Positions 1 through 64,000 of a stretch of 64,000 nucleotides of DNA are shown here, piece after piece. The stretch comes from Psammoneis japonica. Its lineage: Eukaryota. The notes under the pieces are model-generated. The model worked only from the letters and a program-made list of their open reading frames with translations. It was not told where the DNA came from and made no database searches. Positions within the stretch are counted from its first letter, which is position 1. Each line of letters starts with the position of its first letter. Location of the stretch: contig QPGO01000097.1 in assembly GCA_008632985.1 (NCBI GenBank), positions 1-64,000 of the forward strand, in the 5' to 3' direction. The position numbers were made by a program, and so were the translations under genes.

Positions 1-204
1 GCCCCCTGGCGCCGGCCCCACAACCCACAACAGCACTGAGCACTACTTGTACAACTACCGTACCGGGTACCGGTACTAGGGCCCTACGGATACAGCATTC
101 CTAAAGAAGTACCCTCTCTACCTAGAGTTGAGAGTGCGTGGGCGTTGTTGTTGGTGGTGAATGCACGGAGAAGCATGGTGAACGCATTGAGCAGAAGGCA
201 CAGG

Positions 205-1461
205 ATGAGCGCGACTCATGATGGAATCGCACCGTCTGCATCTCAAGATCAAGAAGTGAGCAGTTCGGACGCGAAGGAGAAGAAACCAAAATCTGCGCTG
301 ACTAAGGATGCTCTCATTGCACTTGCTGCGGCAGTATCTTTTTTGATTGTTGGACTGTCTGGTGGGTACTTTATCATGTCGCACAAGCATCGCAGGGTGA
401 TAGCACACGCTTTTCATCAACGCTGGGGTAACACTTCCATGGGGGCTGCTTTCGGTCGCGGGGCTCCTCGTTTTGTTACTGTGGTTATGCCGAGTGTGGT
501 GAAGCCTTCCGGAAGAACGAAACGCTTGGGTGCCATCGCTGAAACATGGGGACCTGAATCACGAGCTCTCTATGTCGTTCATAATGAAACCGAGTTCCCT
601 GGCTTGTCCAGTAATGTCATTTCACACTCCACATACCCAAAACTATTGCTCGTGCCTCCAGATATTTCTCCGGAGGAGGGGGTGCTTCGACTAATGCATG
701 TGATTCGAACAGTCTCGAAAATTGATGATCCCGACTTTGCCTTTTTTGTCAACGATCATACATTTGTCATACCGGAGCACCTTTGTTCCTACCTGGCAGG
801 GAGGGATCCGAACTTGCCCATGTATATTGGACATGCTTTGCGACAAGATCAAGATTATTTCAATTCCGGCGCAGCAGGATATATCTTATCTAGGCACTCT
901 ATGAAGAGGTTGGTAGAAATGTGGGATAAAAAGGACGAGACTTGCTTAATGAAGAATGGCGCCAGCTGGCTAAAAGGCAATCCCGGTCTCGTCACGGCCA
1001 ATTGTCTGATTCATGTTCTGAAAACCCCCGCCGTAGACTCACGACATGGAAAACTCCACAGGTTTCATGCCTACGGCTTGATACGGACTGTTGCCGGGAA
1101 AGTCGATCAGTGGTATATCAACAAGCACCAGGACATGGATAAAATAATTGGCACAGATGCTTCGTATGCGAAGCTTCTGAATGGATCAGATTGCTGTTCC
1201 CAAGACACTGTTTCGTTTCACTATGTTGAGTATGCAGAGACTCGGGCGCTGTTTTCGATTCGACAAGCGCTCTCCGTGCAGCCTAGCATGTCGGATGCAG
1301 AATTGAAGGCGTTGATTGTCCGTGAGTGGCCTTCTGATCATAAAGAGTTGGGTGGGTACTCCCGAGGTCTCCCTGATGTTGCTGACAAGAATTCGTGGGA
1401 ACCAATAATTGAAGTTGTTCGAAAAATCTCAGATAAGGCAACCGGTTCAAAGTGTTGGTGA
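205..1461 (+). CDS. GT31 family (Fringe/C1GALT1-like) type II membrane glycosyltransferase
   Basis: Intronless ORF with an N-terminal TM segment. Motifs FAFFVNDHTFV, YIGH, FNSGAAGYILSR and CCSQDTVSFHYV match core-1 beta-1,3-galactosyltransferase-like proteins. Start placed at ATG 205; ATG 175 is an alternative. Confidence 0.75.
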   Translation: MSATHDGIAPSASQDQEVSSSDAKEKKPKSALTKDALIALAAAVSFLIVGLSGGYFIMSHKHRRVIAHAFHQRWGNTSMGAAFGRGAPRFVTVVMPSVVKPSGRTKRLGAIAETWGPESRALYVVHNETEFPGLSSNVISHSTYPKLLLVPPDISPEEGVLRLMHVIRTVSKIDDPDFAFFVNDHTFVIPEHLCSYLAGRDPNLPMYIGHALRQDQDYFNSGAAGYILSRHSMKRLVEMWDKKDETCLMKNGASWLKGNPGLVTANCLIHVLKTPAVDSRHGKLHRFHAYGLIRTVAGKVDQWYINKHQDMDKIIGTDASYAKLLNGSDCCSQDTVSFHYVEYAETRALFSIRQALSVQPSMSDAELKALIVREWPSDHKELGGYSRGLPDVADKNSWEPIIEVVRKISDKATGSKCW

Positions 1462-1931
1462 GACTTGAAAGTGTTTTCATGGTTCTTTATCGAACGGCAA
1501 GGCTACACATCTCGAGAGAGAAAAGTGGAGCCGAGGTGCTCGTTTCCGTGCCATGCGGCTAGTGCCTACAGTATTAGGCTCCTGTTAGGTCTCTTTGCAA
1601 ACCAATAAACCCACTCCTGCACTTGTCCTGCAGCTGCCTCCTATCGAATAAAGTAGGTACTTCTACCATACTTACTCTGTCTAAGCTAGAGCTTCGCCAG
1701 CTAGCGAGAGAGTAGAGTTAACTCTCTAGCTAGAGACTACTACCGTAAGCCTTTGGCTTTTCCATTTTTTCTCAAGTGTTAAGTTTAGTGGTCTGCGGTT
1801 TTTGGTTGCGGCAGAGCGAGGTGACTTTGCAAGGTCCCCGACGGACGAAGGCTAGACGGAATCGAGGTGATACCGGGCGGGCGGGCGATACGGTAGCACC
1901 ACAGGCTCAGACGCACAGCATCAGTGTGGCC

Positions 1932-3363
1932 ATGGCGAAACTCGGCACTGGTGACAGTAATCTCGCAGATGAGACATCCACACAACCTCTTTTGGTTGCA
2001 AGAAGTGAAGACATTGTAGGCTACGATAATTTTCCGCAAGGCTGTTCTTTTTCGCCTGATGGGCTATGTGTTTTGACTAGTACGTCGTCGGATCATGTGC
2101 TCCGATTGTATAACACTCCGTCAATCAGGGGAAATAATAATGCGACGGAAGAAACCGCACATTCGACATCTTCAGAACAAAATATTAGTCCGTGGAGAAG
2201 CGCGTTATGTGTAAGAGGTGGAGATTGTGTCAGATCTTACGCGTGGTATCCAAAAATGAACTCCATGAATCCAGAAACGTGCTGTTTTGCAGCTACCAGC
2301 AGGTAAGTGGTGCAAGGTCTCCAGAGAAACGGAAATGACCGCGTATTGATGAAATTTTATTTTCCTTTCAGAGATCAACCGATTCATCTTGTAGATGCTT
2401 ACACTTCAACAATCCGTGCGTCGTATCGTCCTTACAATGCATTGGATGAAATGGAATCGCCTTCAGTTGTGAACTTCACTCCGGATGGCCAGCGAATTTT
2501 TTCGTCCGGATTTAGTAGTGATCGAACAATCCACGTTTTCGACACAAATACACCTGGGAGAGATAGCATGACGCTTCGTCTCGGTAAGACGAGACGATCT
2601 AAGGATGGACAGAAAGGTTTGGTTTCAGCACTCGCCTTTTCGCCAAGTTACAGTGGGAACAACCCCGTTTTTGCAATAGGGACATATGCACCAGGATCAA
2701 TCTATATCTATGATGCTCGAATGCCTTCCAGCTGCCATCCAGCTGCGACCATTCTAAACGGTGTTTGTGTCGTAGGTCATGGAAGTAGCCACTGTCGGAA
2801 AAAGAGACGATTCGCATCACTGACAGAAAATGACTGTGGAGATGAAGGATTTTCGTTCTCTGCAGCTAAAGTCCGTTGGTTTCAAACCCGAGCACGTGGT
2901 GGCGTTACGCAAGTGTCCTTTTCTCCTTCCGATGAGTATTATCTTTACAGCTCTAGTCGCAGGGGGGATTCGGTGCTATCTTGGGATGTACGGATGGTTT
3001 CTGGGTCGGAAGAGCATAGGTCATTTCCGATTCGTGGTTGGAAAGCTTTTGCGACAGATAGTAATACAAATCAGCGTCTGGAGTTTGACTTTGATGAAAG
3101 TGGTAGTCGTCTCTTTGTAGGTGGGAGGGACGGCAGACTAAGAATTTTCAGTATTAAAAGCGGGGAGATGACTGGATGCGATTGATGGAATGAAGGATTC
3201 GGTAAATGGTGTGTCGTACTCATACAATTCACAGCTTGGTTGCGGTCTGCTAGCTGTTGCGGTGGGATCAAGGCGCTTTTCTCTCGATGATATTGATTTT
3301 GAGTCTGTGGCGAATGAGAATATAGTTCCAGGATTCATAGAAGTTTATAAGGTGCCCAGGTAA
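1932..3363 (+). CDS. WRAP53: WD40 protein, telomerase Cajal body protein 1 (WRAP53/TCAB1)-like; intron 2303-2371; apparent frameshift near 3180
   Basis: Motifs FSPDGLCVLT, YAWYP, CCFAATSR|DQPIHLVDA, RASYRPYN and TNQRLEFD. After a 1-nt shift the frame continues DSVNGVS...LLAVAVGSRRF to TAA 3361-3363. Confidence 0.8.
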
Positions 3364-3739
3364 GGTAATAGTTGTCGAAAGGCGGAAGGGTAGTGGTACA
3401 CAACATTTGTCCATACACTCTAGCCAAGTTTTCATGACAGATTTATAAGCTAGCCCTATGATAGAGTACTGTATGCACGAACGTGATCGATTACCTTTTT
3501 TACATTGAAAACTGCAAAACACACATTTTGCATGCCGCGCAATGGCGGGCGCGCGAAAGATCCAAGATCACGGGAACGCACGTCGCACCATGGCACAATC
3601 TGCCGGTACGGTACCGTTCGTGGTGTGCAGATAGACTACGTCCTACCGGTACCATAGGCTGAGGTTGCTGAGTCGCAAACACTTGACACTGGATTTGAAA
3701 CGGCACAGTCCTGTCTCGAACAAAGAAAGACGATCGACG

Positions 3740-4009
3740 ATGGCCCCAAAGCGCAAGCACACGAACCGTCGGGAGTCGTCGTCGCGAAGAAGTTCCGCGG
3801 GCGCAGCAAAGAGCAGCGAAGCCGGAGCTGATTCATTCGTTTCAATGGATGATATGGATAATTTCATATCTGATGTAGCTTATCCAAAGCTTCGGTATAG
3901 CTTGGAAAGAACAAAGCCGTTACTGTACAACGAAGCGGTCGAGAATGTCAGATCAATGTTCGTGCACAGTCCGAGCTTTGGAAGCGACAGGCGAAGGAAA
4001 TGGATCTAG
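3740..4009 (+). CDS. Hypothetical protein with basic N-terminus (MAPKRKH...); gene may continue past 4009 via an intron or frameshift
   Basis: ATG downstream of a TpA/CpG-rich promoter-like spacer, with normal coding composition; no recognisable domain. Confidence 0.35.
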   Translation: MAPKRKHTNRRESSSRRSSAGAAKSSEAGADSFVSMDDMDNFISDVAYPKLRYSLERTKPLLYNEAVENVRSMFVHSPSFGSDRRRKWI

Positions 4010-4499
4010 TTATTGCAACCCTGGAGGGTAAAGAAAAGGGGACAGAACTCAGCGCAAATTATAGTGAGCATACGGAGAGTGAAGCACTGTTAGCATCCCG
4101 CCGAGAGAATGGCAAGCGGACACTTGTTTTTGCGGAAGACGCGCTGATGATTTAGATGAATGGGTCGCGCAACCACAAAAGCCTTGAAGAAGCGTTTCAG
4201 AGTTATTGATGCATGGCGCTACGAGCGGCCGGAAGAAGCCCCCAACTTAGATGAAAATGAAATGATGCGCAGTAGCGGTTCAGGGTAAGGCTGTAATGTT
4301 GCGTTCAATTGACAGTTCGTCATGCCGCTTACTGAAACCATGTTGCGAATGCACTATCACTTAACTCGCCGCCAGCGACGAATCATCTGTAGAGAAATCG
4401 GATCTGGATTCAAGTGAAATGGGTTTGAAATCGCTGCCCTAGGCCCCTAGTGGCTCACACACTAGTGGCTCACGTACGGTTTTCGGGCTAGAGGCATTG

Positions 4500-7210
4500 G
4501 CAGGCCAAGACAGGCACGAAATTTGCCAAAATTCAGCTGGAGGAAGCTGGCGGAGTTTTTTATGGAGTTGGATGTATACGCTAGTCTCATCACCAGGTGC
4601 CGAAGTAGCTTTCTGCAGATGTTCTTGTTTGGTGCAGTTTTGGATGCGGTAATTCTGTGTGTAGCGCACGTGCTGTCATGTTCAGAGTGTCTCATTGCAC
4701 GAAGCCCCATGCCTCAAATTTCGTCATAAGAATGAATCAAAAGATGGGGCACAAATGCCATCAACAAGTGAGCACTTTCTGAGAAGAAAGCCGTGGGTGT
4801 CTATGCAGAGGAAGAGGGCACTCTGAAAAACTCGACACCCAGCATGCTGTGACACACAGATTGCAGATGTGAACTTTCGAATCTAACTCTCTATAGTTCC
4901 TCTCTAAGCACACTAGCAGAAGTTTCATTGTTCTGTACAAGTCAACCTGTCTTGTGTCTCTACACTGTGCTGGAAAGGCAATGTTGTACGTCACTTCTCT
5001 CAGTCAAAGCAGGCAAATGACAAAGGACTGCACAATGCACGAGAAAGCAAGTCTTGTGGTGCATGACATGGGGCTCAGCAACTTTTGAATCAAGCTGGAG
5101 CTGTTGTGGCAGAGCTGGCTGCTGCAAGTTGAAAGAAAGTCCCAATCATGTTTTGCACCAGCCAGCACTCTCAGAAGCTCCTGCTTTGATGACTGCTTGT
5201 TCTGAGCTGCCTCTGCACCACAAAACACACAGACCAGCACACCTGGTGTGCTGGAGCGGGGAGTTGCCACACTGCAGGTTGTTCAGCAGGTGATGTGTTT
5301 TGCACACACAAGATTGGAAAGACAATGAGCTGCAAGTGTGCCAAGCTGGCAAGCATGACATCCTTTTTTTGTGCGTGCACATGTTGCTCTTGTGCCAAAA
5401 GTGCCAAGCACTCAAAAAGGATGAGCCCCATGCACACCCACTTGACTCTCAACAGCTTCTTTTCAACACTGGTGTCACAGAGGCTGGATCTGTGAACACC
5501 CCATGGCTGGCCAATGTTGGTGATGTCACTGCTGTCCCTTTGGAGTTGCCTGGCATGCAGTGGCTGTTTGAGGCTGCACTGCCACATGCAGCCCCAAAAG
5601 TGCACTCACAGCTGTGCCCTCTGTGTTGTGCTTGCCAGCCCAGAACCACCCTGGTGTGGCCCACTCAAGCCTGCATTTTTCAATCACTGCACTGCATCAT
5701 CATGAACCATCAATGGAGAATTGCAAACAGATTTTGCAGATGGAATTCCATTGATTCTGAATGTTTTTGTCAAGTTTTGCATCATGGCACTGGTTGTTGC
5801 TTCACTGATTTAAAGTGGAGAGTTAAAGAGCCCAGTCAGCAAACAAAGAGGAAGCAGCAAGAGAAGGCACGGAAAGAGCTGCAGGGGTGGGAGCAAAGAA
5901 GGGGTGCACAAGACAGCATGTGGGGTGTTTTAAAGAAGGGACCAGAGATGCATCAGTGCAAAGTTTGGACAGGAATTGGAGAGCATGGGCTGAAAGGTGA
6001 TGAACAATGTTTTGTGGCCAAGAGTTTGGGTGGCCCTCTGAGATGGGGCAGAGGAGAGGCAGGAGGAGCCAAAATGGTGAGCAGCAATTTGGTGCCAGCC
6101 AAAGTCAGCAGAGGACAAGAGCACAGCAGATGGCAAAGCAAGAGTGTGACAGAAGGTGATGCAGGAGCAATGAGAGCCTTGGACAGCAGCAAAATTGGAC
6201 CAGAGAGGCTTTGGCTGGGAGCAAAGAGCAGAGGGGAGGAAGAGCCAAAGAGAAAGTGGTGAAAGAAAAAACCAATGCCACCAAGGTGATCAATGGCAAA
6301 AGGAAGGAAGACTTTTCCATCATCATTGAGAGACTGAGTGGCTGGGGAGCCATCAGAAGAGGAGCCAGCATGTCAAAGAAACTTTGACCTCATGCTCATG
6401 TGGTGTGCTTCAGGCAGAAGAGCTGATGAGGAAGGAGCGGGTGGACTGGGAGGAGGGCAAGGGGGAGCTTTGGGGATGGTTGCATCAACAGCAGAATGCA
6501 ATGGTGTTGGGAGGGAGTGATGACAGAGGTGGGAGGAGGGGCAGCAATGCTGACATCAGCCTGGTAAAAGAGGGGGTGGTTTGGGAGGAGAGAGGACCCA
6601 AGGTTTGGGCGACAAAAAAAAAGACTGTGTTTCAGATGGCATTGGACAGCCCAGATTTGTGACTGCATTTGCAGGTGAAGGCATGTTCACTGCTGTTGGC
6701 ATCTGGGGCAGTGTGGCCACAGGAGCACAGAGAGTGCTGACAAGAGATTGAGGCACAGCACAGGAAGGCAAAGCTTGCATTGGGTGGCAATGGCACATTT
6801 GTCGAAGGAAAGGAAAGTGGCGTCAGAGCAGCAGGAAAAAGAGCAAAGCAACAGACTGGCAAGAGGAGAGAGAAGGGAGGGTGGGGTGACTTGGATGTCC
6901 AGGAGAGCATTGGCAAGGGTTTGATTGACAATCCTCTGTTGACAAGCACGGCAGAGCTGACGCTGAAGTCCAGGGAGCACAGCCCAAGGGATTTGACAAG
7001 ATCAGGGAGAGAGAGGGCAGAGAAGAGTTGGAGAAAGCCAGAGAGTCAGAGACAAGGATTGGAGAGCAGCAGTGGAAGAGGGTGCACAGGCAGAGGCTGG
7101 AGTCAGGATCATTTGAATCCTGGGGGGGGGGGGGGGGGGGGGGGCGAGGAGACCCAGATGGGAGGTGAGTGCCGTGCGCGGCAAAGCGGAAAAAGGAGCG
7201 GAGACGGGGC
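4500..7210. mobile_element. Degenerate repeat/transposon remnant of unidentified family, TpA- and CpG-depleted island
   Basis: Composition switches abruptly to CA/TG-rich and nearly TA-free between two normal genes, as in the TE block at 23.5-62 kb. Poly-G at ~7122-7144. No domain recognised. Confidence 0.6.
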
Positions 7211-7656
7211 ATGAGAAAGGAAGGGATGGCAGCAGCAGTGGGTTCTTGAAGATCAAAGCCACCAAGGGAGGCAGGGAGGAAGGCAAGGGCAAGGGATCAT
7301 TGGTGGGGTTGAGATGAGAGAGGGCGTCTCGAAGCGAGTCGGCTTTGGCAGGAGGAAGGGCAGAGAGGCGGCTCGCTCGTGCGTGCCCAACAGCCAGAAC
7401 GAGGACCACGCGCAAGCGAACTCACGCACGTCGTCGACGACGACTCCTCTGACTTCAAGTGCGTGGTCCCTCATCATGATCCCTTTAAAAATTTATATGT
7501 TCCCGAATACATTTCGATGATCAGTGGTCCTCGAAAAGGCAAACAAGCGACAACACGTCAGTCTCGTCATCGCACCCACTGTCGCACGACACTCGAATGT
7601 CAGGCCAGGATCAAGAACATAATTCAAAGTCAACAAGGCACGAAAGAACAGAGACC

Positions 7657-8790
7657 ATGGCCGAGATATCAGTTCCGCTCAACGATGAGAGAGATGCAGA
7701 GAACCCCAAGATCCTGCAAAAGTCGGGCTCCCTAGGATCAGATAAAGATCTAGATCTTCATCATGACGGAGAAGAAGAGACGCTCGAGTATCGCATTCGC
7801 GTGAAAGACAACAGCGGGAAGAAAATCTCGCTCTGGCATGACATTAGTCTGACCCATATTGATCCGGAGACAAACAAACCAACGCCTCATTTAAATTTCG
7901 TCTGCGAAATTCCCAAGTTCACAAGGTGCGTCGGGATACCTTGTCATGTTTGGTCATTTTGTCAGTTCCGTTCACTAACTGATGTTTGTTGTCTTGCAGA
8001 AAGAAGTACGAAATTGCTACAGATGAAGATGGAACCCCGATCAAGCAAGATGAAAAAAAGGGGAAACTGCGCGAATTCAAGAAAGGTGACATTTTTTTCA
8101 ACTACGGCTGCTTTCCACAGACTTGGGAAGACCCAACATTCATCCATCCGGATGCTGATGGGTGTCGGGGCGACAATGACCCTCTCGACGTTTGCGAAAT
8201 TGGAGCCCGGATCATCAAACCTGGTGTAAGTGTTTCGGACGTTGTTCGCAAAATTCGAGAGTTGCGGAAGTCTTGTTAGTTCTCACTTTCTTTCTTTCTG
8301 TGTGTTACTTCCTTGGTCTCTGCCACAGGCTGTCCGCGCGGTGAAGGTGCTAGGCATTTTGTGCATGATTGATGAAGGCGAATGCGACTGGAAGGTAGTC
8401 GTTATTGATGCCGAAGACAAGTGGGCGCCATTCATCAACGACATTCAGGACGTCGAGGATCAGCTCCCAGGTATGCTGGATGCTATTCGTGAGTGGTACC
8501 GCACCTACAAGATTCCTGATGGAAAACCTCCCAACGTATTCGGACTGGAGGAGCGTTTTATGGACAAAGCATATGCGGATGCGGTAATTGAGGAGTGCCA
8601 TCATGCATGGGAGGAACTCATTACCGGAGAGAAAGAACGCCAATTGCGCGAACAAGATGATGATGTGAAGGGTCTCGTGCGAAAGCTTTCGAAGAATAGT
8701 CTTTTCGAACTTGCCCCGAACTTCGACGAGCACCCCGAGGCTCACTTGGAAGATTACAAAGACGACGATGAAGGCGCCCTATCGTTTTAG
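7657..8790 (+). CDS. PPA: Soluble inorganic pyrophosphatase (family I); introns 7926-7999 and 8226-8328
   Basis: Motifs [66 protein letters not shown] and YKIPDGKP; canonical GT-AG introns restore the frame. Confidence 0.93.
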
Positions 8791-8986
8791 ATAGAAGCAT
8801 GATTTGTTATCCTATGCTTCAGCAGAGAATAAGTACACGTACGTCTACAATAGTTCAATTTATAAAATCAAGCAAAATGGAAGCGCGTACAGAAAAGAAT
8901 CGTATGTAACGAACTATTTCTATTTCCTCACCCCTGTAGGGCACTTTGGCGAGCACGGCTACCAGACAAAGTCTCCGGAGTAGCAC

Positions 8987-10169
8987 CTAGTTCTTCTTCC
9001 CTGAACTGAGAAAGCCCTTCTTCATGCCTCCACTGTTGAATGCCTTTTTGCTCGCCTTCTCTCTTTCCTCCGCCTTGATGAGTTCTTCTGCTGCCTTTTC
9101 TGCAGCCAACTCCTTGGCTTTCGCATCGTCAACCTTTTGCTGCGCTGCCGATTTCTTTTTGGCCTCCGTTTTCTGCTTCTGCGCTTGTTCACTGGCAGCC
9201 TTAGCTTCCATCTCGTGCCTCTGTTTGAGCATATTGTGGTATTGCATTGCTTGCCTCCAAATCACATTACTCCAACCAGGTTCAATCTCGTCTGCTTCCT
9301 CCCGTACCTCGTCAACCTCTGCTGATACCAAAGCTTCGGCGGCCTGATAGGAGCGCCACTGTTTGACCGAGCACATGGACTGCGAATAAAGCTTGTTCAT
9401 TCCCGCAGATTCCTTTTGAATATGCGTAACAATTGGGATGTCCGCAATGCATCTTTTCATTAGCGCCTGAGCCATAACTCGATGATGAGGACTTGGCTGT
9501 CCACCAGGTTGGGCGGCAGGACCCTTATAGTATGAATGTATCGAGTAGAGGGAAAGCAATGAGAAACATCAACGTCAAAAAAGAAACAGTTTGAATCATC
9601 GTCGGAAGCACTTACCTTGCCCGGTTCCCATCCAGCTGCTTCACACTACGAGATACACGTTGTAGAACAAGCAAGATGCTTCGTAAGCCTTGATAGCGGA
9701 GAGTCAAGTTCAATTTTCGCACAAGCCACAACTAACCTACCTTTGCTTTCACAGTGTAATACTCGTCCACCGCGTCAGGAAGTTTGATGTTGAACTGCAT
9801 GTCACAGACGAAGAGGCGACTCAGTGAGTAAAAACTATCTAGAACAAAAACACACGAGCCACTTGCCGACCCAGCTTAACAGAGCGCAAAATGACCTAGA
9901 ACGCAACTGACCTTTTCTCCGTCCAATTCGTCAAAGAAAATATCTCCGCTGGACTTTTTACGACGGTAGTACATGAGGAAATATACGGCCGCCAGAAGCA
10001 ACACGATCAACCCTAAGTAAATAGCTGGGTCCGTTCCCGCTGGGCCTGCTTCGCCCTCGGCATCGAAAGCATCCCCGTCAGTGTCATTGAATGTCTCGTC
10101 CTCTCCTGGTGGTGTGTCGAAGTTTGTACTTCCGTCAGGGTTCACCGTCGCTTCTTCTGTTTCGCCCAT
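8987..10169 (-). CDS. Sec66/Sec71-like preprotein translocase subunit (multi-exon)
   Basis: N-terminal TM (IYLGLIVLLLAAVYFLMYY). C-terminal ALMKRCIADI...LYSQSMCS...AEVDEVREEADEIEPGW resembles the Sec66 domain. Several introns lie between ~9530 and 9910. Confidence 0.65.
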
Positions 10170-10729
10170 TTTCTCTGAATTATTTGCAACTTTTCAACTC
10201 GCCTCTTTACAGGGAATGCAGTACTCGTAGCAGCGACACAATCGAAACGTCGCAACGAAAACACCGTCCTCACAACAACCCCGACACCAACTCTCCTCGC
10301 TCCGCGTTCCGCTCCGTGTGGCTCATCGTCAAGTCGCGAAGACGCGCAAGACCGCGACGCGTGGCACCACGAGTACTGTACGTCGTACGTCAATCACGCA
10401 CCGACGTACAGGCGTGTGACGTACGCGCGTTGCGTGCGTTGCCTTCGTACAAATTGTACATACGGCTGCTCGTACTGATTCAGGACCATTCGAATGTAAA
10501 AACCCGGATTTAGACGGAGTGATTACGGCTTCAATCAAAAAGCGCGGTAAATCTAACCACATCTTGTTGTCACCCTTGGACCGAGTCAGCATACAACAGC
10601 TTTCAAGCTACTTCTATCATTCATCCCGTCATCGTCGGCTTGCTTTCCTTCCCATTGAGAGCAGTGTCTTCATTTAATAACAGAAATTGCTTTTAAATTT
10701 GTGTTGGAGATTTTGGAAATTGAGAAAAA

Positions 10730-12326
10730 ATGAAGCTATCCGTTGCGAGCGTGATTTTAGTTTCGTTGGCCAGCGCCGCTGCTTTTGCTCCTGCTGGGCG
10801 TAGTCCATTTGTTGCGCGCAACAACGTGGAAACAACTCAGCTATCGGCAGTAGATCCGTCGTTCTTTCACGACATGCCCCTACACGTTGACACGTTGCGG
10901 GAGGCCTTCTCGTCGATCAGTCTGGCTGATGTTGACACCGACGCCATCACGTCTTCTGTGGATGGTGCTGTAAGTGCGGCTTCAGACGCGGTCAGTACCA
11001 CCGGAGCTGCTGATGCTGTGGCAGATGCTAGTGCTTCTACAGGTAATGGCTGGTTTGGCTTTCTTACTGGACCTATCGAGGGTCTGTTGGGACTTATCCA
11101 TAGCGCCTTGGTTGGGCTCGGAATGCCCGCCAACGCTTGGGGTGTGAGCATCATTGCGATGACAGTCATAATCAAGATTGCTACTTTTCCCTTGACAAAG
11201 ACACAGCTGGAGAGCACCAATAAAATGCAGGTAGGACAAAACTTTGGTATCTTTCTTACACATTTCTTTGAACGAAATGGCTTGAATATCTAACTGATTC
11301 CTCGGTGCATTCAATCACAGGCCTTGCAACCCACTATTAAAGACATTCAATCCAGGTACCAAAGCAATCCCGACGTCATGAATCAGAAGATAGCTGAGGT
11401 TTATCAAGCTAATGAGGTCAATCCATTGGCTGGATGTTTTCCAAGTTTGGTTCAGATTCCAGTTTTCATTGGCCTCTATCGCGCAGTCTTGGCTCTTGCC
11501 AAGGAAAACAAGCTGGACGAACCCTTTCTCTGGTTGCCAAACCTCGAAGGCCCCACCTACGGCGCAGATCCAACTCATGGATCTGATTGGATCTTGAAGG
11601 GATGGTACGTATGCCGATTCGTGCACTGATTGCTCGATAGGAATCCATCCTCATACTTCCGTTTTGTATCTTTTTGCGGACGACACAGGGTCGATGGAGC
11701 TCCATCCTTGGGGTGGCCTGATACTATTGCGTTTTTGACTCTCCCCGTATTTTTGGTCGTTTCGCAGTTTGTTTCCATGGAGCTAATGCAGACTAAAGAA
11801 CAGCAACAGCAGGGGAACTTTGTTCTCAAGTTACTGCCTCTCATGATTGGTTGGTTCTCGCTGAATGTCCCAGCGGCACTTGGAATCTATTGGGTCGCGA
11901 ACAATATCATCACTACGTCGACTACTCTTCTAGTCCGGAGTCAAATGCAGATGGATCCAGTCACTCCCACTTCTGGTGGTGCGACTGGTGCAACGGCGGC
12001 CCAGCCAGCCATCTTTACCCCTCCTCGTGAAAAACCGTCGGGTTTTGGAGGAGCTGAGTCCGCGGAAGGCGTGAAGCCAATTACTCCTGTTGTAGATGCC
12101 GAAGTTATGTCTGTGTCGAAAGAGGTTGTCGACAATGAAGCTCCTGTTGACGACGTTGCTACAGAGGGTACAGGGATGGAGGCACCCAAACCGAAAAAGG
12201 TAAGATTTGAATTGCTTTAGTCTGGCTGTGTGATGTGCTTTTGGATTGATCAAGATGCTTACTCGCATTGTGGTTGTTTTTAACTTGTAGAACCGAAGTA
12301 AGAAGAAGAAGAAGCGCAGGAACTAG
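10730..12326 (+). CDS. ALB3: ALB3/YidC/Oxa1 thylakoid membrane insertase, plastid-targeted; introns ~11231-11320, ~11605-11688, 12200-12290
   Basis: Signal peptide plus ASAAAF-AP motif. Motifs WGVSIIAMT, NPLAGCFPSLVQIPVFIGLYRA, FLWLPNLEGP and GWFSLNVPAALGIYW. Confidence 0.92.
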
Positions 12327-12763
12327 AGAATGCAACGGATTTTTCTCAAGTCTCGCTCTAGGTTAGTGCAACGGATGCGGACAAGTCTCACCACACTTTA
12401 TTGCAGCGACTTCAGCTCCTCATAGATAAAATTTACTTTAATGAAGAGTCGCATGGTTCACAAATACAATACATATGAATCAGTTTAAACAAAACTTAAA
12501 ATCTATTTTTAAGGTGCTATTACACTCCCGCCCTGCAACTCCGGCAACAAGGTTAGAGAGTGCGGTCGGTAGTGACATACACCGGTACATTTAGCCTTAC
12601 CGTTATCAGGTACCGACTAATCGAGTTAATCGTGCGTCGACACGGGAAACATCGCATCAAACAGTGTTCATGAATTATTGAAGATCGCAACGAGCCTGCA
12701 CAAAGATGATGTTGAAGGTTCGCGGTTGCAACGTTGAATTAGTTGTCAAGTAGTTCTCACCAC

Positions 12764-14251
12764 ATGTCTCAAGCTGAAGAGCCAGTTTTGGGGGAGAGCC
12801 GACGTGAAGTAGATGAAGATAGAACGATCGCACCGCTTTTCGTCCTTAAGGTGCCTCTCCACTCTTCAGACGTGAAAACGCTTGTTCTCGGCGCTGGTGG
12901 GAACCGTTCGGGTATCTCTTCCGTTTGCTTCCTTCCGTCTCGAACAAAAAATCATGATTGGTTTCGAGATGTAGATGGATCGGAGCATGACACTTCCGAT
13001 GATGATGAACCCGAGTTTCGTTGCAACTCACGAACGAACTCTGAGAAGAAGATCGATCGCAATGAATTATCTGGAGCACGCGACGCCACTGCGACTTTGT
13101 CACTCGGCGGGATGTTCTTGGCCTCCAGTCACTCCAATGGCGAGTCATTCTTGTGGGATTTGGGTCGGAGACGTATCGTTGCCGAATTTTCTGGTATACG
13201 AGGCCCAGGACTTGTGCTGAGGCGAATGGGGCAAGACAACAACCTGCTGTACCAAACGCGAGACGAAAAGGGAACGGTTTCCATTCATTCTGTTGAGACC
13301 CAATTAAGAACAAATAATCGATTGTCCGTCTGCCCTTCTTGCCCAGTTGTCGCGAAGTTCGAGACGAACTCTCGTACCTTTTGCGCAGCCGCCCCGTGCT
13401 TCGGCAACGCTAACCTGGTAGCACTGCCTGCTGAAGACGAAACCATGGTTGTCGTTCGCGATTTGAGGGTTCCTTCAACGATGTCACCAGTAACAAGATT
13501 CCGCGGAGGTAGTCATTCTGGAGGAGGAGCGGAACGGGGTCATGGGATGTTAACGTCGTTGGCAATGTCGGAAGCTTGTAGTGCTCGAGGTTGGCCCGTC
13601 GTTTCCTGTGGCATGGAGGACGGATCAGTGTTTTTTCACGATCTCAGAAAGCCTGGGCATCTCTTGGAGAAGAAAACATCTCTTGCTGATCAAAGTCGAC
13701 AGGAGCCAACCTTCCAGAAGTTGCCGTCGCTCCCTTGTGCTTGTATAAAGCTTGGAAGTAGCCCTGTTCTTGGCTTGGATGTTGTGTCATCGTCGTCAAC
13801 GTCCACCGGTGCAAAATCCGTAGTCGCGATTGCTGGGATGGCAGGCGATGCAGCTGATATTAGCGAGCTTCCAGAGAGAGAACGTGGTACGGTTACAATC
13901 ATAAAGGCATTCTTTCCATCGGAAGAAGATAGCGCTGTTCCTGTCGCTAGGCTTCGAGCTCGCCTCCCTACTTGCAGGCTAGGGGCGGACGTAGCCTCGG
14001 TGGGAAAACCTGGTGTTTCAGTGTGTCGGTTTCGCCCAGATGGACGCATATTTGCTGTTGGTGGGTGGGATAAGCGATTGAGAATCTTTGATCGAACGTG
14101 CAAAGCCTCTCCTCTCGCCATCCTGAAGGCTCATGCTGATTCTGTAGCCGCTGTTGACTGGGCTTCAGATTCGGCGATGTCTGGTATTGTGGCGACTGGG
14201 GCTGGAGATGGTAGGATATGTTTATGGCGGTGTTTTCCTTCATACAAATAA
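12764..14251 (+). CDS. WD40 protein GNB1L/Asa1-like
   Basis: C-terminal KPGVSVCRFRPDGRIFAVGGWDKRLRIF...PLAILKAH...ATGAGDGRICLW is typical of GNB1L/Asa1. Confidence 0.72.
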   Translation: MSQAEEPVLGESRREVDEDRTIAPLFVLKVPLHSSDVKTLVLGAGGNRSGISSVCFLPSRTKNHDWFRDVDGSEHDTSDDDEPEFRCNSRTNSEKKIDRNELSGARDATATLSLGGMFLASSHSNGESFLWDLGRRRIVAEFSGIRGPGLVLRRMGQDNNLLYQTRDEKGTVSIHSVETQLRTNNRLSVCPSCPVVAKFETNSRTFCAAAPCFGNANLVALPAEDETMVVVRDLRVPSTMSPVTRFRGGSHSGGGAERGHGMLTSLAMSEACSARGWPVVSCGMEDGSVFFHDLRKPGHLLEKKTSLADQSRQEPTFQKLPSLPCACIKLGSSPVLGLDVVSSSSTSTGAKSVVAIAGMAGDAADISELPERERGTVTIIKAFFPSEEDSAVPVARLRARLPTCRLGADVASVGKPGVSVCRFRPDGRIFAVGGWDKRLRIFDRTCKASPLAILKAHADSVAAVDWASDSAMSGIVATGAGDGRICLWRCFPSYK

Positions 14252-14716
14252 ATCGAGCAAGTCGCGTTGGACGCATGTGTAAGGACGTTGTAGGGTGGCG
14301 GTGGCATCAGTCGCTCAAATCATCATCGCATTCGAAAGTTTGAGTTTCGCGCCAAAATTGAAAATACTACGATACTCTCTAGTAGTACCGATAGTATTCG
14401 TACATCGACCCGAAAAATAGACATCGTCCTTAGGTTCAGATTCAGATGGTTGGAGCTGTAGCAATAACAACAGAACCGAAAAAAACGATGGGATACTTAT
14501 GGCGGTGCTTTCCTTCTCACAAGCACTCTAGGTATGCACCGAGGAAATCGCTTTGCTATACTGGTGTTGAAATGCGTGACGCGCACACGCAGGGTCGGAA
14601 CTTTCATTCCAGTATTCTAAACCAGCGCGAACATGAGAGTCGAATCATTTAACGCTTGACTGCACTACTAATGAACCAAGAAACCCACCCTTCCCAAAAA
14701 TGTATCAAACCGCAGG

Positions 14717-15466
14717 TCAGGTCTCGTCGAGAATCGCGTCCCAAAACATTATCTCGTAATCTTGGAGCATTCTCACCGGTTCTATTAACTCGTCATAAGT
14801 AACACCTTCCTTTTCGATTATTACCGCTGCCATTTCATCCAACTTTTCAATGGGCGTGGCAAAAAATTTAACGAAACTGAGAGCTTCGTCTTCAACACCA
14901 GAATATCCGTACACTTTGTTTGCAGCAAGTGCGTGGTGCAGTCTGCGACACATTCTGCCCCATGCAGGAAAGTTGACTGCGCACGCCGCTGCTGCTGGGG
15001 CCTTGCGATTATCTCTAGCCAGTCTAGCCCAGTAAGATGGGTATGCCTGCGCACCTGCGGACAGCATTTTGTGGGAGGTAATGGACTGCTCATCATTGAG
15101 GCCCAGCGATTTCGCGTGCTCCAGCAAGAGCCCCGCGGCATGAACCTCGCCACTGAGTAAGAAGTGAAATAAGTTTTTTGGATCTCCATCATCTTGGACC
15201 GGTTCAGGAACAATCGATTCAGTTAGAGAAGGAGGCGTGAACTCTTTGTGATCGGCGAGGACGGCAAAGGAAACCGCGTCGGCTTGCTGGATTGCGAACT
15301 GTTCACACACAAATGCTCGCCGTTGTTTCAGCGTAAGCAATCCGTTCTCAGCCGATTTTATGTAGGGGTGCGACTCCAATCTTTGTTCAGTTTGGATGTT
15401 GAACTGTTCCTTTCTCAGTCGCTCAATCATCTGTAGACCGCTGCTTTTCGCGTTGACGTTTTCCAT
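14717..15466 (-). CDS. TenA/THI-4/PqqC family (heme-oxygenase-like fold) protein
   Basis: Intronless 249-aa ORF with HPYI..., FVCEQFAIQQAD, AQAYPSYW, AVNFPAWG and C-terminal LQDYEIMFWDA. Confidence 0.7.
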   Translation of the reverse strand: MENVNAKSSGLQMIERLRKEQFNIQTEQRLESHPYIKSAENGLLTLKQRRAFVCEQFAIQQADAVSFAVLADHKEFTPPSLTESIVPEPVQDDGDPKNLFHFLLSGEVHAAGLLLEHAKSLGLNDEQSITSHKMLSAGAQAYPSYWARLARDNRKAPAAAACAVNFPAWGRMCRRLHHALAANKVYGYSGVEDEALSFVKFFATPIEKLDEMAAVIIEKEGVTYDELIEPVRMLQDYEIMFWDAILDET

Positions 15467-15878
15467 CGGTATCTATCTTGTGGCTTCTGTATTGTACGAC
15501 TCGGATATCAGAACGAGAAAGTTTACATGTGCACTACTTAGAAGAAGGTGACGATGCACTCCCGCTGACTGGTTATGGACCTGGTTGTCAATACAGTAAG
15601 ACTAATCCAAAAAGCAAGTCGAAGTCGATTGACTCCAAGTTATGGTAAACCTTGGTTATTTTTCGGTTCCGCGAACGATCGCGACGGACAACGGATGGAC
15701 ACTGCCTGGATTGCGATTTCGTTCCGTTTGGGTTTCCGCCGTTCAGTGTTTCATCATGAATCAAGTTCGCCACAACTTGACCGACCTACTAGTAGAGGTT
15801 CCTATCTGAACGTTGTCTGCTGCATAGCATCTTCGTCGGACTTCAGAAGCGAAGTGGGTTATATACGCTAGTAGAAGC

Positions 15879-16497
15879 ATGTCATCTCAGTTGTTGCTGT
15901 TTGTCATCGTGGGGAAAAATGAACCGTTGTACGAGGCCGAGTTCCACAAACTAGGCGACTCGGGAGGTACATCAGATTCTGTGACTCGGCAAAACTACTT
16001 TGTCTTGCACTCTGCTCTCGATTTAGTTGAAAAAGCCGCTTGGAGCAGTAACAATATGTATCTTAAAGTCGTTGACAAGGTATGATTAGCTTCGCTGAAT
16101 GATTTATGCGTACGTGCGGTTACAATTCGTTTCTCAAGCGGCTGATCTGCCAAATTTCCCTCCGTCACAGGTGAACCATCAGCACGTTTCAACGTTTTTG
16201 ACAGCTGGAAACATCAAATTCATGCTATTGCATGGGGGGCGAAGCGAAGATAGCATCAAAAACTTTTTCAATGATGTGTACGAGCTTTACGTCAAGGTGA
16301 GCTTTTGTCAAGGATTTCTCAGCGTGGCATGACCGACCATAATCGCAGTGGACTAACCAGCACGTTGTAATCCGAATGTTTGCAATAAATCTCATCAACA
16401 GCTGTCTATGAATCCGTTTTATCGGTATGATACGCCAATAACATCAAAGTCATTCGACAGTCGCGTTAGAGCAGTTGCAAGACGGTATCTTTCTTGA
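15879..16497 (+). CDS. TRAPPC2: TRAPP complex subunit 2 (sedlin/Trs20); introns 16080-16170 and 16297-16401
   Basis: Motifs [61 protein letters not shown] and MNPFY...[10 protein letters not shown]. Confidence 0.92.
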
Positions 16498-17080
16498 GGA
16501 CTACGTACCGTATCATGATCCCTTCGAACTGTTTGACTAGAGGATAACTACAGTATTAATTTTTGCTCCTCTCTACTCTAGAGGCATGAGTCGACGAGAT
16601 TTGCGCTGAACGTTAGCATTTTTACGTGCCGTTGGTCAAAGTTTGCTTGAAGTTTGAGAGGCTATCTACGTAGGGCCTGTCCTTAGACATTGTGACTGTG
16701 CCCCAGCTCTAGAGAAAGATTCCCTGAAGCTCTCATTGGCACGTCTAGATAGAGAGAGAGATGACACTAGCTAGCTATCAACTACCGGTATGTGGCCTAG
16801 TGTGTGCCAAGAGGTAAACAGTTATTCTTGTCTTGCTCTCTACTCTAGAGATTCTTGTCTTGAGGCCCTACTCTCTACTACCGGTAGAGTAGGTACTGCA
16901 GTGCAAAAATGCTGCTCCGGGTTGCATCAGTACCGTACACTGTAACTCATCGACGCAAACCGCACACACCACCTACCGGTAACCTGCACACCACACCGCA
17001 TTTGCGCAGTCACTGAAACCGCGACAGAGGTACACCTTTCCTCATTCAAAGACTAATCGCATTCTGTAGCACAATCAAAC

Positions 17081-17636
17081 ATGAAGATTCTATCTTTCAT
17101 GTGTATTATCTACCAAGCTGTAGCATTTGTTCCTGGTGGGAATTTGGAAATGCAGCATGCACCCTCCTCGCCTGCTGCTTTTCTGGCGCGCATGAACCAA
17201 GACAACTACTCCTACGGAGAATCATCGTCTGTGGTGGAAGCTCCGAAAAAGTCGACACTGAAATTCAAGTTAAATTCTGCTATTGCCGGATTCTCTCTTG
17301 GATCGTTCTCAATGATACCTGCTGTTGTAGCGGAAGCTGTTGACATTGATGAAGCTGAAATTGCGGAACTCCCACCACCGTGGGTTCCCGCCATTTTTGC
17401 TGTGTTGCTTTTAGGAGGAGTTGGTGTATTAACTGGAAGTCTGGGTGACGTGATGTCTGAAGGTAAGTCCTAAAGACTTGAAGTCTTTGATCCTCTTTCT
17501 ACACCATTATGCTTATTCAGGAATGTGTTCCGCCTTCATACTCGATCAACCAGAGGCATCGCTCGGGATGCAGTCCGGAGCGAGAGCAAAGAAAGAAATG
17601 GAGCGGAGCCGCTCATCCTATTTTAAGAAGAAATAG
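17081..17636 (+). CDS. Small plastid-targeted single-TM protein of unknown function; intron ~17463-17553
   Basis: Signal peptide ending AVAF, a second hydrophobic stretch ending AEA (lumen-targeting-like) and a TM segment WVPAIFAVLLLGGVGVL. Spliced C-terminus EEASLGMQSGARAKKEMERSRSSYFKKK. Confidence 0.65.
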
Positions 17637-17901
17637 GGCCCCTAGGATGAAAAAACCGCAACCAGCAAGATGTTGGCAAATATTGTACTAATCTAGAGAG
17701 ATAAAAGGAATTCTACATAGAAGCATATCTCAATTTTCTAGTTATTGAAAATGACACAAATGATCAGAACCCTACGTAGAGTTTAACCTCTCTGACCCCG
17801 AGAACGCATTGTTTTGAATACATGAAGTAGGCTTGATACTGCTTGTGATACTATCGGTCGATTCCACACCACCGTTGATGGATGCATTCGGCATTTGTCG
17901 C

Positions 17902-19196
17902 TTATGCATCCGTTGCCCGGCTCCCAAGCCTACCCGGATCGGCACTAGGATAGTAGGGCTTCGGAGCGGCAGCAACACGCTTAGCGGCACCGACACCGGC
18001 GCCACGAATTACACCTCCGCCAGGACGAGGGGCGTTTGAGAGGGAGGTGCTAGCAGCTGCAACCTGCGGTGGTGGTCTGACGGGTTTTAGTCCGGCGGGA
18101 AGCGCGGTTTGCTTCGCCTTGGAACTGCCTCCAGCTTGTGGTGGTGCCGCTGGACGCACCACTCCTGAAGTGTTTGCTGCGCCTGATCCGTAACCAGTGT
18201 TCTCAGCAGCTCCTGGACGAGTGTTTCCGCGCTTAGGAGCTCGAGCCCACGCTACATAAATGGGGTGGCCCTTGAGCGTCTTTCGATTCATTGATACAAT
18301 TGCTAATTCGGTAGCCTCTGGTTGCGTGTATTCAACAAAGGCTCCCTTGTCACCGTGTAGACGAACTGCTACAATCTCTCCAAAGCTGTAAAAAGCATCT
18401 CTCACGTCAGCTTCTGTCAACTGCGGTGTGGACGCTGTATCGTCTCCCTGAAACCGAAGATAGCAAGTTGCGCGAGATCGCTCGTCGTGCCCCTCCTCCC
18501 CCCGTCCCTGCGACGATTCCTTCTTTTGTTCCTCCTCTTTTCGCTTCCTAATGGCAATCATCTTCCCTGCCACGGGATCCTGTGTCCCAAAGAATCTATT
18601 CTTGTGTTTTGTTTCGACAGCGGGTCGTTGCGGTCCCTCGGCATTTCGTGTCTAAAAGGACAATTCGCCCCACGGTCACACTCGCCTCGTGCAAAGAAAC
18701 TACAAAGCTTTGGAAGGTTCCGCTCATAACGCGGTTCCATCCTTGCCATGGACTGAAGCGTCGCATGAGCAAGGGCATTTTCAGTGCCCACTGTGTTTTG
18801 ACCCTGATCAAGGGCACGCTGTTGCTGAGCTGTATACCACGATCGATTAGCTTGACTCTGCGGAACATTGGCAACCGCACCGGAGCTGCCGCTGTCTCGG
18901 AGAACCTTATCCCGCACCCCCACTGGAAGTCCATACTGTAAATCGTAAATACACACCTGACATACGTTCTTAGCTTGTGCACATGACTTGCAAATCTCGA
19001 CCTTCTTGAGACGGCCTCTTGTGCCGGCCTGCCAGGCAAACACGGTAAACGGGGTTTCACATATCTTGCACTTTTTTCCGTGCGGTTCCTTCGTCATGCG
19101 AACGTACGGGTTGTCGCCCAGACATGTTTCACATACCAACGGGAATTCTGTCTCCTCCCACTTTTGTTTGACGTCGTCCCTCTTGATGGAAGCCAT
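17902..19196 (-). CDS. RBM22: Pre-mRNA splicing factor RBM22/Slt11 (zinc fingers + RRM); apparent 1-nt frameshift near 18600
   Basis: Motifs WEETEFPLVCETCLGDNPYVRM, KNVCQVCIYDLQYGLPV and CCCH finger CSFFARGECDRGANCPFRHE. The RRM (GAFVEY) lies in the downstream frame. Confidence 0.9.
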
Positions 19197-19519
19197 GGTT
19201 ACAATACGGTGTTATTGATCGAGCTGATGTGTGTTGTGGAAAGTGTTAGCCTCTTATCTTGAGCTCTCTCTTGAGAAGCTGTTCGTTAGTTCGTTATGGT
19301 TGTCGTTGTTGTTGTTGTTTTCTACCGTACTACGCCGTACTATGGGGTTGTGTTCGTGGCTGAGTGGAGGGAATTTTGACCAAACGTCAAAGCGCAGATC
19401 CACAGGGTTTCAGTACAGGTATTGCATATACCGAACTGTCAAATTCCGTCTTGGAATTCGAACTCCATCCGACGCGCTCTGAGTATTGTGGACACTGTGG
19501 AGGTAAACTGCGACACCTA

Positions 19520-20086
19520 CACTCAGAATACTGTACACTACCTAACGAGTACGGGAGGTTCTCAACAACCCAAGAGGCAAAGAAATTACCACTCGGCTAA
19601 TTGTTGAGTCCCTTCTCCGCACACACATTTAGGCATGTGTTGTGCACAGCATCATCACACAGCATTTATCCAACTCTCCCTCTCGTCGCAGGATGGGGTG
19701 TCGCCTTGGGGCGCATCCGCACGGCGGACTTACGAATTTGACCATGCACTCCCTCTGATGGGCAGGATGGGTAGCGCCATGTGGCGCATCCGGCCAAGGG
19801 AGGAGTGGGTTCGAAGCCCAACCGCCCACCCCGGATGGGGTTGGAATGGGGCAGGCCGAGAAAGAAAAGGAGGCTTGGATTTGAGGCCGACTCGAACCAG
19901 CGACCTCAGGAAGCGTAAAGACTCATAACCACTCAGAATACTGTACACTACCTAACGAGTACGGGAGGTTCTCAACAACCCAAGAGGCAAAGAAATTACC
20001 ACTCGGCTAATTGTTGAGTCCCTTCTCCGCACACAAATTTAGGCATGTGTTGTGCACAGCATCATCACACAGCATTTATCCAACTC
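19520..20086. repeat. 157-bp direct repeat (19520-19676 and 19930-20086, one mismatch) flanking a 253-bp GC-rich spacer
   Basis: Both copies read cactcagaatactgtacac...cagcatttatccaactc. Confidence 0.9.
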
Positions 20087-20159
20087 CTACCGCACAAGGT
20101 TCAAGAGAAGAGGACGTATAAGCAAGCTTCAAATCCATTTACTCTACAATATTGTGAAG

Positions 20160-20477
20160 ATGTTCCTCTCTATGTTAAGTGGCCCCGTTCTCAGGGCCTC
20201 ATCGGCACGCTGGTTTGCATCCATTGCGGCAAAACCTGCTCTTCTCTTTGGCCCTCCTCAGGAGTTACAGCTAGAGTCCTTACTTGTGGGTTCGATCTTG
20301 AAGCGTCCGTGCAATCACATACTCGAGCAACGCAGTGAATCTTCGCCATTGTGGGAGTCGCTGATGGCGATGAATCGAAATGCCAGGCGACCAAAAAAGG
20401 CCAATAGAGGAAAGAGGCCGGTGTCGCGTGTCGCACGACGTGCAAAGAAGCGTGCTTACGGAAATCATCGTCGATAA
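20160..20477 (+). CDS. Small basic protein with mitochondrial-type presequence (possible mitoribosomal peptide)
   Basis: N-terminal MFLSMLSGPVLRASSARWFAS and a highly basic C-terminus MNRNARRPKKANRGKRPVSRVARRAKKR. Confidence 0.55.
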   Translation: MFLSMLSGPVLRASSARWFASIAAKPALLFGPPQELQLESLLVGSILKRPCNHILEQRSESSPLWESLMAMNRNARRPKKANRGKRPVSRVARRAKKRAYGNHRR

Positions 20478-20676
20478 ATGTATCTTTTACTGGTGGTTCA
20501 GTTCCTACAGATATAAGACAAGTAGGCAACTCACGTTGTATTCACACTTTCGCGAACATTTCTGATTGACTTTTGACAATGCTGCGTAGAAAGATTCTTT
20601 CTTAAACCGAAAAGACCTACCGTGTTTCGTATCTGCTGAAATAAAACTCTAGCTTTACCACAAACTATTCTTCTTA

Positions 20677-21792
20677 CTATGGAACATAAATTCGATAATG
20701 GAGGACAAATGTATCATTTCCGCCCACGTCATTCAGATCCCGTTTTGCTTCTTTCATGGTGATCTTGTCGTCTAGTACAACAGTTTCGCCGTCAGCGGAT
20801 GACAGAATCTGATCACATAGTCATGCCAAGCGCGATAGCAGATGATGGATCAGAATAGATCCAGAAAAGGAGCAATACAATAAGTACAACCATGAACACT
20901 GACAACGCACCTGAAAATGGCTTGACGGAGCGTATGCGAGCTTTCGGGACAAGAAGGTTTTCAGGGTCGCAACTGGTAGCTCATGGTTTACTCGAAGCAG
21001 TTCTCTATACAAACGATCGACTCGAGTTTCTTGCGGGTGCCGCCGAAGAAAAAAGTCTATCAGTGGCGACGGCTGCGGCAACCGAGAAAACGAAAAAAGA
21101 TAAGAATCTTACAACGATCGAGCTTTGCACGTTCTAGCCTTTCGTACCTCAATACCCACAATTGAAGGAGATTTTTTGGCCCTTTTCCGTACGTCAGCTT
21201 CCACTACGGCGTCAAAAGTATGCTTCTCTGTGGTCTTCTTTCGCTGACTTGCTTGGGCCCTTATTCCTCGTTTCCGGCTTTCTGTATAAGTATTGTTCAT
21301 GTGTTGCGCCTTGTTAATCATTTCAATTTCACGTTCTTGCTGCTCTTCAAGGGCTTCAAGGTCTCCACACATACTCAAGATCAGGCGATCAAACTGAGGA
21401 TCACTTCGTAGTGAGCGACGCGAAGGGATGTGTATCCTGCAAGTCGGACACTCCTTTTTTCCAAGTCTTAAACACTTCTGAATGCATTCTCCACAAAACC
21501 GATGGAGGCATTCCATAACAATGCTGGTGTTTTTCATGTATCCCAAACACACCGGACATTGGAACTCATTGCTAAGGCCCTTGAGCTGGATACGCATACG
21601 CTGGTTCGGGTTGTCCAAAATGACCTTCCGCGGCTCCCGATTCATATCGAACAAAGTTAAGTACGGGTCACTCCATTCTTCTTCCCACCTTGAATCAGGA
21701 TGGTACTGCGGAATTTCCTCCTTCTCCTTTGATGATGCAGAAGAGACTGAGTCCTCGTCGTTTTCGATCGCTAGTGTCGATGGACCCGGCAT
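20677..21792 (-). CDS. RING1: RING1/RNF2-like E3 ubiquitin ligase (PRC1 catalytic subunit-like); two introns
   Basis: C3HC4 RING FQCPVCLGYMKNTSIVMECLHRFCGECIQKCLRLGKKECPTCR followed by SRRSLRSDPQFDRLI. Spliced C-terminal RAWUL-like domain ends at TAG (20677). The true start may lie further upstream. Confidence 0.8.
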
Positions 21793-22553
21793 GAGTTACT
21801 ACAGTAGAAATTGGCTTCTTTCGGCGCTTCTGTCTTCCTGCGTGCAGAGTGTGAAAGTGTGAATGATCATGGTCGGCTCGGTTTGTCACGCGCGCCGCCG
21901 TCTATCTGCGTGCCGCATAAACTGAAAACCCTTTCAGTCGGCAAAACCACAGCATAGCGCTTGGTACAAAATTACGTACGTACTTCATCGTGTTAAAAAA
22001 AATGGCAACCACGGCGAAAGCACGAAGGAAAGAGACAATCTATCATCTGCCCTGTTTAACACTGGGACGTATCTTGAATATACAAACTGATTGAATAGAC
22101 ATACTTGACAATACGCGATGATCTTCTACCGAAGGAATCTACTTTATTAGTCATTTAGAGTCTCATAAACTATCACTAGTTAATTGCCCCGAAAAGCGTT
22201 TCGATTAACTCCGCACTGCAGAGAAGCGAGTGACATCAACGTATCAATCGTAGCATTGATTCGATAGAGATAAACATCAAAGTAGCTGTTTTTGAGGACG
22301 TACATCAGCATAAGCTTGATTGCATTACCAGCCACACCTAGATGTTAGCATAAACTTGATTGCATTACCAGCCACACTCAGATTTTAGTCAACGAAAGCT
22401 AGTAGACCAAAACTCTCAATTCCCAATCCAAAACAACCGAAAAAAGCTGCTCCCAGCACCGTCGTCGTAAGTCGTATCCCACGAAATCTTTCTCGAAAGC
22501 TAGTCTCGACAGTGTGGATACCTGCGCTGTATAAAGCAGCCCCTTCCACTTCT

Positions 22554-23216
22554 TTATTTTCTTTTTTGTGCTGAAATGTAAAGAACTACAATATCAAGAG
22601 CATTCCGATGCACAAGAAACCGCAATGAGAACTATTGAGCAAGCGCGTAAAGCTGCGAAAAAACCACCAAAAAGAACTGTGCGGCCGTCTCACCATTGTT
22701 TCCGCGAATGAAGCAATCCCCATACTTTGCCTTGAGCTGTCCATCGACAAATTCCTCAGTTTGCTCCATGGCAATATTCATGTACCCATCGAGACATGCT
22801 AATACTCCTAAAAGCGGGTGAATTTTACAACAGCCAGAAACACAGAAACACACACGAGAGGCAAGAGTTTGAGCTCCGTATGCACAACGCACAAAAAAGA
22901 CACCAAGTAGGGAAGGAGAAAGAAACTTACCGCGATATTCTGTTCCCGAATTCAATTTCACTTTAACTGGACGCCCCAGCACAGACTTTAGGAAATCTGA
23001 TGGCGATCGCTTCTTGGCTGCCGCAGTCTGACATAGGCCAAAGAAATTGAACACGCAGCATCGGCAAGCTCGTTGAGTGAATGATACCCAAACGTTCAGT
23101 ACCTCACTGTTTTGTCCATGACTTACCTGCTCTATCGAACTCAATGCAACCCCTGCAGCTGTTGTAGGCGCTTCGGTCGCTAACGGATCGCTTTCGGTGC
23201 CGGTAGGGGGCTCCAT
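22554..23216 (-). CDS. LSM6: U6 snRNA-associated Sm-like protein LSm6 (multi-exon)
   Basis: Spliced sequence PSDFLKSVLGRPVKVKLNSGTEYRG|VLACLDGYMNIAMEQTEE...KYGDCFIRGNN|VLYIS. Confidence 0.93.
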
Positions 23217-23341
23217 GGTCGATGCGATGGTTCGAAGTGGGATGTGGGATGTGGATGTTCGCGACGACAAAATCTGTCTTATCTACGGTATGAGTATGTA
23301 CAGTAGGAACTACCGGGCGGTAGAGTTCATTCTACGGTAGG

Positions 23342-23468
23342 AGAGTAGCGAGTCCCGAATAATACGAGTCCCGAATACTTTACCAAAATTTTGGTAAACT
23401 TTACCAAAATTTTGGTAAAGTGTTCGGGACTCAAAATGGTTTCGTCCATTCGGGACTCGCTTGAACCA
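23342..23468 (+). repeat. Left inverted repeat (~127 bp), internally palindromic
   Basis: Reverse complement of 61925-62051. Contains two tandem TTTACCAAAATTTTGGTAAA palindromes and GAGTCCCGAA in direct and inverted copies. Confidence 0.9.
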
Positions 23469-25536
23469 TTGACCTACGGTAGGTCCGTCTACCGGTGCGC
23501 ACCTGCGCGCGCCCTGCTCTGTCGCTGCTTTCCCGGCTTTCCGTCCCAGCTCCATGATGCCACGTGTAAAAATTAACCCCCGTCCAAACACCCACTTCGA
23601 TCGACTAACAGCACACAGATACGAAGTTCACCACACTTTTGGGGGCCTAGAATGGGGGTGAACGTCAGTCACCACCCAATCACTGGAATTGACTCTCGCA
23701 CTTTCCCGTGTGATGAAGGTGCTCCACGAAAAGTCAGTTCCATTTTCAAATGCCAGATGCCATGAACAACACATGCCCACTGCATTCTCGTCAGACATCG
23801 GTTTAAAGAGCAGGAGACGACAATGCTCATGTCTTGTGTGTTTTGTGGCTACATTGGGGGTCAAAGTCCAACCGCTCTTCCAAAAATTTTGAGTCGCGTG
23901 GGTCATGCGGGGTTCAAGACATGTGGCTCAATGTGCGATGAAGGGAAATTGACCCTCCTTTTCTTGACACTGAGATCAGATGACAACATCAACACAAGAC
24001 CCATTTTGTGGCTGTGCGCCATTCTCCAATCCATGGCTGGCCTCCTGACAGCTGCATTTGACCTCTTTGGTGCCACAAATTGGCGATGCAATCCATGAAC
24101 ACTCACTTGCAAGCGCCGCACTTTTCCATTTTGAGGTTTGACATTTGTGTCTTTGCGATGAATCTAGAGTGGACGCGAGCCAGGGAGGAGCTCCATTCAG
24201 TGCTGTTTGTCATTCTGTGGAACAGCAGCATCAGAGTGATGTTGTCAACATTGTTTGGCTTTTTTTTCTTGAGCCGCATGGCAACTTCATTCCTGCATTT
24301 TCACTCCCATCCACCCGACTCTCTACCACTCAAGAATGCTTGGCTGAATGCATTGCAGCTGCTTTGTCAAAGTCTTAAAAACACTCGTCAATGCCATTTC
24401 TCAAATGGGTTTGACAATGCAACGACGACGTTGGATTTGTCGATTTGCTCATGCTGGGAAAGACAACAAGAAAACTGGCTGCGGCATCTCGCGCACGTGT
24501 GCACGGTCATTGGACTGTGCAGGTGTGTGCGCATGTGCAAGGTGCAAGCAGAACATGCGCAGAATTGCTGCTGAGTGAGTTGACATGCGGTGGATTTTCC
24601 GCCGGCACACAATCTGCGTGGTCCACATGGAAGATAAATTTGTGTCCATCTCCGAAGCTTTCACATGTCATTAAAATTTCTTTTGTCTTTTAAACATGTG
24701 TGCCACAGTTCAAAAATCTTGCAGAACACCCCGAAAGAACTCTGGAGTCTGGACAAAAAAAATTTCCACTCAACAGTGCGAACAGGGTTGTCGCGAAGCG
24801 CTTCTCAAAACAACCTCAGATTGAACACAGTGAAAAATCGACTGTTGGCAGAACAGAGTCACCATGGGCAAAACAGATCCCCGTCCTTTGAGCGCAATGA
24901 CAGCAGCACAACAACGCACAACAACACCATGGCGAGCAATGCAAACGCCGTTCACTTGTCTGCCAGCTGGCATTTCCAGACAAGATCAAAGCTGTTGGAA
25001 TGCATTTGTGTGCTTCATTCCTGGGTCAAGTTGGGTTTCTTCTCGTTGCTTGTTGTCATGTCACTTTACAACGTCTTGACCCACGCCGTGTTTTTTGCTT
25101 TTCTTGCTTCTGCTCGATCGCGCGCGTGCCACCGAACAGCTTTTCCTGCAGGGTGTGGCTAGTTGCTCATCACATCGAACCCAAACGTGCGCAACCAACT
25201 AGCCCTGCCCCGGCCAACTCATGTCCACATGCATGTGCATGTTCCACAAGTAAAAATTCCCATTCCACAGCTCCCCTAAAACTCCAACCACCAAAAACCA
25301 AGGGCACGGAAACGCACTTTTGGCAGCTCTTTTTCTCCGCACAAAAAACACGCGTTTTGACGACTCGACCATGACGATGCCTCGTGGTTCTTCCCCATCG
25401 CCTTCCCAGGACGCCGATCCCACTGATGCCATTGATGACAACACTGACACAGCAGGTGATGTCATCATTCCGGTTCTCGCAGGTGTGACACATGCAAAAT
25501 AAGATGCTGCAAACTCACACTGTTGTTTGAACGCTC

Positions 25537-26010
25537 CACTGCCTCCCACAGATGCCATCACGAATTCCAACGCCGCACCTGCGTTTCGGGCCCCTGGCAT
25601 GCCCGATGCTGTTGCTCCTGCCCTTGCTGCCACAGGCACTGTTGACACTGTCATTGGCTTTTGCCAACAACGTCCACAAAGAAATGCCAACAACTCACAC
25701 TTCTTTCATTCTCGCCCCACCGCCTGCCACAGATGCCATCACGAACTCCAATGCCGCACCTGCATTTCGGTCCCCTGGCATGCCCGACACTGTTGCTCCT
25801 GCCCTTGCTGCCACAGGTGCTGTTGATGCTGTCACTGGCTTTTGCCAACAACATCCACAATGAAATGCCAACAACTCGCACTTCTTTCATTCTCACCCGC
25901 CGCCTGCCACAGACACCATCACGAATTCCAACGCCGTGCCTGCATTTCGGTCCCCTGGCATGCCTGACACTGTTGGTCCTGCCCTTGCTGCTGCAGGGGC
26001 TGTTGACACT
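25537..26010 (+). repeat. ~180-bp tandem repeat, about 2.6 copies
   Basis: ccacaga(tg/ca)ccatcacgaa...cccctggcatgcc...gcccttgctgc recurs at ~25541, 25721 and 25901. Confidence 0.85.
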
Positions 26011-27400
26011 GTTGTTGTTTTTGCTTTGGAAGGAGCACAATGGATGACAGCAGACCAGGAAACCCGCGCAACCATGGCCTGCTGATGGACGAGTGTTGGT
26101 GTCATGGCTCTCATGCTTTCCATGTTTGTTCATGGTTTTCTGGTTTTGGTTCAAGGAAACTTGCAGCCCGTCAGGCAAAGACATGGCAATCAATTTTTCA
26201 GATGTTGCAAGCATGAACACCCGTGTTGCACAAGTGTTCAGTGGGCTCTTTGCCTGCCCTTTGCTGGCCTGCAACATCAATGGACATGAACAGTGCCTCT
26301 TGGCTGGCTCTCGAGTGCAGTCTAATCTTTAGAATGTGCAGACACATCATGCAGTTCTCTGTAAATTAGAAACCTGATGTGGAGCAACAATTGGATGGCA
26401 GGCATGCTTTCACAGTTTTGTGATGTTTTTGCAAGTTGCTAAAATGGAGGCAGGTGGCAATGTGCTTTTGGCAAATGTGCACTGTGTTTGTCACCAGACC
26501 TTCAAAACTGGTGCCATGTCGACAGCTGTGCTGCTGCTTTGCATGCCGACACCTTCTCTGCCCGCACTCCATTGGCTGCGTCCTCCTTCACATGTTGCTG
26601 CGGTTCATCTTGACACCGAGTCTCAATCACCTACAGACAGAGGAGGTTCTGCTCAGGAATCATCCTGAGAAAGCCATCGCCACACCTCCCAGATGCTCCT
26701 CTGCCACGCCCATGCCCACGCCCATGCAAGGAGTGTCAACCAGCACATTGCTGCTCGCGGAACCCATGCCTTCATTGTTTCTTTTGTTTTTTGACATGGT
26801 TTGGGAGCTGCACCCCAGACTGTTTGAGAGACGGCTCATCAGTGCCTTCCACGACACGACGACACGAATGAAAATCCAGTTTCTCCAGGAACGCAATTGC
26901 AGGAGTGGACCAATCCCCGAGCTGCGTTTGTGTTTCAGGCACCGAATCCGGTGAACAGAAGCACAAATCTTCCGGATGGCAAATCGGCTGTGTTTGTGTG
27001 ATGACAGCGGGTGTGACGGCACCGGCCAATGCAGGAGGGACTGCCGCATCAGACATGGCAGGCAGGGATGTGTCAGGTGGTGCAGGGGACAAAGAACGGG
27101 AGGTCGTCATGGTTGAGTTGTCAAAACGCGTGATGTTTTGGTGTGTGTGCAGTCTTCCAAAAAGTGTGCTTCCACACCCTTGGTTTTTGGTGGTTGGAGT
27201 TTTAGGGGAGAACATGGTTCAGGATTTTTCTTGCTGCTGTTGGCATTTGTGTGCAAATGCATGAACAAATGTGAGGACATTTGTGTGAAAATGTGATGAA
27301 TGAGACACAAATCTGCCATGCCACCATGACATCACCACATTCTCCCCTGCCACAGGGGTGGGCTTCTTTCAGCCCTTCTGTCTTGAACTAAATGCAAATG

Positions 27401-28917
27401 TGAATGAGACAGGCACATGCACTCTGTGACCAAGTGTGCCCTCTCTGACACACGCACATTGTCAACCAACATGTCAGACATTCAAGAGGCCGTTAGAAGT
27501 CAGTTCCGATCAGCGATTGCGCTGATCGGGTCCCTTCTCGGTTCTCTCACAACCTGTTTTATCAAGTCATCTCAAGCCAGATCTTGCACTGTAATTACAG
27601 TCGTTGTTGTAGCTTGCTCATTGCACTGTCTGTTTCATGACAATGCGCAGAGTGCTGTTGAAAAGAGAGAAAGCTCATTTGTGTTCTCGTGCAGAAAATT
27701 TTGTTAGAAATCAATCGGAACCTCAGTGCAATTGTGCTTGTGAAATTGGCGATTCGGGGCAGCGTTTGTTTGAACTCGAAGCTTGTGTTGCTGCGCTTGA
27801 ATTTGTTGTTGTTTGGTCATTGATTGTTCTCATTGTGTGGATCAATTGGGAACGTGTCATTTCATCCATTGTGTGTGGATTGTTGATTCTTTGATTGCTG
27901 AAGTTGTTCATCGGTCATGTGTCAAGAAGCCTTGGAGAAAGCGTGCATTGAGCATAAAACCAAATTTGTGGACTCTGAATTGCAGGAAGTGAAGCTTGCT
28001 CAAACCTTTGATGATGGAACTAAACTTTCAAAAATGTGCCCCATTTTTGCAGGAGAACATGGAATTGAATCGCTGTTGTGTGTGGAGGACCGTTTCTGGA
28101 AGGCAGCAAGACAGTTGGATTGTGACACCGGAACAGAACTCTTTGATGCTTTTCAGGATTGCCTGCAAGGTGCCATGGAGGTGAAATGGCAGAACATCAC
28201 AGCGGGCATCCAACAGAATCAAAGGATGGCAGCTCGGTTTAATCAAGCCATTTTTCAGCCTGCTGACTGCGTTGTGTGAAACCGACAGCTCGCGATGCGA
28301 TGAAGATGTGCTTGCCTGCTTGCAAGAAACCTTGCTCCATGGAATCTGAAACTCACATTGATTGCACGGAAACCTCATTTCGTTACACTGACCGCTTGCC
28401 TGGAACCGTCCCCGAACTCACAGAGCAGGAGCAGCAGAAAAATGTTGTCTTCTGCACCTTTCCCTCAACCTGGCAGCAGTCCTGCATTCGTGCAGGCAAG
28501 AATCTTGTTGCAGATTCAATGGTGGACATTCAAGCCCACATGAGCAATGAGAAGGTGTTTGCCAATGGTCAAGACAACAAGAAACGCAAGTCCAACAATG
28601 GCGACGGAGGGAACTCCAGCAACAAGAAGGGCAACCGTGACAAGAAGGATGACAAGAGTCAACCCAAGGCTGGTGATCCATGTCCGGTCCCATGGCATCA
28701 TGGAAGACACACATGGGGCCAGTGTTGTGATGATCTAAACAACCCCAACTGTCGTGGACCTCAAAACCATGGCGGTCAAGGTGGAGGTCATGGCAGTGGA
28801 GGTCGAGGCAGAGGTCGCTTCCAAGGAGGCTGTGGTCCTGGCCGTGGTGGCGGTGGACGCTTTGGTGGTCATGGTGACCAAAACCAAGGAGGTCGCGGCA
28901 CCCATTGCAACAATTGC

Positions 28918-28955
<38 letters not shown>

Positions 28956-31900
28956 CGGGGATCAGAGTGACAATGGCAACCAAGGTGGTGGCAGCCAACA
29001 TCATCACAATGACAACAACAATCGTGGTGGCCAAGGTCAGGCCAACGGCTGTGCTGCTCAAGCAGACAATGTGAATGACAACCAGGCTCAAGGTGATGTG
29101 CACCATTTCGACATGATTGGACAAGGCCCTCTATGTCATGGAGGTGTGGTGAGGTTTCAGCCAGATGGGCAGTTTCCTTGGCAGTTCTGAGAAGAAGGAG
29201 CTGAGTGCTCCAGAGCTGAATGCTCCCAATTGCCTGCATGTGAAGCATTTGTTGAAAATGATTGTGCCATGCCTGAAAATGCACCTGAAAGTTTTGTTTT
29301 TGATTGTTTTGAAAATCCCAATGAATTGTCACCCATTGAATTTGAAGACACTGCAGAAAATTGCATGAATGAAGAGGGGGGCACATTCGATCAAGATGCA
29401 TTTGAACACAACATTCCTCTCCCCAAAATGGGTTTGCAAGTTTCGTGTGCCGCATCAATCCCATCAACACTGCTGGTTGCCAAATCGATCCAGCGTCATG
29501 AGTCGAATCGTGTGATGCACGTGCCATTTGATTCTGGTGGCCATCACACTGTGATTTCTTCTCAAGTTTTGCCTCGTGGGGCCGCACCATCTGTTGATGA
29601 GCATGGAGTGCAAGCTTTTCAAACCACAGCAGGTCCTTTCCAGTTGGGTTGCTGGGTGGCTCTGAGTGACATTGTGCCACCCAAATTTGACAAGACCAGA
29701 AGGGTTGAGACGGCTGTGTCGCTCATGTGTTTGATGCTCCGTGTGCGCATGACATTGTTTTGGGTCGAGACTTTTTAGACAAGATTGGACTCCATTTGAA
29801 TTATGATGCAAGAACTCTACATTGGTTGGACCGTGTGATTCCAATGAAGGAGCCTCGTCATTGGTCCAAGTCCTGCAACTGGTGTGTTGCACCAGATCAA
29901 ATGGATGAATTTGATGAAGATTGCACGGACAAATCGGACTACAAGTGTGATGATGGACATGACAGCTGTGTGCTGGATGCCAAGTGTGAAGCAACGGATC
30001 CTGCGGAAGTGGTTCGCAACCTGGATCACCTGACGGAAGAGCAAAAGATGAAGCTGCCAGCAGTGTTGGAAAAACACTCAACCTTGTTTGATGGAACTTT
30101 GGGCCACTGTCCTCATGAACAGGCACACCTGGAGGTGGATGAGAATGCCACACCCCATCACTCAAAACCTTTTCCTGTTGCTCGTGTCAATGAGGAAGCA
30201 TTTGAAAAGGAACTGAAACTTTTGGTGGACCCAGGAGTCTTGCAACCATGTGGACCCACAGAATGGGCAGCCGGCACTTTCATCACTCCAAAGAAGGACG
30301 GCCGAGTGCGATGGGTGTCTGATTTCCGTGAACTGAATGAGGTGCTCAAGCAGAATGTCTGTCCTTTGCTGGTTGTCCAGGATGCACTGCAGCGGAGAGC
30401 GGGGTGCAAATTCTTTGCCAAACTTGATCTCACTGTGTTCTGCTGCAACTTGGAATTGGACGATGAAAGCAAGGAGCTGGCGATGATTGCAACTCCCTGT
30501 GGAAAGTTCCAATGCTGCAGCATGGCCATGGGATTGAAACCAGCTCCAGACATTGCTCAATCTGTCATTGAAAAGATCTCACATGGCTGGCTTGGATGTT
30601 GAAACTTGTGTTGACGACATTGGCACATTTGACATTGACTTTGACTGCCATCTCTCTTGTCTTGACAAGGTGTCACATCATCTTGAGGAGAATGGATTAA
30701 AAGTCAACCCATTGAAATGCAAGTGGTGTGTCCAAGAGACAGATTTCCTGGGGCATCGGCTCACTCCAACTGGCATTGAAGCATGGAAGAAAAAGGTCGA
30801 AGCCATTCTCCGAATGCAGCCTCCACGGAATGCGGTGCAACTTTGTTCCTTTCTTGGTGCAGCAACCTGCTGTTGCAATGGGTGGCCTTGTTGTTCTCAC
30901 TTGCTTGCTCCTTTAACGGAGGCAAGAGCCAGTTCTGTTGGTCAGGTGCATGTTAGAAAGCATTCAAGGAAATGAAGGTGGCAATCACAGCGGAAGCTCT
31001 CATGGCCCATCCTAACCACAACCCACCGTTCCATGTTTGTGGACACTGGTCCAAAAAGCTCTCAGTGGCTCAATGCAGCTGTTCAATGATGGAGAAAGAT
31101 CTCCTGGCAGTCATCATGTGCTTCAAAGAATTTCGCACAATGCTGCTCGGTGCTGATGTTGCTGTTCACACTGACCATAAAAATCTCACCTTTTACACCT
31201 TTGATGCACAGCGCATCCTTTGTTGGCATCTGTTCCTTGAAGATTTTGTGCCTGCTTTTCAATGTGTTGAAGGCAAGGACAGTGTGCTCGCTGATTGTTT
31301 TTCTTGTCTCCCACACATGGATCCGCCTTTGGAGGGGAAGAGCCTTGGGCCCAACAGCAAACGCAAAGGAAAAATCATTCATTTCGAAAAGTTGGACAGC
31401 AGTGAATTGAGCAAGGCCAAGGAAGAAGAAGATTTGGAGTTGGGTGCTTGCAGGTTCAAGTGTTGCCGTGCTCCTGCCAATCCCTCTGATGAGTCTCATG
31501 CCTTTTCTTCTCTGCTCAATGAGCCTGAATTGTTTGGGTGCTTTTTGAATTGTCCAACGTTGGATGAGATGCCAAATCCTGCCGAGATGTTGCAGATACA
31601 ACAGCTCCAGTTTGAGGACCAGCAACTGAATCAGCAGAGACAACAGAACCTGCAGCAATTCGTGGTCAAGATTGTGAACCAGCGTCCTCTCATGTGTTGT
31701 CGTCTGCATTTGAATGATCCGCCTGGAGCATGGGAAATTTGTGTTCCGACTGCATTGTTGAATGACATGCTTGCGTGGCATCATCGTGTGTTGGGTCATT
31801 GTGGAGTTGTTCATCTGTGTGAGAGTGTTCGCACTCACATGTGTCACCCTGCACTGCATCGGCATTGTAATGAGTTTGTGTGCGATGCCTGTCAACGTTT

Positions 31901-33038
31901 CAAACAACTTGGTCTGGGACATGGAGAATTGCCTGAATGCCAAGCACCATTGGCTCCATGGTCGGAAGTGGCAGTTGATCTCATTGGACCATGGAAAACA
32001 CCAACTCAAGATCAAGAGATTGAACCCAGTGCCCTCACTTGCATTGATGCCATTGCTGGCCTGACTGAACTCATGTGCATTGATGACAAAACTTCTCAAC
32101 ACATTGCCAACAAGTTCCGCAACCTTTGGCCAGCTCATTGTCCCAGACCAAATCGATGCATCCATGACAACGGCGGTGAATTCATTGGTTGGGAATTTCA
32201 GATGCCATTAAACCAGGTCAGTGTCGAAGATGCTCCGACAACCTCACGGAATCCTGCAGCCAACTCTGTTTGTGAACGAATGCACCAAACAGCAGCCAAT
32301 GTTTTGCAAACTGTGGTTGCTGCTGACCCACCTTTGAACATTCAACAGGCCAAGCAAATTGTGGATGATGCCCTTGCTGCAGCCTCTTTGGCATTACAAT
32401 GCTCTCATTCAAGGTCCATGGGTGTTTCAAGCAGAGCTTCAGCATTCCAACGAGATGCAATTTTGGACCTCCCTGTTCTTTCCAATCTTGCTGCCATTCA
32501 AGCCAACCGTCAAGTGCTTGTCAACAAAAACCTGCAACAACAGAACGCAAAGCGTCATTCTTGTGATCATTTGGTGGAACAAGATGTGCTGATCAAGTCC
32601 GTGGATCCAGCGAAGCTAGAAGCTCAAGCTCATGGTCCGTTTCAAATTGCACAAGTCCATGCCAACGGGGCAGTTTTGGTGCTGCAAGCACCACACGTCA
32701 TTGAGCGGATCAACATTCATTGCGTGGTGCCACATCAGAGTTGAGGGTTTCTTCCCAATGCCTGGGTTCCCTTCTCCATGCGCATTTGGAGTTTAAATTT
32801 GAGTCAAGTGGCTCCAATGGTGCGTGTGATTCTTGCACCATGGAGGGGAAGAGTGAATGAGATGGGCACATGTGCTCTATGACCGAGTGTGCCCTCTCTG
32901 ATGTGTGCATGTTAACTGATGCATTGGACATTCAAGAGGCCGTTAGAAGTCAGTTCCAATCAGCGATTGCGCTGATTGGGTCCCTTCTTGGTTCTCTCAC
33001 AACCTGTTTTGTCAAGTCATCTCAAGCTGGATCTTGCA
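27401..33038 (+). mobile_element. Full-length, mutationally decayed Ty3/Gypsy LTR retrotransposon
   Basis: LTRs 27401-27588 and 32854-33038 (TG...CA), PPT ggaggggaagag before the 3' LTR, 5-bp TSD aaatg/gaatg. Gag knuckle CPVPWHHGRHTWGQC; protease FDSG; RT PKKDGRVRWVSDFRELN and CVDD; RNase H EKDLLA and HTDHKNL; integrase HHCC, VDLIGP, DNGGEF, CERMH and GPF. Order is PR-RT-RH-INT. Confidence 0.95.
28918..28956 (+). repeat. (AAC)13 microsatellite encoding poly-Asn in Gypsy gag
   Basis: Read directly from the sequence. Confidence 0.95.
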
Positions 33039-33365
33039 GAATGATCGTGGCTGCTGTGCGGCACACGTGCGTGTGTGTTTTGTCAGGTGCTGCCATCTGC
33101 TGTCCAACCTTGTGCGCTGTGCTGTAGTTTGACAAGACAAATGACCCTTTCCACCCGACCGTTGGGTCATTTTTTCTAGCTGTTTGAAAAATTTGAACGC
33201 ACTTGCATGGGCAAGAGCATGAAAGAGCAGTGAGCACACCCATCTCTGCTCTGCCCATAAAGCAAAAGCCAGCAGCAGAGGAAGTGCGCTGACACTGTGA
33301 AAAACTCTCATCAACTTTTAGGTTTCCATGAGAGAATGAGAGGTGTGTGAGCCCTCCATTCTCTC

Positions 33366-33620
33366 ATGGGTGTTTCTGCTTCTCAACTTTTGTCAGGAGA
33401 TCTTCTGGAAGATTTGGAAGATTCAATGGCGTGTTTTGAATTCTTGGATCCTCTGACTGCGTCAGCGCTGCAAAATGCATTTGACAGTGTCAATTTTGGA
33501 AGCAATCCATGGGGTGTGTTTTCAGCAATGGCTGACAATTGCCTTTGTTCCTGGGAAGTGGGTGGTGTGGAGAACGTCACACAAATGGACGTGGCACGCA
33601 TGAGTCGGATCGACCAAGAC
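33366..33620 (+). pseudogene. Possible Plavaka-like transposase fragment
   Basis: NAFDSVNFGSNPWGVFSAM...LCSWEVG resembles the pre-catalytic segment of Plavaka-type transposases; judged from recall only. Confidence 0.35.
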
Positions 33621-36600
33621 ACAACTCAACGCCAGACTGACAGACCAAAAATGTGCAAGACAAACCATCCGCCGACACATCACCACAACTGCTTTCTGTT
33701 CCTGTCATGCCTGCCAGTGGGAACCGACAAGACAATGTTGTTAGATGGGTCACCTTTTGATTTTACCAGGACAGCAAACACACAATGTTTGACAGACGAA
33801 AGTCTTGCCTCCTCTTTGTAAAACATGTCCATCAACAAACATCCACCTGCTGCAACTCATTCCTCAATCTTGACCACACTTTCTGGGCATGAACATGCAA
33901 ATGTTGTGGACAGGACTCCCTTGTCTCCTGGGGCAAGACAACAGTCAGGCACTTCTGGATCTGGCATTGGCAGTTCAGACCCAGTTTCTTCTTGTGCAAA
34001 TGTGCATCAATGCAAGAGTGATGGTTGGGGTTGTCCAGCCATGCCCCACACTCCAGATGCGGGAAGGTTGCCTCAAAGTCCTCCTTTAATTTTGACTCAT
34101 GTTCCACACAACCAACAAAAGTCCCAATGTTGAAAGGGACAAAGAATGCACCGTTGTCTTTCATTGCCCTGCCTGGATCCAGTGTGGTTTTCTGGAAGAA
34201 GCCTTTGCTAAATTGGCCACTGAACCGACCCTTTTGCAGCCAAAAGAAATCCATGTTGATTTCCAAGAAGTCCCCCCAAACTTTTTCAGTGGCTCATCCA
34301 CAAAGTTTGGGCTGCACACATTGCAGTTTAGGTGTCATCCTGCATGTCCGTCACTGAGAGAGGCAGTGCAGAACTTGCATGCATTGTTCCCTGTGTGGTT
34401 GCAATCACTCAACAGTTGCTGACAAGCAAGTGGCCTTGCTGTGTTGGACCGCAGCTTGGCGTTTGTGAAAACAGATGATCACTCTCATCAAGAAGGATGT
34501 CATGGTGTGGCACACTGTCAACATCTTTGGTCTGTGTCATGCACAGAAAAAGCACCTTGACCTGAGTCATGGATGGGGAAACATCGTTCCGAGTTGACGG
34601 ATCATCGTTTTCTTCATGCTCAATTTGATCTGCCAAATCAACTGGAGTGCAATCATCTTGCACCAACGTTCGAAAAGACTCAGCACCAGTTGATTCCAGT
34701 GCATCTTCTTCAAAATCAACATTCGGGTGTGGATCATCATCCTGGCCAGGCAGTGCAGGATGACACGTGTCTGTTGGATCCTCCTTTTTCATGTCTTGAT
34801 CTGGCAGATTCTCCTTTTCAGTGTCCTCAACTTGCTCTTGAGAATTGACAGGACTGTCACAATCTTTTCCTGCAAACCTCAGAGACTCTGCAGTCATTGA
34901 TGATGCACCTGTGGACTTGTCCACTGGTGTTGGAATTTTTTCCCAAAATCAAGTTCCACATTGTTTGATGCTTTGGACTGCATCGGGACCAATGAGGGTA
35001 AAGAGATGTTGGTTCTCAACACAATGTTCTTTTGTCAAGTCTCGGATTCTGTTCTCATGGCTGTCACAGGTGATGCACTCCTTGCAGTTGTCATGCAGTG
35101 TGCGGCTGTTGTGTGCATGTCCACAATTGCACATTGTTCACATGTCAATCGCACCACAGTCGTGGACGCGCACAAAGGACAGAATGATCACACAGAGTTG
35201 ATTGGAAGTCGAAAATTGCAAATGCGATTGACAGACAGATGTTGACATCTTGTGTGTCAATGGCAATCGCATCCAGACAATCTGTTGTCACAAACATGTT
35301 CTCCAAAAGGCCTTTTGTCTGCACCAATTTGCGAGCATTTCCTGGACCCTTTTTTCTCTGGCAAAGTGGTGGAAATCGGGAGTGCTGGTGTTTTCATTAA
35401 TCCAGTGGAGAAGTGATGTGATGTCAGTTGTCATCTTGTCCATTCTTTGGTTCAAAACCAAGCATCGGAGTTTGTTTTGGGAACTGTCCAATTTGCAGTC
35501 ATCCTTGTCTGCAGCTTCAGTTTGTCTCCTCTTGCCAGAAGTGTTGCTGGCAGATGCTTTGGTTGCATGGCATTGCTTGTCACCCTGTGGTGAAGCAGAA
35601 ACATCACTGTCACACACGTTGTCACCGATTTTGTCATTGTTTGCTGCAGCACAGCATGCTGCAATGAAATCATGTCCACTTGGGTTCACACAATGAGGGT
35701 GACTCCAATGTCACCAGCAGCTGTTCCAAAGGACTCCCACTGCTCGAGTGTGGGTGGGCCTGAGCAATTCTAAAAACCGTTGATGGCCAACACTGTGCAA
35801 TTTGGCAGCATTTTGGCACTCTGTGCATGAGGCATTTATGTGGAAATTACGTGCGTACAATTGACAGGGGAAGCGAGCGTGGAGAAGAGACGACGCGAGC
35901 GAAGCACGAGCGAAGAGACCGACAATGATGCAAGAGCCGCAGAGAGACGCAAAGACAGCAATCCAACGATGTTGCAAGAGGGCACAAAAGAGAGAAAAGA
36001 TCTGTTTGAGTCAGTGCCATGTCTTCAATAAAAAGAACAAAGCAAGACAACATTGGCATGCACAAAAACTTGCACAGAGAAGCACGGCACCAGCGCCTGA
36101 AAAATGACCACATCTGCGGTGACATGGAACACACAAGGAGGTGAGAACACACTTTTCTACAAATGCAAAGCAACAACGAGCAAATGACCAATGTAAACTC
36201 ACCAGTGGGGTCAAAACTCGGGGTGCCTGGATCGTCAACGGCGGGCAGGGAGGACAGATGGAAGAGAGGCAGCTGGCTCCACGGAGCAGGACGACAAAAG
36301 CAGGCGGTAGATCGGCGTGAGCAATGGTGGAAAGTCGGCGCTTGGGATCGAGTGACTGGTCCGGTCCATGCAAATCGTGGCAGTAGCTTGGAGAACGGAG
36401 GCAGCGCCATGGTGGCACGGCACAGACCGGGGAGAGAAGAAGTGCCGCGGCGGAACGGCATGGAACGGTGACGGAGCCAAAAATGGTGACGGCGATGGCG
36501 CAGACCCGTGGACTTAGACATCCCCATATTCGAGTCCTGTGCATCAAGACACGGGACAAGGAGGTTCAAGGTGAGCGCCATTGCGAACGAGAACTGGGAA

Positions 36601-39600
36601 AAAGACGCACGATTCCACGAGAATCAGAACTCACCACATTTTGAGTCATTCTGACCCATTCCAGAGCCAGGGCTCACTCACATGGCACGACCCAATGGAT
36701 CATAACACTGTCAAGCAGGGCAGGGGTCGGGAGGCGGTGTCTTACCGGTCAAATCGGCCAAAAGCGCCATTGTCGGAGGGAGCGGTGGTTGTCGATCGGC
36801 CGCTCGGAAAAATTATGAGCCATCAACCCGACCGCGCACCGTTCGGAGTCGCACAGAATTTCTCGGTACAAAATGTACACAAGTGTACGTCAGTATAAAA
36901 CACGTGTAGAAGGGGTGTAAGTAGAAACTTACTGTCTCTCTGTTGACTACGAGGAGTCTGCCGTTAAACTATACCAGTATGTATAATTCTACGTGGTAGA
37001 TTTGAATCAATCCCACCAACGTTTTTGAATTTCGATCGTAATAACGGCTTTAGGTGCTGAGATGAATATAATATATAAGTTTGAATTAAATATCATATGC
37101 AATATTAATAATTTTGAATGATTGCGCGACTGCCAGTCGGCACGAAAAACCGTCGCCAATAAGTAAACCTGCAGTACAGAAGTACTCTTTTGCAATACTT
37201 TGGTACTTCAGTCTTGCACATGAAAGCGCTCCCTAAGTAGTTAACGGTCAAATTGTATATATAAAATCCTCACAGCGGGAGACCCTATATACGCTCCCGT
37301 GTGCACTCAACGCGCCTCGGTTACGACCTTCTCGTTGGGTTGCACAATGGCGAGAACGACCCACAGCTTGTCGTGTGGCCTTCTCGTCGGGCTGAAGCCC
37401 TCCTCGTCGTCCACCCTCCTCGCTGGGGTCGTTCTCGCCATTGTGCAACCCGCCTGGTCGGTCTCCACCTCGTTGCTTGGACCCTTCTCGTCGGGTTCGG
37501 CGGGGCCGAACCCTCCTCGTCGGGCTCCACAAGTGCACAGGGCGCGTACCTACAGCACTCCATGGCACAGCAGAAACAAACAAGCGTGGCATTGCTGGGG
37601 GAATTGCGCAGTTCCTCCGAGTGCTTTGTTCCAATGTAGAAGAAGTGGCTGAAGCCAGTCTGGCAGCTTGCCATGACAGCCAGATGAGCACAACCGCGCA
37701 CGCCAAGGTCATCGCGGATGTTGTCTGCAGGTGGACAAGCAAGAGAAAGTCAGAGATTTCTTGTGACAGAAGCAGGGAAGACCACAGTCTCCTGCATTGT
37801 GTCGCCATTGGATCTCAGCAAGACAGACTCCCATGGGACTGGACAGCCATCATCAAGGAAGAATGCTTCTGTGTGGTGATGGGACAGATCACCCTTCCTT
37901 AGAGCTTGTGTGCCCAAACATTCATGAATGAACTGATTGCAGTTGCAATCAACTGCATGTGCAAAAATGCCAACCCTCGCCTGGAGGTCTCTCATGCCAC
38001 ACTTCTTCATGCAGTGATTGCCAGCCTCAGCACAACTGCCAGCCAACAATTTGACAGACCAAAGGTTGCCAACCTTGTCCATCCCAAACAAGCAAAGAGC
38101 TGCGGTTTCATTGCATGTGAACCAACAGCAATCCTCTTTGTCTTTGTGTTCATCAGCTCTGTCACCAAGGCTCATGTTCTTGAGCTGAATCGAGCATGGC
38201 TCGCTTTTAGAAACTTCGGCACCGAGTTTGTCACGTGCGGGTTGGCCAAACTGATGAGTGTGCTCCTTGTTGTTGCAGGAAGGTGGGGGATCAAAATGAT
38301 CAACGCACAACTCATCCTGGCAGAGCTGCGTGCAGTCAAAGGCATCAGCTGACATGGCCTTCACTTTGGGAATGAAATCTTCATCATCTTTGTCCATTGC
38401 AAAAATGTCAAAGCCAGACAAAGGAGATGGCATTGCTTTGCGGTTGTCTCTGACAACAAAATTCTGTCTGCAGCAACCAAAGTCAACACAACTGTTGTGA
38501 ACAGCCCCCCCCGGGGTGACTCTAATTGCAGTTCTTGTCAACTGTGCTGTGCTCCAAAACAAAATGAGTGAGTGTTCCAAAATGAATTTTGAGCCCAGAG
38601 AAATGTTTTTTCTTGAACAGCTGGTCATTGGAATGGAGTGTGGTTTGTCCAGCTGCAATCTTGGTGACACTGGGAGGGACTGCAATCAACTTGCAAGAAT
38701 GCCACATTGGATTGGGGAGTGACCTTGATGACTCAAACAAATGTGTCAAAACATGGAGGTTCACCATGAGGCAGAAATCCAAAGGGGAGTGACAGAGAAT
38801 GAGCTCTTGGTCGTTCATGTTGTCATCAACATCGCCATCTTCATCTGCACCATTGTAAAATGCATGAACACGAGGAGCAACCTTGGCAATTTGTTGGAGG
38901 CTGGGTGTGGGACACTGACATTCTGGTGGGAAACGAGCATGCCAGTCATCCACAGGAACAACAAACTGGTTGTTCATTCAATGAAGGCCGGTTGGTCGGT
39001 GGCTGGAAACATTGTCATCTGTGGTCTCATTGTCTTTGTCATCATCTGGGTCACTGATGAGTTGAGCAAGGGGGGGGGGGGGGGACTGCAAATTGGGATG
39101 GCCAGAGGGATCACAGAGATGGCAGCGGGAAGGAGGTTCCACGGCCTTCTTGGTTGTGGAGGGTGCAAGTGTGCCTGGGTGCAAACAACAACACAAATGC
39201 AAAGAATTTGTAGAGGAAAATTCAAAGAACAAATGTTTGACTGAATGAGGGTAAAAAACTGACCTTTGGCGGATCCAGATCCATCATCTTCTGACCCTTC
39301 CTTGGCACACCAAACCACGTCAAGGAGACAAACAATTTTTTCTGTTGAGGCTTGAGGTGCCTGCACGTTAGATCACAAACATGGGAGTGGGCTGTTGCCA
39401 GGTTCTTCATTTTTGGACGGTTGAGATCCTTGCAAGCATGCTTGAAGGCACAGCGCATCTGCTCTTCCACCTCTGAACCGCGGCAGGAGGCATTTCTTTT
39501 GTCCTTTGGCCTTGTTGGACATCTGATCCCGGATGGCACCTGGACCTTTCCTCAACATGTTCTTGACAATGTTGCCAGATTTTACTTTGACGTTGGCATT

Positions 39601-41699
39601 GACAGTTTGCAGGAGAATTGTCAGAGGTCATCACAAATGTCTTTGGTTTGGAGCATTGAGAGAAAACAAGTCTTGACCAATGTCAGGTGTCACCAAAGTT
39701 TGGTGCAACATGAGGGAGGAATGGAGCATTCACTGTTGATGCTGCAATGCTCTGAGTCTGCACGAAAAAAGTCAGCCTTGGCAATGAAGCTGCTCTTCTC
39801 AAGAAAGGTTGAGTGGTCACAGAGTTTTTTGGAATTTGCAAACCCATGCATGCAATCCACCATGGCAGTGAGGTTCTTGCCATGGCAGGAAAGATTGCTG
39901 GAGGACTCAATGACTTTTTGGCATTGAAGAGCAAAGCAACCAGTGCACTTGCCGACCTTTCTTTCCAGCTTGCAGGTCCAACCGCGGCTCTTGATGCAGT
40001 GGAACCCATCTTTGCACCCAAGAGATTGACCTGTGATGTCATCAACTGCTGTGCATTGCTTGAAAAATGGCACAGTCCATTCTTGGGGTTGTGCCACAAA
40101 CAAGGCAATGCCAGAAAGTCAGGGGAGGGGTTCCACTGGACACTGGAAAGATGTTTCTTCCTTGCACATTGCATTTCTGTCATCCTCCTGAAGTGTTGTT
40201 TGGCAATGCAATGTTTGCCATCACCACTTGTGAAAACAATTGTGTTGTCGTCCATTTCGATGACTTGCAAATGTGGAAAACAAATGTCAGAAAAGCCAAA
40301 CAGAAGCATGTTGAACAACAACAGAAAAATGTGGCACACAGCATTTTTTGTTAGAACTGGTTTTTCTGGCAGTCCCAAGGTTGGTTTCGGCAGCGCCAGC
40401 GGCGCCATTGTCAATGTCATCATCATTGGAAAGGCAAGCACCATGGTCAAACAACTCTTCAGAGAACTCATCATTTGCAAAGGGGAGAACATGCAGCAAG
40501 TCCGCACTGTGGCCAGAATTGATGGAACAGGTGGAATCATCATCATCGGAAGATTCCAAGGCAGCAGCTCTGGCAAAACTGCAGGAATCACAGGATGATT
40601 CTTCCTCCTTTTGGCCATCAACGTCTGCACATGCAAGAGTGCGCCCCAGGGAGCGACCAAGGCAAGTGCATGCTTTCTCCAAAGATGACAACGGAATGCC
40701 AGCAGCAGCAACAGCACTTGAGTTGTGGTGCAAAGGAGAGAGTCAAGAATGCTGCCATTGCCAACTGAAAAACAATCATTGCTGTCATCAGCGGAATCAA
40801 CTGGCTTGTCTTGGGCAGGATGGACTGGAGGAGGCAAAACAACAGGCCTCATCATTGCAACAAATGGGTGCCATGGGGCTGCACGCAATCTACGCAGATT
40901 TTGTCATGTCAATTTTGGCAAAAACAAAGAGAGCAGAAGTTGACAGGGTGAAAAAGATGCAGAAAGATTGCAGAATGGACAAAATGATTGCAGCCCAAGT
41001 CATTTGTCTCAATGCACATTGAGCAATTGTGAGTGCATCACCACCAATGAAGGGGCTGGCATGTGTTGTGCATGATGAGATGTGAGTGACTTGGATGTGA
41101 CAGTTGTGATCAGGTGAGAAAAAACATCACTGAGTGCAAACAAACAAGCAAGGGCAAAATGGACATGGGCAGCTGCATGTGCCACAAACAGGGGCATGTC
41201 CGGCATGTCAATTGTTGCATTTTTTAAGACGGAAGAGCAAAAACAACACGAGCATGTCTGGGGGCAGTGTTCAGGTGAACAATGAATGTGGGCATGTGCA
41301 AATGAATGAGAAAGGTGGGGTGAAAATAAAGGACAGCGCAAACAAACAAGTGAGGGGGGCACGGAACACATGAAGATGTGAGCCCAACAAACAATGGCAG
41401 GGGATGATGATTTGTGATTCATGTGGCTTCACACGCCTCTCTGATGACCCAAGGACAACCAAGGTTGAGTCCACTGCCTCCCTTGCCATTGCAAGGGTCA
41501 GTGCAACTCCAGCTGCAGTGCAAGTCACAATCATTGGAATGACCATACCAAGGATGAACAATCACGTCTCCTCATCTGGGGGGAGGAACACTGAAAGACC
41601 AAACAGGTCTTCGTCAATGGCCCAAGCTCAGGGACTTGGAGCCAAGAGCCACCCATCATGCCAGCTGACTCACTGTCATGTCCACAACCCCCAACTGTG

Positions 41700-44669
41700 G
41701 AGAGTTTCAAGCAGCAGTGCACCCGCCCCACCACACGTGTGGACAGGATGTTGCTGCTGCCATCCATGATGACAAACCAGGCAAGCACATTTGATCCAAC
41801 ACTGCTGCATTGCGTTGCCAAGGTCTCAGTTGCTTGTTGCATCTTCACAGTGGCAGAGGCAATTGGGGCCCACTTCACCAAGTCAAGCAGCACCCAGCAC
41901 ACCGATTGCTGAATGGCTGCAAGTGCCAAGGTGCTCCAATCACCATTGCCAGTGCACCATGGATGCATGCTGAGCCAGACACCAGTGTCTCCAGGGGCCC
42001 ACACAAATCTGCTTACGAGCATGTCGAGTTTCCATGCAATGACATGGCAGATGTGGGTGAGAAAGGATTTTGGGTTGTGGTTCCCCACTGCAAGGTCCGA
42101 CGCACACCAGGACCAAGACTCAGCCCCATTGGCATCGTCGTGCAACACGGCTGCCACCCACATCCCATGGTCAACCACACATGCTGTGGGACTGACACCT
42201 CCACTCAACCAAATGCAGCCATGGAGGCCATGAAATTTGGGCGTGTGCTTGACCGGCTCTTGTGCCAAATTTTGCTTGCAGATCCACATCAAGGCAAGGT
42301 CTACCTCATGAAGACAGACCTTGCCAATGGCTGCCACCACATGCAGTTGAACCCCAAATGGGCACCTTCTCTTGGAGTGGTTTTCCCAAGCCAGCCTGGA
42401 GAACCGCCATCAGTTGCCATCCCGACAGGACTTCCCATGGGTTGGGCCAACTCCCCACCCTTGTTTTGCACTGCCAAGGAGACAGTTGCAGATCTTGCCA
42501 ACATTGACTTGGTCCGCAATGTACAAGCACCACCTCACCCTCTTGAGCCCCACCTCAATGGCTGACCAGCCAAACATCAACCACCCCCCGTCATGTCCAC
42601 CAATGCCATGCCCATTCCAACCCAACCTGACCCACATCTCCGGCCACAACGTTGCCATTGCCTTCAACACATTGACATCTGTGTTGATGATTTTGTTGGT
42701 GTGGCACAGGGCTCCAATCATGCCCGCTGCAATGTCCACCGGGTGATTTTGCACATCCCAGATGATGTCTTCCACCCACTCGATTCCCAAGACCAGGCCA
42801 CCCACAAGGAGCCCATCTCCATTGCCAGGAAGCTCTGCCAGGGTGACACCACATGGTCCATGCAGAAAGAAGTCCTCAGTTGGATCACAGACATGTGCTC
42901 TGTGACCCTCCGGCTCACACCACGTTGGCATGCACGCCTTCACACCATGCTGCACCAAGATGTTCCCCCTGCTGGAAAACATGCCACTTTCAGGCAAACT
43001 TTGCTCCCTTGGCATTGCCCTTCCCGGTTCCCAAGGTTTGTTCTCTGAGCTTCAAGAAAATCTCTGCCACACCACCCCAGACTCCCGAGTCTGCATTTTG
43101 GCCAACTCACACTCAGCCCTCAATGACTTTCAGGATCTCGAATCCACCATCGACTCCCAATCCATTCGCATCCAAGAGTCAGTGCCCCCAAAGCCAACTC
43201 TCACTGGCTGTCATGACACTGCAGGTCATGGTGCAGGAGGAGTCCTGCTCCCCACTGACACCACTGCACCATGCAAAGCCACTCTCCACCTCACCCAGCA
43301 AATCCGTTTCTACAAGAAACAGGATCCGCCTCCCAACCGTGTAAAGCCCATCCCCATTGCTGTCCTGCAGTGGATCATGACCACGGCAGTGCTCAGCAAT
43401 GACCCCTGAACACAGGCCATCACTGACACATGATTGCCACAGCATTTTTCTTTCTGTTGCAACCAGGCAAGTGCACCGCAACACCATCAGACACCACTCC
43501 CTTTCATTTCACTGAAGTCCACCTGGCATCCAGTGGTGCCTGCATTGACATCATGCAAGCACCCCTTGCCCACCTGGACATGGCCACCTTTGCCATCCTT
43601 GTCTTCACTGCTCAAAAGAATGGAGTGCACGGCAAAGTCATTGGCCTTGGTTTGTCAGGACACCCCAACTTGTGCCCCGTCCAAGCCTTCATCCACCAAG
43701 TCCAACACTTGCACTCCAGTGGTGCATTGCCTGACACAACTCTTGGTGTCTGTTTGCAAAGTGACACCTGGCGGCACGTCCCTCGGCCAACATCACCAGC
43801 ATGCTTTGCAATGCTGTCACTGCTCTTGGTCCAGCAAATCTCGGCTTCAACACCTGAGATGTCACTGCTTGGTGTCTCCATGCTGCCAGTGCAATGGCCC
43901 TTCTTTGTGCCCATGTTGACATCAACCTCATCTGGCTCTCAGGCCACTGGCAATCTGACAAAATGTTGTGCCATCTGCATCTCCAAGGAGAACCCATCAT
44001 GCACAACTTTGCTCATGACATGCTTGCCGGTGGCAACTTTGTTCTCCACCCTGATGACGATGCTCCCTCAAAATCCTCAAGATCCTCAGGACAACTGATC
44101 ACCACAGCCTTCCAGCCTCAGCCCACCCACCCTCCCAAGAGTGCATGGCACTGTGGGTGTGGTGCTGGAAGGCCCTGCCATTCCAGCTTGGGTTTTTTGG
44201 GAATGAGGCTTGTGCATCTGCCAGCAAAGCCATTCCAGTCCATCATTGGAAGGTCTCCTGGACAGTCTGGTTTATCCAGGAAAAGACACAGGAGAAGAGA
44301 AACAAGATGGGTGGTGCGAGCCACCAACCTCATGCAGTTTGACCAGACAAATGACCCTTTCTGACCATTGGGTCATTTTTTCTGGCCGTTGAAAATTTTT
44401 AACGCACTTGCATGGAAAAAGCAACGGTTGCTTTTTTGAGCTCTCCACTGTCCAAAGAGCAACAAAGAGCAATGACTGTCGCAAGACAGTTTTCAACACT
44501 CCCACCTCTCCCACCCTCTGGCCCTGCCATTCCAGCTTGGGTTTTTGGGAATGAGGCTTGTGTGTCTGCCAGCAAAGCCATTCCAGTCCATCATCAGAAG
44601 GTCTCCCAGACAGTCTGGTTCATCTAGAAAGAGATGCAGGAGAAGAAACGAGATGGGTGGTGCAAGCCG
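41700..44669 (+). mobile_element. Decayed DIRS/Ngaro-type tyrosine-recombinase retrotransposon (RT, partial RNase H, YR, 3' split direct repeats)
   Basis: RT motifs MKTDLANG, LPMGWANSPPLFC and ICVDDF; RNase H start GCHDTAGHGAGG. YR motifs AFFFLLQPGKC, FTAQKNG, LCPV, AMALL and SGHWQSDKMLCHLH. A 150-bp direct repeat lies at 44171-44321 and 44520-44669. Confidence 0.85.
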
Positions 44670-45079
44670 CATGCTGTGCTGCATCCTTGTGTTCAGTTTT
44701 GGCCAAAGTTGGCCACACATCCGGGTTTTCCTTGGCACATGTTCAGCACACATTCTGCACAGTTGGCCAACATCAACTCTCAAGCTCCAAAGGCTCGTTT
44801 CAGATTTTGTGGCCGGTTTGAGTGAATTTTTTGTTTTTCGACGTTTGTCATGCAGCATTTCTCTTTGAAAATGTCCACAATTGTGTTCCATTTTATTCAT
44901 TGTGTTGCACCCCAGCACTTGCCACTGCACATTTGCATCAAAGCACATGTGCAGTGCCACAGGGCAGATTGCTTCACCAAGCTCAATGATTCAAATGAAA
45001 TCCCATTCAACTGGACTCAAGGAGAACAACAGAATGAGCATCTTGATGTGGGCAAACAAAATTTTTTTGTTTTCTCCAC

Positions 45080-46150
45080 CCCACAATGAATGCAGTTTTC
45101 TTGACCTGCCACATCTGTTGTTGCAGTGGATGTCTGTCACAATTTTCGTGGGACACCTCTTCCTGGCACAGATGCCCTCCACGCTTGTTCTTGTGGCACT
45201 CACAGATTTCTCATCCCCATGATGAATGCTGGTTTCTGAACCACACAACATTGCACCATTGAGACAGACATCTGCCATTGTTTGTGGTGGACATTGAACA
45301 TCATGTGGTGGACAACACCCCACCATGCTCATTGTGACAGATGATGTTCATTCCTTTTCATTCCTGTTCAAAGGGCTCCTGACCATGCAACAAGTGCTGG
45401 TTTCTCAACCCCCCCAACATTGTTGTTTCAGATGTCCATCAAAAACATTTCATGACAAATGTGTTTGCCATGCCCACAATGACATTCTCAAACCTTTCCC
45501 CCTCCCCCCTCAGAGATTTCTCAGCCCCACTGTGAACGCTTCTCAATCCCACAACATTGCTGTGTGGTGGACTTCCATCACAACTCATGGATGGACATTC
45601 TTGTTGTGGACTTTTCATGATGGACATCCATCATGCCTGTGATGGACACTCAAACCACTCAACTCAAAAAGGGTTTCTTGACCTCACAATGAATGCAGCT
45701 TTCTTGACCCCCCACAGCCAATGACATCTGGTGTCCATCATGAATTTTGATGGACATTTTGTGACAGACATTCCAAGCTCTTTGTCTCCATTCAAAGGTT
45801 TTCATCCCACAAGGAGTGCAGGTTTGTGAGCCCCAAAACATTGCTGCAGCAGATGGCCATCACAACCCATGGGGCAAACACTTCATCACTGACATTTTGT
45901 GTGAAGGATGTCCATCATGCTCTGTGATGGATGTTCAAACCTTTTTTTCATTCCTGGGTGCCAGCTCAAAAGTTTCTCAACTCTGCAATGAATGCGGGTC
46001 TCTTGACCCCCACAATGTCCATGCAATGGTTCTTGATGTCCATCATGATTTGAGACAGACATTTCATTGCAGACATCCACCATGCTTGTGGCAGACACTC
46101 AAACCTTCTTTTTTGTCACACTGCCAAAAGGCTTCCCAACCCCACAATGA
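45080..46150. repeat. Degenerate tandem repeat array
   Basis: caatgaatgc.g...tcttgacc recurs at ~45085, 45687 and 45986; ccatcatgc...tgtgatgga...tcaaacc recurs at ~45628, 45912 and 46077. Confidence 0.6.
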
Positions 46151-49100
46151 TCACAGGTTTCATGATCCTAAAATGCCATTGTGAAAGATGTGTTTGCTGC
46201 AACTCGTGGAAAAAAAATTTTTGATGGACATCAATCTTGCTCATGACAAGTTGTGTTCAATGCTTTTTCATTGCTGCTCAAGGGTTTCTTGATTCTGCAA
46301 CAAACAACAAAAGCAGCAGCGCCACCTTTGGTTCCTTTTTTGCCCTTGCCTTTGCTGGTGGCAGCTGGGTGGCATTTTTGCAGTCCAAGCAGCCCAAAAA
46401 CAGCATTTTTTGTGTCAGGACTGCACATCTTGTTGTGCTGGCTGTGACTGCTCCTGAACCAGTTAACAAGATCATGGCAGCACTTGAGGCCTTGTTTGGA
46501 CCACCCTTCATGTGCACTCCCCTTGTCCTTGCCAGTTGCCCATCTTTGTCCACCTGCATCTGCCTCTCCTGCAATCTTGAATTTGCTTTCCTCCATCACA
46601 TCCTTGACAACAATGTTTTTGGGCATGACCTCAGTCCTCATGGCCACTTTTTGGCCTGGAATGCTCTCAGCCAGCATTTTCCCATGTGGATCTCACTGCC
46701 CTGGTCTCACAGCAATTGATCTTGTTGAACACCAGAGCTGCACTGCTTTGTTCCTTTGTGAGTTTCTGCTTAATCCGCAAGGCAAAAGCTGCAAAGAAAG
46801 GGACCAATGATGTTGTGTGCTGCCCCCACTCACCTGGACAAAGCCACCACCACATGTCATGAACAAAGTGTGGAGTTGTTGGTGTCCATTTGTCCACCCT
46901 TGTTTGGCTTTTTCACCCAGCATGTTGCTGGGGAAAAATGCAAGACAATGCACAAGAACAACCACAAATTTTGCAGGAAATGAAAGTGACAATTGCAGTG
47001 ACAGGGCCACCATCAATTGGTGTTTTCTCACCCACTCTGGTGTTTCCCTCATGCAGACACTCAGAGTGCCACGCATCTTGTCCCTCAGTGCCTTTGTTGC
47101 CCACCACCCAAATGCAAAAGATCTCATTTTGTCTTGCCACAGATTCTGTCACAGCCCACAACCAGTTGAGCTCATTGGGGTTTTGTCAGTTTCTCAAACT
47201 TTGTCAAGAAGGACAAAGTTGGCAAATGTGCTGTTGTGCATCACACTGCTGCAGAACATTGGCTCCTCTGTGCAGCACAGAGTCTGCTTTGCTGGGCAAA
47301 GGTGGTGGCCAGTCAACTCAGCAATGCTGTTGCTCACAGTCTGCTCTGCATGGGCTGCAGCCAGGTCATTCTCGAAAAGCAATGTGGGCTCACTTCTTGG
47401 CTGTCTCACAGGTTGCTGGTGCACTCTCAGTCTGTGCACAGTCATTGGCTCTTTCTCTGCTTGCTTGCTTTGGTTCTTTGAGGGTGCTGCTGGAACAACA
47501 ACAAAAGCCTTTGCACAGCTGGCCTTGTCCAGATCCTCTTTGCCAGCAGACTTTCTGATGAGGAGGCACCAGGCAACATGCTTGGAGCTGCTGTTTTGAG
47601 CATCAATGTACAGTGCTTCTCTGTGTGTGACATTGAGACCCCCACTTTTTGTTCTGTCGCCCAGTGCCCCAACTTGTCAAGACAGTGCCAACAGAGCCAG
47701 CATCAGATGAAACTTTGGGGTGCATTGTCAACTGGCAGAGGGGTTGGCAGTGGGCAGTCATCAGATTTGGCTCCTTGCAGTGTGGCTCCTGCTGTCAAAA
47801 AGCTGTCCACAGAGAAGCTCCTTTCCAACTTGACAAATCTGCTTCCTTTGACCCTGTGTGCACATTTCATGTTCCAGAGGTGCTGCAGCAACAAGCTGCA
47901 AACAAGACTGGCAGTCAATGTGACACTCATGCCTGCAGTTCCAGAGAGGTCAAAAGAGCACCATTGCATTGGACCACTTTTCAGCCCCATTTTGTGACTC
48001 ATTGAGTTGACTTGCTTGATCATTCTTTGTCAAAACTTGGTCATTTCTCAGTCACAAGGAGTCTGCTCCTGCACTTCTGAAAGGGGTCCAATCAATCACA
48101 ACAGGTGGGGGCAGCCCAGGTCTGCTGAGTGCAGTTCAATTGCTTTCCATCTGTTTTCACAGACTTGTCAAGGTCAAGTGGTTCCTTGGACACAGCACAT
48201 TGCCTGCCAAAGTTGCTTGGAGAAGAGAGCTCTAAAAAAAAGCCCCGTCATTTGAAAAGGTTGCAAAGCAGCTCATTTGGTCAGGGCTTTGCAAACTGGC
48301 TTTTTGAACACTTTTCATCTTGATCCTGCAATGGATTGTTGTGATGTGCTGCAAGCTGTTAGGACAAAATGCCAGCAATGAAATCTGTCAACCATGTTGT
48401 TGCCATCATGTCTTGTTTTTGGCGTGCCTGACTTGACAACATCAGATTGGTTGTGAGCATTGCAAAACACCAACAAGATGAGTTCCCTTGCAAGGAACTC
48501 CTGACAACTCAAACAAGGCTTTGAAAGCATTCAATTGCCATGAGGGGGTCTTCTTCAAGTTCATCTCAGGATCATTTGGGAGCAGCAAGCAAGGTCCTGG
48601 TGCTTTGCCACTGGCAGGAGTGGCTGCCAGCCTTGCAGCATGCCATCACTTCTGGGGCAAATCATTGACAGAGTTTTCATCAGCAGTGTCATCTGAAACC
48701 TTCAAGCTGATTTCAACCAAATTTTGTTGCTGCTTGGCTGCAGAGCTGGGGTCTTCTTGATTGCCCAACAAATGGCAGAATTCATCCCTGACACCTTGGA
48801 GATCCATTTGCTCAAAGGAATGCCTCTGCTGACCTGCTGTTTTGACCTTCTGCTCATTTCTTCTGGCCAGCTTTTGTCACCTGGTCTTTGTCTTTGACCC
48901 AAGCTTCTGACTTGACTTGGATGGAATTGAGTGCATTTTGCAGGTTTGTCTCAGGTGTGAACCCATCCACAACTTGCTTCTTTCCAGGAAGGAAATGTTG
49001 GGGCTGGTTCCTTGCCATTGACATCTCAGTTGGAAACATCTCATTCATTCCATGATGTTGGGCAACAATTTTGTCTGCAGCAAGTGCCCCCACCTTGTTG

Positions 49101-49599
49101 GCATCAACAACCACCCATCTGAGTGTCTCCCAAGCCATCTGTGTTGGAGAGTTGGCACCCTCATTTCTGTTGATGCTCTCTGCAACCACTGCTTTGCTCA
49201 TCTTTTTTTGCTCTGTGACTTCTGTGGAGGCGGGCCCCAATCAGTGTCCTTGTTGCCACTGTCCTCCACACTTGCTGCAGCTGGTGTCTCTCTTGCTCTC
49301 TCTTTCCATTCCTCCTGCAGCTTCTTCACACAACACCCTTTTCTCAGAGATGCATGCTCAGCTGTCTAAAAAAGACCTGGCCATCACACACAAACAGCCT
49401 GACCATGTGCAGCACACCATCCCTGATCTGGCATGTCAAAAAGAACAACAGTGTGGATCACATGCAGGACAAAGGGAAGGAGACAATCAACAAAAAATGG
49501 AGTGCAGGTCAAACTGGATGACACTCAAGGAAGAGTCAGGCAAGAAGTCATGCAAGAAGGGCTGCTCTGCAGATGCCAATTGTGGTCAAAACAGAAACA

Positions 49600-50573
49600 T
49601 CAGTGGCAGCGCCACATCATCAGAGCATGTTGCATCAATCCAAAAGCTTTGGCGTGGTCATTGCTTGGGTTGACAGTGCAGTGCAACAGGGTGTGTGTGA
49701 AGTGGCAATGTGCCCTGCACATCCTTTTGGCCAAGGAGATTGAACCACTGAACATCAGTGTGGTGTGAGCATTGGTCAGAGTGTGGTTCTTGTTGACAAT
49801 TTTGATGGCTGGCTCATTGCAGGTGTGCAACAGGACAGGGCCAATTTGAGAAAAGCCAAGTTCCTTGAGGACAGATTGCCAAAGAGAAAGAACCTGGTTT
49901 GGCAGCAGTGCAGGCAACACAAAACTCAGCCTCAGTCAAGCTTGTTGCCATCATGGACTGTGCCTTGCACTGACAGGAAATGGTGGCACCAGCCAACATG
50001 CAGGCCCATCCAGCAGCAGAGCAGCAATGGCCTTTGCCATTGCTGCTGCAGGCAGCATCTGAGAAAGCAAGCAGTTGAGCAAGAGAATTGGCACAAGGGA
50101 ATCTTGGGAAAAGAGTCTTGTCCAACTCAAGATTCTCAAAAGGACATGCTGGCAAAACAGGGTCCTTGCAGGGCTTCTTGGAATTCACCTCCCAATGCCT
50201 GAATCATTGAAGGCATTTTGCAGCACCAGCACCTTTCAAAGCTGCATGATGGATCAGACCTGGCAATGGTGCAAGCTTGGAGGAGAGGGAGTCATGGCAG
50301 CACAACTCTGATGCTGAGTTGGCAGATCATGTGATGGGCTTGCAACAACTCACTGAGAAGGTTGCAAGATCCAAAGCTCTGGGCTTCAGCAAGTTCTTTG
50401 AAGTTGGAAGTGCCCTCTGCAGGGCCAGCAATGTCCAAGTTGTTGGTGCAACAGGAGGTGTTTCGTGTCAGCATTGAGAGGCTGAACTGGCACCTTTTCC
50501 TCAAGGTGAGATTTGGGGGGGGGTTGTCACAACACACATTTGGGGCCAACTTTGGCTCGACCTTTGGTGCAGT
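49600..50573 (-). mobile_element. Ty1/Copia RT-RNase H fragment
   Basis: LAFSDAA, AGATIS...AQSMMATSLTEAEF...AAK and VLKELGF...NEPAIKIV are Copia RNase H motifs. The fragment is cut off by the assembly gap. Confidence 0.8.
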
Positions 50574-50776
50574 NNNNNNNNNNNNNNNNNNNNNNNNNNN
50601 NNNNNNNNNNNNNNNNNNNNNNNNNNNNNNNNNNNNNNNNNNNNNNNNNNNNNNNNNNNNNNNNNNNNNNNNNNNNNNNNNNNNNNNNNNNNNNNNNNNN
50701 NNNNNNNNNNNNNNNNNNNNNNNNNNNNNNNNNNNNNNNNNNNNNNNNNNNNNNNNNNNNNNNNNNNNNNNNNNNN
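50574..50776. other. Assembly gap (N run)
   Basis: 203 N. Confidence 1.

Positions 50777-50870
<94 letters not shown>
50777..50870. repeat. (CA)n microsatellite abutting the gap
   Basis: Read directly from the sequence. Confidence 0.95.
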
Positions 50871-50871
<1 letters not shown>

Positions 50872-53800
50872 GGCCAACAATTGTGCTGCATTCTTTGGCA
50901 AAGATGAGGTCACTCTCACCTTGAGTTCCAAAATGGACTGGCCCAGCAGCACGGCATTTGATGATTGATCGCATCTTGGTGAGACAGGCAAAGTTTCAAA
51001 AGGCAGTTGACCACACATCTGCAAAGCTTCAAAGGTGGTCAACCAAAAAATCTTTCTTGTGACCACCATTGGCAGTGGACACCATGCTGCAAGATGCTGC
51101 ATCACAAGAAAAAGTCAGCTGCACTGTGAGAAGAGGCTCAGACAGAGCTGCAAAAGCTCATGTCTCTGCACCCCTGGTGGGAGTCTCTCATGTGAACTGC
51201 AGCTGCTGACAGCCAGAGGGGCAACCAAGTGGTGAGCTGTGGCTGACAACATCATTTTTGACAGAAAAGCCTTCCAGATGGGTGCCAAGTGAAGTGCTGA
51301 ACTCACATCCAGCCAAGCTTGTTATCTTGTGCAGAGGCCACCAAACATGTGTTGGGAGGCAACATCTGGAACAAACATCTTGGCTCCAGCTGCTGGAGAA
51401 GCAATGGGCAGCCACATCAGTGCACAGAGCCAGGATGAAGAAGTTGAGTGGAGAGTGTCAGGGCCACCAATCCCCTGACAATTGCCACCCTGACAGCTCC
51501 ATTGAAAGGGACAACATGATTTGCTGTGCACACAAAAAAACACGTGCCTTTCTCATGGAGCAAAGCAGGGAACACAGGCACCAGCATGTCAATGAAGCAG
51601 CAGAAACATCTGTGGCTGTGGAGCAGTGCACACACAAGATGTTGGAGTTCACAGCAAGAGTGAAGCTGAACAAACAGCCACCATGTTTGCACAGGAAGCA
51701 GACCTCCACTCCATTCTTGCACTGGCAACACTTTGGGGGACCATTGGGCTGCCCAGCAGAAACTCAGCAATGGAGTTCCATGATCATTGTTGCAGGTCAC
51801 AGAGACAGCTGATGAAGATGTGAAAGCTGGTGGTTGCTGAGTGGGTGAAATGCTTGCATTGCAAGCCATTTGTGACAACCTTGCCTGCTGGCATCAAGAA
51901 GGACTGGAGTGGTCAGGGGGCAGTGTGCAATGATGAAAGTGCCATGCCAAAGCTCAGCGCTTCTCTCTTCCTTGTGAGCACAGCTCTGGAGTCTGCCACC
52001 AGAACACTGAACACACAGGTGGTGTGCTGTTGAAGCCCTTGCAAACACAGCACCAAAACCTTGGTGCCATCACTGCTCAAAGTTTTCTAACCGGCTGTCA
52101 AGAGCAGTGTTGCTCTGGCAGGTTGTGCACGCCACACTGTTTGTGCAGAGGTTGCCAACAATGACAGTGCTGCCAGGCAGCAGGTGGACCAAAGCATGAC
52201 ACACCCAACAGGAGACAAAGCCTGTTGCTTGAATGCTTTGGCCAGGAAGTTCTGTGCAGTGATGATGGCCTCTGAGAACAGCCACTGGTGTGTGAGATGT
52301 GCTGAGGACATCACCTTGTGCAGCTTTCTTGCCACAGCCCCAACAGGTCATGCTGTGTGCCCACTCCTGATGGAGCTCTTGGCTCTTTTTTCCAGGTTGT
52401 CTGCTGACTGTCTGGCTTGGCTGTGCACATGGTTGCATGTTTTCAACACAGACAATTGCGTGTTGTTGTGCTGCACCCCAGCACTGCCAGCAGTTGCCAG
52501 GAGCATGCTGACAGGCATCTCTTGACAGTGCCAACACCAAAAGGTGGCTGTTCTCATTGTTGGCCATGGGGGAGAGGATGCCACCCCTCTTCTTGTGGGA
52601 TCTTTCACACAGATGGTGATCAACCCCTGGAAGCACACAAGCTGATGACAATGCTGTGATGGCAAAAAAAACATGCTTGCCTCATGATGAAAATCTTCAC
52701 TGTTCCAGTGCTCTGTCATGGAGCACTTCATGGACGACACCCCTGTTGAGACCACAAACAAGCCAAAGCACCAAATGACATCCATTGATTGGTGGGTCTG
52801 CAAAGGCAGTGCATGAAACAAGATTGTAAGAAACACAAGACATGTGCAAAAACTGATCATTGGCACAAAGTTTTCTCTGGTTGCAGGCAATGCTTTGGCT
52901 GACCAAACAGAAGGAACGCAAGATTGGCCATTGGAGGACAATGTTGTTGCCTGGTGCAGACAATCATGGAGAGAGTGAGAGTGGTTGCAAGGGAGGACAC
53001 AAGGACCAAAACATCACACCCATGGTGTGGGGACTGCAAAGGACAACAGGAACTGGTGGAACACATGACAAAAAAAAAAGAATGGGAAAAGGGAGCATTT
53101 TTAGCATGCAGAGTAGAAACAACAAAACAGAACAATTGCAAATCAGATGACAAGCAGCATGGAGCCAATGAAAAAACAGGTTGACAAGACAATTGAACAT
53201 TGTCATTGTCAGAAATGAACAATGTCAGAATGTTGTTGCAAACACACAGTTGCTGAGATGGAAACAGAAGCAAGTGACGAGTTTCATCAACTGCTGTTTC
53301 CCACTTGGAAGGTCGGCTTAATTGTGGACAGATGCAAAAACAATGTTGAAACAAGCGGATGTAAAAAATTGTCAAGATTGTGTGCACAAAGAGACTGATT
53401 TCCATTGACTGTTAAATCCCACTTGGAAGGTTCAAACAATTGCTAAATTCCTCAGGATGACAATTGTTTGGGACTTGTTGAGAACACAGGATTCTGAACA
53501 AGAGAATGTGATGTCTGAGCTGACAGATTGGCAGCACAATGCCAGGGCTGTTTCTCTGGTGACACCCTTTTCACGCCTTGCATGCCCCACTGCAGCACCA
53601 ATCTGATTGTGCAGGGTGCCACTGTCTTGGCCAAGTGCAAGTCCGTCATCCAACATGGCGCATCCAGCTGGGCTCTGGTCAGCCACATGATGAGAGAGAA
53701 GCATGGTTGGTCCAACAAAATCTGCAAATCAATTGACTGGGATGTGCGTGCCAAACTGATGTCTTGAAACATTCACCAGAAAGTTGGTGCCATTGAGCTG

Positions 53801-54560
53801 GTGCAGAATCTTCTCCCAACAAACAAAATTGTCCACAGATGTGACCCCACCCATCCAGATTGTTGCGCACACTGTCAAGATCCAATGGAAGATGGAGACC
53901 ACATTCTCCATTGCCTGCACAATGAAGCTTGGTGCCAAAACTTTTTACAAGGTCTGCACAAGAAGTGTGATGACATTCATGCATCCCTGTCCTTGCATGA
54001 TTTGCTTGTCTCAGCTGCAGAGTCATGGGTCTGAGAGGAGTTGCTTTGCTCCAAAGACCTTCACCACAGCATGGTGTCAGTGTTCCAGTCTTAGGAGCAA
54101 ATTGGATGGCATCAGTTGTTCAATGGACATTTCTCCAAATTGTGGAATGTGGCACAAACTTCATGTCTTTTGGCAAGCGGCACTTGTCAGACCCCCTCTC
54201 CTTGCAAGAGAAGAGATTTGACCGGGTGGGTGCCATCAGCAACTGCATTTGGGAGCAGTGGTGGGAGTCATGGGATGAACACAATGATGCAGTTGATGGG
54301 CATGATGCAGAAACAAGGAAGTTCTCTCTCAGTGTCATGATGTCAAAGCAGAAGTGAAAGCCATTTGTTTGTGATCAGATGATTGCTTGGCAAGAGACAA
54401 GGCGCATCTGTTGGATTTGGTCAAAGAACACTTGACAAATTCAACACATTGTCTCTGCAATTGGCTGGCCATGGTCAAGCCAATGTTCAAATTGGGCATT
54501 AGAGAAGCAAAACAGTTTGCTGCCAGAGGTGTGAGAACCATTGCAATTGGGTGATGCCAA
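50871..54560 (+). mobile_element. Decayed non-LTR (LINE) retrotransposon ORF2 fragment
   Basis: C-terminal KHGWSNKICKSIDW, zinc knuckle CAHC...EDGDHILHC and QIGWHQLFNGHFSKLW. A SGQG RT-like motif lies near 51910. The 5' boundary is uncertain. Confidence 0.6.
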
Positions 54561-57500
54561 TTCTGGCTGGTTGCCACATGCTCCTGCCGCACTGTTGGTG
54601 CACTGGGGGTGTGGGTTAGCTTGTTGCTGGAGTTGCAGGGTGGAAGCACAGCAGCACTTTAAACATGGAATTTTGGTTTTGTTTTGAACAAGAGAGTGTG
54701 AGTTCTGAACAAGAGCCACAATGTTTTCCAGACAAAGATGAATCCACAGATGAGGGCTGGGAAGTCAACAGGAATCCAAAGGAAAAGGCTGGAGGTTGAG
54801 AGGAAGGAAAAGGCTCAGAGATTGACAGGAATCCAAAGGCACACCTCATGCAAGCAGATTGCAGCAAACAAGCTGGCTGGACAAGGGTGAAGAAACAATC
54901 TCTGGAAGGCCTTGCTGTCAAAAAAGCTGCCAAGGGCAGTCAGCTGAAAGAGGGTGCAGCAAGGTTGTGTCAGGGTCAGTGAGACAGAGTGTGCTGCTGT
55001 TGGCAAGCCATGGAACTCCAAAGCATGTCCTGGAAAAGATGGGCAAGGTCACAGCTGGGCACGGAAGCACAAAAGAGTTGAAGGAGTGGGCATGTGATGC
55101 CATTGAAGAGTCTTGGAGGACAGGCAAATAGATGCAAAGAAACCATGAGGAAGATCAGTGATCATGTTGAAAGAGTGTGTGTGCCAGAGATGCAGGTGCT
55201 CCTGCTGAGGCAGCAGAGCATTCCAGGAGAGCCAGATCATTGATCAGAAGACACCGCATCAGAGAAAGACAAGGCAATCTGGGGCAAAAAATGTGATCAC
55301 TGAGCAAAGCAGAGTGCCGTCTGCAAGATGCAGAAGGCAAAGGCATTTGATGCAATTGTGGGGCAATGCACAAAGGCCATTCATCACAAGCTTGAAGGAG
55401 TGATGGCATCCAAGGAGAGATTGTCCTGACAGCGGTCATTTGTTCACAGAGTCAGACAACATGGGCCACAGGAATCAACAGAACAGTTGACATGTTGTTG
55501 GGTGGCACAGTTTCCAAGTGTCGTCCTCCTGTGCTTGATGCACACAAGGTCAATTGATCAACAACTTGTGTGAAGGAGTGTGTTGGAACATTGGGGCCGG
55601 AGGCAGTTTTTGCAGGACAGACAGACAAAGTTGCAGTGCAGCAAGATGACATGCTTCTTTTTTCTCCAGCTTTTCCTCTCCTTTCTTTTTTTCATGAACT
55701 CAGATCGGAGCTTTCCCGGCACAAGCTCTTGCTGTCTCTGCCAGTGTCCAGTCTGCCAAGCACCTCAATTGAGGCAGTTTTTCAACCCCCCTCACTGAAT
55801 TGCTGAAACCATTGTGCCCCCCAAGTGACATCAGAGTGTTGTTCTCTGTGCTGTGAAACCTTTTCGGCTCTTTGTTTGCAGTCGACCACTCATTTTCTTC
55901 TTCACCTTGTTGGCATGCAAACATGCACATGCTAAAAAATGCACCAGTGCACTAATTTTGGGACTTTGATGATGATGCGACCGCCATTTTGCAGACTTGG
56001 GGACTCTCTCAACAATCCACCTTTAAACAAAATCATGAAACACAACAAGGACGGCCTTGTCATGCTGGTCCAAGCCTTGAAATCAAGGCGACAGTTGAGA
56101 AAAGGAGGATTCAAGAGAAAAACACAAAAAATGGCACCTCAAAAATTTGGGTCTGCAACAATGGCAAACACATGCTGCACACACTGCAGGCTGTCTTCTC
56201 TGTGGCAATGGAAGCCTGCTGTTGTGTGTGGAGCTTTCAAGGATGAGAGCATTTTTTGTGATCACAGCATCAGAGCTGCTGTCACAACAAATGACCGAGA
56301 TCACCAATCTTTGTGTTGTGTCAATTCATGTCACCAAAACCCAACAATCAACAATGACAAGCACATGACACGTTGCTGTGCATTGAATGCAAGACGATGC
56401 GGTGTTTGAAAGCAGGTCAAAGGGCTTTTTGTGAATGTGATGGGCTGTTTTCACATCCCATGTTTGTGGCCAATTTGCAGATCTAAAGATTCAAATTTGG
56501 TGCAGGCAAGTGCATTGCACATGTGAAGAAAGGTGTTTTGAGCATTGAAATGGCTTCATTGTCATTGCAGAGACTGCTTTGCACAATGGGATTGACATCG
56601 TCGTCTCTCGTGTTGTTTGCCAAAATGGCACGTCATTTTCTGTCTGTGGCACATTTTGCCCACCTCAATTGAGGCAGATTTTGCTGCCTCAATTGAGGAA
56701 AAACCCCGGTGGACTCTCTGGTGGACACCAGTGGAGTGTGCACTGTGCTCGAAGAACAAGCACAAACGAAAGTAGAACAAAGTACAAAAAGTGGAAATTG
56801 TGAGATTGAATTTTAATCTGTGATTTTTGGTTTCTCCGAACGAGTTCTCAATGGCCTGAAGCTCTTGCACCAGTCCTGCAGACCAAAAGGCCTTTCGGAT
56901 GACATGTTCATGACAACAGATTGTCCGGATGCGATTGCCATTGACAACAAGATGTCAACATCGTCTGTTGATCACACTTGCAATTTTCGACTTCCAATCA
57001 ACTCTGTGTGATCATTCTGTCCTTTGTGCGCATCCATGACTGTGGTGTGATTGACACAAATGCTGCAACATGTTCAGTCGCGGTGCCCCAAAAATCTGGG
57101 GATTCAGTCCCGGGATTTCCATTTGTGGCTGCTCTGTTTGCAGTGCCAACACACTTTCGACATGACATGATGCCACACTGTTGTTCCATGCCAAGTTTTG
57201 AAAAGGTCTCAACAGGAAACGAGTGGAAAAGGGTCTGGTCTACAAGAGACACAGCTGTCACAAGCAAGCGGGTCTGAATCCCGCATTTTTCATTTTTGAG
57301 TGCATCAAAGAGATGTTGATCCTTTGTCATCAAAGTAAAAGCTCCCATGTGAGGACCGAAATGGTTGCAATCAATTGTGTTGACATGTTGTTGATTCAAC
57401 AGACATTTGTGTCATTTGTCAACGGCTGTGTGTTTCACACGAAAAACACAATTTCTTGGTCAAATGCACAGCTTCCTTGTTCAAAAAACCTGGGATTCAG

Positions 57501-60500
57501 TCCCGGGGTCATGGCACCCAGACCAATCGATTTCCCTGGTGAGAAATCCTGGATTCCAGATTCCCGTTGACCTTCAACTGGACTTCAGAATCCAGCTGGA
57601 ATGCCGCTGCGTGCAAAATGGCATTTCAGGGCATGCAACATGGAGTTGGACCACTCTGCCAATTCATTGGTGTGCAGAAGACTCCACTGTTGTCCCATGT
57701 GAGCACAGAGCAGTCACAGCAGCAAAGCTTTGTCATCATTTTGCATGGGTTTTGATGTGAAGAAGAAAGCACAGCACCAGTTCACCGTGCGACAACAATT
57801 GACACACATCAGAAATGCATCCCAGGATTGCATTCCATGCCACCATGATGAACAACAAAGTGGGGCTCTAGATGGCTTGCAGCAGCATCATGCATCAAAC
57901 TGACATCAAAAGTGCAGTGGCCTCTTCCATTGCTTTGGCAAGTGTCTGGCAGTTGTTGTGGCACATCCTCCTGAGTCACACACAATCTTGATCTTTCCTT
58001 TCTTGTGACTTCCAGATTCGCTCCAAATTTTGGATTTCTCCATGTGATCAAAAGAAGTTGCTTGGAAAGGGGGAAACCAGTGTTCATTTGTTGCTTTTGC
58101 TTGGCTGAATTGCAGTGCAGAAGCTTGAGTTGGTTGGCTTGTGTTCGAACGTCAAGGTGCCAGTGTCTGCATGAAGGAAACCATTTGGGTTGGGTGAGTT
58201 TGCGCTTTCATGACAAAGGATGACCTCATGGCAGGTGAGTGCAACTTGACATGGTTCCTCCATTCTCTCCATCTTACTCACATTGTTCCTTTCTTGCTGC
58301 TGCCACAAAGAAACAATGATGTCAGTTGTGACCACCAGATTGGATGTCAGTCCAGACAGTGGCAAATCCAGGGAGACTCACTGTGTGCTTCACCGGAAGA
58401 AAGAATCTCATGAGTTCACAGTTCACCACCGTTCAACAAGAGTGCGGGAGCATCTTGTGCTGGATGATCCCAATGATTTGATCAGCAGAGTTGATGTCAG
58501 TCAAGACAGTTGTGCATCCAGGGAGACTCATTGTGTGCTGCATCAAAAGAAAGAATTCCACAGGAGCAAACTTTTAGAGTGCAGCAGCAACAAAGCTCTC
58601 TCTGCCAGTTGTGACCACAATTTGTTGTCGCAATTTTTCTTTTGCACAGAAGCCATCGCAAGCGCATCATGTTGACCCCAGGCCACTCCATTGCCACCTC
58701 TGTGGTAAACCCAGACCGTTCCGTGCAGCCCATTGCTGGCCGTGATGCCCAGAAGCTCATCACCAAGGTCAACATGGCATTGCACAAAGATCATTGCACT
58801 GAAGTCATTTTTCACATAACCGGGTGCCACTTCAGACTCTTCAAAAATGTTGCACAATGTCTTCAACAATGTCGATGCTCTCTCTCTGCCAAGCTGCATT
58901 TTGATTGGGCTTGGGAATTGTGTGTTGCATGATGAGGTTGGATTTGGCAACTGGGGCCTGATGACAAGCAGCAATTGGTCTTGTGGAGCGTGCTGTGTTC
59001 AATCAAAAACAAGAGGCACACACTGATCAGTTTTGATGGGAAGGACAGTGAACAACCAGCCTCTAAATGCAAACCCATGAAGTTTGAACCACCAGTTGAA
59101 GTTCTTGTCAATGCTGAAGGGCTTGGCACAGTCATGAAGGACAAACCATTCAAAGAAATGGATCAAGCGCATTCCAATGCAAAACAGAACTTTGACACTG
59201 CCATTGTGGTTTAAGGACTGCTTTCAATGGCATGCCAAAGAGCAGGAACAGTTGAAAAAAGCAAATTGGAAATCCAACCAGTTTCTCATTTTGGTGTGCA
59301 CACTGTGAAGGACAACAAGTGCAGGGGTGCATCGGATCAACTCAAGCCCTTGCCGGCCATGCTCTGCTTTGCATCCAGAACAAGGAGAATCTTGCTCATG
59401 TGTTGGAACAAGCCATGTAGACTGGAGAAATTCTTGGCCCCCCCAGTCGGAGGACTGAATTGGTCACTTCCTTCATGGATGGAGTCCAAGCTAGAAGACC
59501 ACACAAAGTTGCATGATCTTGATCTTGCTCACAGAAGGCTGAGTGAGATTGATGATGCAGCACAGTGTGACTGCAGATGCAAAGCATTTCGAGAACAGCT
59601 GCACAATTCAAGGAGTGGACGAGTGCAATGCATGACAGCTTTTGCCATGAAATGTTTCATTCAATCTTTACACCCGCACCACCCGTTGCGAAACTCATTT
59701 CACAAAGCATGACAAGTCTGGGCTAAAGCCAGGTGAGCATGCAGCAGCTCATCTCCATGCCTTGCATGCCCAAGCAGAATGCTCAGAGGAAGAAACTGCC
59801 AAGTTTGCCTTCCCATTTGCATCCAGGCAAACCTGTCTGCTTTGCTTTGGATTCAAAACATGTGGTTGAAATCATTCAAAAATGTGCCAAACTAATTTCA
59901 AAGCCCATTGTGGGTTTGCTCCATGATGATGAGCCTCTGCTGCACATGTCTTCAGAGCAATCAACGGCACAACACGGCAGCCTTCTGAATGTCACTCAAT
60001 TTTTGTGGATCTCCATTTGCTTGGGGAGAGTCAATGCCTGAGCTGCAACATTGGTGGCTTTGGTGCATGGGGACTTTTGTTGGGGTGCAGTTCATCTTGC
60101 ACAAGCTGTCATCTGAAAGGAGGTGGGACAATGGGTTGCAAGTGGGTTGATGCCTGACTTGGCATCAAACTCTGAACCTCCTCCTTTTTTGAAATGGAGC
60201 ACATTTCTGACAACAACTGCCAAAAGCCACTCTTTCCAATGATGCTGCTCTCTGGAAACTCTTCAAGTCAACCTGACCTCTGTTCTTTTGCACTTGACTC
60301 CTTTGTCATTTGAGTTCCTTGTTTTGCTCTTTGGCCTTTTTGCCGATGCCTTTTTGCATCTTTTGCTCCTTTGGCCACTCCCAAGCTTGAAGTGCGAGCA
60401 ACTCCAATTTGGAAAACACATCCTTCCCATTCTGTGCCTGTGTTCTGCACTCTTGTGAGGAAATTGACATGAATCCCTCTGCACTTGCAACAGAGTTCTG

Positions 60501-61924
60501 AAGGCTGGATTTTGCTGTCAGCACAGTCGTCATGCCAGACTTGGTTGCAGAGGACATGCAGAATGAAAAACCATTCACAGTGCCTGCATTCAGCAGAAAC
60601 AGCACAAACGACATCAACACACCCATTGCGACAGGCACAGAGATGTGCTGCAATGCCATCCACATTTGTCCACATGGTTTTGGGTCCAGCCAGCAGCACC
60701 GGCACATCTTCCCTTTTAGCATTTGGAGACAAGTCAACACCACAGCTGAAAGGGTTGTTTTTCAAACCCTTCTTGGTTCCGCACTTGCGCATCTGTTGCA
60801 CATCCGGTCTGTTGGTCCTCTGTCTGTTGGCCCCAAACATGCTGAGAAAAACCTCCTTCATCATTGCATTGATTTCTTCCTTGCCATTCTCCCATTGAGT
60901 TTCAGTGGCCTCTCCAATGGCGACAGTGTTGCCATCTTTGAACGGGTCGACATCATGCCAGTCACCAAGCAATGGGCTTGATGCACCATTCCTGCAAAAC
61001 GTGTCAAGCAGTGAAAAGCCCAGCGGATCGTTGACTTTGTCTGGTTGTGTGAATGGATCATGCACCCTCGTCAAAAGATCCTCGAAATCCTCAAGACAAA
61101 TGTCAGGTTCATCTCCTTTGACATTGTTGTGCACCACCTGTCGCATTGTTGTGCAGTGTGCATGCAGACAAAAGGTTGTTTTGTCACGCCCTTTGTGACA
61201 TTTAAACTGCAACACGTCGCCGTGATGCATTGGCTCTTGTCAGCAGCTGTGTGCTGCACTCCTCCCCATGCATCGCGCACCCATGCGGCTCTTTGCCAAC
61301 GTGCACTGACACTGCACGTTTTTGGCGGAACAGCGTGGGTGCGCATGAAGGAACATGCAGAACTGCAAGAGTTTTGCGCATTCGACAGCGATCAATGTTG
61401 CTGCAGACAACTCCCACTCAGGGTTTCAAACCCCTGGCCTCCTGCCCAATGGTTGCGATGAACCACTCCGCTGTGAATTCACAGTGCAGCATGCACGCAG
61501 ACAAAAGGTTGTTTTTGTCGCGCCCTTTGTGACACTTAAACTGCAACACGTCGCCGTGATGCATTGGCTCTTGTTGGCAGCTGCACACTGCAGTTGTTGT
61601 CATTCATTGCCTTCATGGCAGAAATGGCTGTGCAGTGAATGCATTTTTGTGTTTTTGAAGAGAAGCCATGGGTTTTGCTTGGCTCCGTGGCTGGCACTTT
61701 GCACAGAGTGTTGACAGAGAGTGCAAGGTTGATGGGGCTCCATTGATTTGATGTGCTTGCGGGCATGCGCTTCATCTCTTGTGCTCACCATGGTTGATCT
61801 GCCGTGCGTGGCACCGGTGCGCAACTGTCCTTCAGAATGTCGAAATCAAGTTGATGTCAGATCGACGGAATCCGGCGCCCGGAATCTCACCAGGGACATG
61901 CATGTGACAGTCGCATGCTGCAAG

Positions 61925-62051
61925 TGGTTCAAGCGAGTCCCGAATGGACGAAAACCATTTTGAGTCCCGAACACTTTGCCAAAATTTTGGCAAAGTGGAC
62001 CAAAATTTTGGCAAAGTATTCGGGACTCGCACTCGGGACTCGCTCTACTCT
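61925..62051 (-). repeat. Right inverted repeat, partner of 23342-23468
   Basis: Reverse-complement match; differences are largely TA->TG/CA. Confidence 0.9.
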
Positions 62052-64000
62052 AGAGCCACTTTATCATGCCGGCAGTGCAGTGCCACTCTATGTAGAGAGC
62101 AGCTAGTGCTGTGGAGGTAGACGGAAAGAATGCAACCCTGGGTGCAACTGCGCAGGGTCCAGCACTTCTTCTACAGGGTCACCAGGAAAGCACAGACACC
62201 GACTTCCGCTACATCAACCTGCAGCACCCTCCAAGACGCGCAGCTGCGAAGACAACCAAAAAAGAAAACGATCGCGACAATGGCCTCCCTTGCGTCGCTG
62301 ACACCTGTGTCTATTTTTGCCGTATTTTCCCGTTTCTTTTCGCAGCATTCGGAGCTTTTATACAAGCAACATGATGGGCTAGTGGTGCTGGCGTTGAGTT
62401 CAATCCGTCGAGGCGGATTTGTCGCTGAAGGTGCAGTGCAGAAATTGTGAGAATGCAGCATCAACATGACGGATTTTTGTGACACACTGTTGTGTCTTTC
62501 ATGTTGTTTCTCACTTCTTGTCATTGTTTTGACGTATGTGCTATAAGGTGTCCACGGGGCTTGGGTTTTTATGGTGCTGACTTTCTCTTCGGAACTTGTC
62601 GTTGAATGATCAAAATTGAGCTGCCACTGGAATTTATGGCAAAGAGTTGGCGGCAGTGACATCTCAACATCCCTTGGGCCGATTTTCGCGATTCTTGTTT
62701 CGTTGTTAATGGAAATTGTACAAGGAATCCAAGAGGCTTGGTTTTGTTGTGCAAAATTCCATTCTGTGCAGATGGATTCATTGGATGCCGTGCGCACAGA
62801 AATGATGCTTCAATTGGAAGGGGCGCTCCAGCGATGTTGTGGATTGAACAAGGAAGAATGAAGCCCTAGACACGCACTACATGTAACAAGAATATTAAAC
62901 ATGAATGTCAAACATGGCACGGGGTTTTTTACGTCAGTTGATCGTGTCGGGTTGCCTTGATTTGACAGAACATTCCACGGCACCAACCGGTTTGACATGT
63001 AGCTGGAAATTGGCTTCCTCCAGTGTTCCAACCAATTTGACCTTGCTTGCATGGGCAAGCTGTTGTCGCCTGGTTCGGGCGTTCCATGCGCCTTTAGACC
63101 CATCCACCACGACATCGTTGGGGGTTGTTTGAATGGCCTCTGGTTGGTGAAGTCTTGTTCACATTGACAAGTCACCCCGCCAAGAAATAACGTGAGTGCT
63201 ATCAAGGTTGGCTTGTAATACTTTTTAGACGGCATGGTCTCGGTTGTATTGTTGCATAAATCTATCAAAAACGCGACGTACCATGCAACAACCCGGTTGT
63301 TTCGATACGGGAAAAATTCCCGTGCTTCCTCTACAAGAACACGGAAGATACGGTCGCTGAAGTGGGGTAACGGTCAGTACAATGTGTAGAATTCAACGGA
63401 GAAATACTACGGAATACAACATGGGTTGTATTCCGGGATAATGTAGGAGTACTTCGTAGTCTACGGTAGAAGGCGTCGGGGCGATCGCGGTAAAAAATCG
63501 GGCTTCCCTGTGCTGCCCCCCGCAAATTAGCTACTACGTAAATTCTACGTGTTGCGAATGTGTGGCGGGGAGAAAAACGCCTGCCCCGTACCCCGTACAG
63601 GACACTGAGCTCCGGTCTAGTGCGTAGAATGTGTACTGGAGCCACCGTAGAAAAAATGACAGTTGGCTTGCGAACTTCAAAAAACAAACAACCAAGCAAA
63701 GCAACATCTCCTCCATGGCGAAGCTCCGAGCTACGCTAGCTATACTGTAAAGCCTCTCTATCATACGTAGTGTATCTGCATAACAGGAAATAAAATGGAA
63801 AACAACGCTGCCTTTCGCGGCCACGTGCAGTTTCAAACTGCCATAGAATCCCTCCGTGCCACCATGACCGATCAACGCCACAAGTACTACACCCGCAAGC
63901 GTGCGAATGAATGCTACAAGTGCCTCAAATTGCTTCCAGAAACAGAGGATTATCACCGGGATCTCAGTGAATTCAATGAACAGTATGAGAAGTCAGTCAT

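Follow-up and report, generated by a model that had tools for sequence, protein, structure and literature searches.

Which process could strip a long stretch of chromosomal DNA of one dinucleotide and halt close to the genes on either side? The question is raised by a window of 64,000 nucleotides (i.e. the whole stretch of DNA that was analysed, contig QPGO01000097.1 of the diatom Psammoneis japonica), in which a domain-wide mutational process has hit a nest of dead retroelements spanning 38 kb as well as a nearby island of 2.5 kb. For this one window we consider it probable that the process is a post-integration, domain-aimed TpA hypermutation of the kind found in Bigelowiella natans, with the decay of methylated CpG (5mC decay) as a separate matter and a deaminase as the likeliest agent. 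The footprint is that of a DNA-editing genome defence which, going by the available text of the preprint on B. natans (bioRxiv 10.64898/2026.01.13.699255), had been reported once before, in that unrelated alga.

Extent and content of the TpA-depleted DNA

The main TpA-depleted block was mapped by dinucleotide observed/expected ratios (o/e) and by its edges to positions 23650-62030, the final dense TpA on the left being found at 23648 and TpA returning on the right at 62017-62046; a scaffold gap lies within it at 50574-50776. A second, smaller island, flanked by host genes, occupies 4990-7480 and retains four TpA (o/e 0.03), with a CpG o/e of 0.22. The preliminary description had recognized the depletion at both loci, and only the edges needed correction, to about 23.65-62.03 kb for the block and to the positions just given for the island, which had been placed at 4.5-7.2 kb. 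In all 2-kb windows from about 24 to 62 kb the TpA o/e is 0.01-0.11, and in the sub-blocks outside 35.85-37.33 kb it is 0.03-0.12, as compared with 0.58-0.79 in the gene flanks. The o/e of TG and CA is 1.6-2.3 in 2-kb windows and about 1.7-1.9 by sub-block, and that of CpG is 0.07-0.73, reaching 0.92 in the part at 35.85-36.8 kb.

Direct counts were made over 37,649 nt of block (without the island at 36.8-37.33 kb and the N gap) and 22,552 nt of flanks. They yielded 150 TpA (4.0 per kb) against 978 (43.4 per kb), a ratio of 0.09, and thereby bear out the earlier statement that TpA is nearly absent and TG/CA saturated in the block while TpA abounds in the neighbouring genes. CpG density is 19.0 per kb in the block and 57.5 per kb in the flanks, TG density 108.6 against 73.2 and CA density 111.7 against 67.9, so that the deficit of TA and CG (-77.9 per kb) is nearly equal to the gain in TG and CA (+79.2 per kb). 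The two products are themselves nearly equal in number (4089 TG, 4204 CA), the remaining 12 dinucleotides are present at 0.91-1.13 of their flank density, and GC is unchanged across the block (0.45-0.54). In total 90-98% of the TpA steps have been lost, and the loss halts within about 100-300 bp of the neighbouring genes, which are diatom genes. TpA is normal and CpG about 1 at 1-4850 (a glycosyltransferase-like ORF and a WD40 gene); at 7500-23300 (pyrophosphatase, Sec66, Alb3/YidC, WD40, TENA, RBM22, RING and LSm) the flank TpA values quoted above were found, again with CpG about 1, and the LSm gene ends some 370 bp from the block edge. TpA is likewise normal in the right flank (62100-64000).

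The block had previously been assigned to Gypsy, Copia, LINE and DIRS elements, of which only the first label found Pfam support. One Gypsy element has Pfam support: a degraded gag-pol on the forward strand (28327-32831; RT, RNase H and integrase), enclosed by a 5' LTR (27400-27588, forward) and a 3' LTR (32853-33038, forward) that pair with 84.7% identity. A second RT-bearing retroelement, unrelated to the Gypsy element, lies on the forward strand at 41582-43917; it has a sub-threshold match to RVT_1, and its YxDD motif reads CVDD at 42680. No Pfam family was found in a six-frame read-through of 36.9-49.5 kb, in 45 ORFs of at least 150 aa, or in those three ORFs of the 4990-7480 island that reach 150 aa. 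A foldback (hairpin), MITE-like element occurs in two copies. The left copy (23347-23461; DNA fold -48.4 kcal/mol, z -13.6) lies outside the block, some 190 bp from its left edge, and has kept its TpAs; the right copy (61932-62044) sits at the right block edge, within the mutated zone, and where the left one has TA it reads TG at three sites and CA at one. Within the block, a multi-copy element at 35850-36800 represents an intermediate stage (TpA o/e 0.24, CpG o/e 0.92). It adjoins an AT-rich island of 530 bp at 36801-37330 that was spared (50 TpA, o/e 1.11; CpG o/e 1.45), an observation that we count against the explanation preferred here.

Direction, strand and timing of the changes

To follow the fate of conserved residues, the Gypsy pol was aligned with 40 intact homologs, and those codons were taken at which 15 or more homologs could be compared and 60% or more of these carry Tyr (n = 25). 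None of these codons still reads TAY: 15 have become TGY (Cys), nine CAY (His) and one TTT. Because conserved Tyr codons became Cys as well as His, both strands must have been mutated. At codon position 2 of the Gypsy pol, A->G was found at 15/25 sites preceded by T, as compared with 3/62 after A, 0/66 after G and 0/36 after C (3/164 for the other contexts together), i.e. it is enriched at TpA. Conserved Trp was kept at 14 of 15 positions and conserved Cys at 13 of 14; of the conserved Arg CGN codons, 17 were kept, 19 became CAN and nine became TGY. Over the whole gag-pol, Tyr makes up 0.17% of the residues against 3.63% in intact homologs. The unrelated element at 41582-43917 has 0.30% Tyr, 4.35% Cys and 9.61% His, where the family medians are 2.07, 1.21 and 3.63, and its three conserved Tyr codons have all changed to CAC or TGT. 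Together with the near equality of TG and CA, these results support a conversion of TpA to TpG/CpA that runs in one direction, affects both strands and is confined to the transposon-filled domain, as had been proposed. T:A pairs of 5'-TpA-3' are converted to C:G with either strand equally likely to be affected, which results in TpG or CpA.

That the DNA once had TpA follows from its relatives: 78 metagenome (environmental) relatives of the Gypsy pol have normal TpA (o/e median 0.71, minimum 0.45), and other genomic copies keep TA where the window has lost it. The latter were found in a public DNA run, here called X1, which possibly derives from the same sample as the assembly, so that its read support is not independent. 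At 35.9-37.3 kb, 11 sites that read TG or CA in the window still have TA in other copies from this run; ten of the sites lie in the multi-copy element and one (37255) in the adjoining spared island. Judged by read depth, much of the block is multi-copy, and the parts at single-copy depth are equally depleted of TpA. Contigs of this run were assembled independently, and five listed pieces of them at single-copy depth, which is also that of the flanking genes (55-116), span 4,210 nt of the block and show two differences; the bases thus agree with the reads, with the restriction on the run's origin just mentioned.

The timing of the changes can be read from the Gypsy LTR pair. All 17 differences between the two LTRs fall at YpR dinucleotides, and no other substitution occurs in 189 columns; as the LTRs belong to one insertion, the changes at these 17 sites arose after integration. 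Five of the events are CG<->TG/CA and nine are TG/CA doubles that are unassignable, against a background of zero; where repeat copies were compared, 25 such 'TG versus CA' double differences were attributable to neither a CpG nor a TpA source. The LTR pair, the TA->TG and TA->CA changes in the inner of the two foldback copies and the less-mutated genomic copies support the view, already put forward in the preliminary description, that the mutation acted on chromosomal DNA and not during reverse transcription.

The description of the process as restricted to repeats proved too strong. In the gene-rich flank a young TRIM-like element (19520-20086, forward strand; 157-nt terminal direct repeats, 99.4% identical) has a very high copy depth and yet a normal TpA o/e of 0.70. 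Because this high-copy element was left unmutated, the targeting looks domain- or chromatin-based and not copy-number-based, and the process would be aimed at a chromatin state or domain and not at copy number alone. Copies of the same element elsewhere in the genome do carry TpA->CpA/TpG changes.

Relation to CpG loss and to known systems

The decay of 5mC turns CpG into TpG/CpA and cannot remove TpA, so that, as recognized earlier, it is insufficient to explain the loss of TpA. The two losses are moreover uncoupled, because CpG varies widely (o/e 0.07 to 0.92) while TpA is lost nearly uniformly and more completely. TpA loss precedes CpG loss: at 61.0-62.03 kb a TpA o/e of 0.05 is accompanied by a CpG o/e of 0.73, and in the intermediate element at 35.85-36.8 kb the two are 0.24 and 0.92. 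TpA conversion would accordingly be the faster process and separate from the decay of methylated CpG. The CpG->TpG/CpA component, which includes the Arg codons above, resembles what putative methylation would leave behind in transposons and is best explained by 5mC decay as a separate cause; in diatoms, CpG in transposable elements (TEs) is indeed described as methylated through DNMT5a in the relevant part of PMC9998398.

Fungal RIP (repeat-induced point mutation, RID/DNMT4-related), a genome defence in which C:G is converted to T:A (CpA->TpA in Neurospora), creates TpA, lowers GC and needs duplicated sequence. It resembles the present case in that transitions tied to a dinucleotide fall on either strand, transposon frames are destroyed and nearby single-copy genes survive largely intact. 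The polarity is nonetheless opposite, as had been claimed, TpA being destroyed here at unchanged GC. As for duplication, much of the block is multi-copy, but its single-copy parts are depleted to the same degree and the young, high-copy TRIM-like element is unmutated. Some diatoms do have RID-related DNMT4 genes, whose function is not established according to the part of PMC9998398 that deals with them.

The statement that no such system was described is superseded by the work on B. natans, in which the same TpA-only A:T->G:C hypermutation is found; no diatom report was encountered in our literature searches. In the available text of that preprint (bioRxiv 10.64898/2026.01.13.699255), two viral regions integrated in B. 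natans acquired 231 new mutations, of which 230 are A->G or T->C and lie without exception at TpA; the rate in mutation-accumulation lines is about 6e-7 per site per generation; and the genome contains 124 TpA-depleted clusters, with RT and DDE domains enriched in TpA-free coding sequences. As far as that text goes, the correspondence is close: besides CpG, only TpA->TpG/CpA is seen, with both products and on either strand, selfish or foreign DNA is hit while host genes are spared (here in one window), and the long-term footprint is TpA depletion with a gain in CpA and TpG. There are differences as well. The host is a diatom and not a chlorarachniophyte, the same text naming no diatoms or other species, and the targets are retroelements and a foldback element instead of giant-virus or virophage inserts. 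Over the 38 kb of the block the depletion comes close to saturation (o/e 0.03-0.12), whereas the B. natans NCLDV region has a Rho of 0.45, and CpG decay coincides with it (o/e 0.07-0.73, uncoupled from TpA), on which the available text offers no discussion. Finally, the rate was followed in real time in B. natans and is at most hinted at here by the LTR pair, with its 17 YpR differences against none of any other type.

Candidate chemistries

Provided that the process is real, deaminase chemistry would be the most likely, and a DNA adenine deaminase, the leading candidate, may have about an even chance of being the right one. An ADAT2/TadA-like enzyme that acts on DNA and is recruited to its silenced parts would deaminate adenine in TpA context to hypoxanthine, which would then be read as G at replication; ADAT2 is also the candidate proposed by the B. 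natans authors, Mettrop et al., in the available text (bioRxiv 10.64898/2026.01.13.699255). A deaminase domain was absent among 17 scanned flank ORFs of at least 150 aa. With respect to context, the residual TpAs show that TAY was cleared more fully than TAR, and TAA least (1-24 counts per class). This pattern has, presumably, no obvious match among eukaryotic ADAT substrates, which is a point against the deaminase. Pol-eta-like WA->WG patch repair, a candidate of the preliminary description, was rejected: ApA is untouched (AA density ratio 1.04), and A->G is rare after A as compared with T.

Unlikely, but foremost among the alternatives, is that thymine is changed first: a TET/JBP-type dioxygenase would mark the T of silenced TpA as 5-hydroxymethyl- or 5-formyl-uracil, and mispairing or faulty repair would convert T to C. 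On this reading, no more probable, the mark would be symmetric on the palindromic TpA, like 5mC on CpG, and the loss of TpA would be the trace that an epigenetic mark leaves by mutation. As TpA is palindromic, the sequence does not distinguish A->G on one strand from T->C on its complement, and the parallel with CpG decay in the same domain fits. The proposal relies on oxidised thymine being mutagenic towards C. Dinoflagellates are grouped with diatoms and B. natans; of 5hmU in diatoms we know of no report, and none was encountered in our literature search on this base, which concerned only dinoflagellates. In dinoflagellates a TET/JBP enzyme makes 5hmU, and the base is enriched on TEs, which it silences, as stated in the relevant part of PMC11572971, and studies of the 1980s cited in PMC11071213 have it replacing T preferentially in TA and TC contexts. 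The base-resolution mapping in Breviolum covered in the same part of the latter source shows no sequence preference, however, and TpC is undepleted in the block (TC ratio 0.91).

Distinctly less probable is a single enzyme system that acts on both self-complementary YpR steps and would deaminate the A of TpA as well as the C (or 5mC) of CpG; the loss of CpG would then belong to this hypermutation and not to passive decay of 5mC. Both steps end as TG/CA within one domain and share its edges, the CpG changes in the LTR pair are far above background, and the available text on B. natans refers to ADAT2 enzymes for which activity on both A and C of DNA is claimed (bioRxiv 10.64898/2026.01.13.699255). 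Such a system is nevertheless difficult to reconcile with CpG loss that varies as widely as it does while TpA loss is nearly uniform, and with a metagenome protein, P0278, in which conserved Tyr was lost at 10 of 10 positions (seven Cys, three His) and conserved Arg kept at 23 of 26. The B. natans events are, furthermore, almost exclusively A:T->G:C (230/231), and the methylation of CpG in diatom TEs (PMC9998398, in part) already accounts for CpG decay.

ADAR and APOBEC enzymes act on RNA or single-stranded cDNA and leave strand-asymmetric, pre-integration changes. Their hyper-editing resembles the present pattern in producing clustered, deaminase-driven transitions against selfish nucleic acids; the changes here are strand-symmetric and post-integration, and unlike with APOBEC, TC and CC contexts are undepleted (ratios 0.91 and 1.13). 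The specific proposal that an ADAR-like enzyme hyper-edits double-stranded TE transcripts, with A->G fixed in new copies by reverse transcription, is very improbable. ADARs prefer a 5' U according to the discussion in the available text (bioRxiv 10.64898/2026.01.13.699255), and the elements identified are retroelements. As sense RNA alone is copied into DNA, however, it predicts TA->TG on the coding strand only, and is contradicted by T->C on the sense strand in nine of 24 changed Tyr codons, with TG about equal to CA, and by LTRs that diverged in place after integration; in addition, mutation extends to a foldback element that is no retroelement and to the unassigned DNA separating the elements, and the affected zone is a single contiguous domain with sharp edges. 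Least credible of all is an artefact, whether it came from misassembly, from errors in calling modified bases or from chemical conversion of the library. The scaffold gap and the possibility that the sole DNA run containing the stretch is the assembly's own data may be cited in its favour, but independently built contigs match over 4,210 nt with two differences at gene-like depth, errors would neither convert precisely the conserved Tyr codons to Cys/His nor stop at the edge of the transposon nest and spare genes 370 bp off, and the same bias recurs in unrelated public sequences.

Returning to domain-aimed TpA hypermutation, the lineages concerned are only distantly related within one supergroup. 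We raise tentatively, as a reading that is more doubtful than the preceding one on this window, that TpA erasure may be an old genome defence common to distant lineages, in which a natural enzyme system would read the symmetric TpA in double-stranded silenced DNA and turn T:A into C:G. It might take either of two forms, i.e. a true DNA adenine editor or a heritable base modification of TpA that parallels CpG methylation. If true, TpA erasure would not be peculiar to one chlorarachniophyte. Such breadth, and an independence from cytosine methylation, are hinted at by the diatom case, by the B. natans lines and by Gypsy proteins with Tyr converted to Cys/His in unrelated public metagenome data, namely P0278, P0241 and P0307.

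Composition and limits of the depleted zone

The preliminary description had claimed that TpA is nearly absent, and CA and TG are raised, in a large repeat-filled block as compared to the neighbouring genes, and the counts agree. In 2-kb windows the observed/expected ratio (o/e) of TpA is 0.01-0.11 across ~24-62 kb against 0.58-0.79 in the gene-bearing flanks, i.e. repeats and genes clearly differ, and the o/e of TG and CA reaches 1.6-2.3 in the depleted windows. Counted directly, the block holds 150 TpA in 37,649 nt and the flanks 978 in 22,552 nt (4.0 versus 43.4 per kb); the corresponding CpG densities are 19.0 and 57.5 per kb. The combined loss of TA and CG (77.9 per kb) matches the combined gain of TG and CA (79.2 per kb) and the remaining 12 dinucleotides stay at 0.91-1.13 of their flank values, which implies that only the four pyrimidine-purine (YpR) steps have shifted, and that they have done so mutually, by transitions.

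The affected zone (23650-62030) is a single contiguous domain and not a series of separately mutated elements. Its edges are sharp, the last dense TpA on the left lying at 23648 and TpA being back on the right at 62017-62046. A second, smaller depleted island is present as had been noted (TpA o/e 0.03 at 5-7 kb), but its limits, formerly put at 4.5-7.2 kb, were measured as 4990-7480. The stretch 6001-8000, from the right half of this island into the beginning of the pyrophosphatase gene region, displays a strong purine-strand asymmetry (GC skew 0.28, AT skew 0.27). Within the block, a perfect (CA)47 microsatellite (50777-50870) that raises the local CA o/e adjoins an N gap of 203 bases (50574-50776). 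The bases of the block are backed by read data: Logan contigs from a public run, compared over the listed pieces of single-copy depth (31699-31937, 33010-35155, 35275-35759 and 37657-38989), show 2 differences in 4,210 nt, so that the block bases are present in the reads, although the assembly itself may have been built from this run.

The flanks contain intron-bearing eukaryotic genes, encoding WD40 proteins, an inorganic pyrophosphatase, Sec66, Alb3/YidC, TENA, RBM22, a RING protein and LSm. Of the best homologs of ORF 40-1461, those that carry a name all derive from diatoms (Cylindrotheca, Nitzschia, Pseudo-nitzschia, Seminavis, Epithemia and Thalassiosira; 42-56% identity), and at the end of the Alb3 presequence there is an 'AAAFAP'-like motif, as is typical of diatom plastid targeting. 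We take the window to be nuclear DNA of a diatom whose lineage has no close relative in the protein collection. In the LSm gene (22585-23127), contigs of the public run X2 skip three stretches of 99-123 nt with CT..AC ends, which are minus-strand GT-AG introns; given these spliced joints at 22.6-23.1 kb, X2, which is recorded as 'DNA?', behaves as a transcriptome, whereas none of the runs listed is catalogued as RNA. Its contigs leave most of the block uncovered and provide no evidence either way on expression.

Direction, sequence context and timing of the change

The block contains one degraded Gypsy element on the plus strand, consisting of a 5' LTR (27400-27588), gag-pol (28327-32831) and a 3' LTR (32853-33038). 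A tblastn search of the window with 120 Gypsy pols revealed no Gypsy beyond this element, and a six-frame Pfam read-through of 23.4-36.9 kb recovered a Gypsy RT and RNase H and nothing else. After alignment of 40 intact Gypsy pols, the codons that specify Tyr in at least 60% of at least 15 homologs (n=25) were read in the window: 15 are TGT/TGC (Cys), 9 are CAT/CAC (His), 1 is TTT and none is TAY. The same shift is apparent in ORF 30957-32741, which contains 0.17% Tyr, 5.21% Cys and 5.38% His (medians of 120 intact homologs: 3.63, 1.81 and 2.98). The change depends strongly on the neighbouring base. At codon position 2, A->G occurs in 15 of 25 codons after T, as compared to 3 of 62 after A (Lys, Asn), 0 of 66 after G (Asp, Glu) and 0 of 36 after C (Gln, His); at codon position 1, T has become C in 9 of 25 codons when A follows, as against 0 of 38 when T follows (Phe) and 1 of 29 when G follows (Cys, Trp). 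Residues of conserved Trp (14/15) and Cys (13/14) are retained, and in the whole block TG (4089) and CA (4204) are about equally frequent. Together, the Tyr codons and the context counts identify the process as TpA->TpG and TpA->CpA, specific to TpA and affecting both strands about equally, in line with the conversion originally proposed. A Pol-eta-like activity (WA->WG), one of the candidates put forward with that proposal, is ruled out by the low count after A and by AA being untouched in the block.

A second retroelement on the plus strand (41582-43917; RT motifs 'KTDLANGCHHMQL', 'LPMGWANSPPLF' and 'CVDD') agrees with the Gypsy pattern of Tyr change. Its 3 conserved Tyr codons are all altered (CAC, CAC and TGT), and it contains 0.30% Tyr, 4.35% Cys and 9.61% His, versus family medians of 2.07, 1.21 and 3.63. 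Its relatives in the representative library number 2,901, and for these Pfam yields only sub-threshold RVT_1; a PDB sequence search with the RT region (42200-43000) gave 0 matches.

The Gypsy LTRs, which were identical at insertion, now show 17 differences, all at YpR steps (9 TG-versus-CA doubles, 3 TA<->TG/CA and 5 CG<->TG/CA), and no other substitution in 189 columns; the rate of YpR change since integration has therefore been far above background. Among eight repeat pairs in the block, 63 of 94 differences are of the YpR kinds (the others being 20 transversions and 11 other transitions), compared with 1 difference over 157 positions for a control repeat pair from the gene flank. Less-mutated copies exist: those in X1, a public DNA run that contains the window DNA, have TA at 11 positions of 35.9-37.3 kb that read TG (6) or CA (5) in the window. 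Relatives in metagenomes are likewise not equally TpA-free. The 78 loci related to the Gypsy pol that were kept, from 568 confirmed, all have normal TpA (median o/e 0.71, minimum 0.45) and include no 1-kb stretch with a TpA o/e <0.25, in a search that favours intact copies. The Gypsy family is thus not natively TpA-free, and an origin of the signature in transposable elements natively without TpA was dropped. Taken together with the strand symmetry, the LTR divergence, the less-mutated copies and the normal relatives exclude editing of an RNA or cDNA intermediate, and the earlier claim that the process acts on chromosomal DNA, not during reverse transcription, stands. In this respect it differs from ADAR and APOBEC, which act before integration and in a strand-asymmetric way, whereas the changes in the window are strand-symmetric and arose after integration. 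Three further explanations were dropped: GC-biased gene conversion would lack the specificity for TpA, a selective pressure on UpA in RNA cannot explain catalytic Tyr codons knocked out in silent elements, and UV-induced TA photoproducts are not domain-restricted.

Related systems and candidate chemistry

The polarity is indeed opposite to that of fungal RIP, in that RIP makes TpA and the process in the window removes it. No report of TpA-specific hypermutation in diatoms was found in the literature searched, most subscription journals being beyond reach. For the signature as such one report was found, by Mettrop et al. on Bigelowiella natans (bioRxiv 10.64898/2026.01.13.699255), and the initial statement that no described system has it does not hold. 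According to this preprint, 231 of 302 nuclear point mutations in mutation-accumulation lines fell within integrated giant-virus and virophage regions, 230 of these 231 being A->G or T->C and all at TpA, at a rate of ~6e-7 per site per generation and in some lines only. The genome contains 124 clusters that are TpA-depleted and enriched in CpA and TpG, as well as 324 TpA-free CDS in which RT and DDE domains are over-represented; an ADAT2-like DNA adenine deaminase is the enzyme that the authors put forward, and the accessible text makes no mention of CpG, diatoms or other species (bioRxiv 10.64898/2026.01.13.699255). The process in the window is of a like kind, except that its host is a diatom and its targets are retroelements, at saturation and alongside CpG decay. 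Diatoms are only distantly related to chlorarachniophytes.

The T:A->C:G conversion in the window is TpA-specific, strand-symmetric, post-integration and domain-limited, and we infer that it would be the work of the host, an active process directed against selfish DNA in a silenced state and of the same kind as that of B. natans. With respect to the chemistry, our first choice would be adenine deamination in DNA by an ADAT2/TadA-like enzyme; such enzymes have a tRNA substrate with U33-A34, which amounts to a 'TA' step. The strongest alternative is a modification of the thymine at TpA, analogous to 5hmU. In dinoflagellates, 5hmU is described as marking and silencing transposable elements (PMC11572971), and older reports describe a TA/TC preference for it (PMC11071213). 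As TpA is its own complement, an adenine and a thymine origin are inseparable by sequence alone.

The finding, made in one window, is real and striking, and the core inference of the preliminary description stands. An A:T->G:C defence specific to TpA in chromosomal DNA was unknown before the 2026 preprint on one alga, and a saturated footprint in so distant a relative implies that the process is no one-species oddity. With a second distant lineage, it has become practical to search for the enzyme by contrasting the gene repertoires of species that have the signature and species that lack it, and diatoms offer genetic tools. In a major group of marine primary producers, transposon graveyards are shaped by this process as a second mutational force in addition to CpG decay; a natural TpA-specific A:T->G:C editor of double-stranded DNA would also be of interest to builders of base editors.

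Targeting, CpG loss and consequences for annotation

Each edge of the block carries one copy of a MITE-like foldback element, a perfect hairpin of ~115 nt (-48.4 kcal/mol as DNA, z -13.6). The left copy (23347-23461) lies ~190 bp outside the zone and has its TpAs intact; the right copy (61932-62044) lies inside and displays TA->TG three times and TA->CA once. These are the only two copies in the window (6 motif matches versus 0.69 expected), and the depth in X1 suggests ~10 or more in the genome. The edge foldbacks could mark the termini of a large composite transposon, act as boundary elements or lie there by coincidence. A young TRIM-like element (19520-20086; 253 bp between 157-nt terminal direct repeats of 99.4% identity) in the gene flank, between host genes, has a very high copy depth in X1 and is unmutated in the window (TpA o/e 0.70), with copies elsewhere carrying TpA->CpA/TpG changes. 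Where the block is at single-copy depth it is as TpA-depleted as elsewhere, and hence, given this unmutated high-copy element, copy number alone is not decisive. Targeting is probably set by position in a silenced domain, by length or by age. An AT-rich island of 530 bp inside the block (36801-37330) has normal TpA (50 TpA, o/e 1.11) and a CpG o/e of 1.45. It is bordered by CpG-rich multi-copy sequence that is apparently present in X2 as transcript-like contigs.

TpA loss and CpG loss are uncoupled. The TpA o/e is 0.03-0.12 in nearly all sub-blocks, whereas the CpG o/e lies anywhere between 0.07 (45-55.5 kb) and 0.73 (61.0-62.03 kb). This points to TpA loss as the faster of the two, and to a CpG loss that follows age in the way of methylated CpG. 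Diatom transposable elements are described as CpG-methylated by DNMT5a (PMC9998398). In a multi-copy element at 35.85-36.8 kb the values are 0.24 for TpA and 0.92 for CpG, and the 50 conserved Arg codons of the Gypsy element read CGN 17 times, CAN 19 times and TGY 9 times. Measured against the flank density, residual TpA is most frequent in TTAA (0.36), CTAA (0.34) and TTAG (0.29) and least frequent in GTAT, ATAG, ATAT and ATAC (0.008-0.016), the values being symmetric under reverse complement. Per strand, A is more fully removed before a pyrimidine than before a purine, and least in TAA (on counts of only 1-24). Some of the residual TpA may be new mutations.

Of the 120 'near-length' homologs that the Gypsy ORF has, three are Tyr-poor; these proteins come from public metagenome and Logan records and all cover the Gypsy integrase region. 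P0278 has 0.34% Tyr; its 10 conserved Tyr columns contain Cys 7 times, His 3 times and Tyr 0 times, and 23 of 26 conserved Arg are retained. The conserved Tyr columns hold 7 Tyr, 3 Cys and 1 His in P0241, and 3 Cys, 2 Tyr, 2 Phe and 1 Ala in P0307. Since P0278 shares only 40% identity with the window ORF and 58% with the intact proteins closest to it, it represents a different element, probably from another organism. At the protein level, P0278 shows what appears to be TpA conversion without CpG decay, and all three proteins, in which Arg is retained, may point to such a process in other organisms. Neither P0278 nor the window ORF had a relative in viral_contigs.

As TAA and TAG are near-absent from the block, open frames are long in all six frames (~60 ORFs of at least 150 aa), and gene finders would call false genes. 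Pfam found 0 families on 45 block ORFs of at least 150 aa and 0 families at E<=0.01 in a six-frame read-through of 36.9-49.5 kb, and none of 38 ORFs scanned from 37.7-61.3 kb has a domain. These scans lend no support to the Copia, LINE and DIRS labels of the preliminary description. Such spurious ORFs, along with Tyr-less proteins that escape domain searches, can mislead both gene and repeat annotation. The block also contains a tandem repeat (25512-26073; 181 nt, 2.7 copies, 89% matches), the copies of which differ mainly at CG<->TG/CA and TG/CA double sites.

Follow-up and report, generated by a model that had tools for sequence, protein, structure and literature searches.

The window, i.e. 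the whole 64-kb stretch of DNA that was analysed, contains an element of 5638 nt bounded by a genuine pair of direct repeats with TG...CA ends and a start-to-start spacing of ~5.45 kb (Table 1). These long terminal repeats (LTRs) are flanked by a short target-site duplication (TSD), of which the four nucleotides aatg are exact on both sides and the fifth base differs. The interior follows the order protease, reverse transcriptase (RT), RNase H and integrase, as in Ty3/gypsy; the best match among solved structures is the Ty3 RT (4OL8, E = 6e-10), and the homologues with a name are from Nitzschia inconspicua and Cyclotella atomus. The gag-like frame has no Pfam match, and no obvious TGG-type primer-binding site is present in the element sequence directly after 27588. 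Judged by its sequence, the element is a Ty3/gypsy-type LTR retrotransposon (Metaviridae) in a diatom.

LTR ends, polypurine tract and domain order are shared with other Ty3/gypsy elements of diatoms; in contrast to them, this copy is dead. Its interior carries three frame changes (one near 29705-29715, in the protease-like frame), an in-frame TGA and a deletion that leaves the RNase H core ~20 residues short, and not a single conserved Tyr is left. Either its parent was already defective, or decay of other kinds has affected the copy as well. The catalytic motif of the RT reads CVDD (TGT GTT GAC GAC, 30607-30618), YIDD in the homologues, and the RNase H and integrase frame contains one Tyr in 595 residues. 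Across the element, 31 TA, 142 CG, 546 CA and 653 TG dinucleotides are found, corresponding to an observed/expected ratio (o/e) of 0.08 for TA.

Table 1. Features of the element and of the surrounding window
Feature	Position	Strand	Remarks
Left TSD	27396..27400	+	aaatg; last 4 nt alone match right copy
5' LTR	27401..27588	+	188 nt, TG...CA ends
Gag-like open frame	28267..29187	+	(AAC)n / Asn run; closed by in-frame TGA 29188-29190
Protease-like frame	29191..29775	+	D-S-G at 29530-29538; compared with P0003
RT, N-terminal part	29709..30599	+	RVT_1; matches Ty3 RT structure 4OL8
RT, C-terminal part	30538..30972	+	different frame from N-terminal part
RNase H and integrase frame	30957..32741	+	RT_RNaseH, Integrase_H2C2
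Polypurine tract ggaggggaagag	32842..32853	+	abuts 3' LTR; sequence read
3' LTR	32854..33038	+	185 nt
Right TSD	33039..33043	+	gaatg; sequence read
Small depleted island amid host genes	4700..7300	.	TA o/e 0.00-0.16 in bins 5001-7500
Repeat copy in normal-composition DNA	23347..23471	+	5 TA kept
TpA/CpG-depleted domain with element	23500..36300	.	TA o/e 0.00-0.23, CG o/e 0.21-0.90 (500-nt bins)
Second, larger depleted domain	37500..62000	.	TA o/e 0.00-0.15

Depleted domains in the window

The window falls into two compositional classes: in genic blocks, TA o/e is 0.6-0.8 and CG o/e ~1, whereas repeat-rich blocks are depleted in both dinucleotides. In 500-nt bins, the borders of the depleted domains are sharp, non-coding flanks are depleted too, and blocks with Pfam-recognised host genes are spared (TA o/e 0.35-1.16). 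The two losses have reached different degrees of completion: TA o/e never exceeds 0.23 in a depleted bin, whereas CG o/e spans 0.00-0.90, dropping to 0.00-0.17 at 45-55 kb in the largest domain and to 0.03-0.17 in bins 5001-7000 of the small island. Depleted DNA (39.2 kb) contains 4.0 TA per kb compared with 44.4 in normal DNA (23.5 kb), an 11-fold difference, and 17.0 CG compared with 58.3; CA+TG amount to 220.3 and 139.6 per kb, respectively, and GC is nearly equal (0.488 and 0.481). Presupposing a genic-like ancestral composition of the depleted DNA, the gain of 80.7 CA+TG per kb is balanced by a loss of 81.6 TA+CG, and the TA loss of 40.4 per kb equals half of the gain. The partner of the repeat copy at 23347..23471, which is found on the minus strand (61921-62044), at the margin of a depleted domain, has TG or CA at 4/5 of the TA sites, with CG unchanged at 8/8.

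Miscalling of modified bases as transitions is known for nanopore reads, and the errors expected from it are transitions at fixed motifs, as observed here; the true DNA would then contain TA and CG, and modified heterochromatin bases would have misled sequencing or assembly. Such an artefact is highly improbable: contigs of a public run (657,387 records; word depth 55-116 on single-copy DNA, typical of short reads), which may share their sample with the assembly of the window, match depleted stretches without difference (records 3, 4, 5 and 7, with 239, 507, 1646 and 1333 nt), and the conversion is near-complete, with an outcome that varies from one paralogous copy to another, a pattern that motif-specific miscalling would not generate.

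Little credence can likewise be given to an intrinsic origin, in which TA and CG are avoided by the transposon family or by transcribed host RNA and the LTRs differ by ordinary polymorphism. Avoidance of UpA and CpG is widespread in expressed RNA, according to the consulted part of PMC3829696, and TA o/e is also just 0.6-0.8 in genic DNA. However, TA loss is not a trait of the element's family, because TA o/e is 0.45-1.02 in 78/78 environmental relatives. Invariant catalytic residues are destroyed here, as in the change from YIDD to CVDD, the depletion extends with its sharp borders into non-coding flanks, and the LTRs of a single insertion differ at exactly the TA/CG-type sites.

Differences between the two LTRs

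In a column-by-column count, 29 columns of the LTR alignment differ: 26 transitions, no transversions and 3 gap columns, the latter representing one 3-nt indel at 27457-27459. The 185 aligned columns comprise 92 in YpR dinucleotides and 93 outside them, and differences occur in 26/92 and 0/93, respectively. The first-pass annotation had proposed that LTR substitutions are almost all TA/CG versus TG/CA, with transversions or transitions outside YpR as counterevidence; aligning 27401-27588 with 32854-33038 yields neither, and every mismatch quoted there recurs in the alignment. The annotation had overlooked the reciprocal doubles between 27467 and 27476, a CA/TA site (27463) and the indel. Three types of sites are present: nine reciprocal doubles with CA in one copy and TG in the other (27410, 27420, 27449, 27451, 27467, 27470, 27472, 27475 and 27578), five sites with CG versus CA/TG (27431/2, 27453, 27507/8, 27527 and 27539) and three with TA versus CA/TG (27425/6, 27463 and 27560/1). 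Under random placement, all 17 events fall into YpR with P ~7e-6, and at least nine adjacent pairs among 26 random sites arise with P = 0.0025 (100,000 trials). Further repeat pairs in the window display the same spectrum, reciprocal doubles included. As a control, seven diverged pairs of LTR-like repeats from environmental relatives contain, in total, 185 transitions and 99 transversions; YpR holds just 107/185 of these transitions, and reciprocal doubles number 0. The core of the earlier reading is upheld: the LTRs diverged once the element had inserted, with ancestral TA and CG decaying to CA/TG on one strand or the other.

Eight of the nine doubles fall within 76 nt of the LTR start. If the strand is chosen at random, this requires either that the ancestral U3 was implausibly rich in TA or that the other 112 nt were partly homogenised. 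CA sits in the 5' copy at 8/9 doubles (P = 0.039), hinting at strand-coordinated editing; a runs test on 8639 CA/TG sites in depleted DNA revealed no clustering (ratio 1.011, z = +0.98).

The Kimura two-parameter (K2P) distance between the LTRs is 0.165 across all sites, compared with an upper 95% bound of 0.032 from the 0/93 non-YpR columns. LTR divergence would thus overstate the age of the insertion at least five-fold, as had been anticipated. The youth ascribed to the element in the earlier description is bounded by these figures and not proven. The suggestion that the TSD mismatch aaatg/gaatg fits CpG decay fails: the variable base is preceded by t in the left copy and by a in the right copy and therefore lies in a CpG in neither.

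Conserved codons and the direction of change

The direction of change was addressed independently of the LTRs, using columns conserved across 14 pol homologues. Conserved Tyr is retained at 0/16 positions, 12 being Cys and 4 His now, with all 16 conserved TAY codons changed to TGY or CAY. Conserved Arg is retained at 11/30 (9 Cys, 4 His, 5 Gln and 1 Ser), i.e. 18/30 have become Cys, His or Gln; the remaining conserved columns are retained at 259/323. As a further sign that the two losses proceed at different speeds, the homologue P0001 keeps Tyr at 7/11 but Arg at 19/20. CA/TG-to-TA/CG changes alone would reverse 60/99 of the replaced conserved residues, and transitions outside CA/TG undo 10/99. 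At the level of codons, this establishes TA/CG to CA/TG as the direction of change. YpR decay gives no account of 39/99 replaced residues; together with the three frame changes, this indicates either that the element has been altered in other ways too or that the reference set is too distant.

Ordinary decay of methylated CpG alone, with every reciprocal CA/TG pair going back to an ancestral CG and low TA being unrelated, is scarcely tenable in view of these codons, since it cannot turn 16/16 TAY into Cys or His. CG is indeed involved in 5/8 single-sided LTR differences, the same domains are CpG-depleted, and the relative L048, with low CG and normal TA, has a CG-dominated LTR spectrum including two doubles. 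Yet the three TA-type LTR sites, the 11-fold reduction of TA, whose loss makes up half of the CA+TG gain, and the repeat pair with four TA and no CG changed all contradict it.

Proposed mechanism and related systems

The observations could be explained in the following manner: a Ty3/gypsy element inserted in a repeat-rich domain and was then rewritten by two domain-wide, dinucleotide-specific transition processes that spare neighbouring genes, a reading to which we assign a probability of about 0.8. The fast process would convert TpA to TpG or CpA, i.e. A-to-G on either strand, and would be near saturation; the slower one would convert CpG to TpG or CpA, most simply because 5-methylcytosine is deaminated where transposon DNA is methylated. 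TA and CG being palindromic, each copy would be free to resolve a site on either strand, and roughly half of the rewritten sites would therefore read CA in one LTR and TG in its partner. This accounts for the loss of Tyr codons, the catalytic Tyr of the RT included, and of numerous Arg codons, for the disappearance of TAA and TAG stops, which gives rise to long spurious open frames, and for a G+C that stays unchanged.

CpG decay of methylated transposons is familiar from vertebrates and plants, and the CG-to-TG/CA changes confined to transposon DNA, the low CpG o/e and the reciprocal CA/TG between paralogues seen here are of this type; the CpG step is presumably driven by methylation. Such decay explains no more than roughly one half of the gain in CA+TG (41.2 of 81.6 per kb), and the losses of TA and of Tyr codons are beyond its reach. 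In ascomycete fungi, repeat-induced point mutation (RIP) changes CpA to TpA, i.e. G:C to A:T, and produces AT-rich isochores with many stops. It is likewise a dinucleotide-specific transition hypermutation that hits transposons after insertion, gives rise to genome compartments of distinct composition and inactivates coding capacity, but its polarity is the reverse: in the present DNA it is TpA that disappears (A:T to G:C), G+C is 0.48-0.49, and TAA and TAG stops are gone. Fungal RIP itself, with its TpA excess and AT-rich DNA, is ruled out by the TpA depletion, the CpA/TpG enrichment and the GC values given above. RIP is also restricted to duplicated sequence; here, the depleted stretches 33341-34674 and 38010-40000 have a contig word depth of 70-114, as is seen for single-copy genes, although several copies may have existed at the time of mutation.

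The APOBEC3 and ADAR enzymes of animals work before integration, on a single strand of cDNA or RNA, and so leave the LTRs identical. They would share with the present case a deaminase-type hypermutation restricting retroelements, and ADAR prefers a 5' U, as in TpA; unlike theirs, the changes here affect both strands and follow integration. ADAR-like A-to-I editing of the transcript before reverse transcription could have made the TA-to-TG changes, in line with the excess of TG over CA on the sense strand (653 versus 546) and with Cys (sense A-to-G) replacing Tyr three times as often as His. However, 12 TA-type or reciprocal sites differ between the LTRs, CA outcomes, i.e. changes of the antisense strand, are plentiful, and non-transcribed flanks and unrelated repeats bear the same signature; because of this two-strand pattern, RNA editing is very unlikely to be the main cause. 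In the consulted parts of the literature, RIP (PMC7296669, PMC3318451), CpG/TCG hypermutation of basidiomycetes (PMC3318451) and CpG methylation of transposons via DNMT5a in the diatom Phaeodactylum (PMC9998398) are described.

The closest parallel to the TpA step comes from integrated viral DNA of the chlorarachniophyte Bigelowiella natans (bioRxiv, April 2026, 10.64898/2026.01.13.699255). According to the accessible part of this preprint, 230/231 mutations in two viral inserts of mutation-accumulation lines were A/T-to-G/C, all 230 at TpA, at a rate of ~6e-7 per site per generation; the de novo rate, measured directly, was ~1000-fold over background. Hypermutation occurred in only 11/15 lines, from which the authors infer a regulated activity, and TpA-poor genes are enriched in reverse-transcriptase domains (10.64898/2026.01.13.699255). 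Common to both systems are TpA-to-TpG/CpA transitions, restricted to foreign DNA in B. natans and detected here at the 16 TAY codons, at three LTR sites and at 4/5 TA of the 23347/62044 pair, a TpA depletion paired with CpA+TpG enrichment in clustered genomic windows, and the sparing of host genes, depletion being confined here to 4.7-7.3, 23.5-36.3 and 37.5-62 kb. The differences are that the host is a diatom (Stramenopila) and not a rhizarian, that the target is an LTR retrotransposon plus ~39 kb of repeat-rich domains, and that depletion is far deeper (TA o/e 0.00-0.15 versus a Rho of 0.45 in the giant-virus insert); moreover, the process is known here from sequence comparison and there from de novo mutations. 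B. natans mutations are almost only A/T-to-G/C with C-to-T not elevated, whereas CpG-to-TpG/CpA is strongly raised in the present DNA (five LTR sites, 18/30 conserved Arg, CG 17.0 versus 58.3 per kb); the terms CpG, LTR and retrotransposon do not occur in the consulted preprint text. The TpA process matches the one described for Bigelowiella; here it acts on an LTR retrotransposon, in another lineage and together with slower CpG decay.

By analogy, the TpA step may be enzymatic, with a DNA adenine deaminase at work of the kind suggested for B. natans, and may act as a genome defence. Alternatively, TpA could be lost through a modified base (hydroxymethyl- or other modified thymine mispairing with G, or decay of N6-methyladenine) as a passive by-product of a silencing mark, parallel to 5-methylcytosine at CpG. 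TA and CG are both palindromic, the type of dinucleotide used by maintenance methylation, they are lost in identical domains, and in the TA palindrome A-to-G and T-to-C are indistinguishable from sequence. This chemistry is nonetheless unlikely: TA is lost far more quickly and completely than CG, the activity in B. natans is regulated in its authors' reading, and in a rough product analysis assuming a genic-like ancestral composition the edited A rarely precedes A and most often precedes C, a bias that suggests an enzyme site preference. Returning to adenine editing, diatoms may own a RIP-like defence of reversed polarity, in which regulated editing erases nearly all TpA in transposon domains after insertion, beside CpG decay; this is a tentative proposal that could well prove wrong. 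If it is true, TpA-directed DNA editing would, together with Bigelowiella, be widespread and possibly ancestral in the SAR supergroup, and would be a concealed source of spurious long open reading frames and inflated transposon ages in SAR genomes. Such fast, region-wide editing would disable mobile DNA and make an element seem far older than it is.

Compositional domains and the retrotransposon

The window is composed of two kinds of blocks. In normal DNA of genic composition (23.5 kb; 1-4.7, 7.3-23.5, 36.4-37.5 and 62-64 kb), 500-nt bins have observed/expected (o/e) ratios of mostly 0.35-1.16 for TA and ~0.5-1.5 for CG, and in depleted DNA (39.2 kb; 4.7-7.3, 23.5-36.3 and 37.5-62 kb) of 0.00-0.23 for TA, 0.00-0.90 for CG and 1.5-2.1 for CA/TG. 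Depleted DNA contains 4.0 TA, 17.0 CG and 220.3 CA+TG per kb, as opposed to 44.4, 58.3 and 139.6 in normal DNA; the gain of 80.7 CA+TG per kb nearly balances the loss of 81.6 TA+CG, and G+C is 0.488 and 0.481, respectively. The LTR retrotransposon at 27401-33038 lies wholly within one depleted block, with 31 TA in 5638 nt, and its flanks are depleted too.

The element is of the Ty3/gypsy type: both LTRs have TG...CA ends, and the solved structures closest to its pol frames are the Ty3 reverse transcriptase and the Ty3 Gag-Pol polyprotein. Its named relatives are from Nitzschia inconspicua and Cyclotella atomus. By its decay marks, this copy is to be regarded as dead, because it carries three frame changes, an in-frame TGA and a gap of ~20 residues in RNase H. 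Contig depth over the element is 10-30x the genic depth, and its family is therefore multi-copy. Within the gag-like frame, 28882-29021 holds low-complexity sequence, an (AAC)n run rich in Asn, and an imperfect repeat of 44 nt. The flanks (aaatg/gaatg) match at four of five bases, which fits a target-site duplication of 4 nt. The first-pass annotation attributed their mismatch to CpG decay, an argument that fails because the odd base lies outside CpG in both copies (after t on the left, after a on the right).

Coordinates of the recognisable parts of the retrotransposon
Feature	Position	Strand	Basis or remark
5' LTR	27401-27588		
gag-like frame	28267-29187	+	closed by in-frame TGA
protease-like frame	D-S-G at 29530-29538	+	
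reverse transcriptase, two frames	29709-30599 and 30538-30972	+	RVT_1 (Pfam)
RNase H plus integrase frame, 595 residues	30957-32741	+	RT_RNaseH, Integrase_H2C2 (Pfam)
polypurine tract	32842-32853	+	adjoins 3' LTR
3' LTR	32854-33038		

Spectrum, direction and tempo of the changes

Counted column by column as direct repeats, the two LTRs differ by 26 transitions, no transversions and one 3-nt indel. All 26 differences fall into the 92 pyrimidine-purine (YpR) columns and none into the 93 non-YpR columns (185 aligned columns). They comprise nine reciprocal doubles (CA in one copy, TG in the other), five sites where CG faces CA or TG, and three where TA does; 3 CG and 1 TA are common to both LTRs. 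The probability that all 17 events would lie in YpR by chance is ~7e-6, and that of at least nine adjacent pairs among 26 random sites is 0.0025. The characterization of these differences as TA/CG versus TG/CA in the first-pass annotation thus holds without exception, and each of the mismatches it quoted is found in the alignment, which adds a cluster at 27463-27476 and the indel.

The doubles are unevenly placed: eight of nine lie within the first 76 nt of the LTR, and eight of nine have CA in the 5' LTR (P = 0.039). Strand-coordinated editing tracts would account for both biases, but were rejected as a general feature because CA/TG sites do not cluster and orientation is mixed elsewhere. A runs test on the 8639 CA/TG sites in depleted DNA yields a ratio of 1.011 (z = +0.98), clustering in depleted DNA is below that in normal DNA (0.925) and below that of five control dinucleotide pairs, and the doubles of other repeat pairs are oriented 4:2, 2:2, 1:1 and 1:1. 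Other possible accounts are chance, a U3 that is very rich in TA, or conversion between the LTRs over the last 112 nt. Single contigs connect 27461 to 33007, as in a solo LTR, and run from 32855 back to 27406, as in a tandem or circular form; these joints may be assembly-graph artefacts, since an identical 31-nt stretch is common to both LTRs.

The direction of change is apparent from an alignment of the pol frames with 14 publicly available homologues; columns were considered conserved when at least 75% of the homologues agree. None of the 16 conserved Tyr is kept (12 are Cys, four His) and 11 of 30 conserved Arg (nine Cys, four His, five Gln, one Ser), compared to 259 of 323 other conserved residues. 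Replacement of Tyr (TAY) by Cys (TGY) or His (CAY) corresponds to TA turning into TG or CA, and that of Arg (CGN) by Cys, His or Gln to CG turning into TG or CA. Where the homologues have the catalytic YIDD, the element has CVDD (codons TGT GTT GAC GAC), and the Tyr content of the 595-residue frame is 0.2% versus 2.4-4.3% in 16 of 17 homologues. Reversion of CA/TG to TA/CG alone restores the consensus residue at 60 of the 99 replaced conserved sites; transitions outside CA/TG do so at 10 only. It follows that TA and CG were ancestral, as had been proposed from the LTRs, and that the changes were inactivating; hypermutation is later than the element's last transposition, or at least than its last autonomous transposition. 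The sense strand shows an excess of TG (653 versus 546 CA) and, in the same sense, of Cys over His. Transposons with rewritten Tyr and Arg codons escape similarity searches.

Taken naively, the LTRs diverge by a K2P of 0.165, as opposed to 0/93 at non-YpR sites (upper 95% bound 0.032). Dating by LTR divergence would overestimate the age at least five-fold, as the first-pass annotation had anticipated, and fails badly for genomes of this kind. Its description of the element as young stands only as an upper bound on age.

Several observations indicate that the TpA process is faster than the CpG process. TA is nearly lost from every depleted bin, and CG varies from 0.6-0.9 (24-25.5 kb) to 0.00-0.17 (45-55 kb). 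Of the two copies of a 125-nt repeat, one lies in normal DNA (23347-23471) and the other at a depleted-domain edge (61921-62044); four of five TA in the former are TG or CA in the latter, and all eight CG are unchanged. The closest homologue of the RNase H plus integrase frame, P0001, a 608-aa protein from another data set (54% identical), has 1.5% Tyr and lost 4 of 11 conserved Tyr (two His, two Cys) and 1 of 20 conserved Arg; it resembles a copy partly mutated at TpA, from a related host. Finally, the LTR counts fit a per-copy loss of about 0.9 (TA) and 0.45 (CG), by our own estimate from small numbers. CG can therefore be used as a slower clock. Inside the 125-nt repeat, a 67-nt near-perfect palindrome is present in inverted orientation at 23366-23432 and 61962-62028, which looks like a miniature inverted-repeat element.

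Controls, mechanism and known systems

Four other repeat pairs in the window share the spectrum of the LTRs, with 6, 2, 4 and 2 reciprocal doubles. Environmental relatives of the element were examined at 78 metagenome loci (26-50% identity), taken from the best 80 of 491 confirmed, a ranking below which heavily mutated copies may fall. None of these 78 has a TA o/e below 0.45 (range 0.45-1.02); low TA is thus not a family trait. Low CG with normal TA does occur (CG o/e 0.13 in locus L063, 0.21 in L074 and 0.24 in L048; together with L075, L051 and L022, CG 0.13-0.39 at TA 0.59-0.82), so the two losses are separable, and CpG decay without TpA loss is common among other hosts of the family. A terminal or LTR-like direct repeat was found in 14 of 27 relatives of at least 5 kb. 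Seven diverged pairs sum to 185 transitions (107 in YpR) and 99 transversions, with no reciprocal double; the eighth, of the low-CG locus L048, has 13 transitions, one transversion, six CG-type sites and two doubles. The remaining six pairs are identical or nearly so and possibly assembly overlaps. Contigs from a public run match depleted DNA with zero differences over 239, 507, 1646 and 1333 nt; this agreement disfavours a base-calling artefact, though the assembly itself may derive from this run. Summed across the contigs compared, the changes are 286 transitions versus 46 transversions.

Read from the sequence, the changes were made post-insertion and on either strand, hit only TpA and CpG and are confined to sharply bounded domains, which amounts to an internally controlled demonstration, by sequence alone, of TpA-to-TpG/CpA hypermutation on integrated DNA. 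RNA editing before integration is ruled out as the cause of the LTR differences. CpG loss would result from deamination of 5-methylcytosine; methylation of transposon CpG via DNMT5a is described for Phaeodactylum, and DNMT4, a relative of fungal RID with unknown function, for many diatoms (PMC9998398). TpA loss would be caused by enzymatic A-to-I deamination on DNA, by analogy to the proposal for Bigelowiella natans; a passive route via modified T or A at TpA may also lead to it. The surviving TA are mostly in TTAA and CTAA/TTAG (32-36% of genic density), and ATAT, ATAC and ATAG are at 0-3.5%. Assuming genic ancestral composition, a rough product balance suggests, as a lead only, that the base after the edited A was C in most cases, followed in frequency by G and T, with A almost absent. 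The protein behind the TpA step, provided that this is enzymatic, would be a natural DNA adenine editor with TpA site preference.

Mutation-accumulation lines of B. natans gave 231 mutations in two viral regions integrated in the genome, of which 230 were A/T to G/C, each of them at TpA; the rate was ~6e-7 per site per generation, in some lines only. The same study reports 124 clusters of windows poor in TpA and rich in CpA+TpG, and names an ADAT2-like enzyme as a candidate (10.64898/2026.01.13.699255, preprint April 2026). The text of that preprint does not mention CpG, LTR or retrotransposon. The process in the window is filed with this recently described TpA hypermutation as an addition beyond B. 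natans, since the lineage and target class are new, depletion is far deeper and CpG decay is coupled to it. Fungal RIP is the nearest functional analogue, with a polarity opposite to the TpA loss seen here. In the literature searched, mostly outside subscription journals, neither TpA loss nor hypermutation was found to be described for diatom transposons. The phenomenon is extended from two viral inserts of one chlorarachniophyte, the only report in print, to LTR retrotransposons of a diatom, a member of a major group of marine primary producers.

Host genes and other features of the window

All recognisable host genes (WD40 proteins, pyrophosphatase, Sec66, Oxa1, TENA, RBM22/Slt11, a RING protein and an LSM protein) reside in normal DNA, and Pfam searches of 75 further frames of at least 150 residues gave matches in normal DNA only, none in depleted DNA outside the element. 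Named homologues of two host proteins are all from diatoms: Ditylum, Mayamaea, Skeletonema and Amphora for a WD40 protein (41-42% identity), and Nitzschia, Seminavis, Mayamaea, Helicotheca, Cylindrotheca, Bacillariaceae and Epithemia for RBM22 (74-80%). Spliced contigs reveal GT..AG introns of 99-123 nt; host introns are probably about 100-120 nt long. Over the LSM-domain gene (22585-23127), stretches of 108, 123 and 99 nt are left out of the X2 contigs and are bounded by CT..AC, which is GT..AG when read on the minus strand; run X2 is therefore probably RNA. Rfam, tRNA and spliced-leader (up to 3 mismatches) scans of the 64-kb window gave no match. A dinoflagellate origin was rejected on the lack of spliced-leader matches and on the diatom homologues, and a fungal one, to which a Sec66 hit had pointed, was given up on these grounds as well.

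Because TA is nearly absent over 39 kb, TAA (300) and TAG (295) are rare compared to TGA (1359). In total, 139 frames of 120 residues or more are free of stops (both strands of the 64 kb, many overlapping), and most of them are surely not genes; such long open frames in dead DNA mislead gene prediction.

Between two depleted domains, a ~1-kb island of normal composition (36400-37500) comprises a very TA-rich stretch (36860-37300) and a 115-nt palindrome (37337-37451) at a contig depth of ~2000-3000; it may be a young repeat, as yet unmutated, or a protected promoter. Genic DNA contains a 157-nt direct repeat (19520-19676 / 19930-20086; 99.4% identical, one transversion), in a region where contig depth is very high (20001-20667). 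Purines are in excess on the + strand at 6001-8000 (GC skew 0.28, AT skew 0.27), partly within the small depleted island, and 50574-50870 consists of an assembly gap of 203 N followed by a perfect tandem array of 6-nt period (50777-50870).

Follow-up and report, generated by a model that had tools for sequence, protein, structure and literature searches.

The window, meaning the whole 64,000-nucleotide stretch analysed here, is diatom nuclear DNA in which blocks nearly devoid of the dinucleotide TpA lie among host genes. The depleted blocks total 39,500 bp and keep 156 TA dinucleotides, with a density of 3.95/kb vs 44.7/kb in host-gene DNA; about 93% of TA dinucleotides have been lost from transposon-derived DNA. 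Block 1 (4751–7250) holds 0–3 TA per 500 bp over 5001–7500, compared with ~22 in host genes; at its edge, the border bin 4501–5000 retains 17. Block 2 (23751–36250) contains an LTR element and has a TA o/e of 0.06–0.11 and a CpG o/e of 0.38–0.69. Block 3 (37501–62000) lacks a recognizable protein domain and has a TA o/e of 0.01–0.08 and a CpG o/e of 0.04–0.48. Its ORFs, when submitted to Pfam, gave nothing credible, the sole match being a sub-threshold IRS/PTB domain on 60473–60895 (E 0.0017; 18.8 bits, cut-off 22). Depletion switches sharply between 500-bp bins (e.g., at 23501–24000 and 62001). Host genes are spared and depletion is limited to foreign or transposon-type blocks, with a transposon nature being demonstrable for one block part only.

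The LTR element and the mutations it carries

Positions 27490–32800 are a dead Ty3/gypsy-type LTR retrotransposon, in which two LTRs surround reverse transcriptase (RT), RNase H, and integrase in the order that defines the Ty3/gypsy architecture. The 5′ LTR (27400–27588, forward strand) pairs with the 3′ LTR (32853–33038, forward strand) with 84.7% match over 189 columns. RT lies on the forward strand at 29709–30972 and is split between two frames (29709–30599 and 30538–30972), both of which match Pfam RVT_1 (E 1.2e-5, under the gathering score). A forward-strand open frame of 595 aa (30957–32741) encodes RNase H and integrase (RT_RNaseH, 5.8e-14; Integrase_H2C2, 0.0025) and has 191 homologues at E ≤ 1e-5, the top one 54% identical. 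The pol region is not intact or potentially active, as RT occupies two frames, the conserved tyrosines are all gone, and a stop codon stands at 30954.

The window stretch was found in a single DNA run, which is probably that of the source sample; there the LTR element attains a read depth of 900–1900 and is thus multi-copy. Contigs of run X1 link 27461 to 33007 and 32855 to 27406; these joins represent solo-LTR or tandem arrangements at other genomic sites. The depleted stretches at 33.6–34.9 kb and 37.6–43.6 kb (the latter within block 3) have depths of 65–130, are single-copy at ≥90% likeness, and may be old repeats.

Each of the 26 substitutions between the LTRs belongs to the TA/CG to TG/CA class, with zero transversions and many CA-vs-TG doubles. 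The 19 tyrosine codons conserved among homologues now encode Cys (12), His (6), or Phe (1), with none kept; the conserved RT tyrosine at 30607 is now a Cys followed by V-D-D. Among 35 conserved arginines, 21 are now Cys, His, or Gln and 11 are retained. The 78 related elements recovered from metagenome contigs all have normal TpA (o/e 0.47–1.08). Mutation postdates insertion and affected both strands.

Within the depleted blocks, TpA and CpG have been turned into TpG and CpA. Together, the TA (40.8/kb) and CG (41.4/kb) lost match the TG and CA gained (81.8/kb), a balance that also holds per 3′ base and per tetranucleotide. Both products were made, with block totals of 4289 TG and 4395 CA. In 2-kb bins, TpA o/e is 0.01–0.15 and CpA/TpG o/e is 1.26–2.23. 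Because TAA and TAG have been lost, long false ORFs run through every one of the six frames in the depleted DNA (188 of at least 90 aa in ~41 kb), which will mislead gene predictors.

Sequence context of the surviving TpA sites

A sequence-only reading of this DNA had proposed that the TpA sites left in 27490–32800 are biased to TTA/TAA. This interval holds 28 TA (o/e 0.08), distributed as TTAA (5), TTAG/CTAA (7), TTAC/GTAA (6), TTAT/ATAA (4), and others (6). Thus, 22 of 28 are in a TTA/TAA context, as against 43% expected from the 78 related elements (p 1.5e-4). The eight sites cited as examples all exist, namely 28240 (gttTAatc), 30698 (gatTAaaa), 30914 (cttTAacg), 32209 (catTAaac), and 32794 (gttTAaat) in the element and 5811 (ATTTAAAG), 5824 (AGTTAAAG), and 5931 (TTTTAAAG) in block 1, the last three being the sole TAs in 5701–6000.

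The bias is real across all depleted blocks, where 113 of 156 survivors are TTA/TAA. Host genes, related elements, or products stood in for the ancestral composition, and the expected shares are 37.6% from NTAN frequencies of host genes, 52.4% from the Markov composition of the blocks themselves, 46.2% for back-mutation from TG/CA, and 43.3% from related elements. An even spread over NTAN after correction for composition, the outcome that would have spoken against the proposal, is rejected under all four nulls (p 2.5e-7 to 1.2e-18). The bias recurs in each of six sub-blocks (60–90%) and persists (78/105) without the 8 of 78 500-bp bins that have at least 5 TA. As negative controls, flanks are nearly flat at surviving CG sites and at TG sites. 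These context results rest on a single 64-kb window and its 156 sites. One proposed class did not hold up: ATAA/TTAT, listed among the enriched survivors, is depleted (14 observed vs 20–24 expected). ATAT is absent (0 vs 7.5–8.6) and ATAC/GTAT scarce (2 vs 16–23).

The survivor bias has a two-position, two-strand structure. It was modeled by treating each TpA as two half-sites, the A of each strand being judged by its own 3′ neighbor; deviance falls to 6.3–9.1 on 6 df from 72–150 under the null. At survivor half-sites, the +1 base is A in 45%, G in 28%, C in 20%, and T in 7%. Loss follows the gradient T > C > G ≥ A, with k(G) of 0.28 [0.04–0.57], k(C) of 0.89, and k(T) of 2.03 relative to A. 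The claim that A in 5′-TAA is a poor substrate therefore stands insofar as TAA is the coldest +1 context, while a plain TA-not-A motif is too simple; the effect is graded and TAG is nearly as cold as TAA. The predicted protection of palindromic TTAA on both strands is borne out by its survival of 20–36%, compared with 7–9% overall, and by the fit of the two-half-site model.

A second determinant, absent from the earlier proposal, is A at +2, which occurs in 56% of the 312 half-sites vs 25% expected (p 5.8e-36). Given +1, the +2 base contributes a χ2 of 121 (3 df) and weighs as much as +1, while +3 and +4 are flat; the +1/+2 pattern is found in all seven blocks. TAAA (82 observed vs 21.8 expected), TAGA (52 vs 18.5), and TACA (40 vs 21) are in excess, TATT is in deficit (5 vs 27.8), and TAAG and TAAT have no protection. 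TTTAAA is observed 8 times vs 11.4 expected ancestrally, a survival of ~70% vs ~7% overall.

Products and polarized changes were compared with these rates. Half-site rates taken from survivors alone predict the split between TG and CA products (SSE 7.7 vs 21.6 for 50:50), with xTAA having given xCAA in preference to xTGA. VTGA and VCAA stand at 389:630 in a block that keeps much CpG and at 379:622 in one that has lost nearly all of it; being the same at both CpG levels, the asymmetry is not caused by CpG decay. A short palindromic repeat on the side where TpA is normal (23342–23468, forward strand) retains TTAC and GTAA, and its inverted copy lies at the edge of block 3 (61925–62051, reverse strand), with 117 of 130 aligned columns identical. 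The copy reads TTGC for TTAC twice (TTACC/TTGCC) and GCAA for GTAA once (GGTAA/GGCAA). As the sequence-only reading had it for this terminal inverted repeat pair, all three changes strike the TAC side and none the TAAA strand. The product asymmetry and the three pair changes agree that TAA is cold. The products give no confirmation of T as the hottest +1 base: contexts A..C, A..G, C..T, and G..T run opposite to that expectation, and TAT is not shown to be hotter than TAC or TAG. Across 18 polarized Tyr-codon events, the model gain is without significance (2ΔLL 1.09), decisive sites have the model-favored outcome in 5 of 9 cases, and TAY exceeds TAR in 9 of 11, a post-hoc split.

Proposed process and alternative explanations

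The pattern is probably the product of a near-saturating, DNA-level conversion of TpA to TpG/CpA in transposon-derived blocks, with survivor contexts reflecting a two-base, per-strand preference. Such a process would act on TpA sites of both strands, converting A:T to G:C and giving TpG or CpA, with ordinary CpG decay proceeding in parallel. The target A on each strand would be judged separately by the two bases 3′ of it; the same rule can be stated for the opposite-strand T, with the two bases on its 5′ side as the judging ones. The survivor pattern would fit action on A (TA-N) or on T (N-TA) alike. Poor targets would combine a purine at +1 with A at +2 (TAAA < TAGA < TACA), and good ones T or C at +1 plus non-A at +2. 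Survival would require two poor half-sites, which would make TTTAAA nearly immune and account for the loss of ATAT. The sequence-only reading had called the preference enzyme-like. Its strand-wise character and the half-site fit are compatible with this description, and we infer that the preference may reside in the catalytic step of the mutator (e.g., a candidate DNA adenine deaminase) rather than in repair or chromatin.

An origin in repair of the intermediate (I:T or modified T), or in DNA shape or chromatin, with the enzyme needing only TpA, is unlikely. Junctions of A-tracts and T-tracts would then protect TTTAAA-like sites, and the protected contexts are such junctions (TAAA 82 vs 21.8; TTTAAA survival ~0.7). 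An effect at +2 but not at +3/+4 suits local structure as well as an enzyme footprint, and the mild clustering of survivors (index of dispersion 1.77) points the same way. However, TAGA (52 vs 18.5) and TACA (40 vs 21) are protected without being A-tracts, and TAAG and TAAT are not protected; strict per-strand additivity is also what an enzyme reading one strand should give, even if the sequence is compatible with both readings. It is more improbable still that no preference exists at all and that ancestral composition, unmutated A/T-rich islets, or chance produced the bias. The LTR element interval has just 28 sites, the ancestral sequence is only proxied, and survivors are over-dispersed. 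Against this stand the four rejected nulls, the recurrence of the bias in every sub-block and without TA-rich bins, and the flat CG and TG controls; the missing ATAT and ATAC/GTAT are the opposite of what A/T-rich islets should leave.

Creation rather than protection would be at work if residual TpAs were mostly new, derived from TCA/TGA by a C-to-T process favoring a 5′ T. CpG decay does show the same 5′ T bias, being somewhat faster at TCG (CG half-site rate 0.78 for A vs 0.51–0.61), and by our own tally 13 of the 14 Arg CGN codons that follow a T have mutated vs 8 of 17 otherwise. The 141 substitutions in older repeat pairs include 15 transitions of other kinds and 30 transversions, which means that a part of the survivors may have been re-created, and one demonstrably was: the stop TAG at 30954 replaces a conserved Gln (TCAG to TTAG). 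The LTR pair, in contrast, has no substitution outside the TA/CG classes, and 3 of 12 survivors in homology-covered pol are TTA at a conserved Leu, not Ser. Creation alone is also the worst fit (deviance 18.4 on 6 df, p ~0.005), compared with 13.8 for a steady state and 6–7 for survival. It over-predicts ATAA/TTAT (24 vs 14), under-predicts CTAA (31 vs 45), and leaves A at +2 unexplained; TGAA makes up only 5.6% of TGxy, whereas TAAA makes up 26% of survivor half-sites. Creation as the main source is very unlikely. Most surviving TpAs are probably true survivors, whose contexts would report the flanking-base preference of the process.

Relation to known hypermutation and editing systems

Among known systems, the nearest counterpart is the hypermutation reported at TpA in viral and transposon-like sequences integrated in the genome of a chlorarachniophyte, Bigelowiella natans (Mettrop et al., bioRxiv 10.64898/2026.01.13.699255). 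As described in the main text of that preprint, nearly all changes are A:T to G:C at TpA, giving TpG or CpA by strand; they are limited to foreign or transposon-derived DNA, arise de novo and episodically in mutation-accumulation lines, and leave clusters with low TpA and high TpG+CpA, with RT and DDE domains enriched among TpA-poor CDS (10.64898/2026.01.13.699255). Three traits are shared with the present window: (i) A:T to G:C change at TpA, as in the LTR pair and in 18 of 19 conserved tyrosines now Cys or His, (ii) restriction to foreign or transposon DNA with host genes spared, and (iii) action on both strands (Tyr to Cys 12, Tyr to His 6). Unlike B. natans, the host is a diatom, CpG decay accompanies TpA loss by comparison with the preprint's account, and depletion is deeper, with TA making up 0.4% of dinucleotides vs the 3.3% given there for an NCLDV region. 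A +1/+2 preference is not described in the preprint's main text, which contains none of the words context, flanking, trinucleotide, tetranucleotide, or logo; data of this kind could be present in its Table S2 of mutated sites. Its Discussion does mention the 5′ U preference of ADAR (10.64898/2026.01.13.699255). As far as literature searches reach, TpA-directed hypermutation has been reported only in this 2026 preprint, which gives no known enzyme and, in its main text, no context analysis, and the searches found no paper on TpA hypermutation in diatoms.

The window presents the same chemistry as Bigelowiella, near saturation, in a diatom and with a defined extended preference. Its strand-wise signature spans four bases (TAAA/TAGA spared, TATN/TACB hit) and provides a concrete criterion. 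The 231 de novo mutations found in Bigelowiella lines can be compared with it at once, candidate deaminases or T-modifying enzymes can be kept or discarded by it in vitro, and it can be applied to dating and detecting hypermutated DNA in other protist genomes. A wider reading is tentative, though conceivable: diatoms may possess a RIP-like defense that rewrites TpA, reading T-A-(T/C preferred)-(not A), and share it with chlorarachniophytes as an old, SAR-wide DNA immunity. If this is true, the avoidance of TAAA/TAGA could help identify the mutator enzyme.

The depletion resembles RIP in being a defense-like hypermutation of repeats or transposons with sharp borders, a dinucleotide target, action on both strands, and destruction of coding capacity. 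RIP of ascomycete fungi is a C-to-T change, mostly at CpA. It turns CpA into TpA; the present process instead consumes TpA, yields CpA/TpG, and attacks a base of an A:T pair rather than a C. RIP also acts on duplicated sequence, and here the LTR element is multi-copy while some depleted stretches, which may be old repeats, are single-copy at ≥90% likeness. The TpA accumulation of fungal RIP is not found (TpA o/e 0.01–0.15, CpA/TpG o/e 1.26–2.23).

Adenosine deaminases convert A to I, which is read as G. The substrate of ADAR is dsRNA, and that of TadA/ADAT2 is A34 of tRNA or, in engineered or reported cases, DNA. Both depend strongly on a T/U 5′ of the A (U33-A34 in tRNA) and have short neighbor preferences. 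The 3′ preference of ADAR, with G best and U worst, runs opposite to what the survivors show (T 7%, G 28% at +1). Editing of retroelement RNA would affect one strand, which does not match the 6 of 18 Tyr losses that are T-to-C on the coding strand. ADAR-type editing was rejected on these both-strand losses, on T being the rarest +1 base, and on the equal depletion of blocks without any RT. The natural TadA/ADAT2 site is U-A-C-G, with C accepted 3′ of the target A, and the avoidance of TAAA/TAGA seen here is not what ADAT substrates that naturally carry A or G at +1 would lead one to expect. The need for TpA and the hot TACG/TACC/TACT contexts (k 2.2–2.5) are compatible with a TadA/ADAT2-like deaminase, with TATN being hotter still among survivors.

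Two kinds of DNA and a dead retrotransposon

Two kinds of DNA alternate across the window with sharp borders between them. Host-gene DNA (1-4500, 7751-23500, 36501-37500, and 62001-64000; 23,250 bp) carries 44.7 TA/kb, with o/e values of ~0.6-0.8 for TpA and ~0.85-1.2 for CpG. The three depleted blocks (4751-7250, 23751-36250, and 37501-62000; 39,500 bp) carry 3.95 TA/kb, with o/e values of 0.01-0.15 for TpA, 1.26-2.23 for TpG and CpA, and 0.04-0.7 for CpG. Seen as a whole, transposon-derived blocks of this diatom genome have had ~93% of their TpA turned into TpG/CpA. That the host is a diatom follows from a conserved splicing-factor exon (18612-19196), all named relatives of which are diatoms with 77-82% identity (Nitzschia, Seminavis, Mayamaea, Cylindrotheca, Epithemia, Odontella, and others), and the top unnamed matches reach up to 89%.

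A dead Ty3/gypsy-type LTR retrotransposon makes up the interval 27490-32800; its LTRs (27400-27588 and 32853-33038) emerge from self-comparison of the window. The element encodes reverse transcriptase (RT) in two frames, then RNase H and the zinc-binding domain of an integrase, and has 191 homologues at E ≤ 1e-5 with a top identity of 54%. An AAC codon run (28917-28960) encodes poly-Asn in the putative gag region; contigs of a single DNA sequencing run that match the window have an additional AAC at 29073 and apparent read breaks at 28908-28964. Contig junctions at 27461/33007 (LTR-to-LTR, 5545 bases skipped) and 32855/27406 (3′ LTR back into 5′ LTR) show that the family also occurs as solo LTRs and in tandem elsewhere in the genome.

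TAA and TAG are almost absent from all six frames of the depleted blocks, so TGA is the only remaining stop, and ~41 kb of depleted DNA holds 188 stop-free frames of at least 90 aa, many of them overlapping on both strands. Among the 78 of these 188 frames searched against Pfam, credible matches come from the LTR element alone; an IRS/PTB match at 60473-60895 is sub-threshold (E 0.0017). Such long false frames are a pitfall for gene prediction.

A ~1-kb island with normal TpA (36501-37500; 23 and 31 TA per 500 bp) lies within the depleted region at a contig depth of 1600-2600, whereas single-copy parts lie at 65-130. The island may be multi-copy sequence not yet hypermutated, perhaps a young insertion. 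Two stretches, 33605-34938 and 37607-43599, are fully depleted of TpA at single-copy depth (at least 90% likeness), and the mutated state is therefore independent of present-day repetition. A palindromic repeat of ~125 bp with arms GAGTCCCGAA...TTCGGGACTC occurs as two mutually inverted copies (23342-23468, core 23366-23432, and 61925-62051, core 61962-62028), each placed precisely on an outer border of the 38-kb depleted region. One copy has its TpAs intact and the other is partly stripped of them; the repeat may represent a MITE or some border element. Another palindrome (37337-37451) is unrelated to it in sequence. An assembly gap of 203 N (50574-50776) falls within the most strongly depleted block. 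The contigs of one DNA run (n = 3989) show 335 differences overall; transitions account for 283 places and transversions for 41.

Direction and timing of the mutations

The direction of change was read from conserved codons, obtained by aligning 120 homologues to the element with tblastn (471 codons with at least 60% agreement among at least 20 homologues). None of the 19 conserved Tyr codons is kept: 12 now encode Cys (TAY to TGY), 6 His (TAY to CAY), and 1 Phe, and the RT Tyr preceding V-D-D (30607) is among those lost. The 35 conserved Arg codons divide into 11 kept, 9 Cys, 6 His, 6 Gln, 2 Lys, and 1 Ser. All 26 substitutions between the LTRs lie in TA/CG-derived TG/CA dinucleotides, with no transversions, and many are CA in one copy versus TG in the other. 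TpA depletion is absent from all 78 related elements found on metagenome contigs (o/e 0.47-1.08), which serve as a baseline only and offer no replication set. Losses of 40.8 TA/kb and 41.4 CG/kb balance a TG+CA gain of 81.8/kb, and the balance also holds per 3′ neighbour and per tetranucleotide. Mutation thus postdates insertion, affects the DNA itself, and strikes both strands. Editing of retroelement RNA as the sole cause is excluded because both strands are mutated and blocks without RT are equally affected.

Flanking bases of the surviving TpA sites

The sequence-only reading held that residual TpAs at 27490-32800 are biased to TTA/TAA and that A in 5′-TAA is a poor substrate. All of its quoted examples are present in the sequence, and the bias is upheld both in the interval 27490-32800 (22 of 28 TA versus 43% expected from related elements, p 1.5e-4) and in all depleted blocks, where 113 of the 156 surviving TpAs are TTA/TAA, far beyond chance. 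By comparison, host-gene NTAN predicts a share of 37.6% (p 1.2e-18), the blocks' own first-order composition 52.4% (p 2.5e-7), an origin of TAs by back-mutation of TG/CA 46.2% (p 2.7e-11), and the 17,007 TAs of related elements 43.3% (p 1.6e-13). The bias is present in 6 of 6 sub-blocks (60-90%) and persists without the 8 of 78 bins that hold at least 5 TA (78 of 105); survivors show mild clustering, with an index of dispersion of 1.77. After the composition nulls, survivors are not evenly spread over NTAN contexts, given that the bias stands against four baselines and is replicated across sub-blocks; the ten NTAN classes yield chi-square values of 61-185 on 9 df.

Survivors number 45 for CTAA/TTAG, 27 each for TTAA and GTAA/TTAC, 19 for CTAC/GTAG, 14 for ATAA/TTAT, 9 for CTAG, 7 for GTAC, 6 for ATAG/CTAT, 2 for ATAC/GTAT, and 0 for ATAT. 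ATAA/TTAT, previously listed as a survivor class, in fact falls under expectation (14 versus 20-24), and the strongest single effect is the deficit of ATA/TAT (22 of 156 versus 49% expected, p 2e-20). These counts were modelled by half-sites, i.e., the A of one strand plus the bases 3′ of it, with log-survival as the sum of two terms, one per strand, set by the base 3′ of A. The model fits under each baseline (deviance 6.3-9.1 on 6 df versus 72-150 without the effect), and its +1 terms relative to A are 0.28 [0.04-0.57] for G, 0.89 [0.59-1.17] for C, and 2.03 [1.67-2.59] for T. Estimated survival is 20-36% for TTAA, 22-30% for CTAA/TTAG, 4-6% for ATAA/TTAT, <1% for ATAC/GTAT, and 0 for ATAT, and 7-9% overall.

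A second determinant, equally strong as +1 and beyond the earlier claim, is the base at +2. Among the 312 survivor half-sites, A occupies this position in 56% versus 25-27% expected (p 5.8e-36), with +3 and +4 flat (p 0.17 and 0.90). At least one strand has A at +2 in 133 of the 156 survivors, and both strands in 43; the increase recurs in 7 of 7 blocks (45-65%) and is missing around surviving CG and TG, the controls (24-25%). The two positions contribute independently (with 3 df each, chi2 is 121 for +2 conditional on +1 and 109 for +1 conditional on +2). Half-sites in excess are TAAA (82 observed versus 21.8 expected), TAGA (52 versus 18.5), and TACA (40 versus 21.0), those in deficit are TATT (5 versus 27.8) and TATA (2 versus 16.5), and TAAG, TAAT, and TAGC are near expectation. 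TTTAAA is almost intact, with 8 seen versus 11.4 expected ancestrally. The proposed "TA-not-A" target is therefore right in being strand-wise and enzyme-like with TAA cold, but too simple, as +1 is graded and +2 is equally strong; the pattern is best summarised as the sparing of TA followed by A/G and then A. All of this derives from 156 sites in one window.

Survival, products, and candidate mutators

The surviving TpAs might instead all have been re-created by C-to-T changes with a 5′-neighbour preference, and one of them, 30954, is clearly derived (Gln to TAG). This model fits worst (deviance 18.4, versus 13.8 for a steady state and 6-7 for survival), the discriminating feature being that one hot half-site is enough for a site to be lost even when the other is cold. 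Among the 12 pol survivors in the homology-covered part, those at 30914, 32209, and 32395 (TTA), 32617 (CTA), and 31597 (ATA) match Leu or Ile of the homologues, those at the T|A codon junctions 31013 and 31178 likewise agree, 30954 is the derived one, and 4 are of ambiguous polarity.

With survival preferred, half-site rates fitted to survivors only are 0.40 (A), 1.03 (G), 1.68 (C), and 2.53 (T) for TA, and 0.78 (A) and 0.51-0.61 (others) for CG. They predict the NTGN/NCAN gains better than an even split (SSE 7.7 versus 21.6), the CpG share of products being drawn from the CG-survivor rates; a 50:50 CpG split gave impossible negative shares. The product gains do not confirm a higher rate for TAT than for TAC or TAG. 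They do reveal that xTAA became xCAA rather than xTGA: the blocks have 1291 VTGA/TCAB to 2107 VCAA/TTGB, host DNA 560 to 726 (p 6e-4). Within blocks the ratio is equal where CpG is half kept (389:630) or exhausted (379:622), so the asymmetry is no by-product of CpG decay.

Among polarised events, 3 of 3 changes in the palindromic pair fall on the TACC strand and 0 on the TAAA strand, as the sequence-only reading had noted: the copy on the TpA-normal side has TTACC twice and GGTAA once, and the block-edge copy TTGCC twice and GGCAA once. The Tyr events (n = 18) give the model no significant gain, with 12 Cys versus 10.4 expected from it (2dLL 1.09) and the favoured outcome at 5 of 9 model-decisive sites; a post-hoc split, in which TAY is hit over a purine-flanked partner in 9 of 11, is suggestive only. 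First-codon-position A-to-G changes (n = 21, 14 after T) could not serve to test competition, since the other outcome would be silent and hence invisible. Self-comparison of the window gives 15 repeat pairs, too few for strand-resolved rates; their CA-versus-TG doubles carry no polarity, and TA and CG ancestry are indistinguishable in them.

Together, the data show a TpA-specific A:T to G:C process that acts on DNA and on both strands and discriminates among the bases at two flanking positions, each strand being read separately. We infer that this preference is the mutator's own footprint; repair that depends on context, or the structure of A-tracts, is a live alternative. The mutator could attack A, deaminating it to inosine with the flanks read 3′, or the paired T, in which case the flanks would be read 5′, with RTA hot and YTA and TNTA cold; the sequence fits both options. 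ADARs favour a 3′ G most and a 3′ U least, a rule that does not match the survivor pattern. The TadA/ADAT2 site is U-A-C-G, and an enzyme of this kind would resemble the process in its 5′ T and hot TACG but does not predict the avoidance of TAAA/TAGA. Fungal RIP runs in the opposite direction.

Bigelowiella natans offers the closest known system, judged from the main text of its report (bioRxiv 10.64898/2026.01.13.699255): integrated viral and TE-like DNA there undergoes TpA hypermutation, and 230 of 231 de novo mutations in two viral regions are described as A-to-G or T-to-C, each of these at a TpA. The terms "context", "flanking", "trinucleotide", "tetranucleotide", and "logo" are absent from that main text. 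No report of TpA hypermutation in diatoms was found in the literature searched, subscription journals and bioRxiv supplements being outside reach. A diatom as host lineage and the extended target preference are rated as new for this recently described process.

CpG decay accompanies TpA loss in the same blocks. A paper on diatom DNA methyltransferases (PMC9998398) describes a RID-related DNMT4 without assigned function in many diatoms, as well as CpG-methylated TEs, which accounts for the CpG decay but not for the TpA loss. The decay is uneven (o/e 0.04 at 46-52 kb versus 0.4-0.7 at 24-36 kb) and depends mildly on context, both in 30072-32736 and in all depleted blocks. Conserved Arg became Gln 6 times (CAA 4, CAG 2) and neither Trp nor a TGA stop. 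In a tally over conserved codons, Arg CGN is mutated in 13 of 14 cases with a preceding T versus 8 of 17 otherwise, and the CG half-site rate peaks with a 3′ A, i.e., at TCG.

Follow-up and report, generated by a model that had tools for sequence, protein, structure and literature searches.

A TA-poor block of retrotransposon remains

The window (the whole stretch of DNA that was analysed, 64,000 nucleotides) probably contains ~40 kb of retrotransposon graveyard lying between ordinary genes of diatom appearance. The following regions were delimited by composition, expressed as TA counts and as observed/expected (o/e) dinucleotide ratios:

4600..7400, no strand: second, smaller TA-poor and CpG-poor block (TA o/e 0.15-0.33, CG 0.40-0.48)
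23700..36750, no strand: TA-poor, CpG-poor and TG/CA-rich transposon block, part 1 (TA o/e 0.06-0.11 per 2 kb)
36800..37300, no strand: TA-rich multi-copy island within the block, not hypermutated (6-13 TA per 100 bp)
37350..61990, no strand: TA-poor block, part 2 (TA counts and dinucleotide o/e)

In the transposon block lie a Ty3/Gypsy element complete with its two LTRs, a DIRS-like tyrosine-recombinase element and older, unrecognisable debris. The block boundaries at ~23.7 kb and ~62.0 kb are sharp (~100 bp); at ~23.65-23.7 kb, TA drops from 2-11 per 100 bp to only 0-2. Across 40,294 bp of block DNA the TA o/e is 0.06 (166 TA) and the CG o/e 0.31, with CA and TG at 1.78 and 1.73 and the remaining 12 dinucleotides at 0.87-1.24. 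The process is restricted to this block, as it is to foreign or mobile DNA in the Bigelowiella natans system discussed below: the adjoining genic DNA (20,905 bp) has o/e values of 0.66 for TA, 1.00 for CG, 1.11 for CA and 1.13 for TG. Between block and flank, the loss of TA and CG (0.60 + 0.69 = 1.29) is balanced by the gain of TG and CA (1.27), and TA and CG depletion are correlated over 1-kb windows (rho 0.88 for all windows, 0.68 for the 38 TA-poor ones). We use the term hypermutation for this contrast with the flanking DNA, as slow accumulation and bursts would look alike in one window.

The oldest stretch of the block, at 46-52 kb, has a TA o/e of 0.01-0.03 and a CG o/e of 0.04-0.06. A Pfam search of both strands returned 0 matches 3' of 44.4 kb, and 0 matches were also obtained for the 4600..7400 block. 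The island at 36800..37300 has a depth of 1600-2400 in the public read set, compared to ~60-70 for single-copy DNA. That this multi-copy island was left untouched suggests that either repetition alone is insufficient to attract the process, or the process is slow.

Architecture of the Ty3/Gypsy and DIRS-like elements

The first element is assigned as a Ty3/Gypsy LTR retrotransposon by its order of reverse transcriptase (RT), RNase H and integrase on one strand between direct LTRs:

27400..27588, + strand: Gypsy 5' LTR, 85% identical to 32853-33038
29709..30930, + strand: Gypsy RT, split over two frames by a frameshift near 30590 (Pfam RVT_1, 25.6 + 25.5 bits; aligned with 60 relatives)
30607..30618, + strand: Gypsy RT box CVDD (TGT GTT GAC GAC); relatives have YIDD 54, YLDD 2, FIDD 4 (n=60)
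30957..32741, + strand: 595-aa RNase H-integrase ORF (RT_RNaseH 52.6 bits, Integrase_H2C2 18.3 bits)
31167..31178, + strand: RNase H motif HTDH (CAC ACT GAC CAT), in a column variable among relatives
32853..33038, + strand: Gypsy 3' LTR, pairing with 27400-27588

The element is collinear with relatives carrying PR-RT-RH-IN, and Pfam RVT_1, RT_RNaseH and Integrase_H2C2 were all matched; the rve domain was not matched in the 595-aa ORF. The best relative of this ORF is found at E 2.8e-222 with 56% identity. Its paucity of tyrosine, pointed out in the initial annotation, is pronounced: it contains 1 Tyr (0.2%) along with 31 Cys and 32 His, against a Tyr content of 2.6-4.3% in the top 30 entries of a list of 120 Gypsy relatives and a median of 3.6% across all 120.

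The second element appears DIRS-like, with RT followed on the same strand by a tyrosine recombinase in place of a DDE integrase:

41708..43277, + strand: DIRS-like RT plus the beginning of RNase H, interrupted by a single in-frame TGA and, near 42993, by a frameshift (tblastn, alignment with 16 relatives)
42680..42691, + strand: DIRS-like RT box CVDD (TGT GTT GAT GAT); relatives have FVDD 9, YVDD 4, YIDD 2 (n=15)
43284..44075, + strand: remains of a tyrosine recombinase, spread over three frames (tblastn, using 6 of the 100 aligned relatives)
43969..43974, + strand: TGC CAT (Cys-His) in place of the Arg-Tyr of relatives, at the presumed catalytic nucleophile Tyr

RT and recombinase are located within one protein in the relatives P0124, P0126, P0128 and P0136. 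The window copy of this element had no match in a Pfam search, and its RT is closest to a relative with 50% identity (E 5e-114). A direct repeat of 150 bp (44171-44322 and 44520-44668) lies 3' of the element, which may belong to the DIRS, Ngaro or PAT-like subgroup.

A structural model of the recombinase relatives (pLDDT 81) matched Cre (E 8e-6) as well as Xer, Flp and the Tn1549 integrase, with 31 structure matches at E<=0.001, and a search of these relatives at the sequence level found no match in Pfam or the PDB. R177, K227, R334, W335 and Y343 are invariant among 45 sequences, and R312 is at least 90% conserved. The relatives are thus predicted to adopt the Cre/integrase fold with the conserved Arg, Lys, Arg, His/Trp and C-terminal Tyr set, and the position of Y343 suggests it is the nucleophile. 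The window copy carries Q, K, H, H, W and H at the R177, K227, R312, R334, W335 and Y343 sites, respectively.

Most conserved tyrosine and arginine codons now begin with TG or CA

To score the replacements, we tallied alignment columns with at least 60% consensus among natural relatives (n=60 for Gypsy, 16 for the DIRS-like RT and 100 for the recombinase). These relatives are 36-58% identical, so that part of the change seen outside the TA and CG contexts is ordinary divergence. It was found that none of the 32 conserved Tyr columns retains Tyr, with Cys in 17, His in 12 and Phe in 3; the corresponding codons are TGY or CAY in 29/32 cases and TTT in 3/32. In contrast, 636/921 conserved columns other than Tyr and Arg are kept (Fisher p=1.7e-16 versus Tyr). 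Conserved Phe is kept in 34/49. As each Tyr codon is TAY, conversion of its TpA yields either Cys (TGY) or His (CAY). Arginine is kept in only 22 of 89 conserved columns, being replaced by His (22), Cys (17), Gln (16) or Trp (3), i.e. 58/89 have moved to CAN or TGN codons. New Cys residues in the window derive from Tyr and Arg in equal number (17 each), and new His residues from Tyr in 12 and from Arg in 22 cases; CpG decay of Arg codons is therefore the source of about half of the new Cys and His.

Among the 384 changed columns, 160 are transitions in a TA or CG context and 21 are transitions elsewhere; the rest are multi-step changes (103), transversions (90) and ambiguous cases (10). Hence 160/181 single-step transitions lie in TA or CG context (TA>TG 38, TA>CA 28, CG>CA 68, CG>TG 26), and the 66 inferred TA-context changes (38 to TG, 28 to CA) show the TpA specificity of the B. 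natans type. When the DNA of five intact relatives was passed through the same pipeline as a control, Tyr was kept in 109/121 and Arg in 177/206 columns; context transitions numbered 20 versus 74 others (20/94), with 1-4 TA-context changes each. Minor substitutions at conserved columns include the I>M (4), I>T (2), V>A (5), L>S (4) and L>P (6) changes that had been predicted, in modest numbers, and I>V was seen 9 times in the Gypsy element, 8 of these in the TA>TG class with a T preceding the codon. Strand coherence of the changes is weak, and runs tests on the order of TG and CA gave null results both over blocks (z -0.5 to 1.4) and over inferred mutations (z -1.1, 0.5).

The initial annotation had named four sites at which a tyrosine was thought to have become Cys or His. 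All four are present in the sequence, and the argument is strongest for the Gypsy RT box (Y 56, F 4 and C 0 in 60 relatives) and for the recombinase 'RY' column, where Tyr occurs in 98/98 relatives (RY 89, WY 4, HY 3, CY 2; a further 2/100 are gapped). The two other sites are weaker than proposed. In the DIRS-like RT box, Cys is likewise absent from relatives, but the column reads F in 9, Y in 6 and C in 0 of 15 (1/16 being gapped), so the tyrosine was not invariant; the family is Y/F at this position, with Y in the two closest relatives. The RNase H motif YTDH occupies a variable column (Y 33, H 12, F 12, W 2, L 1 of 60, with Y in the closest two), and HTDH thus occurs naturally, as the annotation itself had warned. 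Relatives that naturally encode CVDD or CH, which were named as the case against the claim, were not observed at the RT boxes or the recombinase site. The annotation further proposed counting Tyr to Cys/His against other substitutions in an alignment, which is what the tally above does, and held that TA is ancestral with TG/CA derived; the Tyr codons, the prevalence of context transitions and the dinucleotide balance all support this direction.

Proposed mechanism of TpA conversion

We propose that, following integration, the block DNA underwent two context-specific transition processes, both ending in TG/CA. The first would be the usual CpG decay, expected if the transposons carry 5-methylcytosine, and would have taken out the catalytic arginines of these elements. 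The second would be a near-saturating TpA to TpG/CpA conversion, i.e. A:T to G:C at TpA on either strand, changing conserved tyrosines to Cys or His, including those of the Gypsy RT YxDD box and the putative recombinase nucleophile. We put the probability of the entire reading, a retrotransposon graveyard shaped by CpG decay and TpA conversion, at roughly 0.6. The existence of a TpA process with this direction is in itself highly probable, the sequence showing its direction, its context, its confinement to the transposon block and its action on integrated DNA. Its agent would most likely be adenine-to-inosine deamination at 5'-TpA-3' within silenced DNA, a chemistry to which we assign about even odds.

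As far as we found, the only description of chromosomal TpA-targeted A:T>G:C hypermutation is a 2026 preprint dealing with a single chlorarachniophyte. According to its text, every A>G and T>C change in two viral inserts of B. natans mutation-accumulation lines lay at TpA, these changes making up 230/231 of the mutations there (Mettrop et al., bioRxiv 10.64898/2026.01.13.699255, 2026). A process of this type is taken to act in chromosomal DNA, with new mutations exceeding the background rate by orders of magnitude. The same text reports that a giant-virus insert has a TA o/e of 0.45, and that TpA-poor, CpA+TpG-rich clusters in the genome are enriched in RT and DDE domains (bioRxiv 10.64898/2026.01.13.699255). 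The words CpG, retrotransposon, LTR, Gypsy and tyrosine are absent from the main text (bioRxiv 10.64898/2026.01.13.699255). The two systems share A:T>G:C change at TpA to TpG/CpA on either strand, restriction to foreign or mobile DNA with normal genes adjoining, and a long-lasting TpA-poor, CpA+TpG-rich footprint with RT and DDE domains. They differ in that the host genes here are diatom-like (stramenopile) rather than rhizarian, and in that the targets are LTR and tyrosine-recombinase retrotransposons rather than viral inserts. Furthermore, the TA o/e of 0.06 over 40 kb is near saturation with strong CpG decay alongside, and a raised rate is in our case suggested by the contrast with flanking DNA. 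By analogy, a targeted, enzyme-driven defence of the B. natans kind may operate here.

It is rather unlikely that the same transposon-restricted TpA process proceeds by another chemistry. One such route would be modification of thymine at TpA to 5-hydroxymethyl- or 5-formyl-uracil, both of which allow pairing with G; another would be a bias of mismatch or base-excision repair within silenced chromatin. 5-Formyluracil is prone to G mispairing, and in some protists T is replaced at TpA. As TpA is self-reverse-complementary, T>C and A>G on opposite strands give the same outcome; TG and CA products are indeed near equal in the block, and TA loss tracks CpG loss, pointing to some chromatin or modification state as the mark of the target. 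However, the sequence offers nothing that favours these routes over adenine deamination, and the sole experimental study of such a signature proposes in its text an ADAT2-like adenine deaminase, also without proof (bioRxiv 10.64898/2026.01.13.699255).

Fungal RIP resembles the process in that DNA-level, context-specific transitions wreck transposon copies after integration and leave a dinucleotide footprint. RIP converts CpA to TpA, creating TpA and stop codons. The block lacks this signature, with TpA nearly absent, CpA enriched and TAA/TAG stops vanished, and the untouched multi-copy island gives no evidence of dependence on duplication.

Very improbable is ADAR-like A-to-I editing, with its 5' U preference, of retroelement RNA before reverse transcription, the copies being already mutated at integration. 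ADAR hyper-editing and APOBEC editing in animals also inactivate retroelements through transitions that cluster and favour particular neighbours, but act on RNA or reverse-transcription intermediates, prior to integration and on one strand; to our knowledge, ADARs are confined to animals. The TpA context agrees with the ADAR 5' neighbour preference, a point on which the B. natans authors concur in their text (bioRxiv 10.64898/2026.01.13.699255). A single RNA is the template for both LTRs of an element, which are identical at integration, yet 17 difference events separate the Gypsy LTRs, every one at a pyrimidine-purine step and with zero other substitutions: 9 TG-versus-CA doubles (the 5' LTR carrying CA in 8/9), 3 TA versus TG/CA and 5 CG versus TG/CA. 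The change therefore occurred in the DNA after integration. By itself the LTR comparison does not distinguish ancestral TA from ancestral CG, the direction being set by the codon evidence only. Both strands were moreover hit about equally, the noncoding-looking stretch at 46-52 kb was hit even harder, and CpG decay runs parallel to the TpA loss.

Ordinary CpG decay of methylated transposons in originally TA-poor families, with TpA-specific mutation absent, is scarcely tenable, although CpG depletion (CG o/e 0.31 in the block versus 1.00 outside), the Arg replacements and TG/CA enrichment are as in any methylated repeat. Diatoms are described as methylating transposons at CpG (PMC9998398). However, CpG decay cannot remove TpA, and the CpG loss of 0.69 accounts for only about half of the TG/CA gain. 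The DNA of 80 related loci has a TA o/e of 0.46-1.08 (median 0.73), so the family is not TA-poor by nature. Tyr codons neither arise from nor vanish via CpG, and their columns refute a reading by CpG decay only, unless the alignments are wrong.

Some long-read base callers systematically miscall modified bases, and the platform of the read set is off record; a sequencing or assembly artefact, with the true DNA still TA and CG, is nonetheless hardly credible, as contigs at single-copy depth (~60-70-fold) from a k-mer assembly of the public read set (possibly the data behind the genome assembly itself) reproduced 40258-43499 with 6 other letters and 43470-44026 with 0 (0-6 differences over 0.6-3.2 kb of the DIRS-like region), as the elements also carry frameshifts, in-frame stops and a deletion that removes the RNase H active-site stretch, and as paralogous copies differ at matching sites (TG in other read-set copies, CA in the window, at 36057/8, 36423/4 and 36701/2).

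Implications for the distribution and detection of TpA conversion

Returning to TpA conversion alongside CpG decay, this end state in a probable diatom would add another major eukaryotic lineage, and an ecologically very important one, to the known range of the process, and retrotransposons to its targets besides viral inserts. The link with CpG decay is a testable hint that one silencing state underlies both cytosine methylation and the marking of the target. More speculatively, and as a possibility we hold only tentatively, diatoms like B. natans might possess a dedicated defence in which silenced mobile DNA is marked and an enzyme changes A to G wherever TpA occurs, on either strand. This would be a mirror image of RIP, erasing Tyr codons and TAA/TAG and, jointly with cytosine methylation, driving all four pyrimidine-purine steps to TG/CA. 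Were stramenopiles and rhizarians both to have it, it would represent an old, widespread and overlooked eukaryotic DNA-editing defence.

With the tyrosine argument, one genome is enough to orient the process, and neither copies nor outgroups are needed. Proteins encoded by such DNA escape Pfam (0 matches for the DIRS-like element and for 44-62 kb); a simple index that sets TA o/e against TG+CA o/e would pick out such regions in any genome. Separately, hypermutated DNA displays long false ORFs in all six frames because almost no TAA/TAG stops are left, with 65 stop-free frames of at least 150 aa present in 38 kb.

Conserved tyrosines are lost from two retroelements

The initial annotation held that invariant tyrosines of a Gypsy and a DIRS-like retroelement have become Cys or His, with TA as the ancestral and TG/CA as the derived state. 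Relatives of the Gypsy element (60), the DIRS-like RT (16) and the recombinase (100) were aligned with the window frames, with a column considered conserved at 60% agreement or more among relatives. This alignment to intact proteins confirms the observation: none of the 32 Tyr columns is kept, compared to 636 of 921 for the other non-Arg residues (Tyr versus rest, p=1.7e-16), and at 90% consensus the Tyr count is 0/21. The codons now found at Tyr columns are TGT/TGC, CAT/CAC or TTT. When the DNA of five intact relatives was put through the same pipeline, 109/121 Tyr and 177/206 Arg columns were kept.

Conserved columns in the window copies
Residue; columns; kept; now
Tyr; 32; 0; Cys 17, His 12, Phe 3
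Arg; 89; 22; His 22, Cys 17, Gln 16, Trp 3, other 9
Phe; 49; 34
Trp; 26; 18
All non-Tyr, non-Arg; 921; 636

The interpretation is likewise supported, but two of the four sites carry less weight than claimed. The evidence is strong for the Gypsy RT, which reads CVDD (TGT GTT GAC GAC at 30607) where the YxDD column of 60 relatives is Y in 56 and F in 4, and for the recombinase, where RY has become CH (TGC CAT at 43969-43974, within SGHWQSDKMLCHLH) and Tyr is found in 98/98 relatives. The DIRS-like RT indeed carries CVDD at 42680 (TGT GTT GAT GAT), but its Tyr is not invariant, with F in 9 and Y in 6 of 15 relatives. A lost Tyr is plausible here, because the two closest relatives have Y and a change from F to C needs a transversion. 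HTDH is present at 31167 (CAC ACT GAC CAT), but taken alone proves nothing, the YTDH column being Y 33, H 12, F 12, W 2 and L 1 (n=60). No hypermutated-looking protein was seen among 256 relatives; the lowest Tyr content (1.1%) occurs in recombinases that are naturally Tyr-poor.

Identity of the two elements

Features of the Gypsy element (P0001, an intact public protein relative)
27400-27588 and 32853-33038: LTR pair, 85% identical
RVT_1, two frames: Pfam 25.6 and 25.5 bits (85.3 in P0001)
RT_RNaseH: Pfam 52.6 bits (104.9 in the intact relative)
Integrase_H2C2: Pfam 18.3 bits

Domain scores were judged against natural, intact relatives. The element at 27.4-33.0 kb belongs to Ty3/Gypsy. Longer relatives of its 595-aa ORF number 169, and the best of them (E 2.8e-222, 56% identity) carries the full protease-RT-RNase H-integrase set. 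At the protein level, the stretch holding the RNase H YTDASD motif in relatives is missing at 30980-31040, a deletion additional to the point changes.

The DIRS-like element and the 44-62 kb region gave no Pfam match among the stop-free frames searched. With its single TGA read as X, the DIRS-like RT has 16 relatives (best E 5e-114, 50% identity), those with names including several from the diatoms Cyclostephanos tholiformis and Thalassiosira oceanica. Four of these 16 extend into a C-terminal domain matching 43284-44075. This domain has 2159 shorter relatives; it gave no Pfam or PDB sequence match, and a profile of 45 relatives found nothing among PDB sequences at E<=10. A model of the domain (45 sequences, pLDDT 81) matches Cre recombinase (E 8e-6), with further matches to Xer, Flp and the Tn1549 integrase, and the predicted fold thus settles its identity. 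Given a Cre-like fold following the RT, the element at 41.7-44.1 kb is classed as a tyrosine-recombinase retroelement. It is called DIRS-like; membership of DIRS proper is defined by terminal repeats. Compared to its relatives, LLRPGE reads LLQPGK, CLRAAG reads CLHAAS, GRW reads GHW and RY reads CH, so that the entire catalytic set appears lost. Among the recombinase relatives (within P0138-P0257, public proteins), 9/98 carry WY, HY or CY in place of RY, which suggests CpG decay in other organisms' copies that are still called genes.

Changes occur at TA and CG steps

A single base change explains 281 of the 384 changed columns.

Single-base changes by class
TA>TG; 38
TA>CA; 28
CG>CA; 68
CG>TG; 26
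Other transitions; 21
Transversions; 90
Ambiguous changes; 10

The five controls show 20 changes in the four context classes taken together, versus 74 other transitions. Changes spanning codon borders also fit: T precedes the codon in 8/9 Ile-to-Val changes of the Gypsy element. Strand coherence was null, both by TG/CA order and by inferred mutations. Regional trends are seen in the Gypsy element (5' part mainly TG, 3' part mainly CA) and the DIRS-like element (CA 54 vs TG 20), and may be biased by detection via amino-acid change.

The composition of the surrounding DNA was determined as observed/expected ratios. Gene-bearing DNA (20.9 kb; 1-4, 8.3-23.3 and 62.1-64 kb) has TA 0.66 and CG 1.00. 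The transposon block (40.3 kb; 4.6-7.4 and 23.7-62 kb, minus a 0.5-kb island) has TA 0.06, CG 0.31, CA 1.78 and TG 1.73, with the remaining twelve dinucleotides unremarkable at 0.87-1.24. The losses of TA (0.60) and CG (0.69) balance the gain of TG plus CA (1.27). Block boundaries are sharp on a 100-bp scale.

DNA changed after integration, copy by copy

The two LTRs of a single element are identical upon integration. Between those of the Gypsy element, 17 difference events are now seen, each at a pyrimidine-purine step (9 CA vs TG, 3 TA vs TG or CA, 5 CG vs TG or CA), with zero other substitutions. Hence, the change took place in chromosomal DNA after integration, copy by copy, and RNA editing can be set aside since the LTR copies changed independently. 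In the other repeat pairs of the block, these classes occur together with ordinary divergence; the eight pairs, LTRs included, sum to 26 doubles, 33 CG-type, 7 TA-type, 20 other transitions and 33 transversions.

A search of metagenome contigs for near copies with the window ORF gave 119 pattern matches, 0 of which were confirmed. A second scan with alignment gave 80 distant loci, used for composition and controls only. Their TA observed/expected ratio is 0.46-1.08, in a set found via conserved peptides and so favouring intact copies; the Gypsy family is not naturally TA-poor.

Contigs from a public read set, of ~60-70-fold depth, reproduce 40258-43499 with 6 differing letters and 43470-44026 with 0. 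At a depth of ~1000-3000 the Gypsy region is multi-copy in this read set, which suggests roughly 15-50 copies of the family; transitions make up 213/240 of the sites that differ among copies. The support this lends to the sequence being real is limited, as the read set may be the assembly's own data and its platform is unrecorded.

A TpA-erasing process in a probable diatom

The block is the end state of a transposon-restricted DNA mutation process that erases TpA, beside CpG decay. A process of the same kind is described in a 2026 preprint for Bigelowiella natans mutation-accumulation lines, where two viral inserts account for 231/302 new single-nucleotide mutations; 230 of these are A>G or T>C, each of them on TpA. 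The B. natans genome holds 124 clusters that are TpA-poor and CpA+TpG-rich, its TpA-poor CDS are enriched in RT and DDE domains, and the authors propose an ADAT2-like adenine deaminase (bioRxiv 10.64898/2026.01.13.699255). The words CpG, retrotransposon, LTR, Gypsy and tyrosine are absent from the main text of that preprint. In contrast to B. natans, the host here is probably a diatom, the targets are retrotransposons and the process is near saturation. The host assignment is based on two flanking genes, whose nearest Atlas clusters lie in Bacillariophyta (scores 0.96 and 0.98), and on the length of the exons, which are long. Literature outside subscription journals yielded no account of diatom transposons losing TpA. 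Methylation of transposons does occur in diatoms, many of which have a DNMT4 related to RID whose function is unknown (PMC9998398).

Adenine deamination at TpA is the leading guess for the mechanism, at roughly even odds. Thymine modification or a repair route would provide alternative chemistry, which the sequence cannot separate from adenine deamination.

Further features of the TA-poor DNA

The 0.5-kb island (36800-37300) has 6-13 TA per 100 bp and normal CpG, and is multi-copy in the read set (depth 1600-2400 vs 60-70). Probably it inserted recently and has so far escaped the process. An inverted repeat pair (23342-23468 and 61925-62051, 90% identical) encloses the entire 38-kb TA-poor block, its copies differing by 3 TA vs TG, 1 TA vs CA, 1 other transition and 2 transversions; the pair may reflect a small repeat that happens to occur at both places, or the termini of something larger. 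Tandem copies at 25512-26012 (period 180 bp, 87% identical) differ by 7 TG-vs-CA doubles, 9 CG-type and 16 other changes.

Surviving TA in TA-poor DNA (4600-7400 and 23700-61990; n=166) favours TTA and TAA, with a preceding T in 69, a following A in 76 and ATAT just once, compared to even flanks in normal DNA (192/929 each). The survivors are either newly arisen or sit in a context, T-TA-A, that is poorly targeted. The second block poor in TA and CpG (4600-7400) has no Pfam match, and a strong purine skew is seen at 6-8 kb (GC skew 0.28, AT skew 0.27). An assembly gap of 203 N (50574-50776) lies within the oldest part of the block.

The Pfam survey covered 147 stop-free frames of the plus strand and 139 mainly of the minus strand; it yielded only the Gypsy domains and a pyrophosphatase exon outside the block, plus three weak matches below cut-off to UVB_sens_prot, TM7S3_TM198 and IRS. 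The first of these (27408-27704, 23.9 bits, cut-off 28.3) overlaps the 5' LTR and is probably spurious. Across 24000-62000, TAA and TAG are gone and TGA is the sole remaining stop, and over the two strands 65 frames run for 150 aa or more without a stop. Some exceed 400 aa antisense to real genes, and such frames are a trap for gene finders.
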